From: Desulfobacteraceae bacterium 4484_190.2
GTDB taxonomy: Bacteria > Desulfobacterota > DSM-4660 > Desulfatiglandales > Desulfatiglandaceae
Assembly: GCA_002050025.1 (NCBI GenBank)
Contig: MVDB01000039.1
Span: 1-43,030, forward strand
Reading direction: 5' to 3'
Length of the DNA stretch: 43,030 nt
Shown here: positions 1 through 43,030 of the stretch, in pieces
Numbering within the stretch: the first letter of the stretch is position 1
How the letters are laid out: every line of letters starts with the position of its first letter
Translations under genes and position numbers: made by a program
The notes under the pieces: model-generated
Told to the model about the DNA's origin: nothing
What the model saw: the letters and a program-made list of their open reading frames with translations, nothing else
The model's database searches: none

Positions 1-1
1 C

Positions 2-184
2 GCCAGGGTCAGAGATTTAAGCCTGAAAGTGCTTCTTGAAAAGGAATTTGCCAATACAAAAAAACTTGTCTCCCTTTCTGGCGAATTCATCTCTTTTCCG
101 GTAAACCTGTTTCCGGAAATTCAAAAGGTCGTAACCAAATCAGGACACGCAGTAAAATTTGTTGATGCTAATGCCAATGATTAA
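2..184 (+). CDS. 3' end (last 60 codons) of a gene running off the left edge; product unknown
   Basis: Frame 2 is open from the window edge to TAA at 182-184 (...KSGHAVKFVDANAND*). The stop overlaps the ATG at 174 of the next ORF. Confidence 0.45.
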   Translation, partial: ARVRDLSLKVLLEKEFANTKKLVSLSGEFISFPVNLFPEIQKVVTKSGHAVKFVDANAND

Positions 185-1724
185 ATTAGAAAAAGCAGAT
201 GTGAAAAACCTGGAAGTTTTTGTTAATGCAAGGGATGTAAATGATGAGGGATATTCAGCCTGGATAGATTACATAGACCGTCTCAGCCTGAAACTTGACT
301 TTGTTGATTATGAAACTAAAGGGACCTATATGGGCTATTCCAGCTACACAGAATCCTATCCTGACAACTATATAGAATTTTCCCAAAAGACATATGAAAA
401 TTTTCTTAATCAATCATTGCAGGAGCAGGAACGTCAAATACGGAAAGTCCTTGTAAATGATGCAGAGCCCTGTGAAAACGAATTTTTCATCCATGGCCCC
501 TTAAGCCTCTTGGATAGGTTTAACAGTAGAGGTTGTGCCACAGGGACAATGAAGCAGATCCCTTTTCCAAAAATAAGGACATATTTGCTTGAATTGCTCT
601 CCAACTGTCAGGCAGGGGTCTGGTATAGCACTGCTTCGCTGATTGAATATCTCAAGAATAATAATCCATTTTTCCTTATCCCGGAAAAGCTCTCCTTGAA
701 AAGAAACCAGCATAATAAAGACCACTACCATAATTTCGTCGAGACAAAAACAGGCAGTATATATGGAGAATCGTGGAGCGTTGGAAATTTAAAAGACAGA
801 TTTCAAAGGGTTGAAGGGAGGTTTATAGAACGGTTTCTTGAAGGGATTCCGCTTAATATGGGGTATGTTGATGTGGCATATTCCAAAGGAAAAGAAGACA
901 TTTACCCATCAATGAACAGGCTTCGGGCTTTCCGGGCTACAGACCGCTTATTAAATGCCATGAACGGATCGATCAAGGAACCTGCAATAACCGTATTGCC
1001 CAATTATGAGATACATGTCGATTCTCTGTTCTATCCAGCAAAGGCCTTGGGCCGGCTGCTTGATCTCTGTGATGTCGTCACAATAGATACCCATACTGTA
1101 TTAAAACTGGCCAGGAAGAAAGTGATTGCACAACTTGCTGTGCATGAGAAACTGGATGTCATCGGCCTGCTGAAACGGCTTTCCGTTCACGATATCCCCG
1201 GTAATGTGAAAAAAGAAATTGCAGCATGGGCGGAGCATGCTGATAATTTCATCGTCTACCAGGGCTTTGGCCTACTTGAAGGGGATATGGACAGGGACTC
1301 TGCAAACCGGTTTGCCTCTGCAGCCATCGCTCCGGATGTAAACATTGTCCGTGACCCTAAAACGCTATATGAGAGGCTGGAAAAAGCCGGAAAGATCCCT
1401 GTTTATGTAAATCACTCTGACTCAGCGCTTAAGTCCCTTCAGGCTAATGTTCAAAGCAGGTTTGCCCGAAGGAACAGCTCAAGAAAAAAGAAGGCCCAAA
1501 AAAGGAACAAATACACACTAAAACGTACAGTTCATATAATCCTTGAGTCCCCTGATAAGGAGATATATGAAGCAGTTAAAAGCGCTCTGCTCAATAAGGG
1601 GCATGTTTTAGATACAAACAATAAAACGAAAACAGTTTCCTACACAAAAAAAGATGAAAAGATAGTTGCGGAAGTATTGAGTCTCATAAAAAAGAAATAC
1701 AGTATTGTTATAAAGGATACTTGA
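174..1724 (+). CDS. Hypothetical 516-aa protein; C-terminal half resembles the XPB/Ssl2 N-terminal (Helicase_C_3 / p52-like) module
   Basis: Long uninterrupted ORF. The ATG at 174 overlaps the upstream stop, which suggests coupling. Segment ITVLPNYEIHVDS...HTVLKLARKKVIAQL...LLKRLSVHDIPGNVKKEIAAWAEH follows the pattern I remember for that helicase-associated domain, but this is by eye only. Confidence 0.6.
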   Translation, partial: PMIKLEKADVKNLEVFVNARDVNDEGYSAWIDYIDRLSLKLDFVDYETKGTYMGYSSYTESYPDNYIEFSQKTYENFLNQSLQEQERQIRKVLVNDAEPCENEFFIHGPLSLLDRFNSRGCATGTMKQIPFPKIRTYLLELLSNCQAGVWYSTASLIEYLKNNNPFFLIPEKLSLKRNQHNKDHYHNFVETKTGSIYGESWSVGNLKDRFQRVEGRFIERFLEGIPLNMGYVDVAYSKGKEDIYPSMNRLRAFRATDRLLNAMNGSIKEPAITVLPNYEIHVDSLFYPAKALGRLLDLCDVVTIDTHTVLKLARKKVIAQLAVHEKLDVIGLLKRLSVHDIPGNVKKEIAAWAEHADNFIVYQGFGLLEGDMDRDSANRFASAAIAPDVNIVRDPKTLYERLEKAGKIPVYVNHSDSALKSLQANVQSRFARRNSSRKKKAQKRNKYTLKRTVHIILESPDKEIYEAVKSALLNKGHVLDTNNKTKTVSYTKKDEKIVAEVLSLIKKKYSIVIKDT

Positions 1725-1744
1725 TGCCAATAACTCCTCCCACT

Positions 1745-1763
1745 CCCGCATGGGCGGGTTTTT
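1745..1763 (+). terminator. Rho-independent terminator candidate after the 516-aa gene
   Basis: cccgc-atgg-gcggg stem-loop followed directly by TTTTT, 21 nt after the stop codon. Confidence 0.55.
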
Positions 1764-1984
1764 GACAGGGGAAGAAGATGCGTTACAGATATCTCCAGCA
1801 TATCGGCGGGTTCAATCTTCAGCCGGAGTCTTGGGTCTAAAGTTTGAGGTTCAACCTTGGTATTGTGGTGATAGGAGAGTCGGAGAAGGGGAGAAAAGGG
1901 CTGCGGACTCTGGGAATTGATGAGGGAATAGCCCTTTTTCACAATCTCGGCATCAAACTGCGGGGTTGATTGTGCGCCTTACAC

Positions 1985-2003
1985 AGCATTCCAGCATTCC
2001 ATT
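1985..2003. repeat. 19-bp direct repeat, left copy (agcattccagcattccatt)
   Basis: Identical 19-mer recurs at 5925-5943 (21/22 with flanks). It is internally a tandem agcattcc x2. Confidence 0.85.
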
Positions 2004-2044
2004 CACCACCCTTTGAAAGGGAACGTATTGAACATCCGAATTAT

Positions 2045-3694
2045 TCAGACCTTTTTAGATCTTTCCAACAAACCTGTTTTGAGGTTTTCGAGTCGCTGTA
2101 AAATTTCCTCAAAATCATAATCAAAGTTTTCGGGATCTCTGACCATATCTTCAACTAGTCTGTAACGGAATTGATTACCTGTCTCAGAATTTATTATTCC
2201 TATAATAACTTCCAAGGTTTTGCGGTGTGAAATGGCCGCAATATCTCTCCCAAGCAACCTCGCGCTCGCGCCTTCGTAATCAAAATCATCCACAATAAGG
2301 TCTGATTCTTGACTATATAAACGATTTTCATTCCCTGCTGCCAAATAATTACGGATCAACAGTGACAAATCCTTCGCATCACTTCTGCGAAGTGGGTATT
2401 TGTCGTACCATGCAATTATTTTCATTATGGCTAACCCAGCTAAAGACACAAAACGCACTTCAAGAAGCGGCTCTACCTTCAACCTCACTAATATAGAATG
2501 TTCATATGATTCATTAAAGCCAAGAATATTCATCTCAATCTCGTTTTCCGGGGGCCAGGTGAATGACTCTTTTGGAGCTGCAATTTTTCCAAACGGAATG
2601 ATATCAACTGGGAAATCAGCTTTATACCTGAGTCGCTGAACTTCTTTCGTAGAATTGAATCTACCCGTCTTTATTAAACCTTCTTTAAACTTTTCAAATT
2701 GTTTCCAATTTGACACTCGAACCCCAAAGTCAATATCCTGGGTTGCGCGCATGGTTGAGATCCCATAGGCGCATTCTAAAATGATATCACGTGCTGTCGC
2801 ACCGACTACGAAAAAATCCATCGACAAAGATTGAGAAACCTTTTCGATAGTTTCAAGGACCTTAAAAATGAGGCTCTTTCCAAGTGGCTGCCTTGTGTAA
2901 ATTGCAATCTTTTCCGGTTTTAGGTATTTGGTCAACATGGCTGCCGCAATCTCACCACCCCAGTACGCCTGAAACTTTCCGATATCAGCTTGTCTCCACC
3001 AGTCAAAAGTGTCGGCCCTGTATCTGCCCATTAGCTTTTTTTGCCTCAATTCTTCCGGGTATGCATTAACCCATCGAATAAACAAATTAAATTTATCAGT
3101 TAATCGGCGGCCTCGCTTTCCCATTTCAATCAAATAACCCATTTGCCTTAAGTCTCTCATAACTCGGTCTACAGTACCCAATGCAACATCTGCCTTTCTG
3201 GCAATTTCTCGATATGTAGCATTTTCCAGATCTTTATTCGTTAATAGAGCGAAGATAACTTGCAGTCCTGCTGGTCGGAATGCCCGTGCTGGAGGCTTTA
3301 CTTGATCTTTTACGCGAATCTTGTTTCCTTTAACAAATATAAAGAGGGGAGGTTTATTGATGTATACATTACCTGCCGTATCAATAAATGGAATATCATC
3401 TTCCTTCATCAAATCAGCGAGTTTAGGGTTAATGTATCTAGTGATAATAATTGTGTCTGCGTGTTGGATGCTTAACAATCTTTGATGATAAAATATTCCA
3501 ATCAAAGTTCGTGTAATATTTTCTCTTAATTCAACAACAAATTTCCACTTTTTATCATTCTGTAAAACTTCAAATTCTGCATCTTGCCCATGTAGGTTTT
3601 GTCGAATTGTTGCATTTAAGTTGGTTGTTTGCTTAAATGCCTCCAAAGCTTTTTTTAAGATACCTGTCTCTTTATTTCCCCTTTTTAGTTTCAT
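2045..3694 (-). CDS. Single-chain fusion: AbiEi-family-like regulator (N-terminal domain + wHTH + AbiEi C-domain) joined to a Pol-beta-type nucleotidyltransferase (AbiEii-like)
   Basis: wHTH YREIARKADVALGTVDRVMRDLRQMGYL, then WGGEIAAAMLTKYLKPEKIAIY, which is an AbiEi-like signature. An NTase core follows: FFVVGATARD...RATQDIDFGV. Start chosen at MKLKRG (3694) because it has the best upstream purine-rich site; 3712 and 3742 are also possible. Confidence 0.6.
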   Translation of the reverse strand: MKLKRGNKETGILKKALEAFKQTTNLNATIRQNLHGQDAEFEVLQNDKKWKFVVELRENITRTLIGIFYHQRLLSIQHADTIIITRYINPKLADLMKEDDIPFIDTAGNVYINKPPLFIFVKGNKIRVKDQVKPPARAFRPAGLQVIFALLTNKDLENATYREIARKADVALGTVDRVMRDLRQMGYLIEMGKRGRRLTDKFNLFIRWVNAYPEELRQKKLMGRYRADTFDWWRQADIGKFQAYWGGEIAAAMLTKYLKPEKIAIYTRQPLGKSLIFKVLETIEKVSQSLSMDFFVVGATARDIILECAYGISTMRATQDIDFGVRVSNWKQFEKFKEGLIKTGRFNSTKEVQRLRYKADFPVDIIPFGKIAAPKESFTWPPENEIEMNILGFNESYEHSILVRLKVEPLLEVRFVSLAGLAIMKIIAWYDKYPLRRSDAKDLSLLIRNYLAAGNENRLYSQESDLIVDDFDYEGASARLLGRDIAAISHRKTLEVIIGIINSETGNQFRYRLVEDMVRDPENFDYDFEEILQRLENLKTGLLERSKKV

Positions 3695-3872
3695 TGTCTC
3701 GCCCTTGTTCATTATATGTCTATGTTCATTAATAACGAACATAACTAATTTGTGAACACAAGTCAAATATAATAATTTAACAAATTTAATATAGTCGTAA
3801 TATCAGCATATTATGGCTTTTTATTGTATCCTACAAGATCGAGAATAGTTCAAATAATGCATATACCTTTTG

Positions 3873-3954
3873 CTAAGCATTCAAACCAATGAAACAACTT
3901 ATCTATTTAGACAACACTGCAACGTCGTTTCCCAGATATTTAGCCATTCTGTAA
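3873..3954 (+). pseudogene. Relic 5' end of a class V aminotransferase gene (15 conserved codons, then divergence and a stop)
   Basis: ATG at 3889 gives MKQLIYLDNTATSFP RYLAIL*. About 60 nt, including 16 nt upstream of the ATG, align at roughly 80% identity (hand-counted 47/59) with 8445-8503, the start of the intact gene (MKKPIYLDNAATSFPKP). Confidence 0.6.
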
Positions 3955-4153
3955 GCGACATCCCCATTTCCCGAACACCCCTAAAGCACAGAAGACTCAT
4001 GGCTTTGACCTTTTTTGCTGTTTCTCATTTGAAACGATGTAACCTTAGGCATAAACTTAAATTCTTAAGGCCGCCCCACTTCTACATGAATGGTTTTGAG
4101 AAGGTAAGCACCCTGCAAGCCTGACATTACGGAAGAAAAATGTATAAGGCGAA

Positions 4154-4249
4154 AATCCGCAAAGAAAACAGATAAATATTTGTTTGCGGATTAAATTTAA
4201 CTATTGACAAAATCCGCAAACAAAATATAATAATTTTAGTTTGCGGATT
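4154..4249 (+). promoter_or_regulatory. Sigma70-like promoter embedded in two copies of a 39-bp palindrome (AATCCGCAAA-N19-TTTGCGGATT)
   Basis: Half-sites lie at 4154-4163/4183-4192 and 4211-4220/4240-4249, both with a 19-nt spacer and 57 bp apart. TTGACA at 4204-4209 and TATAAT at 4226-4231 have a 16-nt spacer. The second palindrome brackets the -10 box and the likely transcription start. Confidence 0.55.
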
Positions 4250-4276
4250 ATTTAATTTGCCATGAGGAGACCGTTC

Positions 4277-5683
4277 ATGTTTGTGGGCAGAAAAAACGAA
4301 CTGAAACTGCTTAATGATGCTTATCGTTCAGAAAAAGATGAACTTGTTGTGCTGTACGGCAGACGCAGGATTGGCAAAAGTAGCCTGGTGAAATGTTTTG
4401 CCAAGAAAAAAAAGTTCTATTATGAATTTGAAGCCCTGGAAGGTGAAACTACTCATGGGCAGATTGATCATTTTTCACAGCAATTGAAAAAACAGATTGA
4501 TGACCCGATCCTTGATAGTGTTCGATTTGCGAACTGGGAGCAAGTGTTTACATACCTTACGGAAAAGATCATAAAAAGAAAAACCAAGGCCAAAAAAGTC
4601 CTGTTTCTGGATGAGCTGCCGTGGATGGCCGCTGGGCGTATCAGACTTGTTTCACTTCTCAAGTACTACTGGGACAACCATTGGAAAGGCAAGCATGTTA
4701 TGCTGATCCTTTGCGGTTCTGTCGCCGCGTTCATGGTGAAAAAAGTGCTTCATTCGAATGCCCTTTACGGGCGCACCACCATAGAAATACTCTTGAAAGG
4801 CTTCTCTCCAGGGGAAGCTGCCTATCTTCTGGGTAAAAAAAGAAGTCGGGAGGAAATTTTAAACTATCAACTGGTGTTTGGCGGGGTGCCGAAATATCTA
4901 GAGCAGATCAACCCCAACCAATCATTTAATAAGAATATGAACACGTTGTGTTTTTCACCGCATGGGATCATGCTGAAAGAGGTCGAGCGTATTTTCTACA
5001 GTCAGTTCAGGGAGCCCCGGACCTACCTCAAGATAATCAATCTTTTGAAAAACGGCATCTTTTCACTAAGTGAAATCAGCTCGAAAACCAAGATTCCTTC
5101 CGGCGGCGGGCTGAATCAGTATCTGAAAAATCTCGAACGGGCGGAGATGATCCGGTCGTTTATTCCGTTTGACCGCAGCGGGAATTCCAAATTCAAAAAA
5201 TACACACTGGCGGATGAATTTCTGGTTTTCTTTTTCAAATATATCGAACCGAACCTGCGGGTCATCAAGGAAAGCAGCTCCCAAAGGCTGTTTGAAACCC
5301 TGACGCAAAACAGTTTTGATCCCTGGCTGGGGTTTGCTTTCGAACGGTTTTGTCTTAAACATGCCGGCATGCTGGCGTTTGTCATGGATTTCGCCGACGA
5401 CTTACTGCTTGCTTCGCCGTACTTTAAAAAAAATGATGAAAAATTTCAGATCGATCTTTTGTACAAGCGGGCAGATCGTGTCATCACGGTATGCGAAATC
5501 AAACATCAGAACAAAAAAATCGCGACAGATATTATTCCGGAAATGCAACGAAAATGCGCTCTCCTAAAAGTGCCCCGCGGTTATGCCCTTGAAAAAGCGT
5601 TGATCAGCCTTTACGGCCCTGACAACTCCCTTAAAGATACAGGATACTTTCACCATTTTGTGACATTGGATGATATTTTTTAA
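4277..5683 (+). CDS. AAA-type ATPase of the Arch_ATPase (PF01637-like) family with a DUF234-like C-terminal domain
   Basis: Walker A GRRRIGKSSL and Walker B VLFLDELPW are present. The C-terminal FERFC...QIDLLYK...VITVCEIKH resembles a PD-(D/E)xK-like motif. Start moved to the ATG at 4277, which has GAGGAG 6 nt upstream. Confidence 0.8.
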   Translation: MFVGRKNELKLLNDAYRSEKDELVVLYGRRRIGKSSLVKCFAKKKKFYYEFEALEGETTHGQIDHFSQQLKKQIDDPILDSVRFANWEQVFTYLTEKIIKRKTKAKKVLFLDELPWMAAGRIRLVSLLKYYWDNHWKGKHVMLILCGSVAAFMVKKVLHSNALYGRTTIEILLKGFSPGEAAYLLGKKRSREEILNYQLVFGGVPKYLEQINPNQSFNKNMNTLCFSPHGIMLKEVERIFYSQFREPRTYLKIINLLKNGIFSLSEISSKTKIPSGGGLNQYLKNLERAEMIRSFIPFDRSGNSKFKKYTLADEFLVFFFKYIEPNLRVIKESSSQRLFETLTQNSFDPWLGFAFERFCLKHAGMLAFVMDFADDLLLASPYFKKNDEKFQIDLLYKRADRVITVCEIKHQNKKIATDIIPEMQRKCALLKVPRGYALEKALISLYGPDNSLKDTGYFHHFVTLDDIF

Positions 5684-5924
5684 CGCTTCCATTCGAAAAA
5701 GAGGGGGAATGATTTCAAAATCGTGCTGAGCCTTCGTCAAGACATTTCTTTTTACGAATTCATCAAAAAAAGGGGGCACCCATTATCAAGTCGGGAGATT
5801 TTCGGGTTTTATCCACCTTTGTACACTTCTAATCTGCGTTTTGACCGTTGAATAGAAAGATCGAATAGGCCATTGGGTTACAATTTGAATATCACAGCAT
5901 TTCTGACATTATTTGGAATTTCAG

Positions 5925-5943
5925 AGCATTCCAGCATTCCATT
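5925..5943. repeat. 19-bp direct repeat, right copy (agcattccagcattccatt)
   Basis: Identical to 1985-2003. Confidence 0.85.
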
Positions 5944-6568
5944 ACGATGGCATAAACAGGTTGCCGTTAAAAAGAAAGAAAAAGGCAGCTCCGGTCATTT
6001 CAGTTGAGCCTTCACCTTAGTACTTTTTTCCCTCCAAAGTAAAAAGAACTCGTCTTAAAAAAACTCAATGGAGAGCCTCTCACCAAGACAGAGCAAGAGT
6101 ATTACTCACGAATTGTCAAAAAGAAGCTTGAAGCACTTGCCAACAGCGAGATACGGAAAATAGCTTCATCCTTGACCAATAAATAAATTCAACAAATTGA
6201 GAGAAGAATAGTGAAAAGCGGAAAAGCAGGACGGCCTTAAAAACCAAGAAAATCAATCAACCAAATGATAATTATTGTCTCGTGCAATGGAATTGAATTA
6301 ATATCGGGTAAAGAATCTGGCAAGAATTGTAGACCGACGAATTGGATTGACCAAGAGTGGTCAAATACAATATGTTGGGGTAGACTAAAAATTCAGATTC
6401 ATCTGGGCACCTTCATCCCCGTTGCATGTATGTAACACATATCGCAACGTATTGATAACATTGATTATTACATATATTGGCAAATATCTGAAATTTGAAG
6501 ACATCAGATTTTACAATTTTTCTGTATATCATTACAATTTACAAGATAAACAGGCCTTCATAATCACT

Positions 6569-6605
6569 GGTTCACTGCGGCTTCGCCGCCGTGAATCGTG
6601 GTACT
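6569..6605. repeat. Short palindromic repeat, family F (GTTCAC..GC...GC..GTGAAT.GT), short form
   Basis: ggttcactGCGGCTTCGCCGCcgtgaatcgtggtact. The ends match those of 24248-24348 and 24865-25073, and the 13-nt core GCGGCTTCGCCGC recurs at 29374-29386. Confidence 0.55.
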
Positions 6606-6656
6606 GACTGCGTCAACCCAGCGATTCGTCAAACAATAAAAAAAAGAGAAACGACT

Positions 6657-6962
6657 ATGATTAAGCCTGGTTCAAGGGACATTAAAGTCAATATGCTTAT
6701 TACGGGTGAGGAACTTGAGGAATTACAGAGGCATACTTGGTCTATGGCGGAAGCTTTTGGCCTTGACCGCCGGGTTGAACAATATAAGGGGAAGAGACCG
6801 ATCGGCTTTTACCGTTGGGATATGGAGTGCTTGATTGATGTACTCAGCATGGCGCTGGACGATCCAAAGGAATATCCAGACCGTAATAGTTCAGGCTACG
6901 CTGCTCTAAAGAATTTATGGGAAAGACTCAAGTCGGAATATGAAAGGGATTTTGGAGAATGA
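6657..6962 (+). CDS. Hypothetical 101-aa protein
   Basis: ORF whose TGA overlaps the ATG of the next gene (ATGA at 6959-6962). Start taken at the ATG at 6657, because the longer GTG start lies inside the family F hairpin. I recognise no family. Confidence 0.5.
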   Translation: MIKPGSRDIKVNMLITGEELEELQRHTWSMAEAFGLDRRVEQYKGKRPIGFYRWDMECLIDVLSMALDDPKEYPDRNSSGYAALKNLWERLKSEYERDFGE

Positions 6963-7510
6963 GCTGTATCCTGGATATTGATCTGGACTATTTCAACCTA
7001 ATCGAGAATCCCGAGAAACGGCTTCGAGAATTATTGGATTGGGGTAATCGGCGTATAGCTTTTATCGTTGAAAAGCAACACAAAACTTTTTCCCGGTGGG
7101 AATACCGTGTTAAAAGGGGAACTTTGACACCACCATCTCATATTTTACACGTTGACGAACATCACGACATGATGGACCAAAAGAGGAATACGAACATTGC
7201 TAATTTCATGTATCACGCAATGCGAACGTGGAAAAGCTCCCGAGTTCACTGGATGGTACACCACCAGATTGATTCCCCTGAAATGTGGCTTGGCGATGAT
7301 GTGCGGGAACTATTTTCCCAAAGATTTACTGTTGGTTCAAACTGCCCTCATGGATGGCCTAAGCCAGATATAGTTTCTGAATTCACAAGTCGCAATTTCG
7401 TCAGCAATAAGTTACTTCAACGGCTCTTAGAAACTGCCAAAGAATTTATGACAACAAAGCAAAGAACTGAAATGGAAAAACTGAAATGTCGAACAAGTCG
7501 CTCAGGCTGA
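6959..7510 (+). CDS. UPF0489-like protein (arginase/deacetylase-type metal-site motifs)
   Basis: N-terminal ILDIDLDYFN plus ILHVDEHHDMM about 55 residues later. This is the pattern I recall for bacterial UPF0489 (C5orf22-like) proteins. The gene has a 4-nt overlap with the upstream gene. Confidence 0.55.
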   Translation: MSCILDIDLDYFNLIENPEKRLRELLDWGNRRIAFIVEKQHKTFSRWEYRVKRGTLTPPSHILHVDEHHDMMDQKRNTNIANFMYHAMRTWKSSRVHWMVHHQIDSPEMWLGDDVRELFSQRFTVGSNCPHGWPKPDIVSEFTSRNFVSNKLLQRLLETAKEFMTTKQRTEMEKLKCRTSRSG

Positions 7511-7631
7511 CGGCCAAAAGCGTGGCAGTTGTTCCAAGGCGTTGCCCCGCAATAAGCCCGGTCGTCTCCGAAACTCTGTACTCCACTCCGTTGGCCGCAG
7601 CATACCTCTAACGGACTGAAGAAGGATTCAC

Positions 7632-8384
7632 ATGAACGAGATCAGGTGGTCAAAAACGGAAAAGAAGAAAGCCAAGGAAGCCTTCGAGAAAGCCTATGAA
7701 AGGGAATGCGCTGAGCTGGCCAGAAAGATCCGTGCCAAGGTAAAAGAGCTGTCAGGCCCGGACGATATCTGGCGGCTACATGATTTCCTGACAGAGAGGA
7801 GGAGAGAACTAGACGAGAAATACGACTACAGGTATTCGGCCCTTATCTTTGTGTTTGCGAGGTTGATCAAGGAAGGGTGGCTGAGCCTTGAGGAGTTGGA
7901 TGGGGTTGGAGAGGACAAGACCTCGAAAATAGCTGCCCTCCTCGATTTCGCTGCAGAAACAATGGAGGAGAGCGACGACAAACTGCCAAAGGACCGATTT
8001 ACCGATCCAATTCTGGGACGTCTGACCCCTTTAGAGTATGACGAGGGATGGCAAGTCGAGATCGAAAAAGAGGGAGAGACAATAAGATTTGAAATAGCCG
8101 GTGATTCTCACCCTTCGGAAGCCCTTCTGGCCCACACCCGAGACCTCCTGAAGGGTTACTCCAAGTTCAAGGCAACTGTTCATGAATTCCTTGATCGGGA
8201 AAAGAGAAAGTTTCCGTCAAGACTTGCTCAAGAAATTGACTCGCTTGGGATCGAGGCTGTTTGTCTTGGGTGGTCGGATCGACCCGATCACGGGACTATT
8301 TATTTTGCCGGACGGGAATCGCCCCGCGTTTGGCATTGTGACTGCATCGGCGGCAAACCACAGGATCTAGGCTTTGACCGGTAA
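7632..8384 (+). CDS. FRP-like (fluorescence recovery protein-like) N-terminal domain fused to a ~140-aa C-terminal domain (DUF2262/immunity-like by eye)
   Basis: Residues 5-104 carry WS..E...A..AF.KAY.RE....DDIWRLHDFL..RR.ELDEKYDYRYS.LIFVFARLIKEG...EEL....K.SKI.AL, a near-continuous match to cyanobacterial FRP as I remember it. RBS GAAGGA lies 7 nt upstream. Confidence 0.75.
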   Translation: MNEIRWSKTEKKKAKEAFEKAYERECAELARKIRAKVKELSGPDDIWRLHDFLTERRRELDEKYDYRYSALIFVFARLIKEGWLSLEELDGVGEDKTSKIAALLDFAAETMEESDDKLPKDRFTDPILGRLTPLEYDEGWQVEIEKEGETIRFEIAGDSHPSEALLAHTRDLLKGYSKFKATVHEFLDREKRKFPSRLAQEIDSLGIEAVCLGWSDRPDHGTIYFAGRESPRVWHCDCIGGKPQDLGFDR

Positions 8385-8460
8385 ATACAAGGCCGCATAA
8401 AGCGTTTGATATCAAACTGATACCCCAACGACGTATGCCTTAATAAAGGCATTCGAACTA

Positions 8461-9678
8461 ATGAAAAAACCTATCTATTTAGACAACGCCGCTACTTCCT
8501 TTCCAAAGCCTCCCCAGGTGACGGAAGCGATAATTCATTATATGAATGAGGTGGGGGCGAATCCCGGGAGATCAGGACATCAATTGTCTATTGAAGCATC
8601 TCGCGTTGTTCAGCACACTCGTGAAAGTCTCGCAACCCTGTTTCATATTTCCGACACAAAGCGCATTGTGTTTACAATGAATGTCACCGAAGCACTCAAT
8701 ACCGTTATTTATGGTTTCCTGAATGCAGGGGATAACGTCATCATTTCAGCAATGGAGCATAACTCCGTCCTGAGACCACTGAAACACCTTGAAGAAAGCG
8801 ATTTCATTACTCTAACAATAGCGCCCTGCGACCGTAAAGGCCTTCTTGACATCGATGCCCTGCCAGCTCTTGTCCGGAAAAATACCTCATTATTGGTCTT
8901 GAATCATGCCTCAAATGTCTGCGGCACAATCCAGGATGTAAGGGCTGTAAAAGATGTAATAGGTGATATTCCACTTTTGCTCGATACTGCCCAGACCTCA
9001 GGTTGTTACCCGATTGATGTTAAGGATGATGGTATTGATTTTTTGGCTTTCACCGGGCATAAAGGCCTCTTAGGTCCCCAGGGAACAGGTGGCCTATATA
9101 TACGGGAAGGCCTGAACGTCCGGCCTTTAAAGCGGGGTGGCACAGGGAGCATTTCTGAAAAATTCCAGCAACCGGACTTTTTACCCGATGCCCTCGAAAG
9201 TGGGACCCAGAATAACGTTGGTATTGCCGGACTTGGAGCTGGGGTCGATTTCATCCTGAATGAAGGTGTAAACATAATAAGGAAACACGAGAAAGGCCTC
9301 ACCTCAGCCCTGCTTAAGGCCCTGCACGATGTCCCTGGTCTCACAATTTACGGGCCCCTTGACGCTGAACTTCAGACGGCTACTATCTCTTTGACGTTTG
9401 ACAGCATTTTACCGACCGGGCCTGGCCACGAATTAGGGGGTTGTGGCGCGATCAACCTGGCATGGATGGAGGAGGGTATCCCTTTAGACGCTGCCGGTGA
9501 TATGCTAAATAGTGAATACGACATCTTTGTGCGGATAGGCCTGCATTGTGCCCCCCTTGCACACAAGACCCTGGGGACTTTTCCTGAGGGAACAGTTCGT
9601 ATAAGCATGGGATATTTCAACACATTACAGGATATGGAATCTGCTGCTAAGGCAATACGCAACATTGCCGAAAAATGA
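8461..9678 (+). CDS. Class V aminotransferase / cysteine desulfurase-family PLP enzyme
   Basis: IYLDNAATSFPKP N-terminus, PLP-lysine context FTGHKGLLGPQGTGGLY, and C-terminal RIGLHCAP...GTVRIS. Confidence 0.85.
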   Translation: MKKPIYLDNAATSFPKPPQVTEAIIHYMNEVGANPGRSGHQLSIEASRVVQHTRESLATLFHISDTKRIVFTMNVTEALNTVIYGFLNAGDNVIISAMEHNSVLRPLKHLEESDFITLTIAPCDRKGLLDIDALPALVRKNTSLLVLNHASNVCGTIQDVRAVKDVIGDIPLLLDTAQTSGCYPIDVKDDGIDFLAFTGHKGLLGPQGTGGLYIREGLNVRPLKRGGTGSISEKFQQPDFLPDALESGTQNNVGIAGLGAGVDFILNEGVNIIRKHEKGLTSALLKALHDVPGLTIYGPLDAELQTATISLTFDSILPTGPGHELGGCGAINLAWMEEGIPLDAAGDMLNSEYDIFVRIGLHCAPLAHKTLGTFPEGTVRISMGYFNTLQDMESAAKAIRNIAEK

Positions 9679-9694
9679 CCCTTGAGTAAAGACC

Positions 9695-10122
9695 TTTTGA
9701 CAGGATTACAGGATAAATACGATTTTTTAATGTCTTTGTATATCTTTTTAATAATACTGTGTTATAATAATCTTAATATTTTATAATGATTGTTTATTTA
9801 CGTAAATTGTAAATAGCTTGTTTGGTAACAAATTACTTAGCTGAATTGATATAAAACTGTTTTATTGGAGTATTATAGTAATAACTCAATATTCAGGGGC
9901 TGTATAAAAGGCCTATGCCTAAATTCCTTCTTTGGAGTTTACCCGTAAGGGTTTTATCCCCGAGTTATTGAGCAGATACGTATTATAGCTATAATTATGG
10001 CTAACTATGCTTATTTAATCAGTTAATGGTAAATATTTCTAATATTTCTAAAGATAGGATATATGTTTTGATTTACAAGAAAAAAACTAATCCATTCCAT
10101 CCTGTTAATCTTGTCAAAAAAA
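9695..10122. mobile_element. MITE-like element, family X, long form (~430 bp, AT-rich, non-coding)
   Basis: Terminal inverted repeats: ttttgacaggattacaggat at 9695-9714, against the reverse complement of 10098-10122, ttttgacaagattaacaggat (about 19/21 with one gap). The interior has no ORF. Confidence 0.5.
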
Positions 10123-10153
10123 ATAAACAGATGAACTTATACCAGGAAATGTA

Positions 10154-10345
10154 TTAGTTCTCATAATATGTGCCCAATCTGTCAAGCCAGCGCCACCAGA
10201 AATTCCCGCCCTTTTCTTTGGCTTCCAATATATCTTCTAAAAAGCCTGTAATGTTTACCATTTCATCTTTGGGCACATAGGATGCGGCGCCGTCTTTATA
10301 AGATTTTACAGTATCTTCAACACTCAGTGCATGGGCGGTAAGCAT
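10154..10345 (-). pseudogene. Response-regulator receiver domain, C-terminal fragment only (N-terminal ~70 aa missing)
   Basis: MLTAHALSVEDTVKSYKDGAASYVPKD... is the alpha4-beta5 part of a CheY-like receiver. Upstream the frame hits TAA after 5 codons and runs into a repeat element. No phospho-acceptor region is present. Confidence 0.65.
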
Positions 10346-10487
10346 AACTGCTTCGTCAGGTTACGACATATAGCCACCAAGTCGCGCCTCCCGATCCTGT
10401 CCCGGTATTGGACGGGAATGGCAGGCCTCAATCTCCCTTTTTCAAAGGGGGAAGCTAAAGGAATACCTGAACTTACTGAAAAGTTAC
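10338..10487. repeat. Family 1 element, partial copy D (right half plus the ~95-nt internal module shared with 33068-33160)
   Basis: Roughly 85% identical by eye to the corresponding part of copy B, including a perfect 30-nt block atatagccaccaagtcgcgcctcccgatcc. The right end acttactgaaaagttac is a diverged TIR, and the left arm is absent. Confidence 0.6.
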
Positions 10488-10596
10488 ACGTTATTCTTGA
10501 ACTCTATTGTGAAATGTATCATAAATAGAAAAATTAGGTCCAAGTTCACTCAGGATAGAATCACGAAGTGATTGTATAAGTTGCTCAAGGTGCATA

Positions 10597-11631
10597 ATGT
10601 CGACTCATTTATTGCGAAACAGACTCATTTATTTTGTAATTGGCTTTGTTTTTCTGATTGTGGCGTTTCTGTTTGTTGGATTTGGGTATTACCTCTCAAA
10701 TCCTGCTGAGAAAGGAGGAGATGCTCAGGTCTTTTTTGTCCGTGAAGGCGCAACACTGAATGTGGTCGCGGATGAACTCGAGTCGCAACGGATCATCAAA
10801 GGTAAACGCCTTTTCCTCCTTTGGGCAAGGCTGATGGGATACAGCAGAAGCATAAAGGCCGGGGAGTATCGGCTGAGCTCAGCCATGCCGCCTCTCAAGA
10901 TCTTGGAGACTCTAAGCAAAGGGATTGTCATAACCCACCCTGTTACTATCCCTGAAGGGTATACAATAAAACAGATCGGGGAGTTATTGGAGAAAAAAGG
11001 CCTTGTGAAAAATGAGGAATTCCTGGCAATCACCTGTGATCCCGATGTAGCAAATCGTTACGGCATATCCGCGAAGAGCCTGGAGGGCTACCTCTACCCT
11101 GATACATACCAGTTTGACCTGGGTCTCTCCCCCATGTCGATTGTTGAAGTGATGATAAAACGTTTTTGGGAGGTAATCGGTCCACTTCGTGAAAAGATTG
11201 AACAATCGGGCATGACCATAGAAGAGGTGATCACTCTCGCATCCATCGTTGAAAAGGAAACGGGTCGTGCTGAAGAACGACCCATTATTGCAAGCGTTTT
11301 TCTGAATCGGCTAAAAAAGAGGATGCGCCTTGAAACTGATCCCACCGTTATTTATGGTATCAAAGATTTCAGCGGCAACCTGAAGAAAAAACACCTGACT
11401 CAACGCACCCCCTATAATACCTATGTTATCCGAGGCCTCCCCCCGGGGCCAATAGCCAATCCTGGAAAAGAGGCAATTGAGGCCGTTCTTTTCCCGGCCA
11501 AAACCAATTACCTCTATTTTGTATCCAAAAATGACGGTACCCACCATTTTTCCAAAACCCTTACTGAGCACAACAAAGCCGTGCAAAAGTATCAGAAGAA
11601 AAGACGTACAAGGCGCAGGAAAACTTCTTGA
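10597..11631 (+). CDS. mltG: Endolytic murein transglycosylase MltG (YceG family)
   Basis: N-terminal TM helix, then YceG motifs: IPEGYT...IASIVEKET...VFLNRL...L.TDPTVIYG...YNTY...GLPPGPI.NPG. Confidence 0.9.
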   Translation: MSTHLLRNRLIYFVIGFVFLIVAFLFVGFGYYLSNPAEKGGDAQVFFVREGATLNVVADELESQRIIKGKRLFLLWARLMGYSRSIKAGEYRLSSAMPPLKILETLSKGIVITHPVTIPEGYTIKQIGELLEKKGLVKNEEFLAITCDPDVANRYGISAKSLEGYLYPDTYQFDLGLSPMSIVEVMIKRFWEVIGPLREKIEQSGMTIEEVITLASIVEKETGRAEERPIIASVFLNRLKKRMRLETDPTVIYGIKDFSGNLKKKHLTQRTPYNTYVIRGLPPGPIANPGKEAIEAVLFPAKTNYLYFVSKNDGTHHFSKTLTEHNKAVQKYQKKRRTRRRKTS

Positions 11632-11761
11632 CAGATACTGTTAACTCCAGTAAAAAAGAGATACAATGTAATCATTATGTAGCTACTTTCGTCCCTCCAT
11701 AAAATCCCTTTTCAACATGACCGCCGGCCCGGAGGGCCCTTAGACCGGAAGGAGGAGCCTA

Positions 11762-12949
11762 ATGAATCTTCTCAAGAATCTCACCGTGTTATCCCTTGAA
11801 CAGGCGACCGTTTTACCCTATTTGACTTACCGATTGGCCCACGACGGCATACAGGTCATAAGACTGGAGCATCCTGTATATGGGGACCCAAACCGGCTTA
11901 TTGGCGAAAATGTGCTTGGAGAAGAGCGGATGAATGCCTATTACCTGTGCATTAATTCAGGCAAAAAAGCACTGACGCTGAATCTTGGAGACCCGGAGGG
12001 CCAAAAAATCTTCCATTCTCTAATACAGGAGCTGAAAGTCGATATTTTTGCAACCAATCAGCTCCCCAGGAATTATCAAAAACTGGGGATTGATTATGAG
12101 TCCCTCAAGGCCCTTAAGCCGGATATTATATGGCTGGGTGTTACCGGTTTTGGTCCGGACAGCAATGAGGCGGCATACGATCCTATTTTGCAAGCAAGAT
12201 CAGGCCTGATGGACATGACCGGTGAAGCGGATGGAGATCCCCAGGTTTTGGGCATACCTCTTCCGGATATGGGTACCAGCGAGCATTCTTACGGGCTTTT
12301 GATGAAGGCCCTTTATAAACGTGAGGCCACAGGAGAGGGCTCCTGTATCAATATGTCCATGTTTGAGTCATCTGTATCATGGCTCACGGTGCCGATAACA
12401 CTTTCTACCCTACTAAACAAGAAAATCACCCGCAGGGGTAATACCCACGAATTTTTCTCTCCGGTTTCCGTTTATAAAACAAGTAATGGGTTTGTATATG
12501 TGGCTATGGGTAATGACAGACAATGGAAATCTTTGATTTCCACTGAAATGTTCAAATCCCTTGATAAACCCGAGTATGAGAAAAATGCAGGTCGGATAGG
12601 GAACGTGGAAAATTTGAACCGGTCCATCAATGAAATTACTAAAAGTCATACTTCCGAGGAATTGATCGACTTATTCAACTCGATCACTCTTCCCATAAGC
12701 AAGATAAAGACCATTCCCGAAGTGGTCGCCGATCCCCTTGTGGAACGTAGGTTGCTATTTGCCGAAGACGACAAGACCGGAACCAGAATCACCCTTCCCC
12801 CGCCTCCCAACACGACACCGCACTTAGAAGAATTAAATCGTAAACTCTCCTTTCCCCCACGCTTTGGGGAGCACAATGGCGAGGTTTATGGCCGGATAGG
12901 TTACACAGATGAGGAACTTAAGGAATTTAAGGAGAAAGGAATAATATGA
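11762..12949 (+). CDS. Family III CoA-transferase (CaiB/BaiF type)
   Basis: Typical N-terminus L.NLTVLSLEQATVLPY.T..LA..G..VI..E.P..GD and a length of 395 aa. RBS GGAGGAG is upstream. Confidence 0.85.
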   Translation: MNLLKNLTVLSLEQATVLPYLTYRLAHDGIQVIRLEHPVYGDPNRLIGENVLGEERMNAYYLCINSGKKALTLNLGDPEGQKIFHSLIQELKVDIFATNQLPRNYQKLGIDYESLKALKPDIIWLGVTGFGPDSNEAAYDPILQARSGLMDMTGEADGDPQVLGIPLPDMGTSEHSYGLLMKALYKREATGEGSCINMSMFESSVSWLTVPITLSTLLNKKITRRGNTHEFFSPVSVYKTSNGFVYVAMGNDRQWKSLISTEMFKSLDKPEYEKNAGRIGNVENLNRSINEITKSHTSEELIDLFNSITLPISKIKTIPEVVADPLVERRLLFAEDDKTGTRITLPPPPNTTPHLEELNRKLSFPPRFGEHNGEVYGRIGYTDEELKEFKEKGII

Positions 12950-12980
12950 ACGAGGTAGTTTCAAAATGTTCAATTTTATT

Positions 12981-13055
12981 CAAGATCAAGAAAGGCGAAA
13001 ATTTTAACCACAGAAATACATTGAGTATTTCGAGGATTAAAATTTGAGCCTGACG
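12981..13055. repeat. Family 2 short interspersed repeat, copy E1
   Basis: caagatcaagaaaggcgaaaattttaacca...acattgagtatttcgaggattaaaatttgagcctgacg matches 39334-39434 apart from an insertion in the latter. Confidence 0.6.
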
Positions 13056-13164
13056 AAGATATTGGGTAAAAGGGGACGTTTTGAAATTGGTTCGAACGTT
13101 TCAGGGTAGACGGACACTCCTCCTTATATGGAAAGCCGCAAATGCCAGAAACGGAGCAAACACA

Positions 13165-13956
13165 ATGAACATCATCGTTTTAATTAAACAGGTCCCTGAT
13201 ACAACAGATGTTAAATTGGATCCCAAAACGGGAAGCCTGATCAGGGAAGGCGTAGAAAGTATCATCAATCCCGATGATCGGCATGCTCTGGAGGCAGCCA
13301 TCAGTCTAAAGAAAGCCGAAGGCGGAAAGGTGACAGTCCTTTCCATGGGTCCTCCTCAGACAATTGATGCCCTGTCCGAGGCCATAGGCATGGGGGCCAA
13401 TGAAGCAATTCTTCTCTCAGATAGTGCTTTTGCCGGCGCTGATACATGGTCTACTTCGTTTACCCTGGGGAAAAGCATAGAAAAGATAGGTGGGTATGAT
13501 TTGATCTTTTGCGGTCGGCAGGCCATTGATGGAGACACCGCCCAGATAGGGCCCCAGGTGGCTGATTATTTACACGTGCCTCAGGTAACCTATGTCTTTG
13601 AGATTGAAAAAATCCAGAAAAAAAACATAATTGTCAAAAAGCGGCTTGAGGATGGCTACGAGCGTGTACAATGCAATCTTCCGGCCTTGCTGACAGTAAT
13701 TGGCGAACTGAATGTTCCTCGATACCCTATGGTTGGAAGACTAATAGATGCATGCAAAGAAAAGTCTCCAATCAAGATATGGAATGCGTCTGATATCGGT
13801 GTACAGGCAAAAGATGTAGGGCTGGAAGGGTCTTTTACTCAGGTAATTAAGACCTTCGCTCCCAAGTTCAAAAGGCAGGGAGAGATGCTGGAGGGTGATG
13901 CCAAAAAAATTGCCGGTACTTTGGTCGAAAAGCTCAAGGAAAATAAACTGATCTGA
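13165..13956 (+). CDS. etfB: Electron transfer flavoprotein beta subunit
   Basis: MNIIVLIKQVPDT...D..A.E.A...K is the canonical EtfB start. GGAG lies 8 nt upstream of the ATG at 13165. The longer 13081 start runs through repeat E1. Confidence 0.9.
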   Translation: MNIIVLIKQVPDTTDVKLDPKTGSLIREGVESIINPDDRHALEAAISLKKAEGGKVTVLSMGPPQTIDALSEAIGMGANEAILLSDSAFAGADTWSTSFTLGKSIEKIGGYDLIFCGRQAIDGDTAQIGPQVADYLHVPQVTYVFEIEKIQKKNIIVKKRLEDGYERVQCNLPALLTVIGELNVPRYPMVGRLIDACKEKSPIKIWNASDIGVQAKDVGLEGSFTQVIKTFAPKFKRQGEMLEGDAKKIAGTLVEKLKENKLI

Positions 13957-13988
13957 GAATACAAATTTCGGATTAAGGAGAAATGTAG

Positions 13989-15179
13989 ATGGCAGTCTGG
14001 GTTGAGATAGATTTATGTAATGGCTGCAAACGCTGTGTTAAAGTATGTCCTTACGGTGCCATGGAAATAAGAGATGGAAAGGCGCACGTCCTGGAGCACT
14101 GCACCTCCTGCGGAGCCTGTCTTGAGGTATGCAAAGAAAAAGCAATTCAGACGGACGTGGAACCAAGGGCCATTCCCGACTTCAACGACAGGAAAGGGGT
14201 CTGGGTCTTTGCTGAACAGAGAGGGGCCACGTTGAACAAGGTTTCCCTGGAACTCCTGGGTAAGGCCCGGGAACTGGCCGGAGAAATAGATCAAGACGTC
14301 TCTGCTTTGCTGCTAGGATACCAGGTGTCAGGGCTATGCGATACGATTATGGCGTATGGCGCAGACAAAGTGTACCTGGCAGAGCACAAAAACCTGAAAG
14401 AATACCGCACCAATGCCTACACAAATGTTGTGGAAGAATTGGTCAATAAATACAAACCAAATATCCTGCTCATGGGCGCAACCCATATAGGCCGTGACCT
14501 TGCTCCTCGTGTATCACGCAGGGTGGGAGTTGGGCTGACTGCGGATTGCACGGAATTAACAATTGACCCGGAGGAAGGGATTCTTCTTCAGACCAGGCCT
14601 GCTTTTGGCGGGAATGTCATGGCCACTATCGCCAACCGGTATTCACGTCCCCAGATGGCCACGGTCAGGCCCGGAGTTATGGAAGCCTTACCAAAGAGTA
14701 GGGGTAAGGGAAGTGTGATAAAACATAAGGTCTCCCTGACTGAAAAGGATATAGGCACAAAGATCCTGGAGGCAGTGAGGGAAAAGAGCAAGGGAGTCAG
14801 CCTGAGTGATGCCAAGGTAATCGTGGCCGGTGGAAGGGGTGTGGGTTCCCAGGAGGGGATGAAATCTCTTTTTTCACTCGCTAAAGTCATGGGAGGCGAA
14901 GTTGCTGGTACAAGGATAATTGTTGAAGAGGGATGGTTACCGGCTGACCGGCAGGTAGGGCAAACAGGCCAGACAGTAAGACCGGAAATATATATCGCGT
15001 GCGGTATTTCTGGTGCTATCCAGCATAGGGCCGGAATGCTTGGTTCGAGATATATCATTGCCATCAACAAAGACGGCCGAGCCCCTATCTTTCAAGTGGC
15101 TGACTGGGGCATTGTGGGTGACCTTCACGAAGCTGTTCCGGCATTTACAAAAGCACTTAAGGATAGCATGGGGAAATAG
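13989..15179 (+). CDS. etfA: Electron transfer flavoprotein alpha subunit with N-terminal 2x[4Fe-4S] ferredoxin domain
   Basis: CNGCKRCVKVCPYGA and CTSCGACLEVC precede a normal EtfA body (AGGRGVG...YIACGISGAIQH). Confidence 0.9.
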   Translation: MAVWVEIDLCNGCKRCVKVCPYGAMEIRDGKAHVLEHCTSCGACLEVCKEKAIQTDVEPRAIPDFNDRKGVWVFAEQRGATLNKVSLELLGKARELAGEIDQDVSALLLGYQVSGLCDTIMAYGADKVYLAEHKNLKEYRTNAYTNVVEELVNKYKPNILLMGATHIGRDLAPRVSRRVGVGLTADCTELTIDPEEGILLQTRPAFGGNVMATIANRYSRPQMATVRPGVMEALPKSRGKGSVIKHKVSLTEKDIGTKILEAVREKSKGVSLSDAKVIVAGGRGVGSQEGMKSLFSLAKVMGGEVAGTRIIVEEGWLPADRQVGQTGQTVRPEIYIACGISGAIQHRAGMLGSRYIIAINKDGRAPIFQVADWGIVGDLHEAVPAFTKALKDSMGK

Positions 15180-15188
15180 GGGGGTATA

Positions 15189-16322
15189 ATGCTGCGCTCA
15201 GACCCGGAAAAACTTATAAGAAAGGTCATGGCCCGATTTGTGGATGAGGAAGTGATCCCGGTAGCCAGGGAGATTGATGAGAAAGGGGAATTTCCATTTG
15301 ACCTGTTTAAAAAGATTGCTGATATGGGTGTCCTGGGGATTAGATACCCCAAAAAAGTCGGCGGTTCAGGCGGGAACACTACTCTTTACTGTATCGCCAT
15401 GGAGGAGTTGGCACGGGGGCTTTTGAGTTTGGCTGCTGTGACGGCCATGCAATGTCTAATGGCTACAAATGGCCTTTATCTCTATGGCACTAAAGAGATG
15501 CATGAAGAATATTTGCGGCCGGCTTTGAGAGGTGAAAAGATTGGAGCTTTTCAGCTTACTGAACCTGAGGCTGGATCTGATCTCAGTGCGGTAAGGACCC
15601 TGGCCACAAAGGCCAGTGACGGATATGTGATCAATGGAATGAAGACGTGGTCAACAAGTGGCCCATATGGCGATTTCCATACTGTCCTCTGCCAGACTGA
15701 CCCGGATAAGAAATTAAGAGGACTTATGTTTTTCTTTATCCCGACCGATACCCCGGGTTTCTCCCACAGCAAAAAATTTGAAACCCTGGGCACAAGAACA
15801 TCAGCTCTCTCAGAAATTTATTTCAATAATTGTCATGTACCTCCTGAATACATGCTGGGTGAGCTCGGCAGAGGGCTGGATGTGTTACTCACCATTCTGG
15901 CAGAAATCAGGATCATGACTGCCGCCCTGGCTTTGGGCCTCCATCGGGCTGCAATGGATGATTCTATAAAGTATTGTAAAGAAAGAGTGCAATTTGGTAA
16001 ACCGATTGGAAAGTACCAGCTTATTCAGGCAAAGATTGCCAACATGGCAGTGAACCTGGAGGCTGGTAGACTGATGGTCGACAAGGTTACCCACCAGATA
16101 GATAATAAGATTTCCTGCCTGAATGAAGCCTCTATGGGCAAGTACTTCACAGTTGAATCTGCATGTAGTGCAACAGATGAGGCCATGAGGATTTTCGGAG
16201 CCTATGGCTATTCCATGGAGTACAATGTCCAGAGATATTACAGGGACAATCGCTTTCTCCTATATGGTGGCGGGACTCATGAGGTATTACAGACTACTAT
16301 TGCAAGACAGTATCTTCGGTAG
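15189..16322 (+). CDS. Acyl-CoA dehydrogenase
   Basis: ACAD motifs: GAFQLTEPEAGSD, WSTSG, and C-terminal YRDNRFLLYGGGTHEV. Confidence 0.9.
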   Translation: MLRSDPEKLIRKVMARFVDEEVIPVAREIDEKGEFPFDLFKKIADMGVLGIRYPKKVGGSGGNTTLYCIAMEELARGLLSLAAVTAMQCLMATNGLYLYGTKEMHEEYLRPALRGEKIGAFQLTEPEAGSDLSAVRTLATKASDGYVINGMKTWSTSGPYGDFHTVLCQTDPDKKLRGLMFFFIPTDTPGFSHSKKFETLGTRTSALSEIYFNNCHVPPEYMLGELGRGLDVLLTILAEIRIMTAALALGLHRAAMDDSIKYCKERVQFGKPIGKYQLIQAKIANMAVNLEAGRLMVDKVTHQIDNKISCLNEASMGKYFTVESACSATDEAMRIFGAYGYSMEYNVQRYYRDNRFLLYGGGTHEVLQTTIARQYLR

Positions 16323-16527
16323 GATAAACTACCACCCTAAAAGGGACCAAACATGAAATATAATGAATTCGAATGACAAAGGTCAAAGCCCCCAGTGAAA
16401 TAGTTTACAGATTTCACGGGGCATGCAAATTTCAAATAAATGTCAAATTAAAAATGCTGAAAAATATATGTTCACCCATTAATTTAAACACGGCCTACAC
16501 TGGTTAAGGTGCACAATAGGAAAAAGA

Positions 16528-16628
16528 GTAAGTTCTCAATAAATTCAGGTTGTATTAAGAAAATCCCCCTCAATCCCCCTTTGCAAAAGGGGGAAGGTTC
16601 GGAATGCCCAGACTTATTGAGATGTTAA
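16528..16628. mobile_element. Family 1 MITE-like element, copy A (~100 bp)
   Basis: The TIRs are gtaagttctcaataa and the reverse complement of ttattgagatgttaa. There is a central hairpin ccccctttgcaaaaggggg. The copy is near-identical to 38940-39041 and to the arms of 32980-33212. Confidence 0.75.
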
Positions 16629-16720
16629 GAAAAAGATAAATAAATGATCGGGAGCCGGTTTGCTCGCTGTTTCAGCGGGGATAAGCGAAGCGAATTAACC
16701 TTTCAGGAGAGATGATAAAC

Positions 16721-17119
16721 ATGGGAAAGAGAAAAATAAGGGTCTTATTGGCCAAACCAGGACTGGATGGCCATGATAGAGGGGCAAAAGTTGTAGCCCA
16801 CGCCATGCGGGAGGCCGGTATGGAGGTGATTTATACCGGTCTTCACCAGAGCGTACCCAGCATTGTTAACCAGGCCATCCAGGAAGATGCTGACGTCATT
16901 GGTCTTTCCATAATGTCCGGAGCGCACATTCCAATTTGCAGGAAACTGATGGAGCTGGTGGAAGAGCAGAATATTGGTGACAAATTGATTGTTGTGGGTG
17001 GTGTTATTCCTAACAAAGACATACCTACCCTTAAAGATATTGGGGTCAAGGGGATCTTTCCTGGAGGAGTTCACTTTGATGAGATCGTAAAGTTCATAGG
17101 GGAAAATGCAACAAAATAG
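16721..17119 (+). CDS. B12-binding small subunit of an acyl-CoA mutase
   Basis: KIRVLLAKPGLDGHDRGAKVVA carries the DxHxxG cobalamin-binding motif, and the protein is ~130 aa. Confidence 0.85.
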   Translation: MGKRKIRVLLAKPGLDGHDRGAKVVAHAMREAGMEVIYTGLHQSVPSIVNQAIQEDADVIGLSIMSGAHIPICRKLMELVEEQNIGDKLIVVGGVIPNKDIPTLKDIGVKGIFPGGVHFDEIVKFIGENATK

Positions 17120-17219
17120 TCCGTGACCATCCACCCATATTCTGAACTTTTAGGCACGCAGCTGATTGACCCTTTTATGGAACCACAGTTAAATCACATA
17201 GAAAGAAAATGAGGAAATC

Positions 17220-18848
17220 ATGGGAGTAGCTACATATATCAAAGATGAAAAAGATGCCATTAAAGAAGTCACACTTCAGTCAGGCATAAAAATCAAGCCG
17301 GTCTATACACCCGATGATCTTGAACAGATCGGCTTTGATTACCAGGAGGACCTTGCGAATCCAGGCGATTTTCCTTTTACCCGTGGTATTCACCCCATGG
17401 GTTTTAGGAGTCGAAACTGGACAACCCGCCAGTACACAGGGTTTGGTACGCCGGAGGAGACAAACGAACGATTCAAGCTAATGATCTCCCATGGGCAAAC
17501 GGGGCTTAATGTTGCATTCGATCTCCCCACGCAGATGGGCCTTGATTCTGATGACCCCATGGCTGAAGGCGAAGTGGGTCGCGTGGGTATGGCCATTGAT
17601 TCCTTGAAGGATTTTGAGATCGCGTTCAAGGATATCCAATTGAACCGTATCGGGAGCGGTCTGACAATTAACGCAGTGGCCTCGATCATGCTGGCCATGT
17701 ATCAGGCAATGGCTGAGAAATTCGGGTACAAAAAGGATGAGATCTCAGCCACTCCTCAGAACGATATCCTCAAGGAGATGGTTGGCAGGGGAGCATGGAT
17801 CTATCCTGTGGAACCAGCAGTGCGGCTTATCGGTGACACTATAGAGTATTCAATGAAGGAACTACCAAGATGCAATCCGGTTTCTGTGGCGGGGTACCAT
17901 ATCAGAGAATCCGGTTGTACGCCGGCACAAGAAATTTCCTATGCCTTAATGATTGCCTTTGCTTATATCGATAACGTGGTCGCCCGTGGATACAAGGCAG
18001 AAGATTTTGTAGGCAGGTTTTCTTTTAATCTGAATATTTATGGTAACATCTGGGAGACGGTGGCAAAATTTCGGGCGGCAAGGAAATTATGGGCAAAGTT
18101 ATTGAGAGAACGATATGATGTTCAGAATAAGAAATCGCTTTTCCTCCGCGGCATATTCGGCGGTGGCGGCTCAGGTATGACCAAACAGCAGCCGGAAAAT
18201 AATATCGTGCGTGGGGCATACTATGCACTTGCAGCGGCCCTATCCGGAGCCCAGACAACAGCACTTTGTTCTTTTGACGAGGCATATACGATTCCCACAG
18301 AGCGAGCAGCACTCCTTTCCTTAAGGACTTTTCAAATACTCATGGATGAAATAGGGCTCAGGGATACAGTGGATCCCCTGGCCGGCTCATACTTTATAGA
18401 AACATTAACCAAAGAAATGGAAGCAAAGATCCTGGAAGAGATGGAAAAGATAGAGAAGGTCGGTGGCATGGTTGAGGCTGTTTCGACCGGGTATGTGCAG
18501 AAAGAGGTGGCATTGCAGGCCTACGAGTTTGAGAAAAAAATCCAGGAAGGTAAAGTCATAAAAGTCGGCGTAAACAAGTACACAGAAGGTGTGGACATGG
18601 AGGTGGAACTCCACGAATACAACGAGGAGTGGGCACGGTTACAGATTAAACGACTTAAGGAACTCAAAAAAGATAGGGACAATAAGGCGGTCAAAGATTC
18701 CTTAAAAGCACTTGAAAAGGCGGCCAGAGAAGAGAAAAACGTTATGCCCTACCTGCTTGAGTGCTGCAAAAGTTATGCAACGGTAGGTGAAATGTCGAAT
18801 GTTTTCAGAGATGTTTTTGGGGAGTTTGTGGAACCGAGTATTTTTTAG
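17220..18848 (+). CDS. Methylmalonyl-CoA-mutase-family large (catalytic) subunit
   Basis: FPFTRGIHP...WTTRQYTGFGT...GQTGLNVAFDLPTQMG.DSD...ND ILKE are family signatures. The protein is 542 aa. Confidence 0.9.
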   Translation: MGVATYIKDEKDAIKEVTLQSGIKIKPVYTPDDLEQIGFDYQEDLANPGDFPFTRGIHPMGFRSRNWTTRQYTGFGTPEETNERFKLMISHGQTGLNVAFDLPTQMGLDSDDPMAEGEVGRVGMAIDSLKDFEIAFKDIQLNRIGSGLTINAVASIMLAMYQAMAEKFGYKKDEISATPQNDILKEMVGRGAWIYPVEPAVRLIGDTIEYSMKELPRCNPVSVAGYHIRESGCTPAQEISYALMIAFAYIDNVVARGYKAEDFVGRFSFNLNIYGNIWETVAKFRAARKLWAKLLRERYDVQNKKSLFLRGIFGGGGSGMTKQQPENNIVRGAYYALAAALSGAQTTALCSFDEAYTIPTERAALLSLRTFQILMDEIGLRDTVDPLAGSYFIETLTKEMEAKILEEMEKIEKVGGMVEAVSTGYVQKEVALQAYEFEKKIQEGKVIKVGVNKYTEGVDMEVELHEYNEEWARLQIKRLKELKKDRDNKAVKDSLKALEKAAREEKNVMPYLLECCKSYATVGEMSNVFRDVFGEFVEPSIF

Positions 18849-18936
18849 GCACTTAAATTTATGAGAGGGGAGGTGAAAAGAGAGGTTATCGTGATAAGGG
18901 GTTAACAAATCATCCACAATTAAGGAGGGTAGAGAA

Positions 18937-19962
18937 ATGAGAAAAAAAATTGGATTTGTACTGTCCGGACTTTTTTTGGCAACACTTTTCACCATTACCT
19001 GGACTCCAGCACCAGTTGCTGCAGGGCCCATCAATCTGAATTATGCTAACTTTCCCCCCGCCCCCACATTCCCCTGTGTTCAGATGGAGAGGTGGAAAAA
19101 AGAGGTTGAAAAGCGTACCAATGGGAAGGTAGCTATTAAGACGTTCCCGGGAGGGACCCTGCTTAAGGCCAAGGCTATGATGGATGGAGTGATTGCCGGC
19201 CAAGCTGATATAGGTTGCCTGTGCATGGCATACCAGCCGGGCAGGTTTGTCATTACAAATGCCACTACCTTGCCGCTTAATCCGCCAAGTGCAACGGTTT
19301 CAAGCCTTGTTCTATGGGATCTTTATAAAAAATATCACCCTAAGGCTTTTGGAAAAGTAAAGGTTCTTACGATGTTCACCACGGCACCCTTTAATATTAT
19401 GAGCAAAGTCCCGGTAAGAAATCTTGGTGACCTAAAAGGATTGGATCTTCGAGCTCCCGGAAGTGCCGGGGTGGTGCTAAAGAACCTGGGTGGCAATCCC
19501 GTCGGAATGCCGATGCCCCAAACACCGGAAGCACTTCAAAAAGGAACCGTCAAAGGACTGATTTCTTCCTTAGAAGTCATGAAAGATTTCAAATTTGCCG
19601 AGTTATGCCGTTATGTGACCAAGATCGACGTTGGTGTTATCCCCTTTGCTGTTGTCATGAATATGGACAAATGGAACAGCCTGCCAAAGGATGTCCAGAA
19701 AGTAATGGAGGAGTTAGGTCCGCAACAGGCAGTGTGGACAGGTGTCTACATGGATAATCATGTGAAAGACTCCATGGCATGGTCGAAAAAAACCCATAAC
19801 ATTGAGGTAATCGAACTTTCAAAAACAGAAAAGGCCAAATGGGATAAACTGCTTGATCCTATTACGGGAAAGTGGATTACGGATGCTAAAGCCAAAGGTT
19901 TTCCGGCTAAAGCGGTTGTTGATGATATTGTCGGATTTACAAAAATGTATTCCGGCCAGTAA
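18937..19962 (+). CDS. dctP: TRAP transporter substrate-binding protein (DctP family)
   Basis: Signal peptide MRKKIGFVLSGLFLATLF...A, the typical length, and the following DctQ/DctM genes. RBS AAGGAGG. Confidence 0.85.
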   Translation: MRKKIGFVLSGLFLATLFTITWTPAPVAAGPINLNYANFPPAPTFPCVQMERWKKEVEKRTNGKVAIKTFPGGTLLKAKAMMDGVIAGQADIGCLCMAYQPGRFVITNATTLPLNPPSATVSSLVLWDLYKKYHPKAFGKVKVLTMFTTAPFNIMSKVPVRNLGDLKGLDLRAPGSAGVVLKNLGGNPVGMPMPQTPEALQKGTVKGLISSLEVMKDFKFAELCRYVTKIDVGVIPFAVVMNMDKWNSLPKDVQKVMEELGPQQAVWTGVYMDNHVKDSMAWSKKTHNIEVIELSKTEKAKWDKLLDPITGKWITDAKAKGFPAKAVVDDIVGFTKMYSGQ

Positions 19963-19967
19963 CGGAG

Positions 19968-20013
19968 AGGTGGTTGCATTTAAGAGGGTATGTGCCTTTA
20001 TGTGCAGCCACCT
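19968..20013 (+). other. Intercistronic stem-loop between dctP and dctQ
   Basis: aggtggttgca (19968-19978) pairs with tgcagccacct (20003-20013): 11 bp including one G-U. There is no T-run, so it is not a classic terminator. Confidence 0.35.
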
Positions 20014-20117
20014 AAAAACATTTAATCATGTTTATAAGCGGATACTTATTAAGGATTAAAGCCGTCATGAGTTATGCAGGCTTAGCTTTTATGTTTTGAT
20101 TAAGACTGGAGAAGCAG

Positions 20118-20609
20118 ATGGCGTTCCTGGAAAGTTTTTGTAAGTTTATCAATCAGTTCTTCATGTGGATAGCAGGTTTTTTTTTATCGGCAATGATTGT
20201 TTTGACTTGCGCGAATATTTTTTTCCGACTTATATGGGGACCGATCAGAGGGACTTATGAACTGATGGGCTATTTTGGAGCTATTGTAACGGCTCTTGCT
20301 CTGGGCTATACCCAAATCAAGAAAGGGCATATCTCTGTTGATATACTGGTGCTTCGGTTCTCAGCGAAAACCCAAAGGGTACTTCAAAGTATAAATAGCC
20401 TAATCTGTATGATTTTTTTCGGCATGGCGGCATTGCAAATCGCCAAATATGCAAACATCCTTCAGGAGACAGGCGAAGTTACTGAGACACTTCTAATTAT
20501 TTACTACCCTTTTACTTATGGAGCCGCCTTGGGGTGTGCCGCGCTCTCCCTGGTTTTTTTTACAGAACTCTTAAATGCCCTTTTTAAAACAGGTGAGGAA
20601 GAACAGTGA
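20118..20609 (+). CDS. dctQ: TRAP transporter small permease (DctQ family)
   Basis: 163 aa with four predicted TM helices, positioned between the DctP and DctM genes. Confidence 0.8.
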   Translation: MAFLESFCKFINQFFMWIAGFFLSAMIVLTCANIFFRLIWGPIRGTYELMGYFGAIVTALALGYTQIKKGHISVDILVLRFSAKTQRVLQSINSLICMIFFGMAALQIAKYANILQETGEVTETLLIIYYPFTYGAALGCAALSLVFFTELLNALFKTGEEEQ

Positions 20610-21910
20610 GTTTAACTCTGATCGGGATTATCGGGATCATTATTCTCCTTGCAGTTCTGTTCTTTTTGGGCATGCCGGTTGGTTTTACTATGGGCATCGT
20701 CGGTTTCTGCGGATTTTGGTATGCGGTCTCTTTCAAGGCAGCTATCAACATGGTGGGAAATGACATCTGGTCCACATTTTCCAGTTATGGTCTCACGGTT
20801 ATCCCTCTTTTTATCTTTCTGGGGTATCTTGCATTTAACTCGGGTATTGCTGACAGGCTATACAATACGGCCTACAAGTGGTTCGGCCATTGGCGCGGAG
20901 GACTGGCTATTGCCACAATAGGCGCTGATGAGCTTTTTGCTGCAATCTGTGGCTCCAATACGGCCACGGCTGCTACCATGGGAAAAGTAGCCCTGCCACA
21001 GATGCAGAAGTATAAATATGATAATATGTTAAGCAGCGGCACTATCGTCACCGGAGGTACCCTGGGGACGGTTATGCCTCCCAGTGTAGTCCTCATTGTT
21101 ATCGGTTTACAAACAGAGCAATCCATTATCAAACTCTTCCTAGGCGGTATTCTTCCTGCCATCATTTTGGGGGCCCTGTTCGTGCTCACCATATTTGTCA
21201 TTTGCCGAATCAATCCGACGTTTGGTCCGGCAGGGCCGAAGACAGGCTTTAAGGACAAAGTAAGATCTCTCACTGGGGTCATCGAAGCGGTAATTATATT
21301 CGTTCTGGTCATCGGGGGACTGTACATTGGCTGGTTCACCCCTACCGAAGCAGGTGCCGTCGGGGTCTTTTTTACATTCTTGGTTATCGTACCAACCGGG
21401 CGACTGGGCTGGACGGGTCTTATCAGCTCTATCGGGGATACGCTGAAGATATCATGCATGGTTTTTATGCTTGTTACTGGAGCTATCATCTTTGGTCGAT
21501 TCTTAGCAGTAACGAGAATTACATTTATGGTTGCTGACTTTGCCGCCGGGCTTGATGTTTCCCGCTATGTCATTCTGGCATTCGTTTTGTTGATCTATCT
21601 CATAGGGGGATGTTTTATAGATTCACTGGGGTTTCTTGTCCTCACCATCCCTATTTTTTTTCCATTGGGAATGGCTTTGGGTTTCGATCCAATCTGGTAC
21701 GCAATCATTTTGACGATGGTCACAACAATGGGAGCAATTACCCCACCGGTTGGTGTTAATATTTACGTGGTAAAAGCATTAGCTCCAGAAATAGGGCTTT
21801 CCACAATTTTTAAAAGTGTAAGTTTTTTTCTGGCAGCCTGTATTATCTGTATAGTCATACTAATTGTTTTTCCACAAATAGTATTAATTATACCAAATAT
21901 GGCACATTAA
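20606..21910 (+). CDS. dctM: TRAP transporter large permease (DctM family)
   Basis: 434-aa polytopic membrane protein. The GTG start overlaps the dctQ stop (GTGA). Confidence 0.9.
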   Translation: MSLTLIGIIGIIILLAVLFFLGMPVGFTMGIVGFCGFWYAVSFKAAINMVGNDIWSTFSSYGLTVIPLFIFLGYLAFNSGIADRLYNTAYKWFGHWRGGLAIATIGADELFAAICGSNTATAATMGKVALPQMQKYKYDNMLSSGTIVTGGTLGTVMPPSVVLIVIGLQTEQSIIKLFLGGILPAIILGALFVLTIFVICRINPTFGPAGPKTGFKDKVRSLTGVIEAVIIFVLVIGGLYIGWFTPTEAGAVGVFFTFLVIVPTGRLGWTGLISSIGDTLKISCMVFMLVTGAIIFGRFLAVTRITFMVADFAAGLDVSRYVILAFVLLIYLIGGCFIDSLGFLVLTIPIFFPLGMALGFDPIWYAIILTMVTTMGAITPPVGVNIYVVKALAPEIGLSTIFKSVSFFLAACIICIVILIVFPQIVLIIPNMAH

Positions 21911-22066
21911 ACAGAATGACTGGGGTAGTGGGGTATGGGAGTGATGGTTTGAAGGAATAAAGAATTAGATTAATAATGAAGTTTACGGCCGGATGTAAAG
22001 CTCAACCCTATACCTTCCTCGTTCTATTGAGGCTTTTATGTCTTTTATATTAAGCGGTGAAAGATC

Positions 22067-23362
22067 ATGAAAAAGACTTTTATGCCCACAGTGCAAACAC
22101 GTGACGAATTGGAAGCGTTACAACTCAAAGGCTTGCAATGGACAGTGAACCATGCCTACAACGGATCACCCGTATATAAGGCAAAGATGGACGATTCAGG
22201 TGTCCGCCCTGGAGATATCCGCTCCCTCTATGACTTAGACAAGCTTCCTTTCACAACATCAAAAGATCTGCAGAATGGATATCCGTTTCCGCTGCTATCT
22301 GTGCCTTTTGAAAAGGTTGTGCGAATTCATGCCTCATCGGGCACTACTGGAAAACGAAAAGTCCTCTGTTACACGCAGAAAGACATAGAAGACTGGACAC
22401 ATTTCTTTGCACGGTGTTATGAGATGGCTCAGCTCACTCAGGAAGACCGGATTCAGATCGCAGTTGGGTACGGTGTATGGACTGCCGGTGCCGGTTTCCA
22501 GTTGGGATGCGAGGCCTTTGGCGCCATGGCCATTCCGGCAGGCCCTGGAAATCTGGATATGCAGTGCGAGTTCCTGATTGACTTTCAGACTACTGTCATG
22601 TGTTGTACTGCGTCCATGGGGCTCTTAATGGCTGAAGAGGTAAACAAGCGGGGTATCAAAGACAAAATAAACCTCAAGAAAATGATCTTCGGATCAGAAC
22701 GATCCAGTGATGCCATGAGAAAGAGGATTGGTGATCTTCTGGGGATTGAGCACATGTTTGACATCCCGGGCATGACTGAACTTTACGGTCCGGGAACCGG
22801 CCTGGACTGTGCTTATCACACCGGGATACACTATTGGGCCGACTACTATATTTTGGAGATACTGGACCCTGAGACGCTAAAGACGGTTCCCGAGGGAGAG
22901 ACTGGAGAAATGGTAGTGACCACGTTAAGGAAAGAAGCGGTCCCCCTCATTCGTTACCGGACCAGGGATTTAACCCGTTTGATTCCCGGGGAGTGCCCAT
23001 GCGGATCTATTCTGCCGAGACACGACCGGATCCTGGGACGCTCCGACGACATGATAATTTTCAGGGCAGTTAACATCTATCCGGGCCAGATCGACCATGT
23101 CCTTTCTGGTATCGATGAAATAGGCAGTGAATTTCAGATCATTCTCGATAGGAAAAAAGATGGCAAAGACTATATGACCATCAAAGTCGAGCGCAACGAA
23201 GGCGTTGACAAAAGCCAGGACAGTGACCTGAGCAAAAGAATAAGTACACAGATCAAGAAAGAGATCCTGGTGAGTGGAAATGTAGAGTTGTTGGATTACG
23301 GGTCTTTACCGCGATCCGAGAGAAAGAGCAAGAGAGTATTTGATAACCGCGACAACGATTAA
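22067..23362 (+). CDS. Phenylacetate-CoA-ligase-family (PaaK/F390 synthetase-like) aryl-acid CoA ligase
   Basis: LPFTTKDL...IHASSGTTGKRKV...GYG (AMP-binding core of the PaaK type), and 431 aa. Confidence 0.85.
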   Translation: MKKTFMPTVQTRDELEALQLKGLQWTVNHAYNGSPVYKAKMDDSGVRPGDIRSLYDLDKLPFTTSKDLQNGYPFPLLSVPFEKVVRIHASSGTTGKRKVLCYTQKDIEDWTHFFARCYEMAQLTQEDRIQIAVGYGVWTAGAGFQLGCEAFGAMAIPAGPGNLDMQCEFLIDFQTTVMCCTASMGLLMAEEVNKRGIKDKINLKKMIFGSERSSDAMRKRIGDLLGIEHMFDIPGMTELYGPGTGLDCAYHTGIHYWADYYILEILDPETLKTVPEGETGEMVVTTLRKEAVPLIRYRTRDLTRLIPGECPCGSILPRHDRILGRSDDMIIFRAVNIYPGQIDHVLSGIDEIGSEFQIILDRKKDGKDYMTIKVERNEGVDKSQDSDLSKRISTQIKKEILVSGNVELLDYGSLPRSERKSKRVFDNRDND

Positions 23363-23373
23363 GGGGTTCAGAT

Positions 23374-24243
23374 ATGATTGACTATGATTATAAAAAGCCT
23401 GAGAATTTGGAAGAGGTCTTCAGCCTTCTCAAAGAATACGGCCCCAAGGCCACCCTGATTGCAGGGGGTACCGATGTGATGGTCAAAATCAGGAATACGA
23501 GAAAGGCTCCAGAGGTTTTGATATCTCTAAGGGGACTTGAGGATCTTAGATATATCAGGAAAAACAACGATTACCATATTGGAGCCCTGACCACTCACAG
23601 GATGCTGGAGCAGTCAGATCTGGTCAAAACCGAGCTGTCTGCCTTACATGATGGCGCCTCTGAGGTTGGATCGGTTCAGATAAGGAACGTTGCAACGGTT
23701 GGAGGGAATATCTGTAACGCTGCGCCTTCAGCAGACACTTCCGGCCCGCTTCTGGCGCTTGACGCCACCGTCGTACTGGAGGGACCTGAGGGAAGACGCA
23801 GCCTACCCATAGCTGACTTCTTTACCGGGACTTACAGGACCGTGCGAAAGGCAGAAGAGGTCCTTGTTGAGTTCCAAATACCAGTGGAAATGGAAGGCTT
23901 TGGAAGCGCCTACTGGAAACATTCAAGGAGGAAGGCAATGGAGCTCCCTTTATTGGGAATTTCCGTTGCTCTCAAGCTGTCTGAGAACAAAGAGATATCT
24001 GATGCAAGAATTTCCCTGACCGTGGCCGCGCCAACACCCATCAGGGCTTATAAGGCCGAGGAGTTTTTAAAAGGGAAGCCCTTAGACGATGATGTGCTGA
24101 GAGAGACAGGGAAAATCGCATCATCCCGAGACTGTTGCTCTCTCAGGGACAGCCTGAGGTGTGCAGCATGGTATCGCGAAAAAATCATACAGGTCTTTGT
24201 CCCCCGAATGGCCAGGTTAGCTGCTGAACGCATTAAAAATTAA
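23374..24243 (+). CDS. Mo-hydroxylase (xanthine dehydrogenase family) FAD-binding medium subunit
   Basis: LIAGGTDVMVKIR...VATVGGNICNAAPSADT are CoxM/XdhB-like FAD-binding motifs. Confidence 0.85.
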   Translation: MIDYDYKKPENLEEVFSLLKEYGPKATLIAGGTDVMVKIRNTRKAPEVLISLRGLEDLRYIRKNNDYHIGALTTHRMLEQSDLVKTELSALHDGASEVGSVQIRNVATVGGNICNAAPSADTSGPLLALDATVVLEGPEGRRSLPIADFFTGTYRTVRKAEEVLVEFQIPVEMEGFGSAYWKHSRRKAMELPLLGISVALKLSENKEISDARISLTVAAPTPIRAYKAEEFLKGKPLDDDVLRETGKIASSRDCCSLRDSLRCAAWYREKIIQVFVPRMARLAAERIKN

Positions 24244-24247
24244 TAAT

Positions 24248-24348
24248 AGTTCACCGCTGAGACGCTGAGTCCGCAGGGAAAAAAGTGATTTAACTTAGCG
24301 TTCTTTGCACCTAAAGAGAGCGAAGCGAACGGGCGGTGAATGGTTACC
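24248..24348. repeat. Family F palindromic repeat, long form
   Basis: The left end agttcaccgc and the right end gcggtgaatggttacc are mutually inverted. The ends match 6569-6605 and 24865-25073. Confidence 0.45.
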
Positions 24349-24376
24349 AGAAATCATTAGTACTAAGGAGCTCGAG

Positions 24377-24856
24377 ATGAAAAAAGTGCCAGTTTCTTTT
24401 ACCTTAAATGGTGACCCCGTAACAGCAGAGGTTCCGATTACGTGGTCACTTTTAGAGACATTACGGGAATATTTTGAATTAAACGGTGCTAAAAAAGGGT
24501 GCGGGGTCGGTGAGTGTGGCGCGTGCACAGTTATTGTAGACGGCGACGCAGTTAGTTCATGTTTGTATCCAATTCCCGAAATAGAAGGAAAATCAGTGAC
24601 CACAATCGAGGGTATTGCCAGTGCTGAAGGAGCGTTGCATCCACTCCAAAAGGCATTTATTGAAAACAACGGAGTCCAGTGTGGATATTGCACATCTGGA
24701 ATGATCATGTCTGCAAAATCCCTTCTGGATCAAAACCCTGATCCAACGGAAGACGAAATCAGAACAAGCATTGCTGGCAATTTTTGTCGTTGCACCGGAT
24801 ACATTCAGATTGTCGAGGCCATAGGGATGGCCGCGATAGAAAGCGATAGAAAATAA
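24377..24856 (+). CDS. Mo-hydroxylase [2Fe-2S] small subunit
   Basis: GCGVGECGACTV and CGYCTSGM...CRCTGY cluster motifs. AAGGAG lies 6 nt upstream of the ATG at 24377. The longer ORF start lies in repeat F. Confidence 0.9.
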   Translation: MKKVPVSFTLNGDPVTAEVPITWSLLETLREYFELNGAKKGCGVGECGACTVIVDGDAVSSCLYPIPEIEGKSVTTIEGIASAEGALHPLQKAFIENNGVQCGYCTSGMIMSAKSLLDQNPDPTEDEIRTSIAGNFCRCTGYIQIVEAIGMAAIESDRK

Positions 24857-24864
24857 TTTTGTAC

Positions 24865-25073
24865 TAGTTCACCTGTTAAAAAAACCTTTAGACGGGATTA
24901 CCCCGCGTTTCGCGTGGCAGGCATGGATAAACAAGATTTTTTGTCCTGTTCATCTTTAATCATAAGCGTGTGTTAAAACAATACATATTCTACTTTTGAT
25001 TTACAGGATAAAATTAATCTCCCGCTGTAAGCGGGATTAATCCTGTCAGAAAAATATGCGGCTGAACTATTAC
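24865..25073. repeat. Composite repeat: family F ends (24865-24875, 25058-25073) enclosing a family X MITE (24888-25054), which itself contains a TCCCGC-N5-GCGGGA hairpin (25020-25036)
   Basis: tagttcacctg ... gcggctgaactattac match the family F ends. tttagacgggatta and the reverse complement of attaatcctgtcagaaaaa match the X TIRs. The hairpin is flanked by a direct TTAATC/TTAATC. Confidence 0.5.
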
Positions 25074-25107
25074 ATAATTTTTAACTAAGTAAACCCTAAC
25101 GGAGGAA

Positions 25108-27244
25108 GTGATGTCTGAGTATCTGTATGTGGGAAAGAGCATTCCAAGAACCATAGAAACTGACAAAGTAACAGGCAGGGCAATCTATATCGATGATCTC
25201 AAACGCCCGGGAATGCTCTATGGAAAAATACTTTACAGCAAATATGCCCACGCAAAAATCAAAAACATTGATAAGTCCAAAGCAGAAAAGCTTCCCGGCG
25301 TGAGAGCGATCCTAACCGGATACGATATCCCTGATGTGAGGGTTGGATTCATAAAAGATCAAACAGTACTGAAAAAAGATTTGGTTCGTCAGTTTCGAGA
25401 TGAGGTAGCCTCCGTTGCAGCCATCAGTCCCGAAATAGCAGAGGAAGCGCTTGATTTAATTAAGGTAGAGTATGAGGAGCCTGTATGATCAGACTAACGT
25501 TATTCATTTGGGCAAGCAGCGAATTATGGAATATTTCGCCCAGATCGGCCTTAAGGACAAAAAGGTGAGGGTTGTGAATGCAATCGTTGGCGGTAGCTTC
25601 GGGACCAAACTGGATACGGATATCTATGAGTTCATATGCATTCAGCTCGCCTTAAAGACAAGAAAACCGGTAAAGATCTTATTTTCAAGGGAAGAAGAGT
25701 TCTTTGCTCTTCCGCCAAGACAACCCGCCCTCTTTGACATAGAGCAGGGATGTAACAAAGAAGGCAGGCTTACCTTCAGGAAATGTGAGGCCCTTCTGGA
25801 TAATGGGGCCTACACATCCTGGGGTGCCACAACCCCGTCAGTTATGATGATGCCCATGTCGTCACTTTATCGGGTGCCTAATGTGTCTTTTGAGGCGACC
25901 TGCGTTTATACCAATAATATCTACTGCCAGGCCATGAGGGGTTACGGTAACCCCCAGGCAAGTTTCGCTGTGGAGACTTCAATGGATACACTGGCCGAAA
26001 AGGCCGGTATTGACCCCGCAGAATTCAGACTGATAAACCGGAATCAGCCTGGGGATGAAACGCCTCAGAGGTTAAAAATAACCTCCTGTGGCATGGAAGA
26101 ATGTATCAATTCAGTTAAAGAAAAACTCGACTGGGACAAGAAGAAAAAAGATAAAAAAAAGGCCAGAGGCGTTGGCATGGCATCCCTTATTCATGTCGCA
26201 GGTGGCGCAAGGGTATATATGTCTGACGGTCATGGGATTATGATTAAGGTGGATCAGAACGGGTGTGTGGATGTGTTCGAGAGTGGAACGGATCAGGGCC
26301 AGGGTTCTCCCACGGTGATTTCACAGATAGTTGCAGAGGCACTGGGGTTTAAACCAGAGAATGTCTCTTTGACTATGGGTGATACCGGATTGAGTTTATG
26401 GGATGCAGGGACACATGCGAGCCGTCATACCTTTATGGCAGGCAATGCGGCAATCAGGTGTTGCAAAAAGGTCAAGAAACAGATCCTGGATATGGCTGTC
26501 GAATACATGCCCAAATTGATCAAGGGCGGTTTTAAGAGGAAAAAGAGAAAGGATCCCGATTTTGTAGAACCGGATCTTGACTACGGCCTGATTTCTGATC
26601 CCGAAAACTTAGACATAAAAGAGAGGATGGTCTTTCCCAGAAGTGACCCTGATCATCCTTATTTCAAGATGGATGTGCGTGAGATTGTGAGAAGCGGGCT
26701 CCATGTGGGGGTGGGTGACAGCAGGGTTGTGGTCGCCGAGGAGTTCTATGATCCACCCACAGAGATGCTGGATAGAGAAATGAAAGGAAATCTGTCCATG
26801 ACTTATGCCTTTGGCACCACAGGCGTTGAAGTTGAAGTGGATGAAGAAACAGGAGAGATAACGATCCTTAAGCTTATCGCCGCCCACGATGTGGGAAAGG
26901 CAATGAACCCGACCCTTTTATTAGGCCAGGTCTATGGCGCAGTCTATACGGGCGTGGGTTACGGCCTCACGGAAGAGATAAAAGTGGTTAATGGGAGAGT
27001 TATGAATCCCAACTTCCGCGACTACAAGATGCTTACTGCCAAGGATGTTATCCCTATTACGCCCGTCGTGATTGAACCGGTGGATAAGGATGGACCTTAT
27101 GGGGCCAAAGGAATTGGTGAACCAGGACTTGTTCCTACCGCACCTGCCATTGCCAATGCTATCTATGATGCCATTGGTGTCAGGATCACGGATCTGCCCA
27201 TCACTCCGGAGAAGATCCTGACAGCACTCAATGATAAGCAGTAG
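25108..27244 (+). pseudogene. Mo-hydroxylase molybdopterin-binding large subunit, disrupted (two ORFs in different frames, internal segment missing)
   Basis: ORF 25108-25488 is the a/b-hammerhead domain and ends ...IKVEYEEPV*. ORF 25472-27244 is in the +1 frame and resumes at ...QTNVIHLGKQ...KVRVVNAIVGGSFGTK. The second frame is closed by TAG at 25466-25468, so the two ORFs can only join within 25469-25488. Confidence 0.75.
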
Positions 27245-27261
27245 GGAGTAGGGAGGTATAT

Positions 27262-29349
27262 ATGTCTGATGGCATGTTTTATCGGTTGGGGTGTGACATT
27301 GGTGGCACCTTTACTGACTTTGTCCTTTTAAATGACCGGACAGGGGAAATACGAATTAACAAGTGTCTGACCACTCCAGGCGATCCTTCGGACGCTGTGG
27401 AGCAAGGCATAGAAGAATTGGAACAGGTAACCCCGGGGTTTGTGGGAAAGCTGGATGAGGTGATCCATGGTACCACATTGGTTATCAATTCGATCATAGA
27501 GCGAAAGGGAGCGAAAACCGGGCTCATTACAACTAAAGGCTTCAGGGATGTTTTGGAGCTCGGAAGAGAAATACGCTATGCCCCGTATGATGTTTTTGCT
27601 GAATTTCCCAAGCCCCTGATATCAAGGAGGTTTCGATTAGAAGTTGATGAGAGGATTCGGAGTGATGGAACAATATTGAGGACTCTGGATCGCGAAGAAG
27701 CGCGACTGGTAGTAAACAGATTGATCGATATGGGAGTTGAGTCAATTGCGGTCTGCCTTCTCAACTCTTTCGAGAATCCGGCCCACGAATTGGTGATCAA
27801 AGAAATTATTAGCGCTCAGGCCCCTGACATTCCAGTCTCAATTTCTTATGAAGTTCTTCCGCAGATCAGAGAATACGAAAGAACCAGCACCACCGTGACA
27901 AATGCCTATGTCAAGCCTTTAACAAGCAGGTATTTATCTAAATTGTCTCAAAAGCTGGAAGCCATTGGTTCGAAGGGAAAGTTATTTATTATGCTTTCCA
28001 GTGGTGGCATCACATCCGTTGAAACAGCCGCTGAGTTTCCGGTACGGATAATTGAGTCCGGGCCAACAGCCGCAGTTATCTCAGGCCAGTACTATGGAAA
28101 ACTATTTGATATCCCGGAAATGTTCTGTTTTGACATGGGAGGAACCACTGCAAAGTCTTGCCTGATTCAGAGAGGAGTTGCCGGTGTGGTCCCTACCTTT
28201 GAGGTAGGTCGCGTTCAAAGATTCATGAAAGGCAGTGGACTTACTATCCAGGTGCCCGTGGTTGACCTGATGGAGATTGGCGCCGGAGGCGGGAGCATTG
28301 CCAAGGTCAGCAAAATGGGAACACTCCAGGTTGGACCGGAGAGTTCAGGAGCCGATCCCGGCCCCATATGTTATGCCAGGGGTGGAACTGAGCCAGGTGT
28401 GACGGATGCTGATCTGTTGTTGGGTTATCTGGATGAGGGCTATTTCCTTGGCGGAGAAATGAAGCTTGATAAGGAGGCTGCCCGGCGTGGTATTGAGGAA
28501 AAGATCGCAAAGCCTCTTGGTGTGTCTTTCGTACAGGCCATATGGGGTATTCATGACCTTATTAACGAAACCATGGCCGCAGCGGCAAAGACACATATAG
28601 CAGAAAAGGGCGGAAATCCCAGGGTGGCAACTGTGGTGGCATTTGGTGGTGCAGGCCCGGTGCACGCCTATGGTCTGGCCAAAAAATTGGGTTCACCCAG
28701 GTTAATCGTTCCGCCTAATGCAGGTGTCGGTTCAGCACTTGGGTTTTTCACTGCTCCCAGGGCGTTTGATCTTGTAAGAAGTCATAAGGTTGCTCTTGAT
28801 ACGGCCGATTTTAGTGAAATCGAAGGAATATTTAAGGTTATGGAGGTTGAAGGGGCCAGGACTTTACAGAAATCAGGAACAGCCGACGATATTATATTTG
28901 AGAGATCAGTTGATGCCAGGTTTGTGGGGCAGGGATCTGAAACCAATATTCCTGTTCTTGAAGGCAATTTTACTGATGTGAAAAAGGAGGATATGCGCAG
29001 GCGCTTTGACGAAATATATGAGAAGCTTTACGGAAGAACCTATCCCGATTCTCCTGTGGAATTTATCAACTTCAAGGTTAGGGCCAGCCTCCCTGAAAGG
29101 CTGTTACAATTGCCTAAGATGGAAAAAAGGGCTGGTTCGTTAAAAGATGCCATAAAGGGAGAGCGTCAAGCATACTCGGGGATTGCAAAGGATTTTATCC
29201 CTTATACGATCTACGACAGGTACAAGTTGTATCCGGACTCAAAATTTCAAGGCCCTGCAATCATTGAAGAGAGAGAATCCACTGTTGTTATTGGCGAAGA
29301 CGCTTCAATCTCTGTTGACGACTTTGGATTCCTGTGGATTGATCTATAA
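27262..29349 (+). CDS. hyuA: Hydantoinase/oxoprolinase family A subunit (HyuA-like, ATP-dependent)
   Basis: N-terminal GCDIGGTFTDFV and internal FDMGGTTAK sugar-kinase-fold motifs, and 695 aa. Confidence 0.9.
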   Translation: MSDGMFYRLGCDIGGTFTDFVLLNDRTGEIRINKCLTTPGDPSDAVEQGIEELEQVTPGFVGKLDEVIHGTTLVINSIIERKGAKTGLITTKGFRDVLELGREIRYAPYDVFAEFPKPLISRRFRLEVDERIRSDGTILRTLDREEARLVVNRLIDMGVESIAVCLLNSFENPAHELVIKEIISAQAPDIPVSISYEVLPQIREYERTSTTVTNAYVKPLTSRYLSKLSQKLEAIGSKGKLFIMLSSGGITSVETAAEFPVRIIESGPTAAVISGQYYGKLFDIPEMFCFDMGGTTAKSCLIQRGVAGVVPTFEVGRVQRFMKGSGLTIQVPVVDLMEIGAGGGSIAKVSKMGTLQVGPESSGADPGPICYARGGTEPGVTDADLLLGYLDEGYFLGGEMKLDKEAARRGIEEKIAKPLGVSFVQAIWGIHDLINETMAAAAKTHIAEKGGNPRVATVVAFGGAGPVHAYGLAKKLGSPRLIVPPNAGVGSALGFFTAPRAFDLVRSHKVALDTADFSEIEGIFKVMEVEGARTLQKSGTADDIIFERSVDARFVGQGSETNIPVLEGNFTDVKKEDMRRRFDEIYEKLYGRTYPDSPVEFINFKVRASLPERLLQLPKMEKRAGSLKDAIKGERQAYSGIAKDFIPYTIYDRYKLYPDSKFQGPAIIEERESTVVIGEDASISVDDFGFLWIDL

Positions 29350-29416
29350 AATTGCTACGCAATTTTATATAGCGCGGCTTCGCCGCTTTATAAAAACGAA
29401 TGTATTACACAATCAA

Positions 29417-29442
29417 GTTAATCCTGGAAATCCTGTCTAAAA
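29417..29442. repeat. Solo end of a family X element
   Basis: The reverse complement of gttaatcctggaaatcctgtctaaaa is ttttagacaggatttccaggattaac, which matches the X TIR. It lies between hyuA and hyuB, just before the hyuB RBS. Confidence 0.45.
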
Positions 29443-29457
29443 TAAGGAGGAACAGAA

Positions 29458-31182
29458 ATGGGGCAAGAATTTGATCCCATAACCTTGGAGATACTCTGGC
29501 GCAGGTTAATATCAGTCGTGGATGAGGCGGACGGTGCGGTTGCGCGTACGGCCTTTTCAAGCCTGCTTAGAGATGCGCACGACTATACCTGTATGTTCAC
29601 AGACAAAAAGGGTCGAGAACTGGCCCAGGGGTCATTTGCAACGCCAGGTCAATCCGGGGCCATGGCACTGGGAATCAAAAATCTCGTTAACAAACGCTCA
29701 TTAGATGAATACAAGCCAGGCGATGTTTTCATAACCAATGATCCATGGGCCCTTGCCGGGCACCTGAATGACATATGTGTGATTAGTCCCATTTTTTACA
29801 AAGACAGAGTTACAGCGTTTACTGCGTGTGTTTTCCATCATTCTGATATAGGTGGGAGGGTATCTTCTGATAACCACGATGTCTTCGAGGATGGGTTGTT
29901 CATACCTATGGTGAAACTCTATGATGGCGGGGTTCTAAATGAGGCCGTTATGGAAATGATCCGGTGGAACGTAAGAACGCCGGATGAGGTCACCGGTGAC
30001 ATACGGTCCCAGATAGCTGCGAATCATGTGTGTGAAGAAAAAATTATCCAGATGCTTGATGAATATAAGATGGACGGACTGGATGATCTGGCAGACGAGA
30101 TCATCAACCGCACTGAGAACAGCATGAGAGAGGCCATACAAAAAGTCCCTGATGGCATTTATAAGGCGGAAGGGATTGTGGAGCAGATGGAGGGTAAGGG
30201 CGATGTGGTCATAAAGGCATCCATCCAAGTGCATGGAAGTGACATAACGGTAGACCTTGATGGATCTTCTCCCCAGGTAGACTGGGGGGGGAACGTGGTC
30301 TATAATTTCACCTATGCCTATGTGTTTATGGCAATGAAGAGCATGTTTGACCCGGAAATACCCAACAATGACGGTTGCACAATTCCGATAGCCATGAAGG
30401 CACCAGAAGGAAGCGTTGTTCACTGTAAGTTCCCTGCTGCCGTTGCTGCCCGCATGCAGATAGGGCATTTTCTTACCGAGATCATTTACAGGGCAATGGC
30501 CGGAGCTCTGCCCGACAGGGTTATTGCGGGAAGTGGTGGGACACCGGCAACCATGAATGTATTTTACGGCAGGAGAAACAATGGTAGCCCGTGGCATTCG
30601 GTGATTATCAGGGGTGGTGGTATGGGGGCAAGCGCCACGAATGATGGTTACTATGACTTCATATTCCCTGCCAATGGCGCCAACACGCCGGTGGAGATAT
30701 TTGAGAGCGATACGCCACTTTTGGTAGAAAAGAGAGAGATTATTACGGATTCAGGTGGTGCCGGCAAAATGAAAGGAGGGCTGGGTAGAAGGGTTATATT
30801 CAGGGCTCCTGACGATGAATATGCGCCTCTGCCGCCTGTGAATCTGGGGATTCAGTCGGGAAGGTACCGTTATCCTCCAGAAGGGTTATTTGGTGGCAAG
30901 GATGGTTTAAAGGCACAGTTCCTTATCAACGGGAAGCCCGGAAATTCATATGGGCTTACGCAATTCGGGCCAGGCGATAAGGTTATTATTGACGTGGCAG
31001 GTGGCGGCGGATACGGAAATCCTTTTGAGCGTGATGTGGAATTAGTGGAAAGTGACGTGGCCGATGGTTATGTCAGTGTGGAAAAGGCCAAAGAAGATTA
31101 CGGAGTCGTGATTGACCCGGAAACCATGAAAACAGAACCGGAAGAAACAGCAAAATTTCGCGAGGCCTTGAAGAGGGCGTGA
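29458..31182 (+). CDS. hyuB: Hydantoinase B/oxoprolinase family subunit (HyuB-like)
   Basis: DPITLEILWRRL..V..E....L.RTAFS...RD..D..C.. is a typical HyuB N-terminus. RBS AAGGAGG. Confidence 0.9.
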   Translation: MGQEFDPITLEILWRRLISVVDEADGAVARTAFSSLLRDAHDYTCMFTDKKGRELAQGSFATPGQSGAMALGIKNLVNKRSLDEYKPGDVFITNDPWALAGHLNDICVISPIFYKDRVTAFTACVFHHSDIGGRVSSDNHDVFEDGLFIPMVKLYDGGVLNEAVMEMIRWNVRTPDEVTGDIRSQIAANHVCEEKIIQMLDEYKMDGLDDLADEIINRTENSMREAIQKVPDGIYKAEGIVEQMEGKGDVVIKASIQVHGSDITVDLDGSSPQVDWGGNVVYNFTYAYVFMAMKSMFDPEIPNNDGCTIPIAMKAPEGSVVHCKFPAAVAARMQIGHFLTEIIYRAMAGALPDRVIAGSGGTPATMNVFYGRRNNGSPWHSVIIRGGGMGASATNDGYYDFIFPANGANTPVEIFESDTPLLVEKREIITDSGGAGKMKGGLGRRVIFRAPDDEYAPLPPVNLGIQSGRYRYPPEGLFGGKDGLKAQFLINGKPGNSYGLTQFGPGDKVIIDVAGGGGYGNPFERDVELVESDVADGYVSVEKAKEDYGVVIDPETMKTEPEETAKFREALKRA

Positions 31183-31227
31183 TCAGGGCAAATATACTCC
31201 ATTCTGAATGGGCGGCAGGGCTCAACT

Positions 31228-32634
31228 TCAGAGCGAATGCGCATATTCCTCGAACATGAAAACCGGCATTGGGGTGATGGGCGGCCTGATCGTCATGTGA
31301 CCAATGTCTTCTATTGGAATCCCTTTCTGAAGCATCAACTCGGTTACAATGGATTCACATGTTCTCCCCTGACATGGGCCCATGCAGACTCTGGTTTTCT
31401 TTATCTCATTGATATTGCGGAAACCTTTCTCAATTCCGGCAAAAACCTCCTTAGCTGTGATTCGTTCGCATCGGCAGACGATAGTATCATCCTCCATGAT
31501 GGTGAACAGACCGGAACGTGGAGAAAAAACCCGATTCAATACCTTGGAATACCTCTTTATACTTTCCAGTGTATGAAAAAGTGATTTGAACTGGCGATCT
31601 CGCTCATCCATCGATATCTTTCCCAGTTCTGCCGCGGCGTGGGTACCGGCTATCCTGCCCTCGACTTCGGCCAGGTCGGCTCCATCCACGCCTGATGAAT
31701 CGCCGGCAGTATAAATATTTGCCACACTGGTCTGCATGAAAATATCGGTTTCGGGCTTCCATGATTTGAGAACAGGATCATAGACGTGAGCACAGCCACA
31801 CAGTCGGGCGAGCCTGGCCACGGGCAGAAAACCATATCCCAAGCTGACCGTGTCCACCTCGAAGGTCCTTTCCGTCCCTGCAATCGGCGCCCAGTCTTCA
31901 TCCAGGCGTGCAATGGTCGCTTCCCTGATCCTGTTATCTCCCGACGCTGAGATCACTGAATAGGGTCGAAGAATAGGAACCGACTTTTTCAGCACTGGAA
32001 ACAGATAGGAAACAGCTTCCTTAAATAACCCCTTCTGCCGTATGATTTCAGGCATTAGCTTCAGGGAGTCCTTAATTCTTATTGCCTCACAAAGGGCAAC
32101 TACCTCCGCCCCATCCTTAACCAGGCTGGCCGCCACAGAGAGCTGCAACGGACTGGCGCCTGAAAGAAGGAACCGCTTCCCTGGCAACAACCGTTGATAT
32201 TTAATCATTTTCTGCAGACCGCCGGCAGTCATGATGCCCGGGAGTGTCCACCCTGGAAACGGGATGGACCGCTCCATAGCCCCTTCGCACAGAATCAGTT
32301 TATCGAACTCAACCAGCTCTATGTGGCCCATATGTTCCAAGGCCATGGTAGTGCCCTCAAAAAAACCCCAGGCCGTGGTTTCACTGAAGATAGTAATTTT
32401 GTCCCTCAACTGGTTGAATTGCCGGATGATATCCTGGCCCACCCGATATCTGACACCTAAAAAACTTTTGTCCTCAATGACAAAATCGCCTGGCGGCTGA
32501 CGGTAGATCTGGCCCCCTGGTTCAGGGTTCTCATCCACGACGGCGACATGAACCCCTTGTTGGGCGAGTTTTATGGCGGCAGCCATTCCGGCCGGCCCAA
32601 GACCGATAATCAACGTCTCAAATTTTTGGTTCAT
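31228..32634 (-). CDS. FAD/NAD(P)-binding oxidoreductase with BFD-like [2Fe-2S] domain (HcnB/opine-oxidase subunit A-like)
   Basis: IIGLGPAGMAAA dinucleotide fold, and C-terminal CRCERIT...VCMGPCQGRTC. Start taken at MNQKF (32634), 1 nt after the upstream stop. Confidence 0.8.
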   Translation of the reverse strand: MNQKFETLIIGLGPAGMAAAIKLAQQGVHVAVVDENPEPGGQIYRQPPGDFVIEDKSFLGVRYRVGQDIIRQFNQLRDKITIFSETTAWGFFEGTTMALEHMGHIELVEFDKLILCEGAMERSIPFPGWTLPGIMTAGGLQKMIKYQRLLPGKRFLLSGASPLQLSVAASLVKDGAEVVALCEAIRIKDSLKLMPEIIRQKGLFKEAVSYLFPVLKKSVPILRPYSVISASGDNRIREATIARLDEDWAPIAGTERTFEVDTVSLGYGFLPVARLARLCGCAHVYDPVLKSWKPETDIFMQTSVANIYTAGDSSGVDGADLAEVEGRIAGTHAAAELGKISMDERDRQFKSLFHTLESIKRYSKVLNRVFSPRSGLFTIMEDDTIVCRCERITAKEVFAGIEKGFRNINEIKKTRVCMGPCQGRTCESIVTELMLQKGIPIEDIGHMTIRPPITPMPVFMFEEYAHSL

Positions 32635-32635
32635 G

Positions 32636-32941
32636 TTATTTTGTCCTCTCAAAGTGCTGGGTCTCCACTTGGCACCCCTGTGACACCGGTGTCCTGCAGG
32701 TCCGAATGCTCCTGACGCCGTTGACCGTCATAAGGCAACTGTGGCAAATCCCGATATTACAATAAACACCCAAAGGTTGACTGTCCATAGTTCGAGCCAC
32801 CATATGCCCGGATGCCATCAGGGCTGCTGCTATGGTTTCACCTTTGAAGGCCTTTAGCGGCTGGCCATCAAAATAGAACTCGATCTGCTCGCCCCTCCTG
32901 ATACCTGAATTTAAACGCACCGCTCTTACTTCATCAGACAT
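32636..32941 (-). CDS. Small (2Fe-2S)-binding protein (HcnA/sarcosine-oxidase-alpha-N-terminal-like)
   Basis: F.FDGQPL.AFKGETIAAAL...CNIGICHSCLMTVNG....RTC. AAGGAGG lies 10 nt upstream of the ATG at 32941. The longer ORF-track start reads through repeat B. Confidence 0.75.
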   Translation of the reverse strand: MSDEVRAVRLNSGIRRGEQIEFYFDGQPLKAFKGETIAAALMASGHMVARTMDSQPLGVYCNIGICHSCLMTVNGVRSIRTCRTPVSQGCQVETQHFERTK

Positions 32942-32979
32942 GGCTTGAGTACCTCCTTGTAAGCATACGATCTTTATTT

Positions 32980-33212
32980 GTAAGTTTTCAATAAATTCGG
33001 GCTGTATTAAAAAAATCCCCCCTGGCCCAAACCTGGCGTTGATACTTTGCGAGAGTGGCTGATCGAACATAACTGCTTCTTTAGGTTCCGATATATAGCC
33101 ACCAAGTCGCGCCTCCCGATCCCGACCCGGTATCGGGACGGGGAGGGCAGGCCTCAATCCCCCTTTACAAAAGGGGGAAGGTTCGGAATGCCCTGACTTA
33201 TTGAGATGTTAC
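32980..33212. mobile_element. Family 1 element, copy B: complete arms plus a ~130-bp internal insert
   Basis: The arms match copies A and C. The insert sits exactly where A and C read atccccc|tcaatccccc. The right ~95 nt of the insert match 10343-10436. Confidence 0.75.
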
Positions 33213-33333
33213 CTTTATTCATTTCGTAAATTATAGTTTATCTTAATAAAAAATGCTAAAGAAACATATAGATATTACCGATATAAAAAACAGGTATTGC
33301 AAAAATCAGTGACCAATGATCAGGTAATGTACG

Positions 33334-34521
33334 ATGAATTTAGTGAATAGTGTTGCGGCAGAAAACATATTTATTTCTACTGCCTCACGGCAATCTCAGT
33401 TAGAGGAATTGGCAAATAGGGCCCTGTCAAACGGAATTGATCTATATATGAGAAAAGACTATGAAGGGGCCGCTAAGGAATTCCAGAGGTCAATCGGTCT
33501 TGCACCCCAATCCCAACATTCTGTTGATGCTTCCAATTATATGGCAAATGCATACCTCCAGTTGAATCAAACTGAGAAAGCAATTAAGGCATACAAAACG
33601 TCGATCAGCCTGAACCCGTACCGGGACGATACGCATATTATGCTTGGGAATCTCTATTTCTCTGAAAATCGTTATAAGGAATCGGAGAATGAATATAAAG
33701 AAGCCGTAAGACTAAACCCAAATGCAAATAATTACTATTCGTTGGGGCAGGCCTATCTGGAATTAGGTCAATATAATGATGCAGAAAATCAGTTCAACAC
33801 GGTTAAACGCCTGGCGCCGGATAGTCCAAATGGCAATTATGGGTTAGGCCTTGCCTACAGCAGGCAGGGGCGTCTTGAAGATGCCATCCGTCAGTTTAAG
33901 GAAGCAACAGGCATTGAAGATGATCTTTATGACGCCTATGCTGAAATGGGCTATGCATACTCTGATTTAGGCCAAATAGACAAGGCACAGGAGCAGGTTG
34001 ATTATATTGAACAAGAACGACCAGATCTTGCACAAATGCTGAGTCTGTATGTGTATAAAGTTGACCCGCCAAAATTCATGTTCGCATATTCAACAGACTT
34101 TATGTATTTGAAATCTGTAAAAACCCAGGTTTCTGCCTTAGATTCATATTTGGCAAATGCCAATACTTCCAAAACCTTCACCATGAAATTCAGTTTTAGC
34201 AAGGAGATGGACAGGGATTCTGTTGAAGACCGGTTCAATTGGAAAATAGGCAGGGCCTCGGGGAGTGGCCCTGGCCAGGCATACAATTTCGGTTTGCCGG
34301 TTCCATCGACTGAAATTAGTATCCCACTCTACCCGGACTATGTTTTTTACGATTCTGCGGCTTCAACCGCAACGGTCTACTTCACAATTCATCAGAACGC
34401 ATCTGCCGACGGCACAATCGACCCCTCACATATAGAATTCAAGTTCAACGGTGAAGACAAGTACGGATTCACAATGGACCCCGAACGCGACCAATTCAGT
34501 GGTTTCTCAAAGGTAGCCTGA
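33334..34521 (+). CDS. TPR-repeat protein with a C-terminal beta-rich (Ig-like?) domain
   Basis: At least five TPR-like units (e.g. YMANAYLQLNQTEKAIKAYKTSISLNP, YSLGQAYLELGQYNDAENQF). Confidence 0.75.
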   Translation: MNLVNSVAAENIFISTASRQSQLEELANRALSNGIDLYMRKDYEGAAKEFQRSIGLAPQSQHSVDASNYMANAYLQLNQTEKAIKAYKTSISLNPYRDDTHIMLGNLYFSENRYKESENEYKEAVRLNPNANNYYSLGQAYLELGQYNDAENQFNTVKRLAPDSPNGNYGLGLAYSRQGRLEDAIRQFKEATGIEDDLYDAYAEMGYAYSDLGQIDKAQEQVDYIEQERPDLAQMLSLYVYKVDPPKFMFAYSTDFMYLKSVKTQVSALDSYLANANTSKTFTMKFSFSKEMDRDSVEDRFNWKIGRASGSGPGQAYNFGLPVPSTEISIPLYPDYVFYDSAASTATVYFTIHQNASADGTIDPSHIEFKFNGEDKYGFTMDPERDQFSGFSKVA

Positions 34522-34527
34522 CATATC

Positions 34528-35650
34528 TCAACCGATTCGATTCATCTTCACTGGTGTGAATGTATCGATGATCTGCGCACTGTCTTGTGCTATTATTCTA
34601 TACGGCCCTGAAGACGCCGGAACTATGAGCATTTCCCCGTCAGGTCTGGCCTTAGGCACAGGGTATTCTGAATCTTTTGTGATGATCCTGGTCTCGCCCT
34701 CCACACTGACTATAGTGTGGAAACTAAGAATATTTGTGATCTCAAGAACTGCTCCAGGCTCCATTATTATCCTGTGAACCTCAAGCCCTTTACCTTCGAA
34801 TTTCCCGGGCAGGCGCTCCACAACACAACCATTTTCATTGTTAATAATCTCAGGAAGAGCTTCTTCAGTAAAACCAGGACTCATTTCTGCGGCCCTATCA
34901 ATATCCAGCATTTTTTCTACTCCGGGTCTTTCGTATCCCGGAAAATAATACCTGACAGGATAGGTCTCACCGTCTTCAAGCGATTGTGTGGGGCCGGGTA
35001 TTTGAGGCTCCACTACTTCAATCCCGGGTCCTAATGCATGCAATGTCCCTGACGGTATTGGAATAACATCCCCGATCTTGACCACGCGGTAGTTGTAAAA
35101 CCATTCCATTGCTTTTCGCGCGTTATCCAGATCTACAACAAGTTCCCGTGTGCCTGGAACGTGATTTTTTACAGTTTCTGCGGCCAAGGCAGCATTTTTA
35201 GAGTTTTCAAGGGCCTGTTTACCGCGATCATGGCTCTCAAGAATTTTGATGAGCTTATTGAGGGCTTCTCCGTAACCTTTTAGCATCTCTCCGTACTTTT
35301 CAGCGACCCTGCCTGAATATTTTTTAACGGCTTCAAGACTGAACCCAACAATGAGTGCCGGTTTTTCTCCAGCTATTGATTTATCGATGCCCGTTACTAC
35401 CCAGAGTTCGTTTTTGGTGTCGTGAAATTGAACGGAAAGCCTTGTTTCAGGGGTCAGTATTTTGACAAGCGGAAGAGTTTTACCGAACCTTTTTATTACT
35501 TTTTTCCCGAGCACCTTCTCCATACCAGTATTCGCCTACCCCCTTTACCCCCCATACCTTAGGTTGCCTGTAGGGATGGATATATAAAGGCAAACCCCGA
35601 ATTGTGTCGCTAATAACTTTTTCCAGCGGGAAAACAATATCTTGAACCAT
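34528..35650 (-). pseudogene. Type I mannose-6-phosphate isomerase (cupin), frameshifted near the 5' end (or a sequencing error)
   Basis: A 56-codon ORF at 35480-35650 encodes the PMI N-terminus (...KVWGVKGVGEYWYGE...). The main ORF 34528-35523 carries LPLVKIL...LSVQFH and IPSGTLHALGPGIEVVEPQ. The two frames overlap across a T6/A6 run at 35500-35505. Confidence 0.55.
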
Positions 35651-35667
35651 CTTATCGCCGTATTACT

Positions 35668-36612
35668 TCAAGTGTTTAATACTAAAGTCATAGTGTCTGC
35701 ATCGATATTGCCGCCACTTATTATGACGCCTACTTGCCCCTTTGGTGATACCTTGCGGCTTAACAAAGCTGCCACTCCCAGAGCGCCTGAAGGCTCCACC
35801 ACCAGCTTCATCCGATAAAACAGGAACTTAACAGCTTCAATAATCTCTGTTTCCGATACCGTTCTCATATCATCGACATACTTCAAGACCAATGGAAACG
35901 TCATCTCTCCGAGAGAAGGCGTACGAGTTCCATCGGCAATGGTGGGTGGGTTTCTGACAGTGTGGAGTGTCTTTGTATGAAAGGATTTTGTAGCGTCATC
36001 GGCCAGTTCAGGTTCAATGCCAACAACTCGGCAGGATGGCTCAATGCCTTTGCTTGCAATGGCCGACCCGCTAAGGAGTCCGCCGCCGCCACAGGGAACC
36101 AGCAGCATATTGAGTGTCTTGACTTCTGCAAACAACTCCAGGGTGGCTGTTCCCTGGCCAGCGATAACGTCTAAGTGATCGTAAGGCGGCACTATTGCAT
36201 AACCGTGCTCGACTGCAAGAGCCTTTGCAATCTCTTCACGGGTAGCTTTTTGAGGATCGTACTCGACAACGGTTGCACCATACTCCTCAGTAGCAACGCG
36301 TTTTGTAGCGGGTGCATCATTCGGCATTACTACCGTGGTCCTGATTCCCAGTAACGTTCCCACGAGTGCGACTGCCTGTGCATGGTTTCCTGAGGAGTAG
36401 GTAATGACCCCTCGATCTTTATCAGCATCTGAAAGCCGAGACATGGCGTTAAAAGCCCCACGAAACTTGAACGCACCCATCCTCTGGAAATTCTCACACT
36501 TTAAGTATACTTCCACCCCAACCAGCCTGTTGAGCGTTCGAGAGGTCATAATCGGAGTGATATTTGCGTAATCTCGCAGTCGTTCCTTAGCCGCTTTTAT
36601 GCGCTCAAACAT
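35668..36612 (-). CDS. PLP-dependent serine/threonine dehydratase family enzyme
   Basis: PLP-lysine motif ENFQRMGAFKFRGA, SSGNHAQA, and a glycine loop PCGGGGLLSG. The ATG at 36612 has GGAG 6 nt upstream. Confidence 0.85.
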   Translation of the reverse strand: MFERIKAAKERLRDYANITPIMTSRTLNRLVGVEVYLKCENFQRMGAFKFRGAFNAMSRLSDADKDRGVITYSSGNHAQAVALVGTLLGIRTTVVMPNDAPATKRVATEEYGATVVEYDPQKATREEIAKALAVEHGYAIVPPYDHLDVIAGQGTATLELFAEVKTLNMLLVPCGGGGLLSGSAIASKGIEPSCRVVGIEPELADDATKSFHTKTLHTVRNPPTIADGTRTPSLGEMTFPLVLKYVDDMRTVSETEIIEAVKFLFYRMKLVVEPSGALGVAALLSRKVSPKGQVGVIISGGNIDADTMTLVLNT

Positions 36613-36793
36613 ATGTTCTCCAGTTTCTTTGGTCAAACCCTGATTGAGCAAAAACCCAATTAGGGAGCTGTCAGCGATCATCACTCAGTTAATGAATTTG
36701 AAACGTGGATGTATATTTCACCTATGTCAGTTTTATAAACTTTGGGTTAGGAGTACTGACCTGACTGCTAATTGCTGAATACTGATTGCTCCC

Positions 36794-36815
36794 AATTGAG
36801 CGTTTTCGCTCAATT
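36794..36815. promoter_or_regulatory. Perfect 9-bp inverted repeat in a divergent intergenic region
   Basis: aattgagcg-tttt-cgctcaatt lies between the dehydratase (-) and the aldo-keto reductase (+). It is preceded by repeated TGCT motifs (ctgactgctaattgctgaatactgattgct). Confidence 0.3.
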
Positions 36816-36956
36816 ACAGTAATACTATTTTTGCTTATAACATATTTTGTCAAATTACTCAAAATTATAAGATACGAATAAAGGACTTGACAAAAAGGTT
36901 GCTATAAGCGCCAATGAATGGAGGAATACTAAGTTACCAAAAGGCTGGTGATAAAC

Positions 36957-37916
36957 ATGAAGCTACACTCGCTCGGAATGTCAGATGTAAAGATTACGCC
37001 TATCATCATGGGCACATGGCAGGCAGGCAAACGCATGTGGGCAGGTATTGATGACGCCGAGATAACCAAGGCGATCCGAGCCGCCTTTGACTCCGGCATT
37101 ACCACGTTCGACACAGCCGAGGAATATGGGTGGGGTCATTCCGAGCGCATCCTGGGGAAAGCACTGAGCGATGTCCGACATCAGGTGGTTTACGCGACCA
37201 AGATATTTCCCAATCATCTCAAATACGACCAGGTCATTGAGAGGTGTCACCGCTCCCTAAAAAACCTGAACACTCATTATATTGACCTTTATCAAATACA
37301 TTGGCCTGCCGGTTCCTGGGGCACCAAAGTGGTACCGATCCAGGAGACCATGCGGGCCATGAATGAACTCCTGCAACAGGGAAAGATCCGGGCAATCGGT
37401 GTCTCAAATTTCTCTTACAGTCAATTAGAGGAAGCAGCCCAGTTCGCTCGTGTCGACAGCCTGCAACCGCCCTACTCCCTTTTCTGGCGGCATGTGGAAA
37501 AAGACGCCATGCCTTACTGTATTGAGAATAATATCACCATTCTTGCCTATTCTTCTATGGCCCAGGGGATCTTAACGGGCAAATTTGGCCCGGGCCACAA
37601 GTTTGCCAAAGGAGATCACCGGTCGAAACACAAGCTGTTTAAGCGGGAGAACTTCAAACGGGTTCAGCATGCACTGAACAGGCTTCGTCCCATTGCAGAT
37701 CGATATGACTTTACCCTTGGGCAACTGGCGCTTGCCTGGGTTGTTGCGCATAAAGGGGTGTGCGCTATTGCAGGGGCACGCAACGCCGAGCAGGTCTTAC
37801 AAAACGCCAAAGCGGCCGAAGGACATATATCTGACACAGAATTAAAAGAAATGGACACCATTAGCCGGAGCGTGACAGACTGTCTAAATGCTGATCCGGT
37901 CATGTGGGAATTTTAA
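36957..37916 (+). CDS. Aldo/keto reductase
   Basis: FDTAEEYG.G.SE..LG, LYQIHWP, IGVSNF and other AKR signatures. 319 aa. Confidence 0.9.
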   Translation: MKLHSLGMSDVKITPIIMGTWQAGKRMWAGIDDAEITKAIRAAFDSGITTFDTAEEYGWGHSERILGKALSDVRHQVVYATKIFPNHLKYDQVIERCHRSLKNLNTHYIDLYQIHWPAGSWGTKVVPIQETMRAMNELLQQGKIRAIGVSNFSYSQLEEAAQFARVDSLQPPYSLFWRHVEKDAMPYCIENNITILAYSSMAQGILTGKFGPGHKFAKGDHRSKHKLFKRENFKRVQHALNRLRPIADRYDFTLGQLALAWVVAHKGVCAIAGARNAEQVLQNAKAAEGHISDTELKEMDTISRSVTDCLNADPVMWEF

Positions 37917-37928
37917 TTCAGGCCTGCT

Positions 37929-38735
37929 TCAAGAGCAAATCCTCAGCAAAGCATCGGGATCCGCATCGCTGCGAATCCCAAGACGCGTGAGAGCAAAATC
38001 ATAACGCACCGGGTCCTCTGGCTTGATTCGTCGAAATGCACCGGTGATCTCTTTGACGGTACGCATGTCCGCATTTTTTCGATGTGTCATTTTTAACAGG
38101 GAACATATGCGTTGCATGTGAGTATCCAATGGCACCATCAACTTTCCTGTCGGTATCCCCAGCCATCCGCCCGGATCAACATGATCTTTCCTCACCATCC
38201 AGCGCAGAAAAAGGTTCAATCTTTTGCAGGCGCTCCCCTTTGCAGGTACAGGTAAAAGGCTATTGCCGTGACCGTTGAATAATGCAGTCAATTCACTCAC
38301 CAGAAACGAAAGCGCAGGGAGGATATCTTCATCATCAACCTTGAAGCCTTTAAGAAAACATGCGTAAAGAGAACCATAACGGTCAATTACGCTCTTTACA
38401 CCGTCAAGCATCCCCGTGAGGTCCTTACTGGTGGTAAATCGATGTTTGAAATCTTTAAACGTCCTTTGAAGGGATACAGGCGTGGAATGTTTAATAAAAT
38501 CATACGGAGAGGGTCCCATTTTTTCGAGAACAGATCCGACGCTTTTAAGGATCTGAGCCACTCTCCCATAGGCGAGGGATGAGGCTACGATGCCAACAAT
38601 TTCCCTATCCCGTGGAGCAGTATATTGGTAAAGGAATTCGAGAGGGTCTGGGTGTACCCATTTACGAGAATTATAGGTGTCATAAAGCTCATCGAGTCGG
38701 GTCTTGCTGATTATCGGGGCATGATCTGCCTTCAT
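37929..38735 (-). CDS. TIGR02757 (DUF2400) family protein
   Basis: EIVGIVASSLAYGRV, GSACKRLNLFLRWMVRKD.VDPGGW and PLDTHM...DPVRYDFAL match the family as I recall it. The gene has a 4-nt overlap with the upstream ferredoxin gene. Confidence 0.8.
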   Translation of the reverse strand: MKADHAPIISKTRLDELYDTYNSRKWVHPDPLEFLYQYTAPRDREIVGIVASSLAYGRVAQILKSVGSVLEKMGPSPYDFIKHSTPVSLQRTFKDFKHRFTTSKDLTGMLDGVKSVIDRYGSLYACFLKGFKVDDEDILPALSFLVSELTALFNGHGNSLLPVPAKGSACKRLNLFLRWMVRKDHVDPGGWLGIPTGKLMVPLDTHMQRICSLLKMTHRKNADMRTVKEITGAFRRIKPEDPVRYDFALTRLGIRSDADPDALLRICS

Positions 38736-38929
38736 TCGTTTTCCCAGGCTATACAGTCATTCGGGCAAATACATATGGCCTCACTGACCTCATCCTCAGG
38801 GTACAGGGCAAGGTCCGCAACTTCTATAAGACCTGTTCCTTTGTTTCTTCTAAAGACCTCGGGGCAAATTTCCAGGCATGAATCGCAATCTGTGCATTGA
38901 CTCAAATCGATGACAGGAACTTTTTTCAC
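38732..38929 (-). CDS. Small [4Fe-4S]/[3Fe-4S] ferredoxin
   Basis: CTDCDSCLEICP ... CICPNDC in 65 aa. GTG start with GAAGG upstream. Confidence 0.8.
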   Translation of the reverse strand: MKKVPVIDLSQCTDCDSCLEICPEVFRRNKGTGLIEVADLALYPEDEVSEAICICPNDCIAWENE

Positions 38930-38939
38930 TTCAACCTTC

Positions 38940-39041
38940 GTAAGTTCTCAATAAGTTCAGCCTATATTACAAAAATCCCCCTCAATCCCCCTTTACAAAA
39001 GGGGGAAGCAGTAGGAATGCCGAGACTTATTGAGATGTTAC
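38940..39041. mobile_element. Family 1 MITE-like element, copy C
   Basis: gtaagttctcaataagttcag...ccccctttacaaaaggggg...cttattgagatgttac. It lies between the rubredoxin stop and the ferredoxin start, and its left end is 10 nt from the ferredoxin GTG. Confidence 0.75.
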
Positions 39042-39092
39042 CAATCTTCTTCAGTAAGCCCGGAAAATTATAGGCCCGGTTGTCCTTGTGGT

Positions 39093-39254
39093 TTATTCCT
39101 CTTTTTCAAAATCAGATTTTCCTGCCCCGCATACCGGGCACTCCCAGTCATCAGGCAGGTCATCGAATTTGGTCCCGGGCTCTATGCCATTATCCGGGTC
39201 TCCTTCAGCAGGATCATACACATATCCACAAACAGAACACACATACTTATCCAT
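39093..39254 (-). CDS. Rubredoxin (53 aa; absent from the ORF track because it is under 60 aa)
   Basis: Hand translation gives [53 protein letters not shown], with CxxCG...CPxCG. AAGGAGG lies 5 nt upstream. Confidence 0.9.
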
Positions 39255-39289
39255 ATTTCCTCCTTGTTTAGTGACTTATCTATTGATTA

Positions 39290-39314
39290 ACACAGCCTCC
39301 CTTGGAGGCTGTGT
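39290..39314 (-). promoter_or_regulatory. Perfect 11-bp stem / 3-nt loop hairpin in the rubredoxin leader
   Basis: acacagcctcc-ctt-ggaggctgtgt lies 36 nt upstream of the rubredoxin ATG. There is no adjacent T-run on either strand. Confidence 0.4.
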
Positions 39315-39333
39315 GAGAATGAGATATTTTTTC

Positions 39334-39434
39334 CAAGATCAAGGAAGGCGAAAATTATAACCATCCCGCTTAAATACAGCGGGACAGGCATCCATACATT
39401 GAAGTATTTCGAGGATTATAATTTGAGCCTGACG
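39334..39434. repeat. Family 2 repeat, copy E2 (with an inserted TCCCGC-N9-GCGGGA hairpin at 39364-39384)
   Basis: Aligns with 12981-13055 on both sides of the insertion. A second hairpin, TCCCGC-tatta-GCGGGA, abuts it at 39435-39451. Confidence 0.6.
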
Positions 39435-39640
39435 TCCCGCTATTAGCGGGAGGGAAAATAGCCATTCTCGGACAGTGGCAGAGATAATGCATCTGTTCTG
39501 CTAAAAACACCGTACAGAATTGTATATAAAAATAGGGAACATAATGCGTGATGTCAAGCCGTATTGAGGCATATGGCATATATTACCCCCTATTTTCAAC
39601 TTTGAATATGTAATGCTCTACCTATAAGTAGAATTCTTTT

Positions 39641-39720
39641 TCTCAGACATATCCCATTGCTTGCAAAATATTTTCTATTCTCTCAGACATATCCCATTGC
39701 TTGCAAAATATTTTCTATTC
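39641..39720. repeat. Perfect tandem duplication of a 40-bp unit
   Basis: tctcagacatatcccattgcttgcaaaatattttctattc occurs at 39641-39680 and again at 39681-39720. The next 3 nt restart the unit. Confidence 0.95.
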
Positions 39721-39818
39721 TCTTTATCCAAAAATAGATAACAGCTTGATATTATTGTAATCTTTAAAGAAATAACTTTATTAACTGATTTTGCATATTT
39801 CTTGCACAGAGTAGAAGT

Positions 39819-39989
39819 ATGCAAAGCGCCAAAAGGACTATAACTAAAAAGGACACACCCGAAAAGGCCATGGATCTCTTTGAAATCCTGAACAGCATGC
39901 GCCAAGATCAACAACAGCTTGATAGGAAAATAGCCGAATTAAGATGTAAAACACGTACAACCAAAGAACAAGTAATAAAAGAGAGATAA
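39819..39989 (+). CDS. Possible 56-aa basic/coiled-coil small protein
   Basis: ATG...TAA ORF: MQSAKRTITKKDTPEKAMDLFEILNSMRQDQQQLDRKIAELRCKTRTTKEQVIKER. The RBS is weak and I recognise no homology. Confidence 0.25.
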   Translation: MQSAKRTITKKDTPEKAMDLFEILNSMRQDQQQLDRKIAELRCKTRTTKEQVIKER

Positions 39990-40028
39990 TGAGGCCTGGA
40001 GGTTGTGAAAATTATTAAGGAGGTTGCC

Positions 40029-40151
40029 ATGTTCTGGTTATATATTATAGCTGGGTGTCTTGTAGTATTATCGTTACTTTTTATTGCTCTTCACTTAATA
40101 GCGAAAATTCGCAATAGTTATGCAAGGTCACATTTTGACATTGCCTATTGA
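40029..40151 (+). CDS. Possible 40-aa single-TM peptide
   Basis: MFWLYIIAGCLVVLSLLFIALHLIAKIRNSYARSHFDIAY. A strong AAGGAGG lies 6 nt upstream of the ATG. Not in the ORF track because it is under 60 aa. Confidence 0.4.
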   Translation: MFWLYIIAGCLVVLSLLFIALHLIAKIRNSYARSHFDIAY

Positions 40152-40195
40152 CATACCTCATAAGGCATAGTCATACATTTGCGAAAGGGCGTCTA

Positions 40196-40894
40196 TCAGC
40201 GGACAATGCACTTTTTTACCCATGGGTCTGCTATCGATTTAAAAGTCATAAGCTCATCGTCGTCATAGGTAGCATTTCCTTCTTGAAAAAACTCAGGGTG
40301 TAACACACCGGTATTATTAAAGCGTTGCAGGGCATACAGCATAGAGCCTTTTATGGTCGTTGCAATATTCTCAACAGCCTCTGCATCTACTATCGGTTTT
40401 ACACATGTGGTTCTGAACTCATAGGCTAAAGCCGAATCCATGATGATTTGGATGCTTGAAAGTATTGAATCAGGGTCGAAGTCTTTTTTTATAGATGGAG
40501 GATAGTGTAGCGGATCGGTTTTGATGTCCATGGCAATGTAGTCCACAAGGCCTTCATCAACAAGTTCCTTCACTGCCTGTGGCCGGCTGCCGTTTGTATC
40601 TAACTTGACAGGGTACCCCATTCTCTTAATTCTCTCACAAAGGTAAACAAGGTCTTTCTGAAGAGTTGGTTCTCCTCCGGAAACAACCACTCCGTCCAGA
40701 AATTCTTTGCGTCTTTCCAGAAATTCAAAGATCGCCTCTCCATTTAAGGAGGGGGAGGCCACTGGACTGCCCTTCACAAGACTCGGATTGTGACAATAGG
40801 GGCAATCAAAGTTGCATCCTGAGACAAAAAGGACACAGCTTATCCTCCCGGGATAATCGATAAATGAATTCTTTTGTAGGCCCCCGAAAATCAT
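40196..40894 (-). CDS. nrdG: Anaerobic ribonucleotide reductase activating protein (radical SAM)
   Basis: F.DYPGRISCVLFVSGCNFDCPYCHNP (CxxxCxxC) and GVVVSGGEPT, immediately downstream of nrdD. Confidence 0.9.
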   Translation of the reverse strand: MIFGGLQKNSFIDYPGRISCVLFVSGCNFDCPYCHNPSLVKGSPVASPSLNGEAIFEFLERRKEFLDGVVVSGGEPTLQKDLVYLCERIKRMGYPVKLDTNGSRPQAVKELVDEGLVDYIAMDIKTDPLHYPPSIKKDFDPDSILSSIQIIMDSALAYEFRTTCVKPIVDAEAVENIATTIKGSMLYALQRFNNTGVLHPEFFQEGNATYDDDELMTFKSIADPWVKKCIVR

Positions 40895-40899
40895 GTTTT

Positions 40900-42990
40900 T
40901 TACTCAATATTGAACATTTTTCTCATGCCAAATTCAGCCTGCTTGCCGTTATTCCATTGTTTGACAGGTCTCAAATAACCAACAACCCTTGAATAAACCT
41001 CCGTCTCCTCCCCGCAAACGGGGCACGCTTCCTGTTTTCCATTCAGGTAGCCGTGTGAAGGGCAGACGCTAAAGGTTGGGGTAAGAGTGAAATAGGGGAG
41101 GCTGAAATTGGTTACGACTTTCTTAATAAGCCCCTTTATGACCTCAATGTCCTTGATCTGCTCTCCCAGGTAAATATGAAGGACTGTCCCACCAGTGTAT
41201 TTCCCCTGCAGTTCATCCTGAAGCGCCAGTGTTTCAAAAATATCGTCTGTGCAATTTACCGGGAGCTGGCTGGAGTTGGTGTAAAAAGGAGCGGCTCCTT
41301 TTCCGTATACATCTTCGTTGGCGCAAATGATTTCGTGGGCCAGTTTTTTGTCGAGCATGGCAAGCCGATACGATGTGCCTTCGGCAGGGGTCGCCTCGAG
41401 GTTAAAGATATCTCCCGTCTCCTCCTGGATCCCTGCAATCATGTCCCGCAAAAAATCCATAACTTTAAGGGCAAAATTCAGACCTTCTTCATTTGCGATA
41501 TCTTTGCCCAAAAAATTCAGGCATGTCTCGTTCATCCCCAGAATCCCTATGGTAGAAAAGTGATTCTTCCAGTAAAGCCCTGTACCCTGCTTGATCTGTC
41601 TTAAATAAAACCTTGAGTAAGGATAAAGGTTTTCCTCCGTAAATTTTTCCAGGACCTTCCGTTTTATACCCAGGCTTTGTTTTGCAAGAAGCACTATTTT
41701 TCTCAAGCGTTCAAAAAAGTCATTCTCATTTTCAGAAAAATACCCTATCCTGGGAAGGTTAATAGTGACAACGCCAATTGACCCCGTAAGTGGATTTGCC
41801 CCAAACAGCCCTCCGCCCCTCTTTAACAGCTCCCTGTTGTCGAGACGGAGGCGGCAGCACATGGATCTCGCATCTTCAGGTGACATGTCAGAATTGACAA
41901 AATTTGAAAAATAGGGGATCCCATATTTCCCAGTCATCTTCCAGACCATTTCAAGATTCGGGTTGTCCCAGTCAAAGTCTGCTGTAATGTTATATGTGGG
42001 TATCGGAAATGTAAAAACTCTTCCCCTGGCATCGCCCTCCATCATGACCTCGGCAAAGGCCATGTTTATCATGTCCATTTCCGCCTGAAAGGAGGAATAG
42101 GTCTCCTTTTGTTCAGCCCCCCCGATGATCACTAACTGGTCTTTCAAAGTAGATGGTACGTTGAGATCCATAGTAATGTTGGTAAATGGAGTCTGGAAAC
42201 CAACGCGCGTGGGGATATTAATATTAAAGATAAATTCCTGGAGGGCCTGTTTTACCTCCCTATATTTCAAGTTATCATAGCGCACAAATGGGGAAAGGAG
42301 CGTATCAAAATTGGAAATTGCCTGGGCTCCTGCTGCTTCACCCTGTAGCGTGTAGAAAAAATTGACTATCTGCCCCAGAGCAGACCTGAGATGTTTAGGG
42401 GGAGCGCTTTCAACCTTTCCCTCAACACCCTTGAATCCCTGTTCCAGCAAATCCTTAAGATCCCATCCCACGCAATAGACAGAAAGGAGACTCAAGTCGT
42501 GTATGTGAAAATCCCCTTCCTTATGTGCGTGCCTGATCTCAGGAGGATAAATACGATTGAGCCAATACTCCGAAGTAACATCGGAAGAAAGGTAATTATT
42601 CAATCCCTGGAGAGAATAGCACATGTTGCTGTTTTCCTTGATTTTCCAGTCCAGTTTTTGAATATAATGTTCAACCATATCAACACTTGCCTTGGCCGCA
42701 ATTTTCCTTATCTGGGCATGTTGTTCGCGATACAGGATATATGCCTTGGCAGATTTGTGGAACGGGGAGTCAAGAAGAATCCTTTCTACAATATCCTGAA
42801 TTTCTTCCACCTCCGGAAGCGCAGTGAGACGCATTTCGTGGGCCAAGGTCAGGACCCGGAGTGTGAGTTTCCTTGCATCTCTTTCTCCAAATTCCCCGGT
42901 TGCTTTTCCGGCCTGAGCAATTGCTGTGTTAATTTTTGATGAATCGAACTCCGCAAATCTTCCATCACGTTTTCTTACACTCTCAAACAT
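40900..42990 (-). CDS. nrdD: Anaerobic ribonucleoside-triphosphate reductase (class III), with N-terminal ATP-cone
   Basis: ATP-cone V.KRDGR...FD..KI, a C-terminal Zn site CP.HGY...CP.CG, and the glycyl-radical tail RVVGYLRPV. Start taken at the ATG at 42990, which has GAGGTGG 5 nt upstream. Confidence 0.92.
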   Translation of the reverse strand: MFESVRKRDGRFAEFDSSKINTAIAQAGKATGEFGERDARKLTLRVLTLAHEMRLTALPEVEEIQDIVERILLDSPFHKSAKAYILYREQHAQIRKIAAKASVDMVEHYIQKLDWKIKENSNMCYSLQGLNNYLSSDVTSEYWLNRIYPPEIRHAHKEGDFHIHDLSLLSVYCVGWDLKDLLEQGFKGVEGKVESAPPKHLRSALGQIVNFFYTLQGEAAGAQAISNFDTLLSPFVRYDNLKYREVKQALQEFIFNINIPTRVGFQTPFTNITMDLNVPSTLKDQLVIIGGAEQKETYSSFQAEMDMINMAFAEVMMEGDARGRVFTFPIPTYNITADFDWDNPNLEMVWKMTGKYGIPYFSNFVNSDMSPEDARSMCCRLRLDNRELLKRGGGLFGANPLTGSIGVVTINLPRIGYFSENENDFFERLRKIVLLAKQSLGIKRKVLEKFTEENLYPYSRFYLRQIKQGTGLYWKNHFSTIGILGMNETCLNFLGKDIANEEGLNFALKVMDFLRDMIAGIQEETGDIFNLEATPAEGTSYRLAMLDKKLAHEIICANEDVYGKGAAPFYTNSSQLPVNCTDDIFETLALQDELQGKYTGGTVLHIYLGEQIKDIEVIKGLIKKVVTNFSLPYFTLTPTFSVCPSHGYLNGKQEACPVCGEETEVYSRVVGYLRPVKQWNNGKQAEFGMRKMFNIE

Positions 42991-43030
42991 ACATACCACC
43001 TCACGTAAAATAAATTCTGAACAACCATTT

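What the first reader, a model, noticed from the sequence alone, without database searches (positions are those of the whole stretch)
7632..8384. FRP-like (fluorescence recovery protein) domain fused to an extra C-terminal domain in a non-phototroph context
Residues ~5-104 read RWSKTEKKKAKEAFEKAYERECAELARKIRAKVKELSGPDDIWRLHDFLTERRRELDEKYDYRYSALIFVFARLIKEGWLSLEELDGVGEDKTSKIAALL. As I remember Synechocystis FRP, it reads ...PWSQAETQSAHALFRKAYQRELDGLL...QIDDLWKLHDFLSAKRHEIDGKYDDRQSVIIFVFAQLLKEGLVQAEEL...DKQSKIKAL..., so the match is almost continuous. It includes the Trp/His/Asp/Arg cluster (DDxW.LHDF...R) reported as the FRP active surface. FRP is known as the partner of the orange carotenoid protein in cyanobacteria. 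FRP-like homologues outside cyanobacteria have been noted, but their function is unknown. Here the domain is fused to a ~140-aa C-terminal domain (FTDPILGRL...WQVEIEKEGETIRFEI...GWSDRPDHGTIYFAG...W.C...GKP.DLGFD). To my eye that domain resembles DUF2262/immunity-protein-type modules. The gene sits in an accessory patch beside AbiE-like and ATPase genes. The fusion partner and neighbourhood may give a handle on what FRP-like proteins do in non-photosynthetic bacteria.
Basis: partly seen in the sequence, partly recalled or inferred. Interest (0 to 1): 0.7.

Follow-up and report, generated by a model that had tools for sequence, protein, structure and literature searches.

The report
FRP-like protein fused to unknown domain
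A sulfate-reducer-type anaerobe carries a real gene that joins a close relative of the cyanobacterial photoprotection regulator FRP to a well-folded domain of unknown function; this is a new architecture and a modest lead to what FRP-like proteins do outside cyanobacteria, but the gene is rare, mobile and often broken.

Summary
ORF 7632..8384 (+) encodes 250 aa. Residues 6-103 are an FRP domain (Pfam PF18032, E 4e-31; Foldseek TM 0.88-0.89 to FRP/FRPL crystal structures), and every reported functional residue is present. Residues 123-250 form a separate, confidently modelled alpha/beta domain (pLDDT 95). It belongs to an unannotated family of about 216 clusters at 50% identity, mostly stand-alone 145-aa or membrane-anchored proteins of Planctomycetota, Verrucomicrobiota and Acidobacteriota. 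Its relatives match DUF2262 only below threshold, and the fold has no match in PDB or BFVD. The host is a Desulfobacteraceae-type anaerobe, and the window holds no OCP. The fusion is real: intact orthologues share 74-96% identity, with dN/dS 0.2-0.3 for the C-domain and 0.4-0.8 for FRP. It is confined to one narrow lineage, sits in at least three different flanking contexts rich in toxin-antitoxin and defence genes, and about seven of twelve alleles have a disrupted C-domain. One of these is the 124-aa "FRPL" deposited in NCBI for Deltaproteobacteria. No toxin partner, attC site or adjacent stand-alone gene pair was found. The most likely reading is a dimeric cytoplasmic adaptor whose biological role is unknown. 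It is a new domain architecture of a known family, of moderate interest.

The parts
7632..8384 (+). Complete ORF for the 250-aa FRP-like/C-domain fusion protein, stop codon included
   Evidence: ORF list. Identical protein in three other assemblies. Intact orthologues at 74-96% identity.
7647..7940 (+). FRP-like (FRPL) all-helical domain, residues 6-103; carries W47, H50, D51, R57, F73, K99 and L103
   Evidence: Pfam PF18032 E 4e-31. PDB 5tz0, 4jdx and 8ag8 by sequence. Foldseek TM 0.88-0.89, rmsd 1.5 A. Residue mapping.
7941..7997 (+). Extension of the last FRP helix to residue 115, then a short acidic linker (residues 116-122, pLDDT about 63). It contains the A-run (about 7977-7987) where the 124-aa allele is frameshifted.
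   Evidence: AF2 model. Linker dN/dS 0.5-2.2. P0295 allele.
7998..8381 (+). C-terminal alpha/beta domain, residues 123-250 (four strands, three helices, four strands). Member of an unannotated family; family-invariant residues are G129, W140, P161 and W234.
   Evidence: phmmer: 216 representatives at E<=1e-3 and 114 at <=1e-10. Alignment A1. AF2 pLDDT 94.6, pTM 0.87. No PDB or BFVD fold match.
7620..7626 (+). Shine-Dalgarno-like GAAGGA, 5 nt upstream of the ATG
   Evidence: Read directly from the sequence.
7472..8404 (+). 933-bp block (gene, 160 bp upstream and 20 bp downstream). This is the only DNA shared with the orthologous locus L001/L002, at 89% nucleotide identity.
   Evidence: blastn/tblastx. 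Boundary alignments.
6657..6962 (+). 101-aa ORF of unknown function, co-oriented and syntenic with the fusion in the window, L021, L023 and L044. Its stop overlaps the start of the next ORF.
   Evidence: No family hit.
6959..7510 (+). 183-aa ORF. Only its N-terminal ~50 residues match peptide arginase / UPF0489. Its last 13 codons lie inside the 7472-8404 block. Syntenic with the fusion in several assemblies.
   Evidence: NCBIfam NF052474 E 1.8e-10, profile positions 4-55 of 287. PDB 8brp 2.3e-5. Pfam UPF0489 weak. Synteny.
6510..6538 (+). Best sigma-70-like consensus match upstream of the 101-aa/183-aa/fusion gene string. No such site lies in the 121-bp gap before the fusion gene.
   Evidence: Consensus scan only, which is not evidence of function.

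Best explanation
Shown: the gene encodes a genuine two-domain cytoplasmic protein. The N-terminal half is an FRP-like (FRPL) helical domain. The fusions form their own clade next to the stand-alone non-cyanobacterial FRPLs and are about 60% identical to cyanobacterial FRPs. The C-terminal half belongs to an unannotated alpha/beta family that otherwise occurs alone or behind N-terminal membrane helices.

Inferred origin: in one Desulfobacteraceae lineage, an FRPL gene was joined to the 5' end of a stand-alone C-domain gene. The junction lies just upstream of the family's conserved 'P-K-x-x-F-x-D-P-x-L-G' start.

Inferred mechanism: FRP and FRPL are obligate dimers that act purely by binding other proteins. 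The fusion most likely works as a homodimeric adaptor. The FRPL hairpin would dimerise and offer a protein-binding surface, and would hold two copies of the more strongly constrained C-domain. The C-domain looks like a binding module rather than an enzyme, because only structural residues are invariant in its family.

It cannot act in OCP photoprotection here. The biological process is unknown; a stress-related role is the best guess. The gene is an accessory, horizontally shuffled unit that is frequently inactivated.
For: Architecture. The fusion is conserved and under purifying selection: intact orthologues, with dN/dS 0.18-0.33 for the C-domain, 0.43-0.80 for FRP and 0.5-2.2 for the linker. 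C-domain family and its N-terminal variants: 216 representatives, mostly about 145 aa; at least 16 of the best 150 have N-terminal hydrophobic helices. Only G, W, P and W are invariant in the family, which argues against catalysis. Junction homology to the N-terminus of stand-alone members. The FRP fold superposes on dimeric FRP/FRPL structures. FRPL dimer and polar foci on starvation in P. borbori: PMC10172135. No OCP in the window and an anaerobe gene content. Desulfobacteraceae label on a >=90% MltG relative. Mobility and decay.
Against: No experiment or multimer model supports dimerisation or any partner. The pTM of 0.66 for the full-length model leaves the relative orientation of the two domains undefined. 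The FRP half evolves fast in the fusion, and the F73/K99/L103 surface drifts among orthologues. About seven of twelve alleles have a broken C-domain, so the fusion may be dispensable. No conserved neighbour points to a process.
Confidence: 0.5

Rival explanations
1. Rosetta-stone reading. The C-domain family is the native binding partner or client of FRP-like proteins. In the fusion, the tethered C-domain docks on the FRP head surface (the F73/K99/L103 region, only about 20 residues upstream of the linker), which is the surface that binds the OCP C-terminal domain in cyanobacteria. Stand-alone FRPLs would then regulate stand-alone or membrane-anchored C-domain proteins in trans.
For: Gene fusion of two otherwise independent families. 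The junction preserves the start of the stand-alone C-domain, as expected from read-through of adjacent genes. Both families occur in Acidobacteriota: L018 and PMC10172135. The window allele keeps all three OCP-contact residues. Loose oxidative or DNA-damage stress neighbours occur for both families: peroxiredoxin next to P0014, catalase and FMN reductase near P0013, UvrA and EndoV, and alkylation-repair genes.
Against: None of 11 stand-alone FRP/FRPL loci carries a C-domain gene within about 5 kb, and none of 15 stand-alone C-domain loci carries an FRP gene. The fusion is confined to one narrow lineage. Stand-alone C-domain genes were recovered mainly from Planctomycetota and Verrucomicrobiota, whereas FRPLs are mainly in proteobacteria and acidobacteria. 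K99 and L103 are not conserved among the fusion orthologues.
Confidence: 0.15
2. Decaying or neutral fusion. An accidental read-through fusion in a recombination-prone accessory island, with no function beyond that of its FRPL half, now being eroded.
For: Disrupted alleles are common. They include an amber codon at W214 seen in four assemblies; frameshifts; internal deletions and a 124-aa FRP-only remnant; and a replaced 3' end. Every one leaves the FRP ORF intact. Overall dN/dS is only moderately low at 0.33-0.43. Flanks are mosaic.
Against: Intact 250-aa ORFs persist down to 74% amino-acid identity and dS about 0.4, with dN/dS 0.18-0.33 in the C-domain, which is lower than in the FRP half. 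The linker length is conserved. The apparent bias towards C-domain damage is partly an ascertainment effect, because the searches and clusters are anchored on the N-terminal FRP part.
Confidence: 0.2
3. Immunity, antitoxin or defence module. The C-domain is an immunity-type protein that neutralises a toxin, and the gene belongs to a toxin-antitoxin or anti-phage system in the island.
For: The gene lies next to an AbiEi/AbiEii ORF and a PDC-S27 ATPase in the window. It lies among ParE-like, HicB and DruA genes in L001/L002, and inside a dense TA array in L040. The family shows binding-type conservation. Relatives give weak DUF2262 similarity.
Against: PADLOC gives no hit for the protein or the C-domain. 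There is no Pfam Imm-family or NCBIfam hit. No solved immunity protein matches the fold. No cognate toxin is adjacent in the window. The 15 stand-alone contexts carry housekeeping neighbours: DUF1501, G6PD, RibBA, GSIII and peroxiredoxin. No relatives were found on plasmids, phages or viral contigs.
Confidence: 0.1
4. A true FRP working with an OCP-like carotenoid protein encoded elsewhere in the genome.
For: All FRP functional residues are present, including the F/K/L triad. A Desulfobacteraceae FRPL accelerates OCP1 recovery in vitro (PMC10172135).
Against: tblastn finds no OCP, HCP or CTDH in the 43-kb window. The gene content is that of an anaerobic non-phototroph. Steube et al. report that FRPL genomes lack OCP, HCP and CTDH. 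The fused C-domain shows no NTF2 or OCP-CTD-like fold match.
Confidence: 0.02

Closest known systems
Cyanobacterial fluorescence recovery protein (FRP; Slr1964, PDB 4JDX; Fremyella FRP, PDB 5TZ0)
   Same: Same Pfam family (PF18032). Identity is 46-52% to the solved structures and up to 64% to Fischerella FRP. The helical fold superposes (TM 0.84-0.89). W50, H53, D54, R60, F76, K102 and L106 (Synechocystis numbering) are all present.
   Different: No OCP partner in the window and a non-phototrophic anaerobic host. The protein carries an additional 128-aa domain that is absent from the other FRP-family proteins among the 120 best-scoring clusters. It groups with non-cyanobacterial FRPLs in a rough tree.
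FRP-like proteins (FRPL) of proteobacteria and acidobacteria, including P. borbori FRPL (PDB 8AG8) and the Desulfobacteraceae FRPL of Steube et al. 2023
   Same: Same family and fold (8ag8: E 3e-21, TM 0.89). Same taxonomic setting as the delta-proteobacterial FRPLs that are sister to FRP. Function unknown in both cases.
   Different: Described FRPLs are single-domain proteins of about 110 aa; the stand-alone Desulfobacterales FRPL P0259 is 113 aa and 62% identical. Here the domain is fused to a second domain, and the fusions form their own clade. The paper does not mention any extension.
Pfam DUF2262 (PF10020), uncharacterised bacterial protein family
   Same: Fifteen of 44 relatives of the C-domain give collinear weak hits: protein residues about 19-100 to profile positions 1-82 of 142. 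Similar size, about 140 aa.
   Different: All hits fall below the gathering score (at most 23 bits against 29.8), and the window's own domain gives no hit at E<=1. Only the N-terminal half of the profile aligns. DUF2262 itself has no known function, and the searchable literature holds nothing on it.

Membership tests
FRP family (Pfam PF18032), in the broad sense of FRP plus FRPL | Profile HMM score above the curated gathering score over the full domain | tested here: met
   107.8 bits against 26.6; residues 6-103 match profile positions 1-98 of 99.
FRP family (Pfam PF18032), in the broad sense of FRP plus FRPL | All-helical fold (long N-terminal hairpin plus a helical head) that superposes on FRP/FRPL crystal structures | tested here: met
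   AF2 model with pLDDT about 86-94 in this region. Foldseek TM 0.84-0.89 and rmsd 1.5-2.1 A to 5tz0, 4jdx and 8ag8.
FRP family (Pfam PF18032), in the broad sense of FRP plus FRPL | Conserved W50/H53/D54/R60 cluster (Synechocystis numbering) | tested here: met
   W47, H50, D51 and R57 in the window protein.
FRP family (Pfam PF18032), in the broad sense of FRP plus FRPL | Homodimer through the N-terminal helical hairpin | not testable with these tools
   No multimer prediction or experiment was available. Hydrophobic positions equivalent to the FRP interface look conserved by eye only.
FRP in the strict sense (OCP regulator) | OCP-contact residues F76, K102 and L106 (Steube et al. 2023) | tested here: met
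   F73, K99 and L103 are present in the window allele. They are lost in orthologues: K99Q in P0002, P0003 and P0004; F73C and L103P in P0004; L103I in P0003.
FRP in the strict sense (OCP regulator) | An OCP (Carot_N plus NTF2) gene in the genome, usually adjacent | tested here: not met
   tblastn of an OCP finds nothing in the 43-kb window, whereas the genuine FRP P0007 lies next to an OCP gene. The whole genome could not be tested.
FRP in the strict sense (OCP regulator) | Accelerates OCP-red to OCP-orange recovery | not testable with these tools
   This needs a biochemical assay.
DUF2262 (PF10020) | Profile HMM score at or above the gathering score of 29.8 bits | tested here: not met
   The window's C-domain gives no hit at E<=1. 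The best relative scores 23 bits.
Unnamed C-domain family (about 145-aa proteins with motifs DPxLGxL, WPDRPxDGMIYF, RxWRCDY and LGFD) | Significant full-length sequence similarity and the family-invariant G, W, P and W residues | tested here: met
   114 representatives at E<=1e-10, covering query residues about 7-139 of 140. G129, W140, P161 and W234 are present.
Polymorphic-toxin immunity proteins or antitoxins | Adjacent cognate toxin gene, or a match to a known immunity or antitoxin family or fold | tested here: not met
   No Pfam, NCBIfam or PADLOC hit. No fold match. Neighbours of the stand-alone members are housekeeping genes.
Integron gene cassette | An attC recombination site (RYYYAAC ... 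GTTRRRY imperfect palindrome) at the cassette boundary | tested here: not met
   A custom screen found none in window 5600-8600, L040 or L002. L001 has one isolated palindrome, at 5954-6026, far from the gene. No repeat family lies between the array genes. No dedicated attC covariance model was available.

The most novel reading that the evidence does not exclude
The fusion is a Rosetta stone for the ancestral job of FRP-like proteins. On this reading, FRPLs natively bind and regulate members of this unannotated alpha/beta family, which occurs free or membrane-anchored. The surface that cyanobacteria later co-opted to control OCP would then have been shaped by selection for that partner rather than arising purely by chance. 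The C-domain would also be a fold with no solved representative.
Probability: 0.12. Interest if true: 0.75.

Novelty: new variant of a known kind. Interest (0 to 1): 0.45.

Why it matters
FRP-like proteins outside cyanobacteria are the inferred source of the cyanobacterial photoprotection regulator. Their native function is explicitly unknown (Steube et al. 2023). This fusion is the only multi-domain architecture seen among the 120 best-scoring FRP-family clusters, and its FRP domain retains all the residues reported to contact OCP. It therefore nominates a concrete candidate partner family that can be tested by binding and co-occurrence studies.

There is also a practical caveat for evolutionary work on FRP. 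At least one public 'FRPL' from Deltaproteobacteria (124 aa, MBW1676872.1 and relatives) is an eroded remnant of this fusion rather than a native single-domain protein.

The C-domain family is widespread, confidently folded and absent from Pfam, NCBIfam, PADLOC, PDB and BFVD, so it is a reasonable target for structural and functional work in its own right.

Tried and rejected
1. Sequencing-error or chimera explanation. Rejected, because intact orthologues occur in independent assemblies and dN/dS is below 1.

2. C-domain as a mimic of the OCP C-terminal domain (NTF2 fold). No such Foldseek hit.

3. Immunity or defence module. No PADLOC, Pfam or NCBIfam hit, no fold match and no adjacent toxin. 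Pfam scans of ten small neighbours in L008, L016 and L014 returned nothing.

4. Integron cassette. The 933-bp shared block and the co-oriented arrays of small genes suggested it. However, there are no attC-like sites and no inter-genic repeat family, and the boundaries are mosaic rather than two fixed ends.

5. Split-gene adjacency of stand-alone FRPL and C-domain genes. Not found in 26 stand-alone loci or in the metagenome scan. The 125-aa gene after the FRPL P0013 is unrelated.

6. Profile search of the large word-indexed database with the C-domain alignment. It returned only 7 hits because of the word index. Automatic back-translation of alignments A1 and A3 failed and was replaced by a hand-made degenerate pattern.

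7. Plasmid, phage and viral-contig relatives. None.

8. Rfam scan of the window. No hits.

9. Finding the Desulfobacteraceae FRPL sequence used by Steube et al. in their supplement. The FRPL alignments are not in the stored text, so I cannot say whether they used a truncated form of this fusion.

10. Literature on DUF2262 or on FRP fusions. Nothing found.
Full report
**1. What is in the sequence**

The window holds an ATG-initiated ORF at 7632..8384 on the + strand. A GAAGGA Shine-Dalgarno-like motif lies 5 nt upstream of the start.

Residues 6-103 match the Pfam family FRP (PF18032) over essentially the whole model, at 107.8 bits against a gathering score of 26.6 (E 4e-31). By sequence they also match the solved FRPs of Fremyella (5tz0, 1e-31) and Synechocystis (4jdx, 1e-24), and the FRP-like protein of Pseudomonas borbori (8ag8, 3e-21).

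An AlphaFold2 model of the full protein is confident (mean pLDDT 90.7). Its N-terminal half superposes on those crystal structures with target-normalised TM-scores of 0.84-0.89 and rmsd 1.5-2.1 A.

The residues reported as functionally important in FRP are all present. W50/H53/D54/R60 in Synechocystis numbering correspond to W47/H50/D51/R57. The three residues that Steube et al. 2023 place in contact with OCP1 (F76, K102, L106) correspond to F73/K99/L103.

**2. The C-terminal half is a separate, real domain**

The last FRP helix runs on to residue 115. It is followed by a short acidic linker of low confidence, and then by a compact module of four strands, three helices and four strands (residues 123-250). 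This module has pLDDT 95-98 in the full model and pLDDT 94.6 with pTM 0.87 when modelled alone.

An exhaustive phmmer search of 1.84 billion cluster representatives with residues 111-250 found 216 relatives at E<=1e-3 and 114 at E<=1e-10. Nearly all are stand-alone proteins of about 145 aa that end, like this one, in LGFD plus one residue. At least 16 of the best 150 carry one to four N-terminal hydrophobic helices instead.

The family shares the motifs DPxLGxL, PDPxLLxHAR, WPDRPxDGMIYF, RxWRCDY and LGFD. Only one Gly, two Trp and one Pro are invariant. That pattern fits a binding or structural domain better than an enzyme.

The family is not annotated anywhere I could look:
- The window's domain gives no Pfam, NCBIfam or PADLOC hit.
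- A family profile finds no PDB sequence.
- Foldseek finds no significant match in the PDB (best E 0.46, TMq at most 0.27) or in BFVD (best E 0.1).

Fifteen of 44 relatives give collinear hits to the first half of PF10020. All of them fall below the gathering score, at most 23 bits against 29.8. DUF2262 itself has no known function and no literature in the searchable library.

**3. The fusion is genuine but narrow**

The identical 250-aa protein is on record in three other assemblies. Intact 250-aa relatives occur at >=90% identity (P0300, P0301, P0303), at 86% (P0002) and at 74% (P0003).

Pairwise dN/dS across four lineages is 0.33-0.43 overall. It is 0.18-0.33 for the C-domain, 0.43-0.80 for the FRP domain and about 0.5-2.2 for the linker. 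Both domains are therefore under purifying selection, and the C-domain is the more constrained.

The junction keeps the conserved start of stand-alone family members. For example, P0014 reads PPKQPFCDPVLG where the fusion reads LPKDRFTDPILG. This is what a read-through fusion onto the 5' end of a C-domain gene would leave behind.

A profile search with the FRP domain returned 4,879 clusters. Among the best 120, everything outside this cluster is a single-domain protein of about 106-153 aa. These include a stand-alone Desulfobacterales FRPL (P0259, 113 aa, 62% identical).

In a rough neighbour-joining tree the fusions form one clade. It sits beside the stand-alone non-cyanobacterial FRPLs and apart from cyanobacterial FRPs.

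**4. Host and context**

The window is an anaerobe's chromosome. It encodes:
- anaerobic ribonucleotide reductase;
- a ferredoxin-fused ETF, acyl-CoA dehydrogenase and methylmalonyl-CoA mutase;
- a family III CoA-transferase and a TRAP transporter;
- Mo-hydroxylase subunits and hydantoinase/carboxylase subunits.

A >=90% identical MltG carries the NCBI label 'Desulfobacteraceae bacterium'. tblastn with an OCP finds nothing in the window. By contrast, a genuine cyanobacterial FRP retrieved here (P0007) sits directly after an OCP gene.

Upstream of the fusion lie a single-ORF AbiEi_2+AbiEii protein and an ATPase_2/DUF234 protein that matches the PADLOC candidate system PDC-S27 at 1e-100. These are followed by two co-oriented small ORFs of 101 and 183 aa. 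Downstream is a cysteine desulfurase-family gene (TIGR01977) and then housekeeping genes.

The consensus scan finds no promoter-like site in the 121-bp gap before the fusion gene. The best match lies ahead of the 101-aa ORF. Co-transcription is therefore possible but unproven.

**5. The gene is mobile and often broken**

- *L001/L002.* Against this orthologous locus from a different contig background, the only shared DNA is a 933-bp block (window 7472-8404, 89% identity). It comprises the gene, 160 bp upstream and 20 bp downstream. The flanks there carry ParE-like, HicB and DruA genes.
- *L035.* It has the window's left flank but L001's right flank.
- *L037.* It shares only the ORF itself.
- *L036.* It has a 181-bp deletion between two CTGAAATG repeats.

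The gene thus sits in at least three contexts with mosaic junctions. An integron-cassette explanation was tested and not supported: there are no attC-like sites and no inter-genic repeat family.

Many alleles are damaged:
- an amber codon at W214, present in four assemblies;
- a frameshift near residue 146 (P0005);
- a deletion with frameshift after residue 133 (P0297, P0298);
- replacement of the last 17 residues (P0299, P0302 and L044);
- a 124-aa FRP-only product (P0295).

P0295 is deposited in NCBI for three 'Deltaproteobacteria bacterium' MAGs. Its locus proves to be an eroded remnant of this same gene string. It joins window 6878-6996 to 7590-8032, with one extra A in the linker A-run, then to 8112-8217, and then to the L001-type flank. 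The remnant is embedded in a co-oriented toxin-antitoxin array.

Every disruption leaves the FRP ORF intact. This is partly an ascertainment effect, because the searches are anchored on the FRP part.

**6. Tests of functional hypotheses**

*Immunity or defence.* There are no library hits, no fold match to solved immunity proteins and no adjacent toxin. Fifteen stand-alone C-domain loci, from Planctomycetota, Verrucomicrobiota, Acidobacteriota and metagenomes, have unrelated housekeeping neighbours. These include DUF1501/PSCyt-PSD genes, glucose-6-phosphate dehydrogenase, RibBA, GSIII and peroxiredoxin.

*Rosetta stone (FRPL and the C-domain as partners).* The fusion itself is the only evidence. 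None of 11 stand-alone FRP/FRPL loci has a C-domain gene nearby, and none of 15 stand-alone C-domain loci has an FRP gene. The metagenome scan found only another allele of the fusion.

Neighbours of stand-alone FRPLs are diverse: UvrA and endonuclease V, catalase and FMN reductase, and a PemK TA pair with alkylation-repair genes. These are compatible with the 'potentially stress-related' role suggested by Steube et al.. They are far too few to establish it.

*Photoprotection.* This is excluded in practice by the host and by the absence of OCP.

**7. Most likely mechanism**

Shown: a two-domain cytoplasmic protein made of an FRPL domain plus a member of an unannotated alpha/beta family.

Inferred: FRP and FRPL are obligate dimers that act only by binding proteins. 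The C-domain otherwise occurs free or membrane-tethered, and it is the more constrained half. The fusion therefore most plausibly acts as a homodimeric adaptor that presents two C-domains on an FRPL scaffold, with the FRPL part supplying dimerisation and possibly a second binding surface.

The process served is unknown. I put about 0.5 on this architectural and adaptor reading, 0.2 on a neutral, decaying fusion, 0.15 on the specific partner (Rosetta-stone) reading, 0.1 on an immunity or defence role and 0.02 on a true OCP-linked FRP.

**8. Comparison with what is known, and novelty**

The N-terminal domain is a bona fide member of the FRP family and belongs to the FRPL group described by Steube et al. 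2023. It fails the defining feature of FRP in the strict sense, which is an OCP partner.

The C-domain is not a member of DUF2262 by Pfam's criterion, though it may be a distant relative.

I found no description of any FRP or FRPL fusion in the searchable literature. The protein itself is already in public databases as a hypothetical protein. I rate it a new variant (a new domain architecture) of a known kind.

Interest is moderate, at 0.45. The fusion offers a concrete, testable candidate partner for FRPLs and flags a truncated 'FRPL' in NCBI. Against that, it is restricted to one lineage, it is frequently inactivated, and its partner domain is itself of unknown function.

Noticed in passing
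window 6959-7510 (+): A 183-aa ORF whose N-terminal ~50 residues, including the motif HVDEHHD, match peptide arginase (NCBIfam NF052474, E 1.8e-10, but only profile positions 4-55 of 287; PDB 8brp) and UPF0489. It is too short for a full arginase fold. Its last 13 codons lie inside the DNA block shared with L001, so it may be a truncated relic. It is translationally coupled to the preceding 101-aa ORF (ATGA overlap).
   Followed up: partly
NCBI MBW1676872.1 / MBW1795922.1 / MBW2330385.1 (P0295); loci L040-L043: The 124-aa 'hypothetical protein [Deltaproteobacteria bacterium]' that looks like a single-domain FRPL is an eroded remnant of this fusion. It has a +1 frameshift in a linker A-run plus internal and 3' deletions of the C-domain. 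Surveys of FRPL diversity that use NCBI proteins may include it as if it were native.
   Followed up: yes
L040 1-10375: A dense, co-oriented array of small genes dominated by toxin-antitoxin pairs (MazE/PemK, HigB-like with antitoxin twice, HicB/HicA, BrnT/CopG) around the eroded FRP gene. It looks like a cassette array, but no attC-like sites or inter-genic repeats were detected.
   Followed up: partly
L001 5954-6026: A 73-nt near-perfect palindrome, GTTTAACAGGAACG...CGTTCCTGTTAAAC, with attC-like RYYYAAC/GTTRRRY ends. It is the only such element in the loci screened and lies about 1.5 kb downstream of the fusion gene.
   Followed up: no
window 2045-3766 (-): A single 573-aa ORF combining an AbiEi_2 antitoxin-type domain (residues 220-301) with an AbiEii nucleotidyltransferase toxin domain (residues 315-477), plus an N-terminal region with weak HTH/CasR-like hits. 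These are normally two separate genes of a type IV TA / Abi system.
   Followed up: no
window 4262-5683 (+): An ATPase_2 + DUF234 protein that matches the PADLOC candidate defence system PDC-S27 over its full length (E 9e-101).
   Followed up: no
window 159-1724 (+): A 521-aa ORF with no Pfam hit and only weak PADLOC Cas6/Cas6d hits in its C-terminal ~90 residues (E 0.003-0.02). No CRISPR array was looked for.
   Followed up: no
window 5684-6590: About 900 bp with no convincing ORF between the ATPase gene and the 101-aa ORF. It is A+T-rich, has several sigma-70-like consensus matches on both strands and gives no Rfam hit. It may be an island junction or a decayed gene.
   Followed up: no
L005, L009, L014 (Planctomycetota MAGs); L038/L039: In three planctomycete loci, stand-alone C-domain genes lie next to DUF1501 or PSCyt/DUF1549/DUF1553 genes. 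The closest stand-alone relative of the fusion's C-domain (P0014, 51% identical) lies 25 bp downstream of a peroxiredoxin (AhpC-TSA). This may be lineage synteny or a hint of a redox-stress link.
   Followed up: partly
window 7278-7285 and 7466-7473; L036: Two CTGAAATG direct repeats flank a 181-bp segment that is deleted in L036. The right-hand repeat coincides to within a few nucleotides with the left edge (7472) of the block shared with L001. This could be a recombination hot spot or a coincidence.
   Followed up: partly
window 22067-31182 (+): A catabolic cluster: a phenylacetate-CoA-ligase-like enzyme, xanthine-dehydrogenase-family flavoprotein and MoCo subunits, and hydantoinase A/B (acetone/acetophenone-carboxylase-like) subunits. 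This suggests anaerobic aromatic or ketone degradation.
   Followed up: no

Follow-up and report, generated by a model that had tools for sequence, protein, structure and literature searches.

The 19-kb block at positions 11762-31182 of the window (the whole stretch of 43,030 nucleotides analysed) is very probably the Desulfatiglandaceae form of the iaa operon, which would serve the O2-independent degradation of indole-3-acetate and which is degraded in this MAG; its steps are assigned by analogy with the Aromatoleum enzymes and from tests on the sequence. That the block is of the iaa type had been proposed in a first-pass annotation, and this proposal is supported by the GGG signature and clade of the IaaF-type dehydrogenase, by the carboxylate-binding Tyr and Arg of the B12 mutase, by an indoleacetate-type TRAP binding protein and by the conservation of the operon, which in one relative is joined to a beta-oxidation module. 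The same annotation implied that an extension to sulfate reducers, with a dedicated ETF, would be novel. For sulfate reducers including Desulfatiglans anilini, Schühle et al. (2016, 2021) had already predicted iaa operons that carry an ETF of their own, an extension for which PMC8360864 cites the 2016 paper. The iaa operon in sulfate reducers is therefore known, and the window holds another member of the predicted set.

A conserved block of 15 gene families

The ORF listing and Pfam matches of the window place 15 gene families in the block, all on the + strand, and confirm for each of them the co-directional order described earlier. The same 15 genes, in identical order, are present in three other genera of Desulfatiglandaceae with protein identities of 56-89%, and the core order L-EtfB-EtfA-IaaF-(GntR)-mutase is found in about 80 species-level genomes. 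Synteny on this scale, across genera and some 80 genomes, far exceeds what chance would produce. The flanks of the block are unrelated between genera and the flanking genes vary from genome to genome. Orthologues of IaaF were detected in 108 of the 201 genomes sampled from the host's bacterial order, in which such operons are common. The MAG, which comprises 232 contigs and is 63% complete, carries dsrA, and its named relatives are Desulfatiglandales. All of the genes other than that for the Mo-binding large subunit (14 in number) are full length with intact motifs. Every enzyme of the block scores below its NCBIfam equivalog cut-off, in a library that appears to be without Iaa models.

Proposed uptake, CoA ligation and lactam opening

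The proposed pathway would begin with uptake of the acid by a TRAP transporter with a binding protein of the Dde_0634 (indoleacetate-binding) type. The solute-binding protein DctP (18937..19962, + strand; PF03480) is 55% identical to Desal_3247 (4n6d) and 45% identical to Dde_0634 (4nap; Z 41.0, rmsd 1.6 Å over 305 residues). Dde_0634, from Oleidesulfovibrio alaskensis G20 (PDB 4NAP and related entries; Vetting 2015), superposes near-completely on DctP when the whole folds are compared, and it is reported to bind IAA (PMC9973260, PMC9543091). We regard DctP as a putative indoleacetate-type binding protein. The genes for the membrane subunits DctQ (20118-20609) and DctM (20606-21910), together 20118..21910 on the + strand (PF04290, PF06808), are collinear in relatives.

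Indoleacetyl-CoA would then be made by an IaaB-like, PaaK-family arylacetate-CoA ligase (22067..23362, + strand; PF14535, PF00501), which scores 410 bits against TIGR02155 PaaK, below the cut-off of 646, and has an intact P-loop, SSGTTG. Elsewhere in the MAG there is a second PaaK-like paralogue, 40% identical to this ligase. The first-pass annotation had placed hydroxylation of the free acid first, an order that must be revised, as the current scheme opens with CoA ligation by IaaB. The three-subunit Mo hydroxylase, described below, would introduce the 2-oxo group, and the resulting lactam would be opened to (2-aminophenyl)succinyl-CoA by the ATP-dependent, hydantoinase-like HyuAB.

HyuA, an A-type hydantoinase/oxoprolinase subunit resembling the IaaC/E ATP-dependent lactam hydrolase (27262..29349, + strand; PF01968, PF05378, PF19278), has the ATP-site motifs DIGGTFTD (residue 12) and DMGGT (residue 291). 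HyuB, the IaaC/E-like B-type subunit (29458..31182, + strand; PF02538, 2.5e-148), is collinear and 80-81% identical in other genera. The two-subunit architecture and both ATP-site motifs are shared with caprolactamase CapAB of Pseudomonas jessenii and with other ATP-dependent lactam hydrolases of the hydantoinase/oxoprolinase family; against the CapA and CapB models the scores are 528 and 254, well below the cut-off of 1000 that applies to each. Context points to a 2-oxindole lactam as the substrate of the window enzyme.

Proposed CoA transfer, carbon skeleton rearrangement and decarboxylating oxidation

Transfer of CoA to the other carboxyl group is attributed to a candidate (2-aminophenyl)succinyl-CoA transferase, an IaaL-like member of family III (11762..12949, + strand; PF02515, 2.1e-75). 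This protein has the catalytic-Asp motif DPILQARSGLM at residue 140 and lies below all NCBIfam equivalog cut-offs; its best solved relative is succinate-hydroxymethylglutarate CoA-transferase (174 bits). IaaL had earlier been offered as an alternative means of activation, a succinyl-CoA-type transferase, while in the current scheme it is mainly an intramolecular transferase.

An IaaGH-like B12 mutase would next generate (2-aminobenzyl)malonyl-CoA. In its B12-binding small subunit (16712..17119, + strand; PF02310, TIGR00640) the DxHxxG motif reads DGHDRG at residue 19. The catalytic large subunit, of the arylsuccinyl-CoA/benzylmalonyl-CoA mutase type (17220..18848, + strand; PF01642, 2.6e-181), keeps the carboxylate-binding Tyr (RQYTGF) and Arg (RGAWIYP) of methylmalonyl-CoA mutase; the corresponding residues of 2-hydroxyisobutyryl-CoA mutase are Ile and Gln.

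The mutase product would be oxidized and decarboxylated to 2-aminocinnamoyl-CoA by an IaaF-type (2-aminobenzyl)malonyl-CoA dehydrogenase (15189..16322, + strand), assigned from its GGG signature and its clade. In this protein LLYGGGTHE replaces the YEG of other ACADs, as in the published IaaF signature, and GGG is present in all 80 of the 80 cluster orthologues. The clade (SH-aLRT 99) includes proteins named benzylmalonyl-CoA dehydrogenase by JGI. Beta-oxidation to 2-aminobenzoyl-CoA would complete the sequence with genes located elsewhere; in one relative (G017) an HADH/ECH fusion, a DUF35-type protein and a thiolase are encoded directly 3' of HyuB.

Electrons from the dehydrogenase would pass to the operon's own EtfAB, which carries a ferredoxin domain. 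The small (beta) subunit is CarD-like (13165..13956, + strand; the listed ORF is 13081-13956, with the true start probably at 13165), and its best solved match is CarD (6fah_B), at 283 bits as against 77 bits for human ETF-beta. Gly123 in AIDGDTAQIGP is retained, as is REGV. The large (alpha) subunit (13989..15179, + strand) has an N-terminal 2x[4Fe-4S] ferredoxin domain and matches CarE (6fah_A) at full length, residues 1-395, with 416 bits as against 162 bits for human ETF-alpha; its two CxxCxxCxxxC motifs and RPAFGG are found in 70 of 70 orthologues.

A disrupted Mo-binding subunit and a replaced regulator

The three subunit types of the Mo hydroxylase reported in the first-pass annotation are present, but that annotation overlooked that the large subunit is broken. 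The FAD subunit (23374-24243, + strand; PF00941/PF03450) is followed by the [2Fe-2S] subunit (ORF 24305-24856, + strand; PF01799/PF00111), whose start is likely near 24377; the alignment with orthologues begins at about residue 21-27 of the ORF as listed. The Mo-binding large subunit (25108..27244, + strand) is split into ORFs 25108-25488 and 25472-27244, which overlap and are read in different frames, and about 95 positions of the Pfam and NCBIfam profiles are absent between them. The cause is an internal, frameshifting deletion of 253 bp at 25477/25478. The additional 253 bp, and with them an uninterrupted ORF of about 800 codons, are present in four congeners, in one metagenome contig and in three other genera. 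The boundaries of the deletion show 1-2 bases of microhomology and the break lies outside any repeat. The junction is absent from all of the other assemblies and public metagenome contigs searched; because this collection includes only two intact alleles of the genus, a private variant and an assembly error are both conceivable explanations of the deletion. A search of the MAG for a second copy of the Mo subunit found none closer than 34% identity. Since the MAG is 63% complete, a second copy, like the beta-oxidation genes, may be unassembled. Given the frameshifting deletion, hydroxylation is the step at which the pathway in this MAG probably stops, provided that the deletion is not an artefact of assembly or of a minor variant.

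Two non-coding spacers also distinguish this copy from its relatives. Where these encode a GntR/FCD-domain protein of about 235 aa, blastn identifies the spacer at 16323..16711 as a dispersed repeat, with 189 hits across the MAG and more copies inside the window; the repeat has replaced the regulator gene. The earlier statement that hydratase, dehydrogenase, thiolase and regulator genes are missing from the window was correct. Comparison with congeners, which have only 20-55 bp before the Mo large-subunit gene, reveals an extra AT-rich spacer of dispersed repeats at 24857..25107, segments of which are also present on 13 further MAG contigs.

Alternative explanations

It is conceivable, though we hold it to be the less probable case, that the organism itself has an intact, working operon and that the 253-bp gap and change of frame arose in assembly or binning, from a minor deletion variant or a mis-join. 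The fragmentation and incompleteness of the MAG, the good condition of the remaining 14 genes and the occurrence of the junction in no other public metagenome contig would fit such an artefact. However, with a break outside any repeat and so little microhomology, collapse of a repeat is unlikely, and the loss of the regulator and the insertion of a spacer on the same contig, relative to congeners, fit real decay.

If the operon is of the iaa type, its substrate might still be a related indolic or aryl acid degraded through an identical series of reactions (ligation, hydroxylation adjacent to N, opening of the lactam, mutase rearrangement and decarboxylating dehydrogenation), such as an acid derived from indole-3-pyruvate or lactate, a substituted indoleacetate or another N-heteroaryl-acetate. 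Indoleacetate is a presumed substrate for all copies of the operon in sulfate reducers, which leaves room for this reading, as do the scores of the enzymes below all equivalog cut-offs and a transporter that may differ in type from the Aromatoleum IaaM binding protein. Moreover, Dde_0634, the closest solved and characterised binding protein, was crystallised in several entries (4nap, 4pgn, 4pgp), which presumably carry different indolic ligands. Nevertheless, we judge a related acid to be unlikely. Indoleacetate is an exact fit to the succession of enzyme types, which leads from an arylacetate hetero-ring by way of a lactam to the substituted succinate that an IaaL-type transferase, a carboxylate-binding mutase and a GGG-type dehydrogenase need, and this nearest characterised relative of the binding protein is cited as a binder of IAA. 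Finally, each family alone is common in anaerobic aromatic degraders and the neighbours of the block vary, as would be seen if unrelated catabolic modules (TRAP with ligase, Mo hydroxylase, hydantoinase, mutase, ACAD/ETF) had come together by accident. Such an origin is extremely improbable and is contradicted by synteny, as the block travels whole, with 15 genes in one order in different genera between unrelated flanks, and the core order is maintained in about 80 species genomes.

Comparison with known systems

The block, taken as an iaa operon, was compared by enzyme set with the iaa cluster (iaaA-M, P-R) of Aromatoleum aromaticum EbN1 and A. evansii KB740 (Ebenau-Jehle 2012; Schühle 2016, 2021). 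Common to both are the PaaK-type ligase (IaaB), the hydantoinase-like lactam hydrolase (IaaCE), the family III CoA-transferase (IaaL), the two-subunit B12 mutase (IaaGH), the GGG-type decarboxylating acyl-CoA dehydrogenase (IaaF) and a periplasmic uptake binding protein. Unlike Aromatoleum, the host of the window is a strict anaerobe with dsrA, and the beta-oxidation genes lie outside the block. Regulation may also differ, with GntR/FCD in the relatives of the window and iaaQ/iaaR in Aromatoleum. Whereas A. aromaticum has one canonical ETF only, which is unreactive with IaaF, the window operon encodes a dedicated EtfAB that includes a ferredoxin domain.

A closer parallel is provided by the operons predicted in Desulfatiglans anilini, strain NaphS2, Desulfocarbo indianensis and Ferroglobus placidus (Schühle 2016; PMC8360864). 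These operons have an iaaF orthologue and a dedicated ETF, as in the window, and their hosts are strict anaerobes, one of the named organisms belonging to the window's own family; the window copy differs from them in its broken Mo subunit gene and missing regulator.

The best solved matches of EtfA, EtfB and the dehydrogenase are the caffeyl-CoA reductase-Etf complex CarCDE of Acetobacterium woodii (6FAH) and Bcd-EtfAB of Clostridioides difficile (5OL2), with scores for the dehydrogenase of 284 bits (Bcd) and 252 bits (CarC). The dehydrogenase has GGG in place of the catalytic YEG of these complexes and is a presumed decarboxylating enzyme, so that its reaction would be expected to proceed oxidatively, in the confurcating direction. 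A further difference from CarDE and Bcd-Etf is found in EtfB, where the proline of the hinge motif SPTxV is replaced, giving SFTQV. Judged from its sequence, the operon ETF nonetheless most resembles the bifurcating CarDE and Bcd-Etf, with most of the group-2 markers kept, whereas the ETFs of the iaa operons of sulfate reducers, those of the D. anilini set, have been termed non-bifurcating (PMC8360864). This contrast is a point worth pursuing.

Composition and conservation of the operon

The operon at 11762-31182 lies on the + strand throughout, and the ORF list together with Pfam recovered every family that the first-pass annotation had named, in the order it had given. A family III CoA-transferase (11762-12949, PF02515) is followed by ETF beta (ORF 13081-13956, with a start at 13165 from alignments to solved structures and orthologues), ETF alpha with an N-terminal double [4Fe-4S] domain (13989-15179), an acyl-CoA dehydrogenase (15189-16322), and the B12-binding subunit (16712-17119, PF02310) and catalytic subunit (17220-18848, PF01642) of a mutase. 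Next come the TRAP components DctP (18937-19962), DctQ (20118-20609) and DctM (20606-21910), a PaaK-type ligase (22067-23362), the intact FAD subunit (23374-24243) and [2Fe-2S] subunit (ORF 24305-24856, with a start near 24377 from orthologue alignments) of a Mo-hydroxylase, its Mo subunit (25108-27244), and hydantoinases A (27262-29349) and B (29458-31182). The description needs amending at the Mo subunit, which Pfam and NCBIfam place not in one gene but in two ORFs, 25108-25488 and 25472-27244, that overlap and differ in frame. An Rfam scan found no RNA families in the window, and promoter and terminator scans of the window yielded numbers at or below the shuffled expectation.

Of 30 relatives searched at the DNA level, almost all have the block. 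In nearly all relatives the transferase gene stands first in it. In genomes of three other genera (G006, G007 and G017) all 15 genes recur in identical order with 56-89% protein identity, while the flanking genes are mostly unrelated between these genomes and the window. Across 80 named species-level genomes the core runs transferase, EtfB, EtfA, dehydrogenase, (GntR), mutase small subunit, mutase large subunit, and it continues on its 3' side with either TRAP, ligase and Mo-hydroxylase genes or hydantoinase and ligase genes. Because the same order persists across genera between mostly unrelated flanks, and the core order across 80 species-level genomes, the arrangement is not a product of chance.

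The host was described in the first-pass annotation as a sulfate-reducer-type anaerobe, and this label is correct. The named relatives of the window are Desulfatiglandaceae and Desulfatiglandales MAGs, the MAG itself (232 contigs with a total of 2.37 Mb, 63% complete) contains dsrA above the curated cut-off, with an adjoining weaker dsr-like match that is presumably dsrB, and NrdD/NrdG are encoded at the end of the window. Of the 201 genomes sampled from the order, 108 encode an orthologue of the dehydrogenase with at least 63% identity, as do 46 of its 93 high-quality genomes and 49 of 88 genera. When genome contigs were searched with an IaaF alignment, the best 80 of 569 matched stretches all came from Desulfatiglandales or Desulfobacterales MAGs. 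That about half of the order's sampled genomes encode an IaaF orthologue suggests that these sediment bacteria routinely turn over tryptophan-derived indoleacetate (IAA) under anaerobic conditions.

Enzyme signatures and the predicted pathway

In Aromatoleum, IaaB is the ligase, IaaCE the hydantoinase-like enzyme that hydrolyses the 2-oxo intermediate, IaaL the phenylsuccinyl-CoA transferase, IaaGH the mutase and IaaF the decarboxylating benzylmalonyl-CoA dehydrogenase; IaaM is a binding protein, and IaaQ/R are regulators. The sharpest published marker for iaa is found in IaaF, where GGG replaces the catalytic YEG in every member of the subclass (the BMal subbranch), all of them encoded in iaa-type operons (PMC8360864). 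When the window's dehydrogenase was aligned to solved structures, its RFLLYGGGTHE fell where Bcd, of the bifurcating Bcd-EtfAB complex, has ITEIYEGTSE, and the GGG is kept in 80 of 80 cluster orthologues. In a quick maximum-likelihood search, with SH-aLRT as the measure of support, the protein belongs to a clade (SH-aLRT 99) that includes two JGI-named benzylmalonyl-CoA dehydrogenases and stands apart from dehydrogenases of the YEG/GEG type. Searches for homologues that started from the window's IaaF and from a representative 47% identical to it brought up metagenome relatives alone; in the second search, two of these bear the JGI name benzylmalonyl-CoA dehydrogenase. Matches in the ESM Atlas carry generic names only. 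A tblastn search of plasmids gave no match above 41% identity, and the best one, on a Massilia plasmid, belongs to an unrelated fatty-acid-type cluster.

The remaining enzymes also retain the expected residues. Methylmalonyl-CoA mutase binds the free carboxylate with a Tyr and an Arg, and both residues are present in the large subunit of the window's mutase (in RQYTGF and RGAWIYP); the corresponding residues of 2-hydroxyisobutyryl-CoA mutase are Ile and Gln. DxHxxG is intact in the B12-binding subunit. Since both carboxylate-binding residues are kept, the mutase fits a substituted succinyl-CoA substrate, as would an IaaGH-like enzyme. The IaaL-like transferase has a catalytic Asp motif (DPILQARSGLM) at residue 140, both ATP-site motifs of the IaaCE-like hydantoinase A (DIGGTFTD and DMGGT) are intact, and so is the P-loop of the ligase. 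The ligase belongs to the PaaK family, with 410 bits against an NCBIfam cut-off of 646, and the MAG encodes a separate PaaK-like paralogue. None of the enzymes reached the NCBIfam equivalog cut-offs for PaaK, caprolactamase, methylmalonyl-CoA mutase or 4-hydroxybenzoyl-CoA reductase. On sequence comparison, then, the proposed match to the iaa enzyme set is supported by the GGG dehydrogenase and its clade, the carboxylate-type residues of the mutase, and the transferase, hydantoinase and B12 motifs.

By analogy with characterised homologues, from which each step is taken, TRAP-mediated uptake would be followed by CoA ligation, Mo-dependent 2-hydroxylation and ATP-dependent opening of the lactam. 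An intramolecular CoA transfer would then precede the B12-dependent rearrangement, and oxidative decarboxylation would deliver electrons to the ETF (Fd-EtfAB), with beta-oxidation encoded elsewhere than in the block. The first-pass annotation had presented a cluster in a sulfate reducer as an extension of the known pathway. This novelty falls away, because PMC8360864 already covers the pathway together with its linked ETF and its occurrence in Desulfatiglans and other sulfate reducers, and the prediction of iaa with ETF in sulfate reducers goes back to 2016. As an iaa operon, the window's copy adds little to the described pathway.

Evidence for the substrate

Indoleacetate as the substrate is supported from two further directions, the likeness of the binding protein to Dde_0634, a solved TRAP binding protein, and the beta-oxidation genes that lie 3' of the operon in G017. 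Among solved proteins, the TRAP binding protein most resembles Desal_3247, with 55% identity, and Dde_0634, with 45%; several crystal entries of Dde_0634 presumably carry differing indolic ligands. A model of the window's protein (mean pLDDT 87) superimposes on Dde_0634 with Z 41.0 and an rmsd of 1.6 A for 305 residues. Beyond these two proteins, identity falls to just 22-26%, in aromatic-acid TarP proteins. Dde_0634 is cited as an IAA-binding protein in PMC9973260 and PMC9543091. This kinship supports the TRAP binding protein as a candidate indoleacetate uptake protein, and it is substrate evidence independent of the pathway enzymes.

On the complete MAG chromosome of G017 (OY762721.1), four co-directional genes lie directly 3' of hydantoinase B (locus L021:3379-10119). 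They encode a 3-hydroxyacyl-CoA dehydrogenase/enoyl-CoA hydratase (HADH/ECH) fusion, a DUF35/ChsH2-type protein that is a thiolase partner, an SCP-x-type thiolase, and a flavoprotein resembling OYE and 2,4-dienoyl-CoA reductase. This is the predicted beta-oxidation module needed to convert 2-aminocinnamoyl-CoA to 2-aminobenzoyl-CoA. Orthologues of these genes were not found in the window's MAG, which is 63% complete.

The broken Mo subunit gene, the lost regulator and the repeats

Measured against the Pfam and NCBIfam profiles, the window's Mo subunit is missing about 95 positions that follow the hammerhead domain and precede the first Mo-cofactor domain. At window position 25477/25478, 253 extra bases are present in four congeners (L017-L020), in a JGI metagenome contig (L110) and in the three other genera, where the gene is an uninterrupted ORF of about 800 codons; it is intact in all the relatives examined. 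Since 253 equals 3 x 84 + 1, the window is without 84 codons and the frame is shifted. The hydroxylation step has thus probably been lost in the window's MAG. A second copy of the cluster was considered as a back-up and rejected, as no paralogue in the 63% of the genome that was recovered exceeds 53% identity, and no close second copy of any operon gene was found there. The deletion may be a private variant or a mis-join. The junction was absent from the other metagenome contigs searched, a collection in which just two contigs had the intact allele of this genus. The boundaries share microhomology of only 1-2 bases, which makes collapse of a repeat unlikely.

The window differs from its relatives at a second place. 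In most of them a gene for a GntR/FCD regulator separates those of the dehydrogenase and the mutase; at this place the window has a 389-nt spacer (16323-16711) made of a dispersed repeat, and this spacer gives 189 blastn matches on many contigs of the MAG. The repeat has a core of about 100 nt containing the hairpin CCCCCTTTGCAAAAGGGGG, it occurs also at 10427-10486, 32980-33211 and 38940-39040, and it probably explains why the congeners' assemblies break around the dehydrogenase gene. An AT-rich spacer at 24857-25107, of about 235 bp as against 20-55 bp in congeners, separates the [2Fe-2S] and Mo subunit genes and is built from other dispersed repeat pieces, with two small hairpins. Taken together, the broken Mo gene, if it is not a private variant or a mis-join, and the lost regulator would point to a trait that is being shed by individual lineages.

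Other features of the window and the MAG

Upstream of the operon, a 573-aa ORF on the - strand (2045-3766) combines AbiEi antitoxin and AbiEii nucleotidyltransferase toxin domains and resembles a type IV toxin-antitoxin or abortive-infection pair fused into one protein. A 250-aa protein at 7632-8384 (+) strongly matches (4e-31) PF18032, the domain of the cyanobacterial fluorescence recovery protein, here in the MAG of a sulfate reducer. A 71-nt direct repeat with 77% identity occurs at 3862-3932 and 8434-8504; because the second copy spans the start of a NifS-like cysteine desulfurase gene, the first is apparently what remains of a duplicated 5' end. Downstream, the convergent pair at 31228-33157 (-) encodes a pyridine-nucleotide-disulfide oxidoreductase with a sarcosine-oxidase A3 domain and a Fer2_4 protein. 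It is not conserved beside the operon in relatives and is therefore probably unrelated to it. At 39638-39717 there are two intergenic tandem copies, 98% identical, of a 40-nt unit. Elsewhere in the MAG, contig C161 (2157-9006) carries a second hydantoinase A/B pair, 32-37% identical to that of the window and adjoining a DctM gene, which may belong to another ATP-dependent lactam or ketone pathway.

The ETF and the electron acceptor of IaaF

The anaerobic electron acceptor of IaaF was stated to be unknown in PMC8360864, where it was pointed out that confurcation would need a bifurcation-competent ETF and where the ETF in iaa operons of strict anaerobes was labelled 'non-bifurcating'. The window's ETF finds its closest solved counterparts in the bifurcating caffeyl-CoA reductase-Etf complex. 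EtfA aligns with CarE from end to end, ferredoxin domain included, with 416 bits; its next-best solved matches are the Bcd-Etf, EtfABCX, LctC and A. fermentans ETFs, with human ETF at 162 bits and the Geobacter-type 5OW0 at 135. For EtfB the corresponding scores are 283 bits with CarD, 77 with human ETF and 52 with 5OW0. The best solved match of the dehydrogenase is the Bcd of a bifurcating complex.

Individual residues lead in the same direction, with one exception. Gly123 of EtfB (A. fermentans numbering) is reported to be invariant in bifurcating ETFs and replaced by a bulky residue in canonical ones, the small residue admitting the second FAD (PMC12630350). It is present in the window, where AIDGDTAQIGP aligns to residues 120-130 of 4kpu_B, and in 51 of the 51 cluster orthologues scored. 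RPxFGG, which contains the large-subunit arginine adjoining the bifurcating FAD (PMC10734219), appears as RPAFGG in EtfA of the window and in 70 of 70 orthologues. The RxGV motif of EtfB reads REGV in the window and R[EQK]G[IVL] in orthologues. The exception is the GxxSPTxV hinge motif of EtfB, which is absent: the window has GSFTQV and the orthologues S[LFNM]TxV, so that the proline is replaced throughout the clade. Variants of the T. maritima protein at Pro239 partly keep bifurcation activity (PMC10734219). As judged from these motifs, the operon's ETF resembles group 2 (bifurcating, CarDE type); because of the hinge motif we do not file it as a member of that group.

It is possible, though less likely than not, that in strict anaerobes the IaaF-type dehydrogenase and the Fd-domain EtfAB form a complex like CarCDE or Bcd-EtfAB. 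Such a complex would oxidise and decarboxylate (2-aminobenzyl)malonyl-CoA by confurcation, combining the electrons of the substrate with those of reduced ferredoxin to give 2 NADH. By a rough estimate, decarboxylation might lower the substrate couple to about -150 mV, a value that would be too high for direct reduction of NAD+ and compatible with confurcation using reduced ferredoxin. Confurcation, if true, would show what takes the electrons from IaaF when oxygen is absent, which was still an open question in 2021. The intact operons of the relatives provide a directly testable candidate ETF for the physiological electron acceptor of this enzyme. The published account calls the ETF of such operons 'non-bifurcating' (PMC8360864), whereas the sequence tests for the window's operon family point the other way, and confurcation would overturn that label for the ETF of sulfate-reducer iaa operons.
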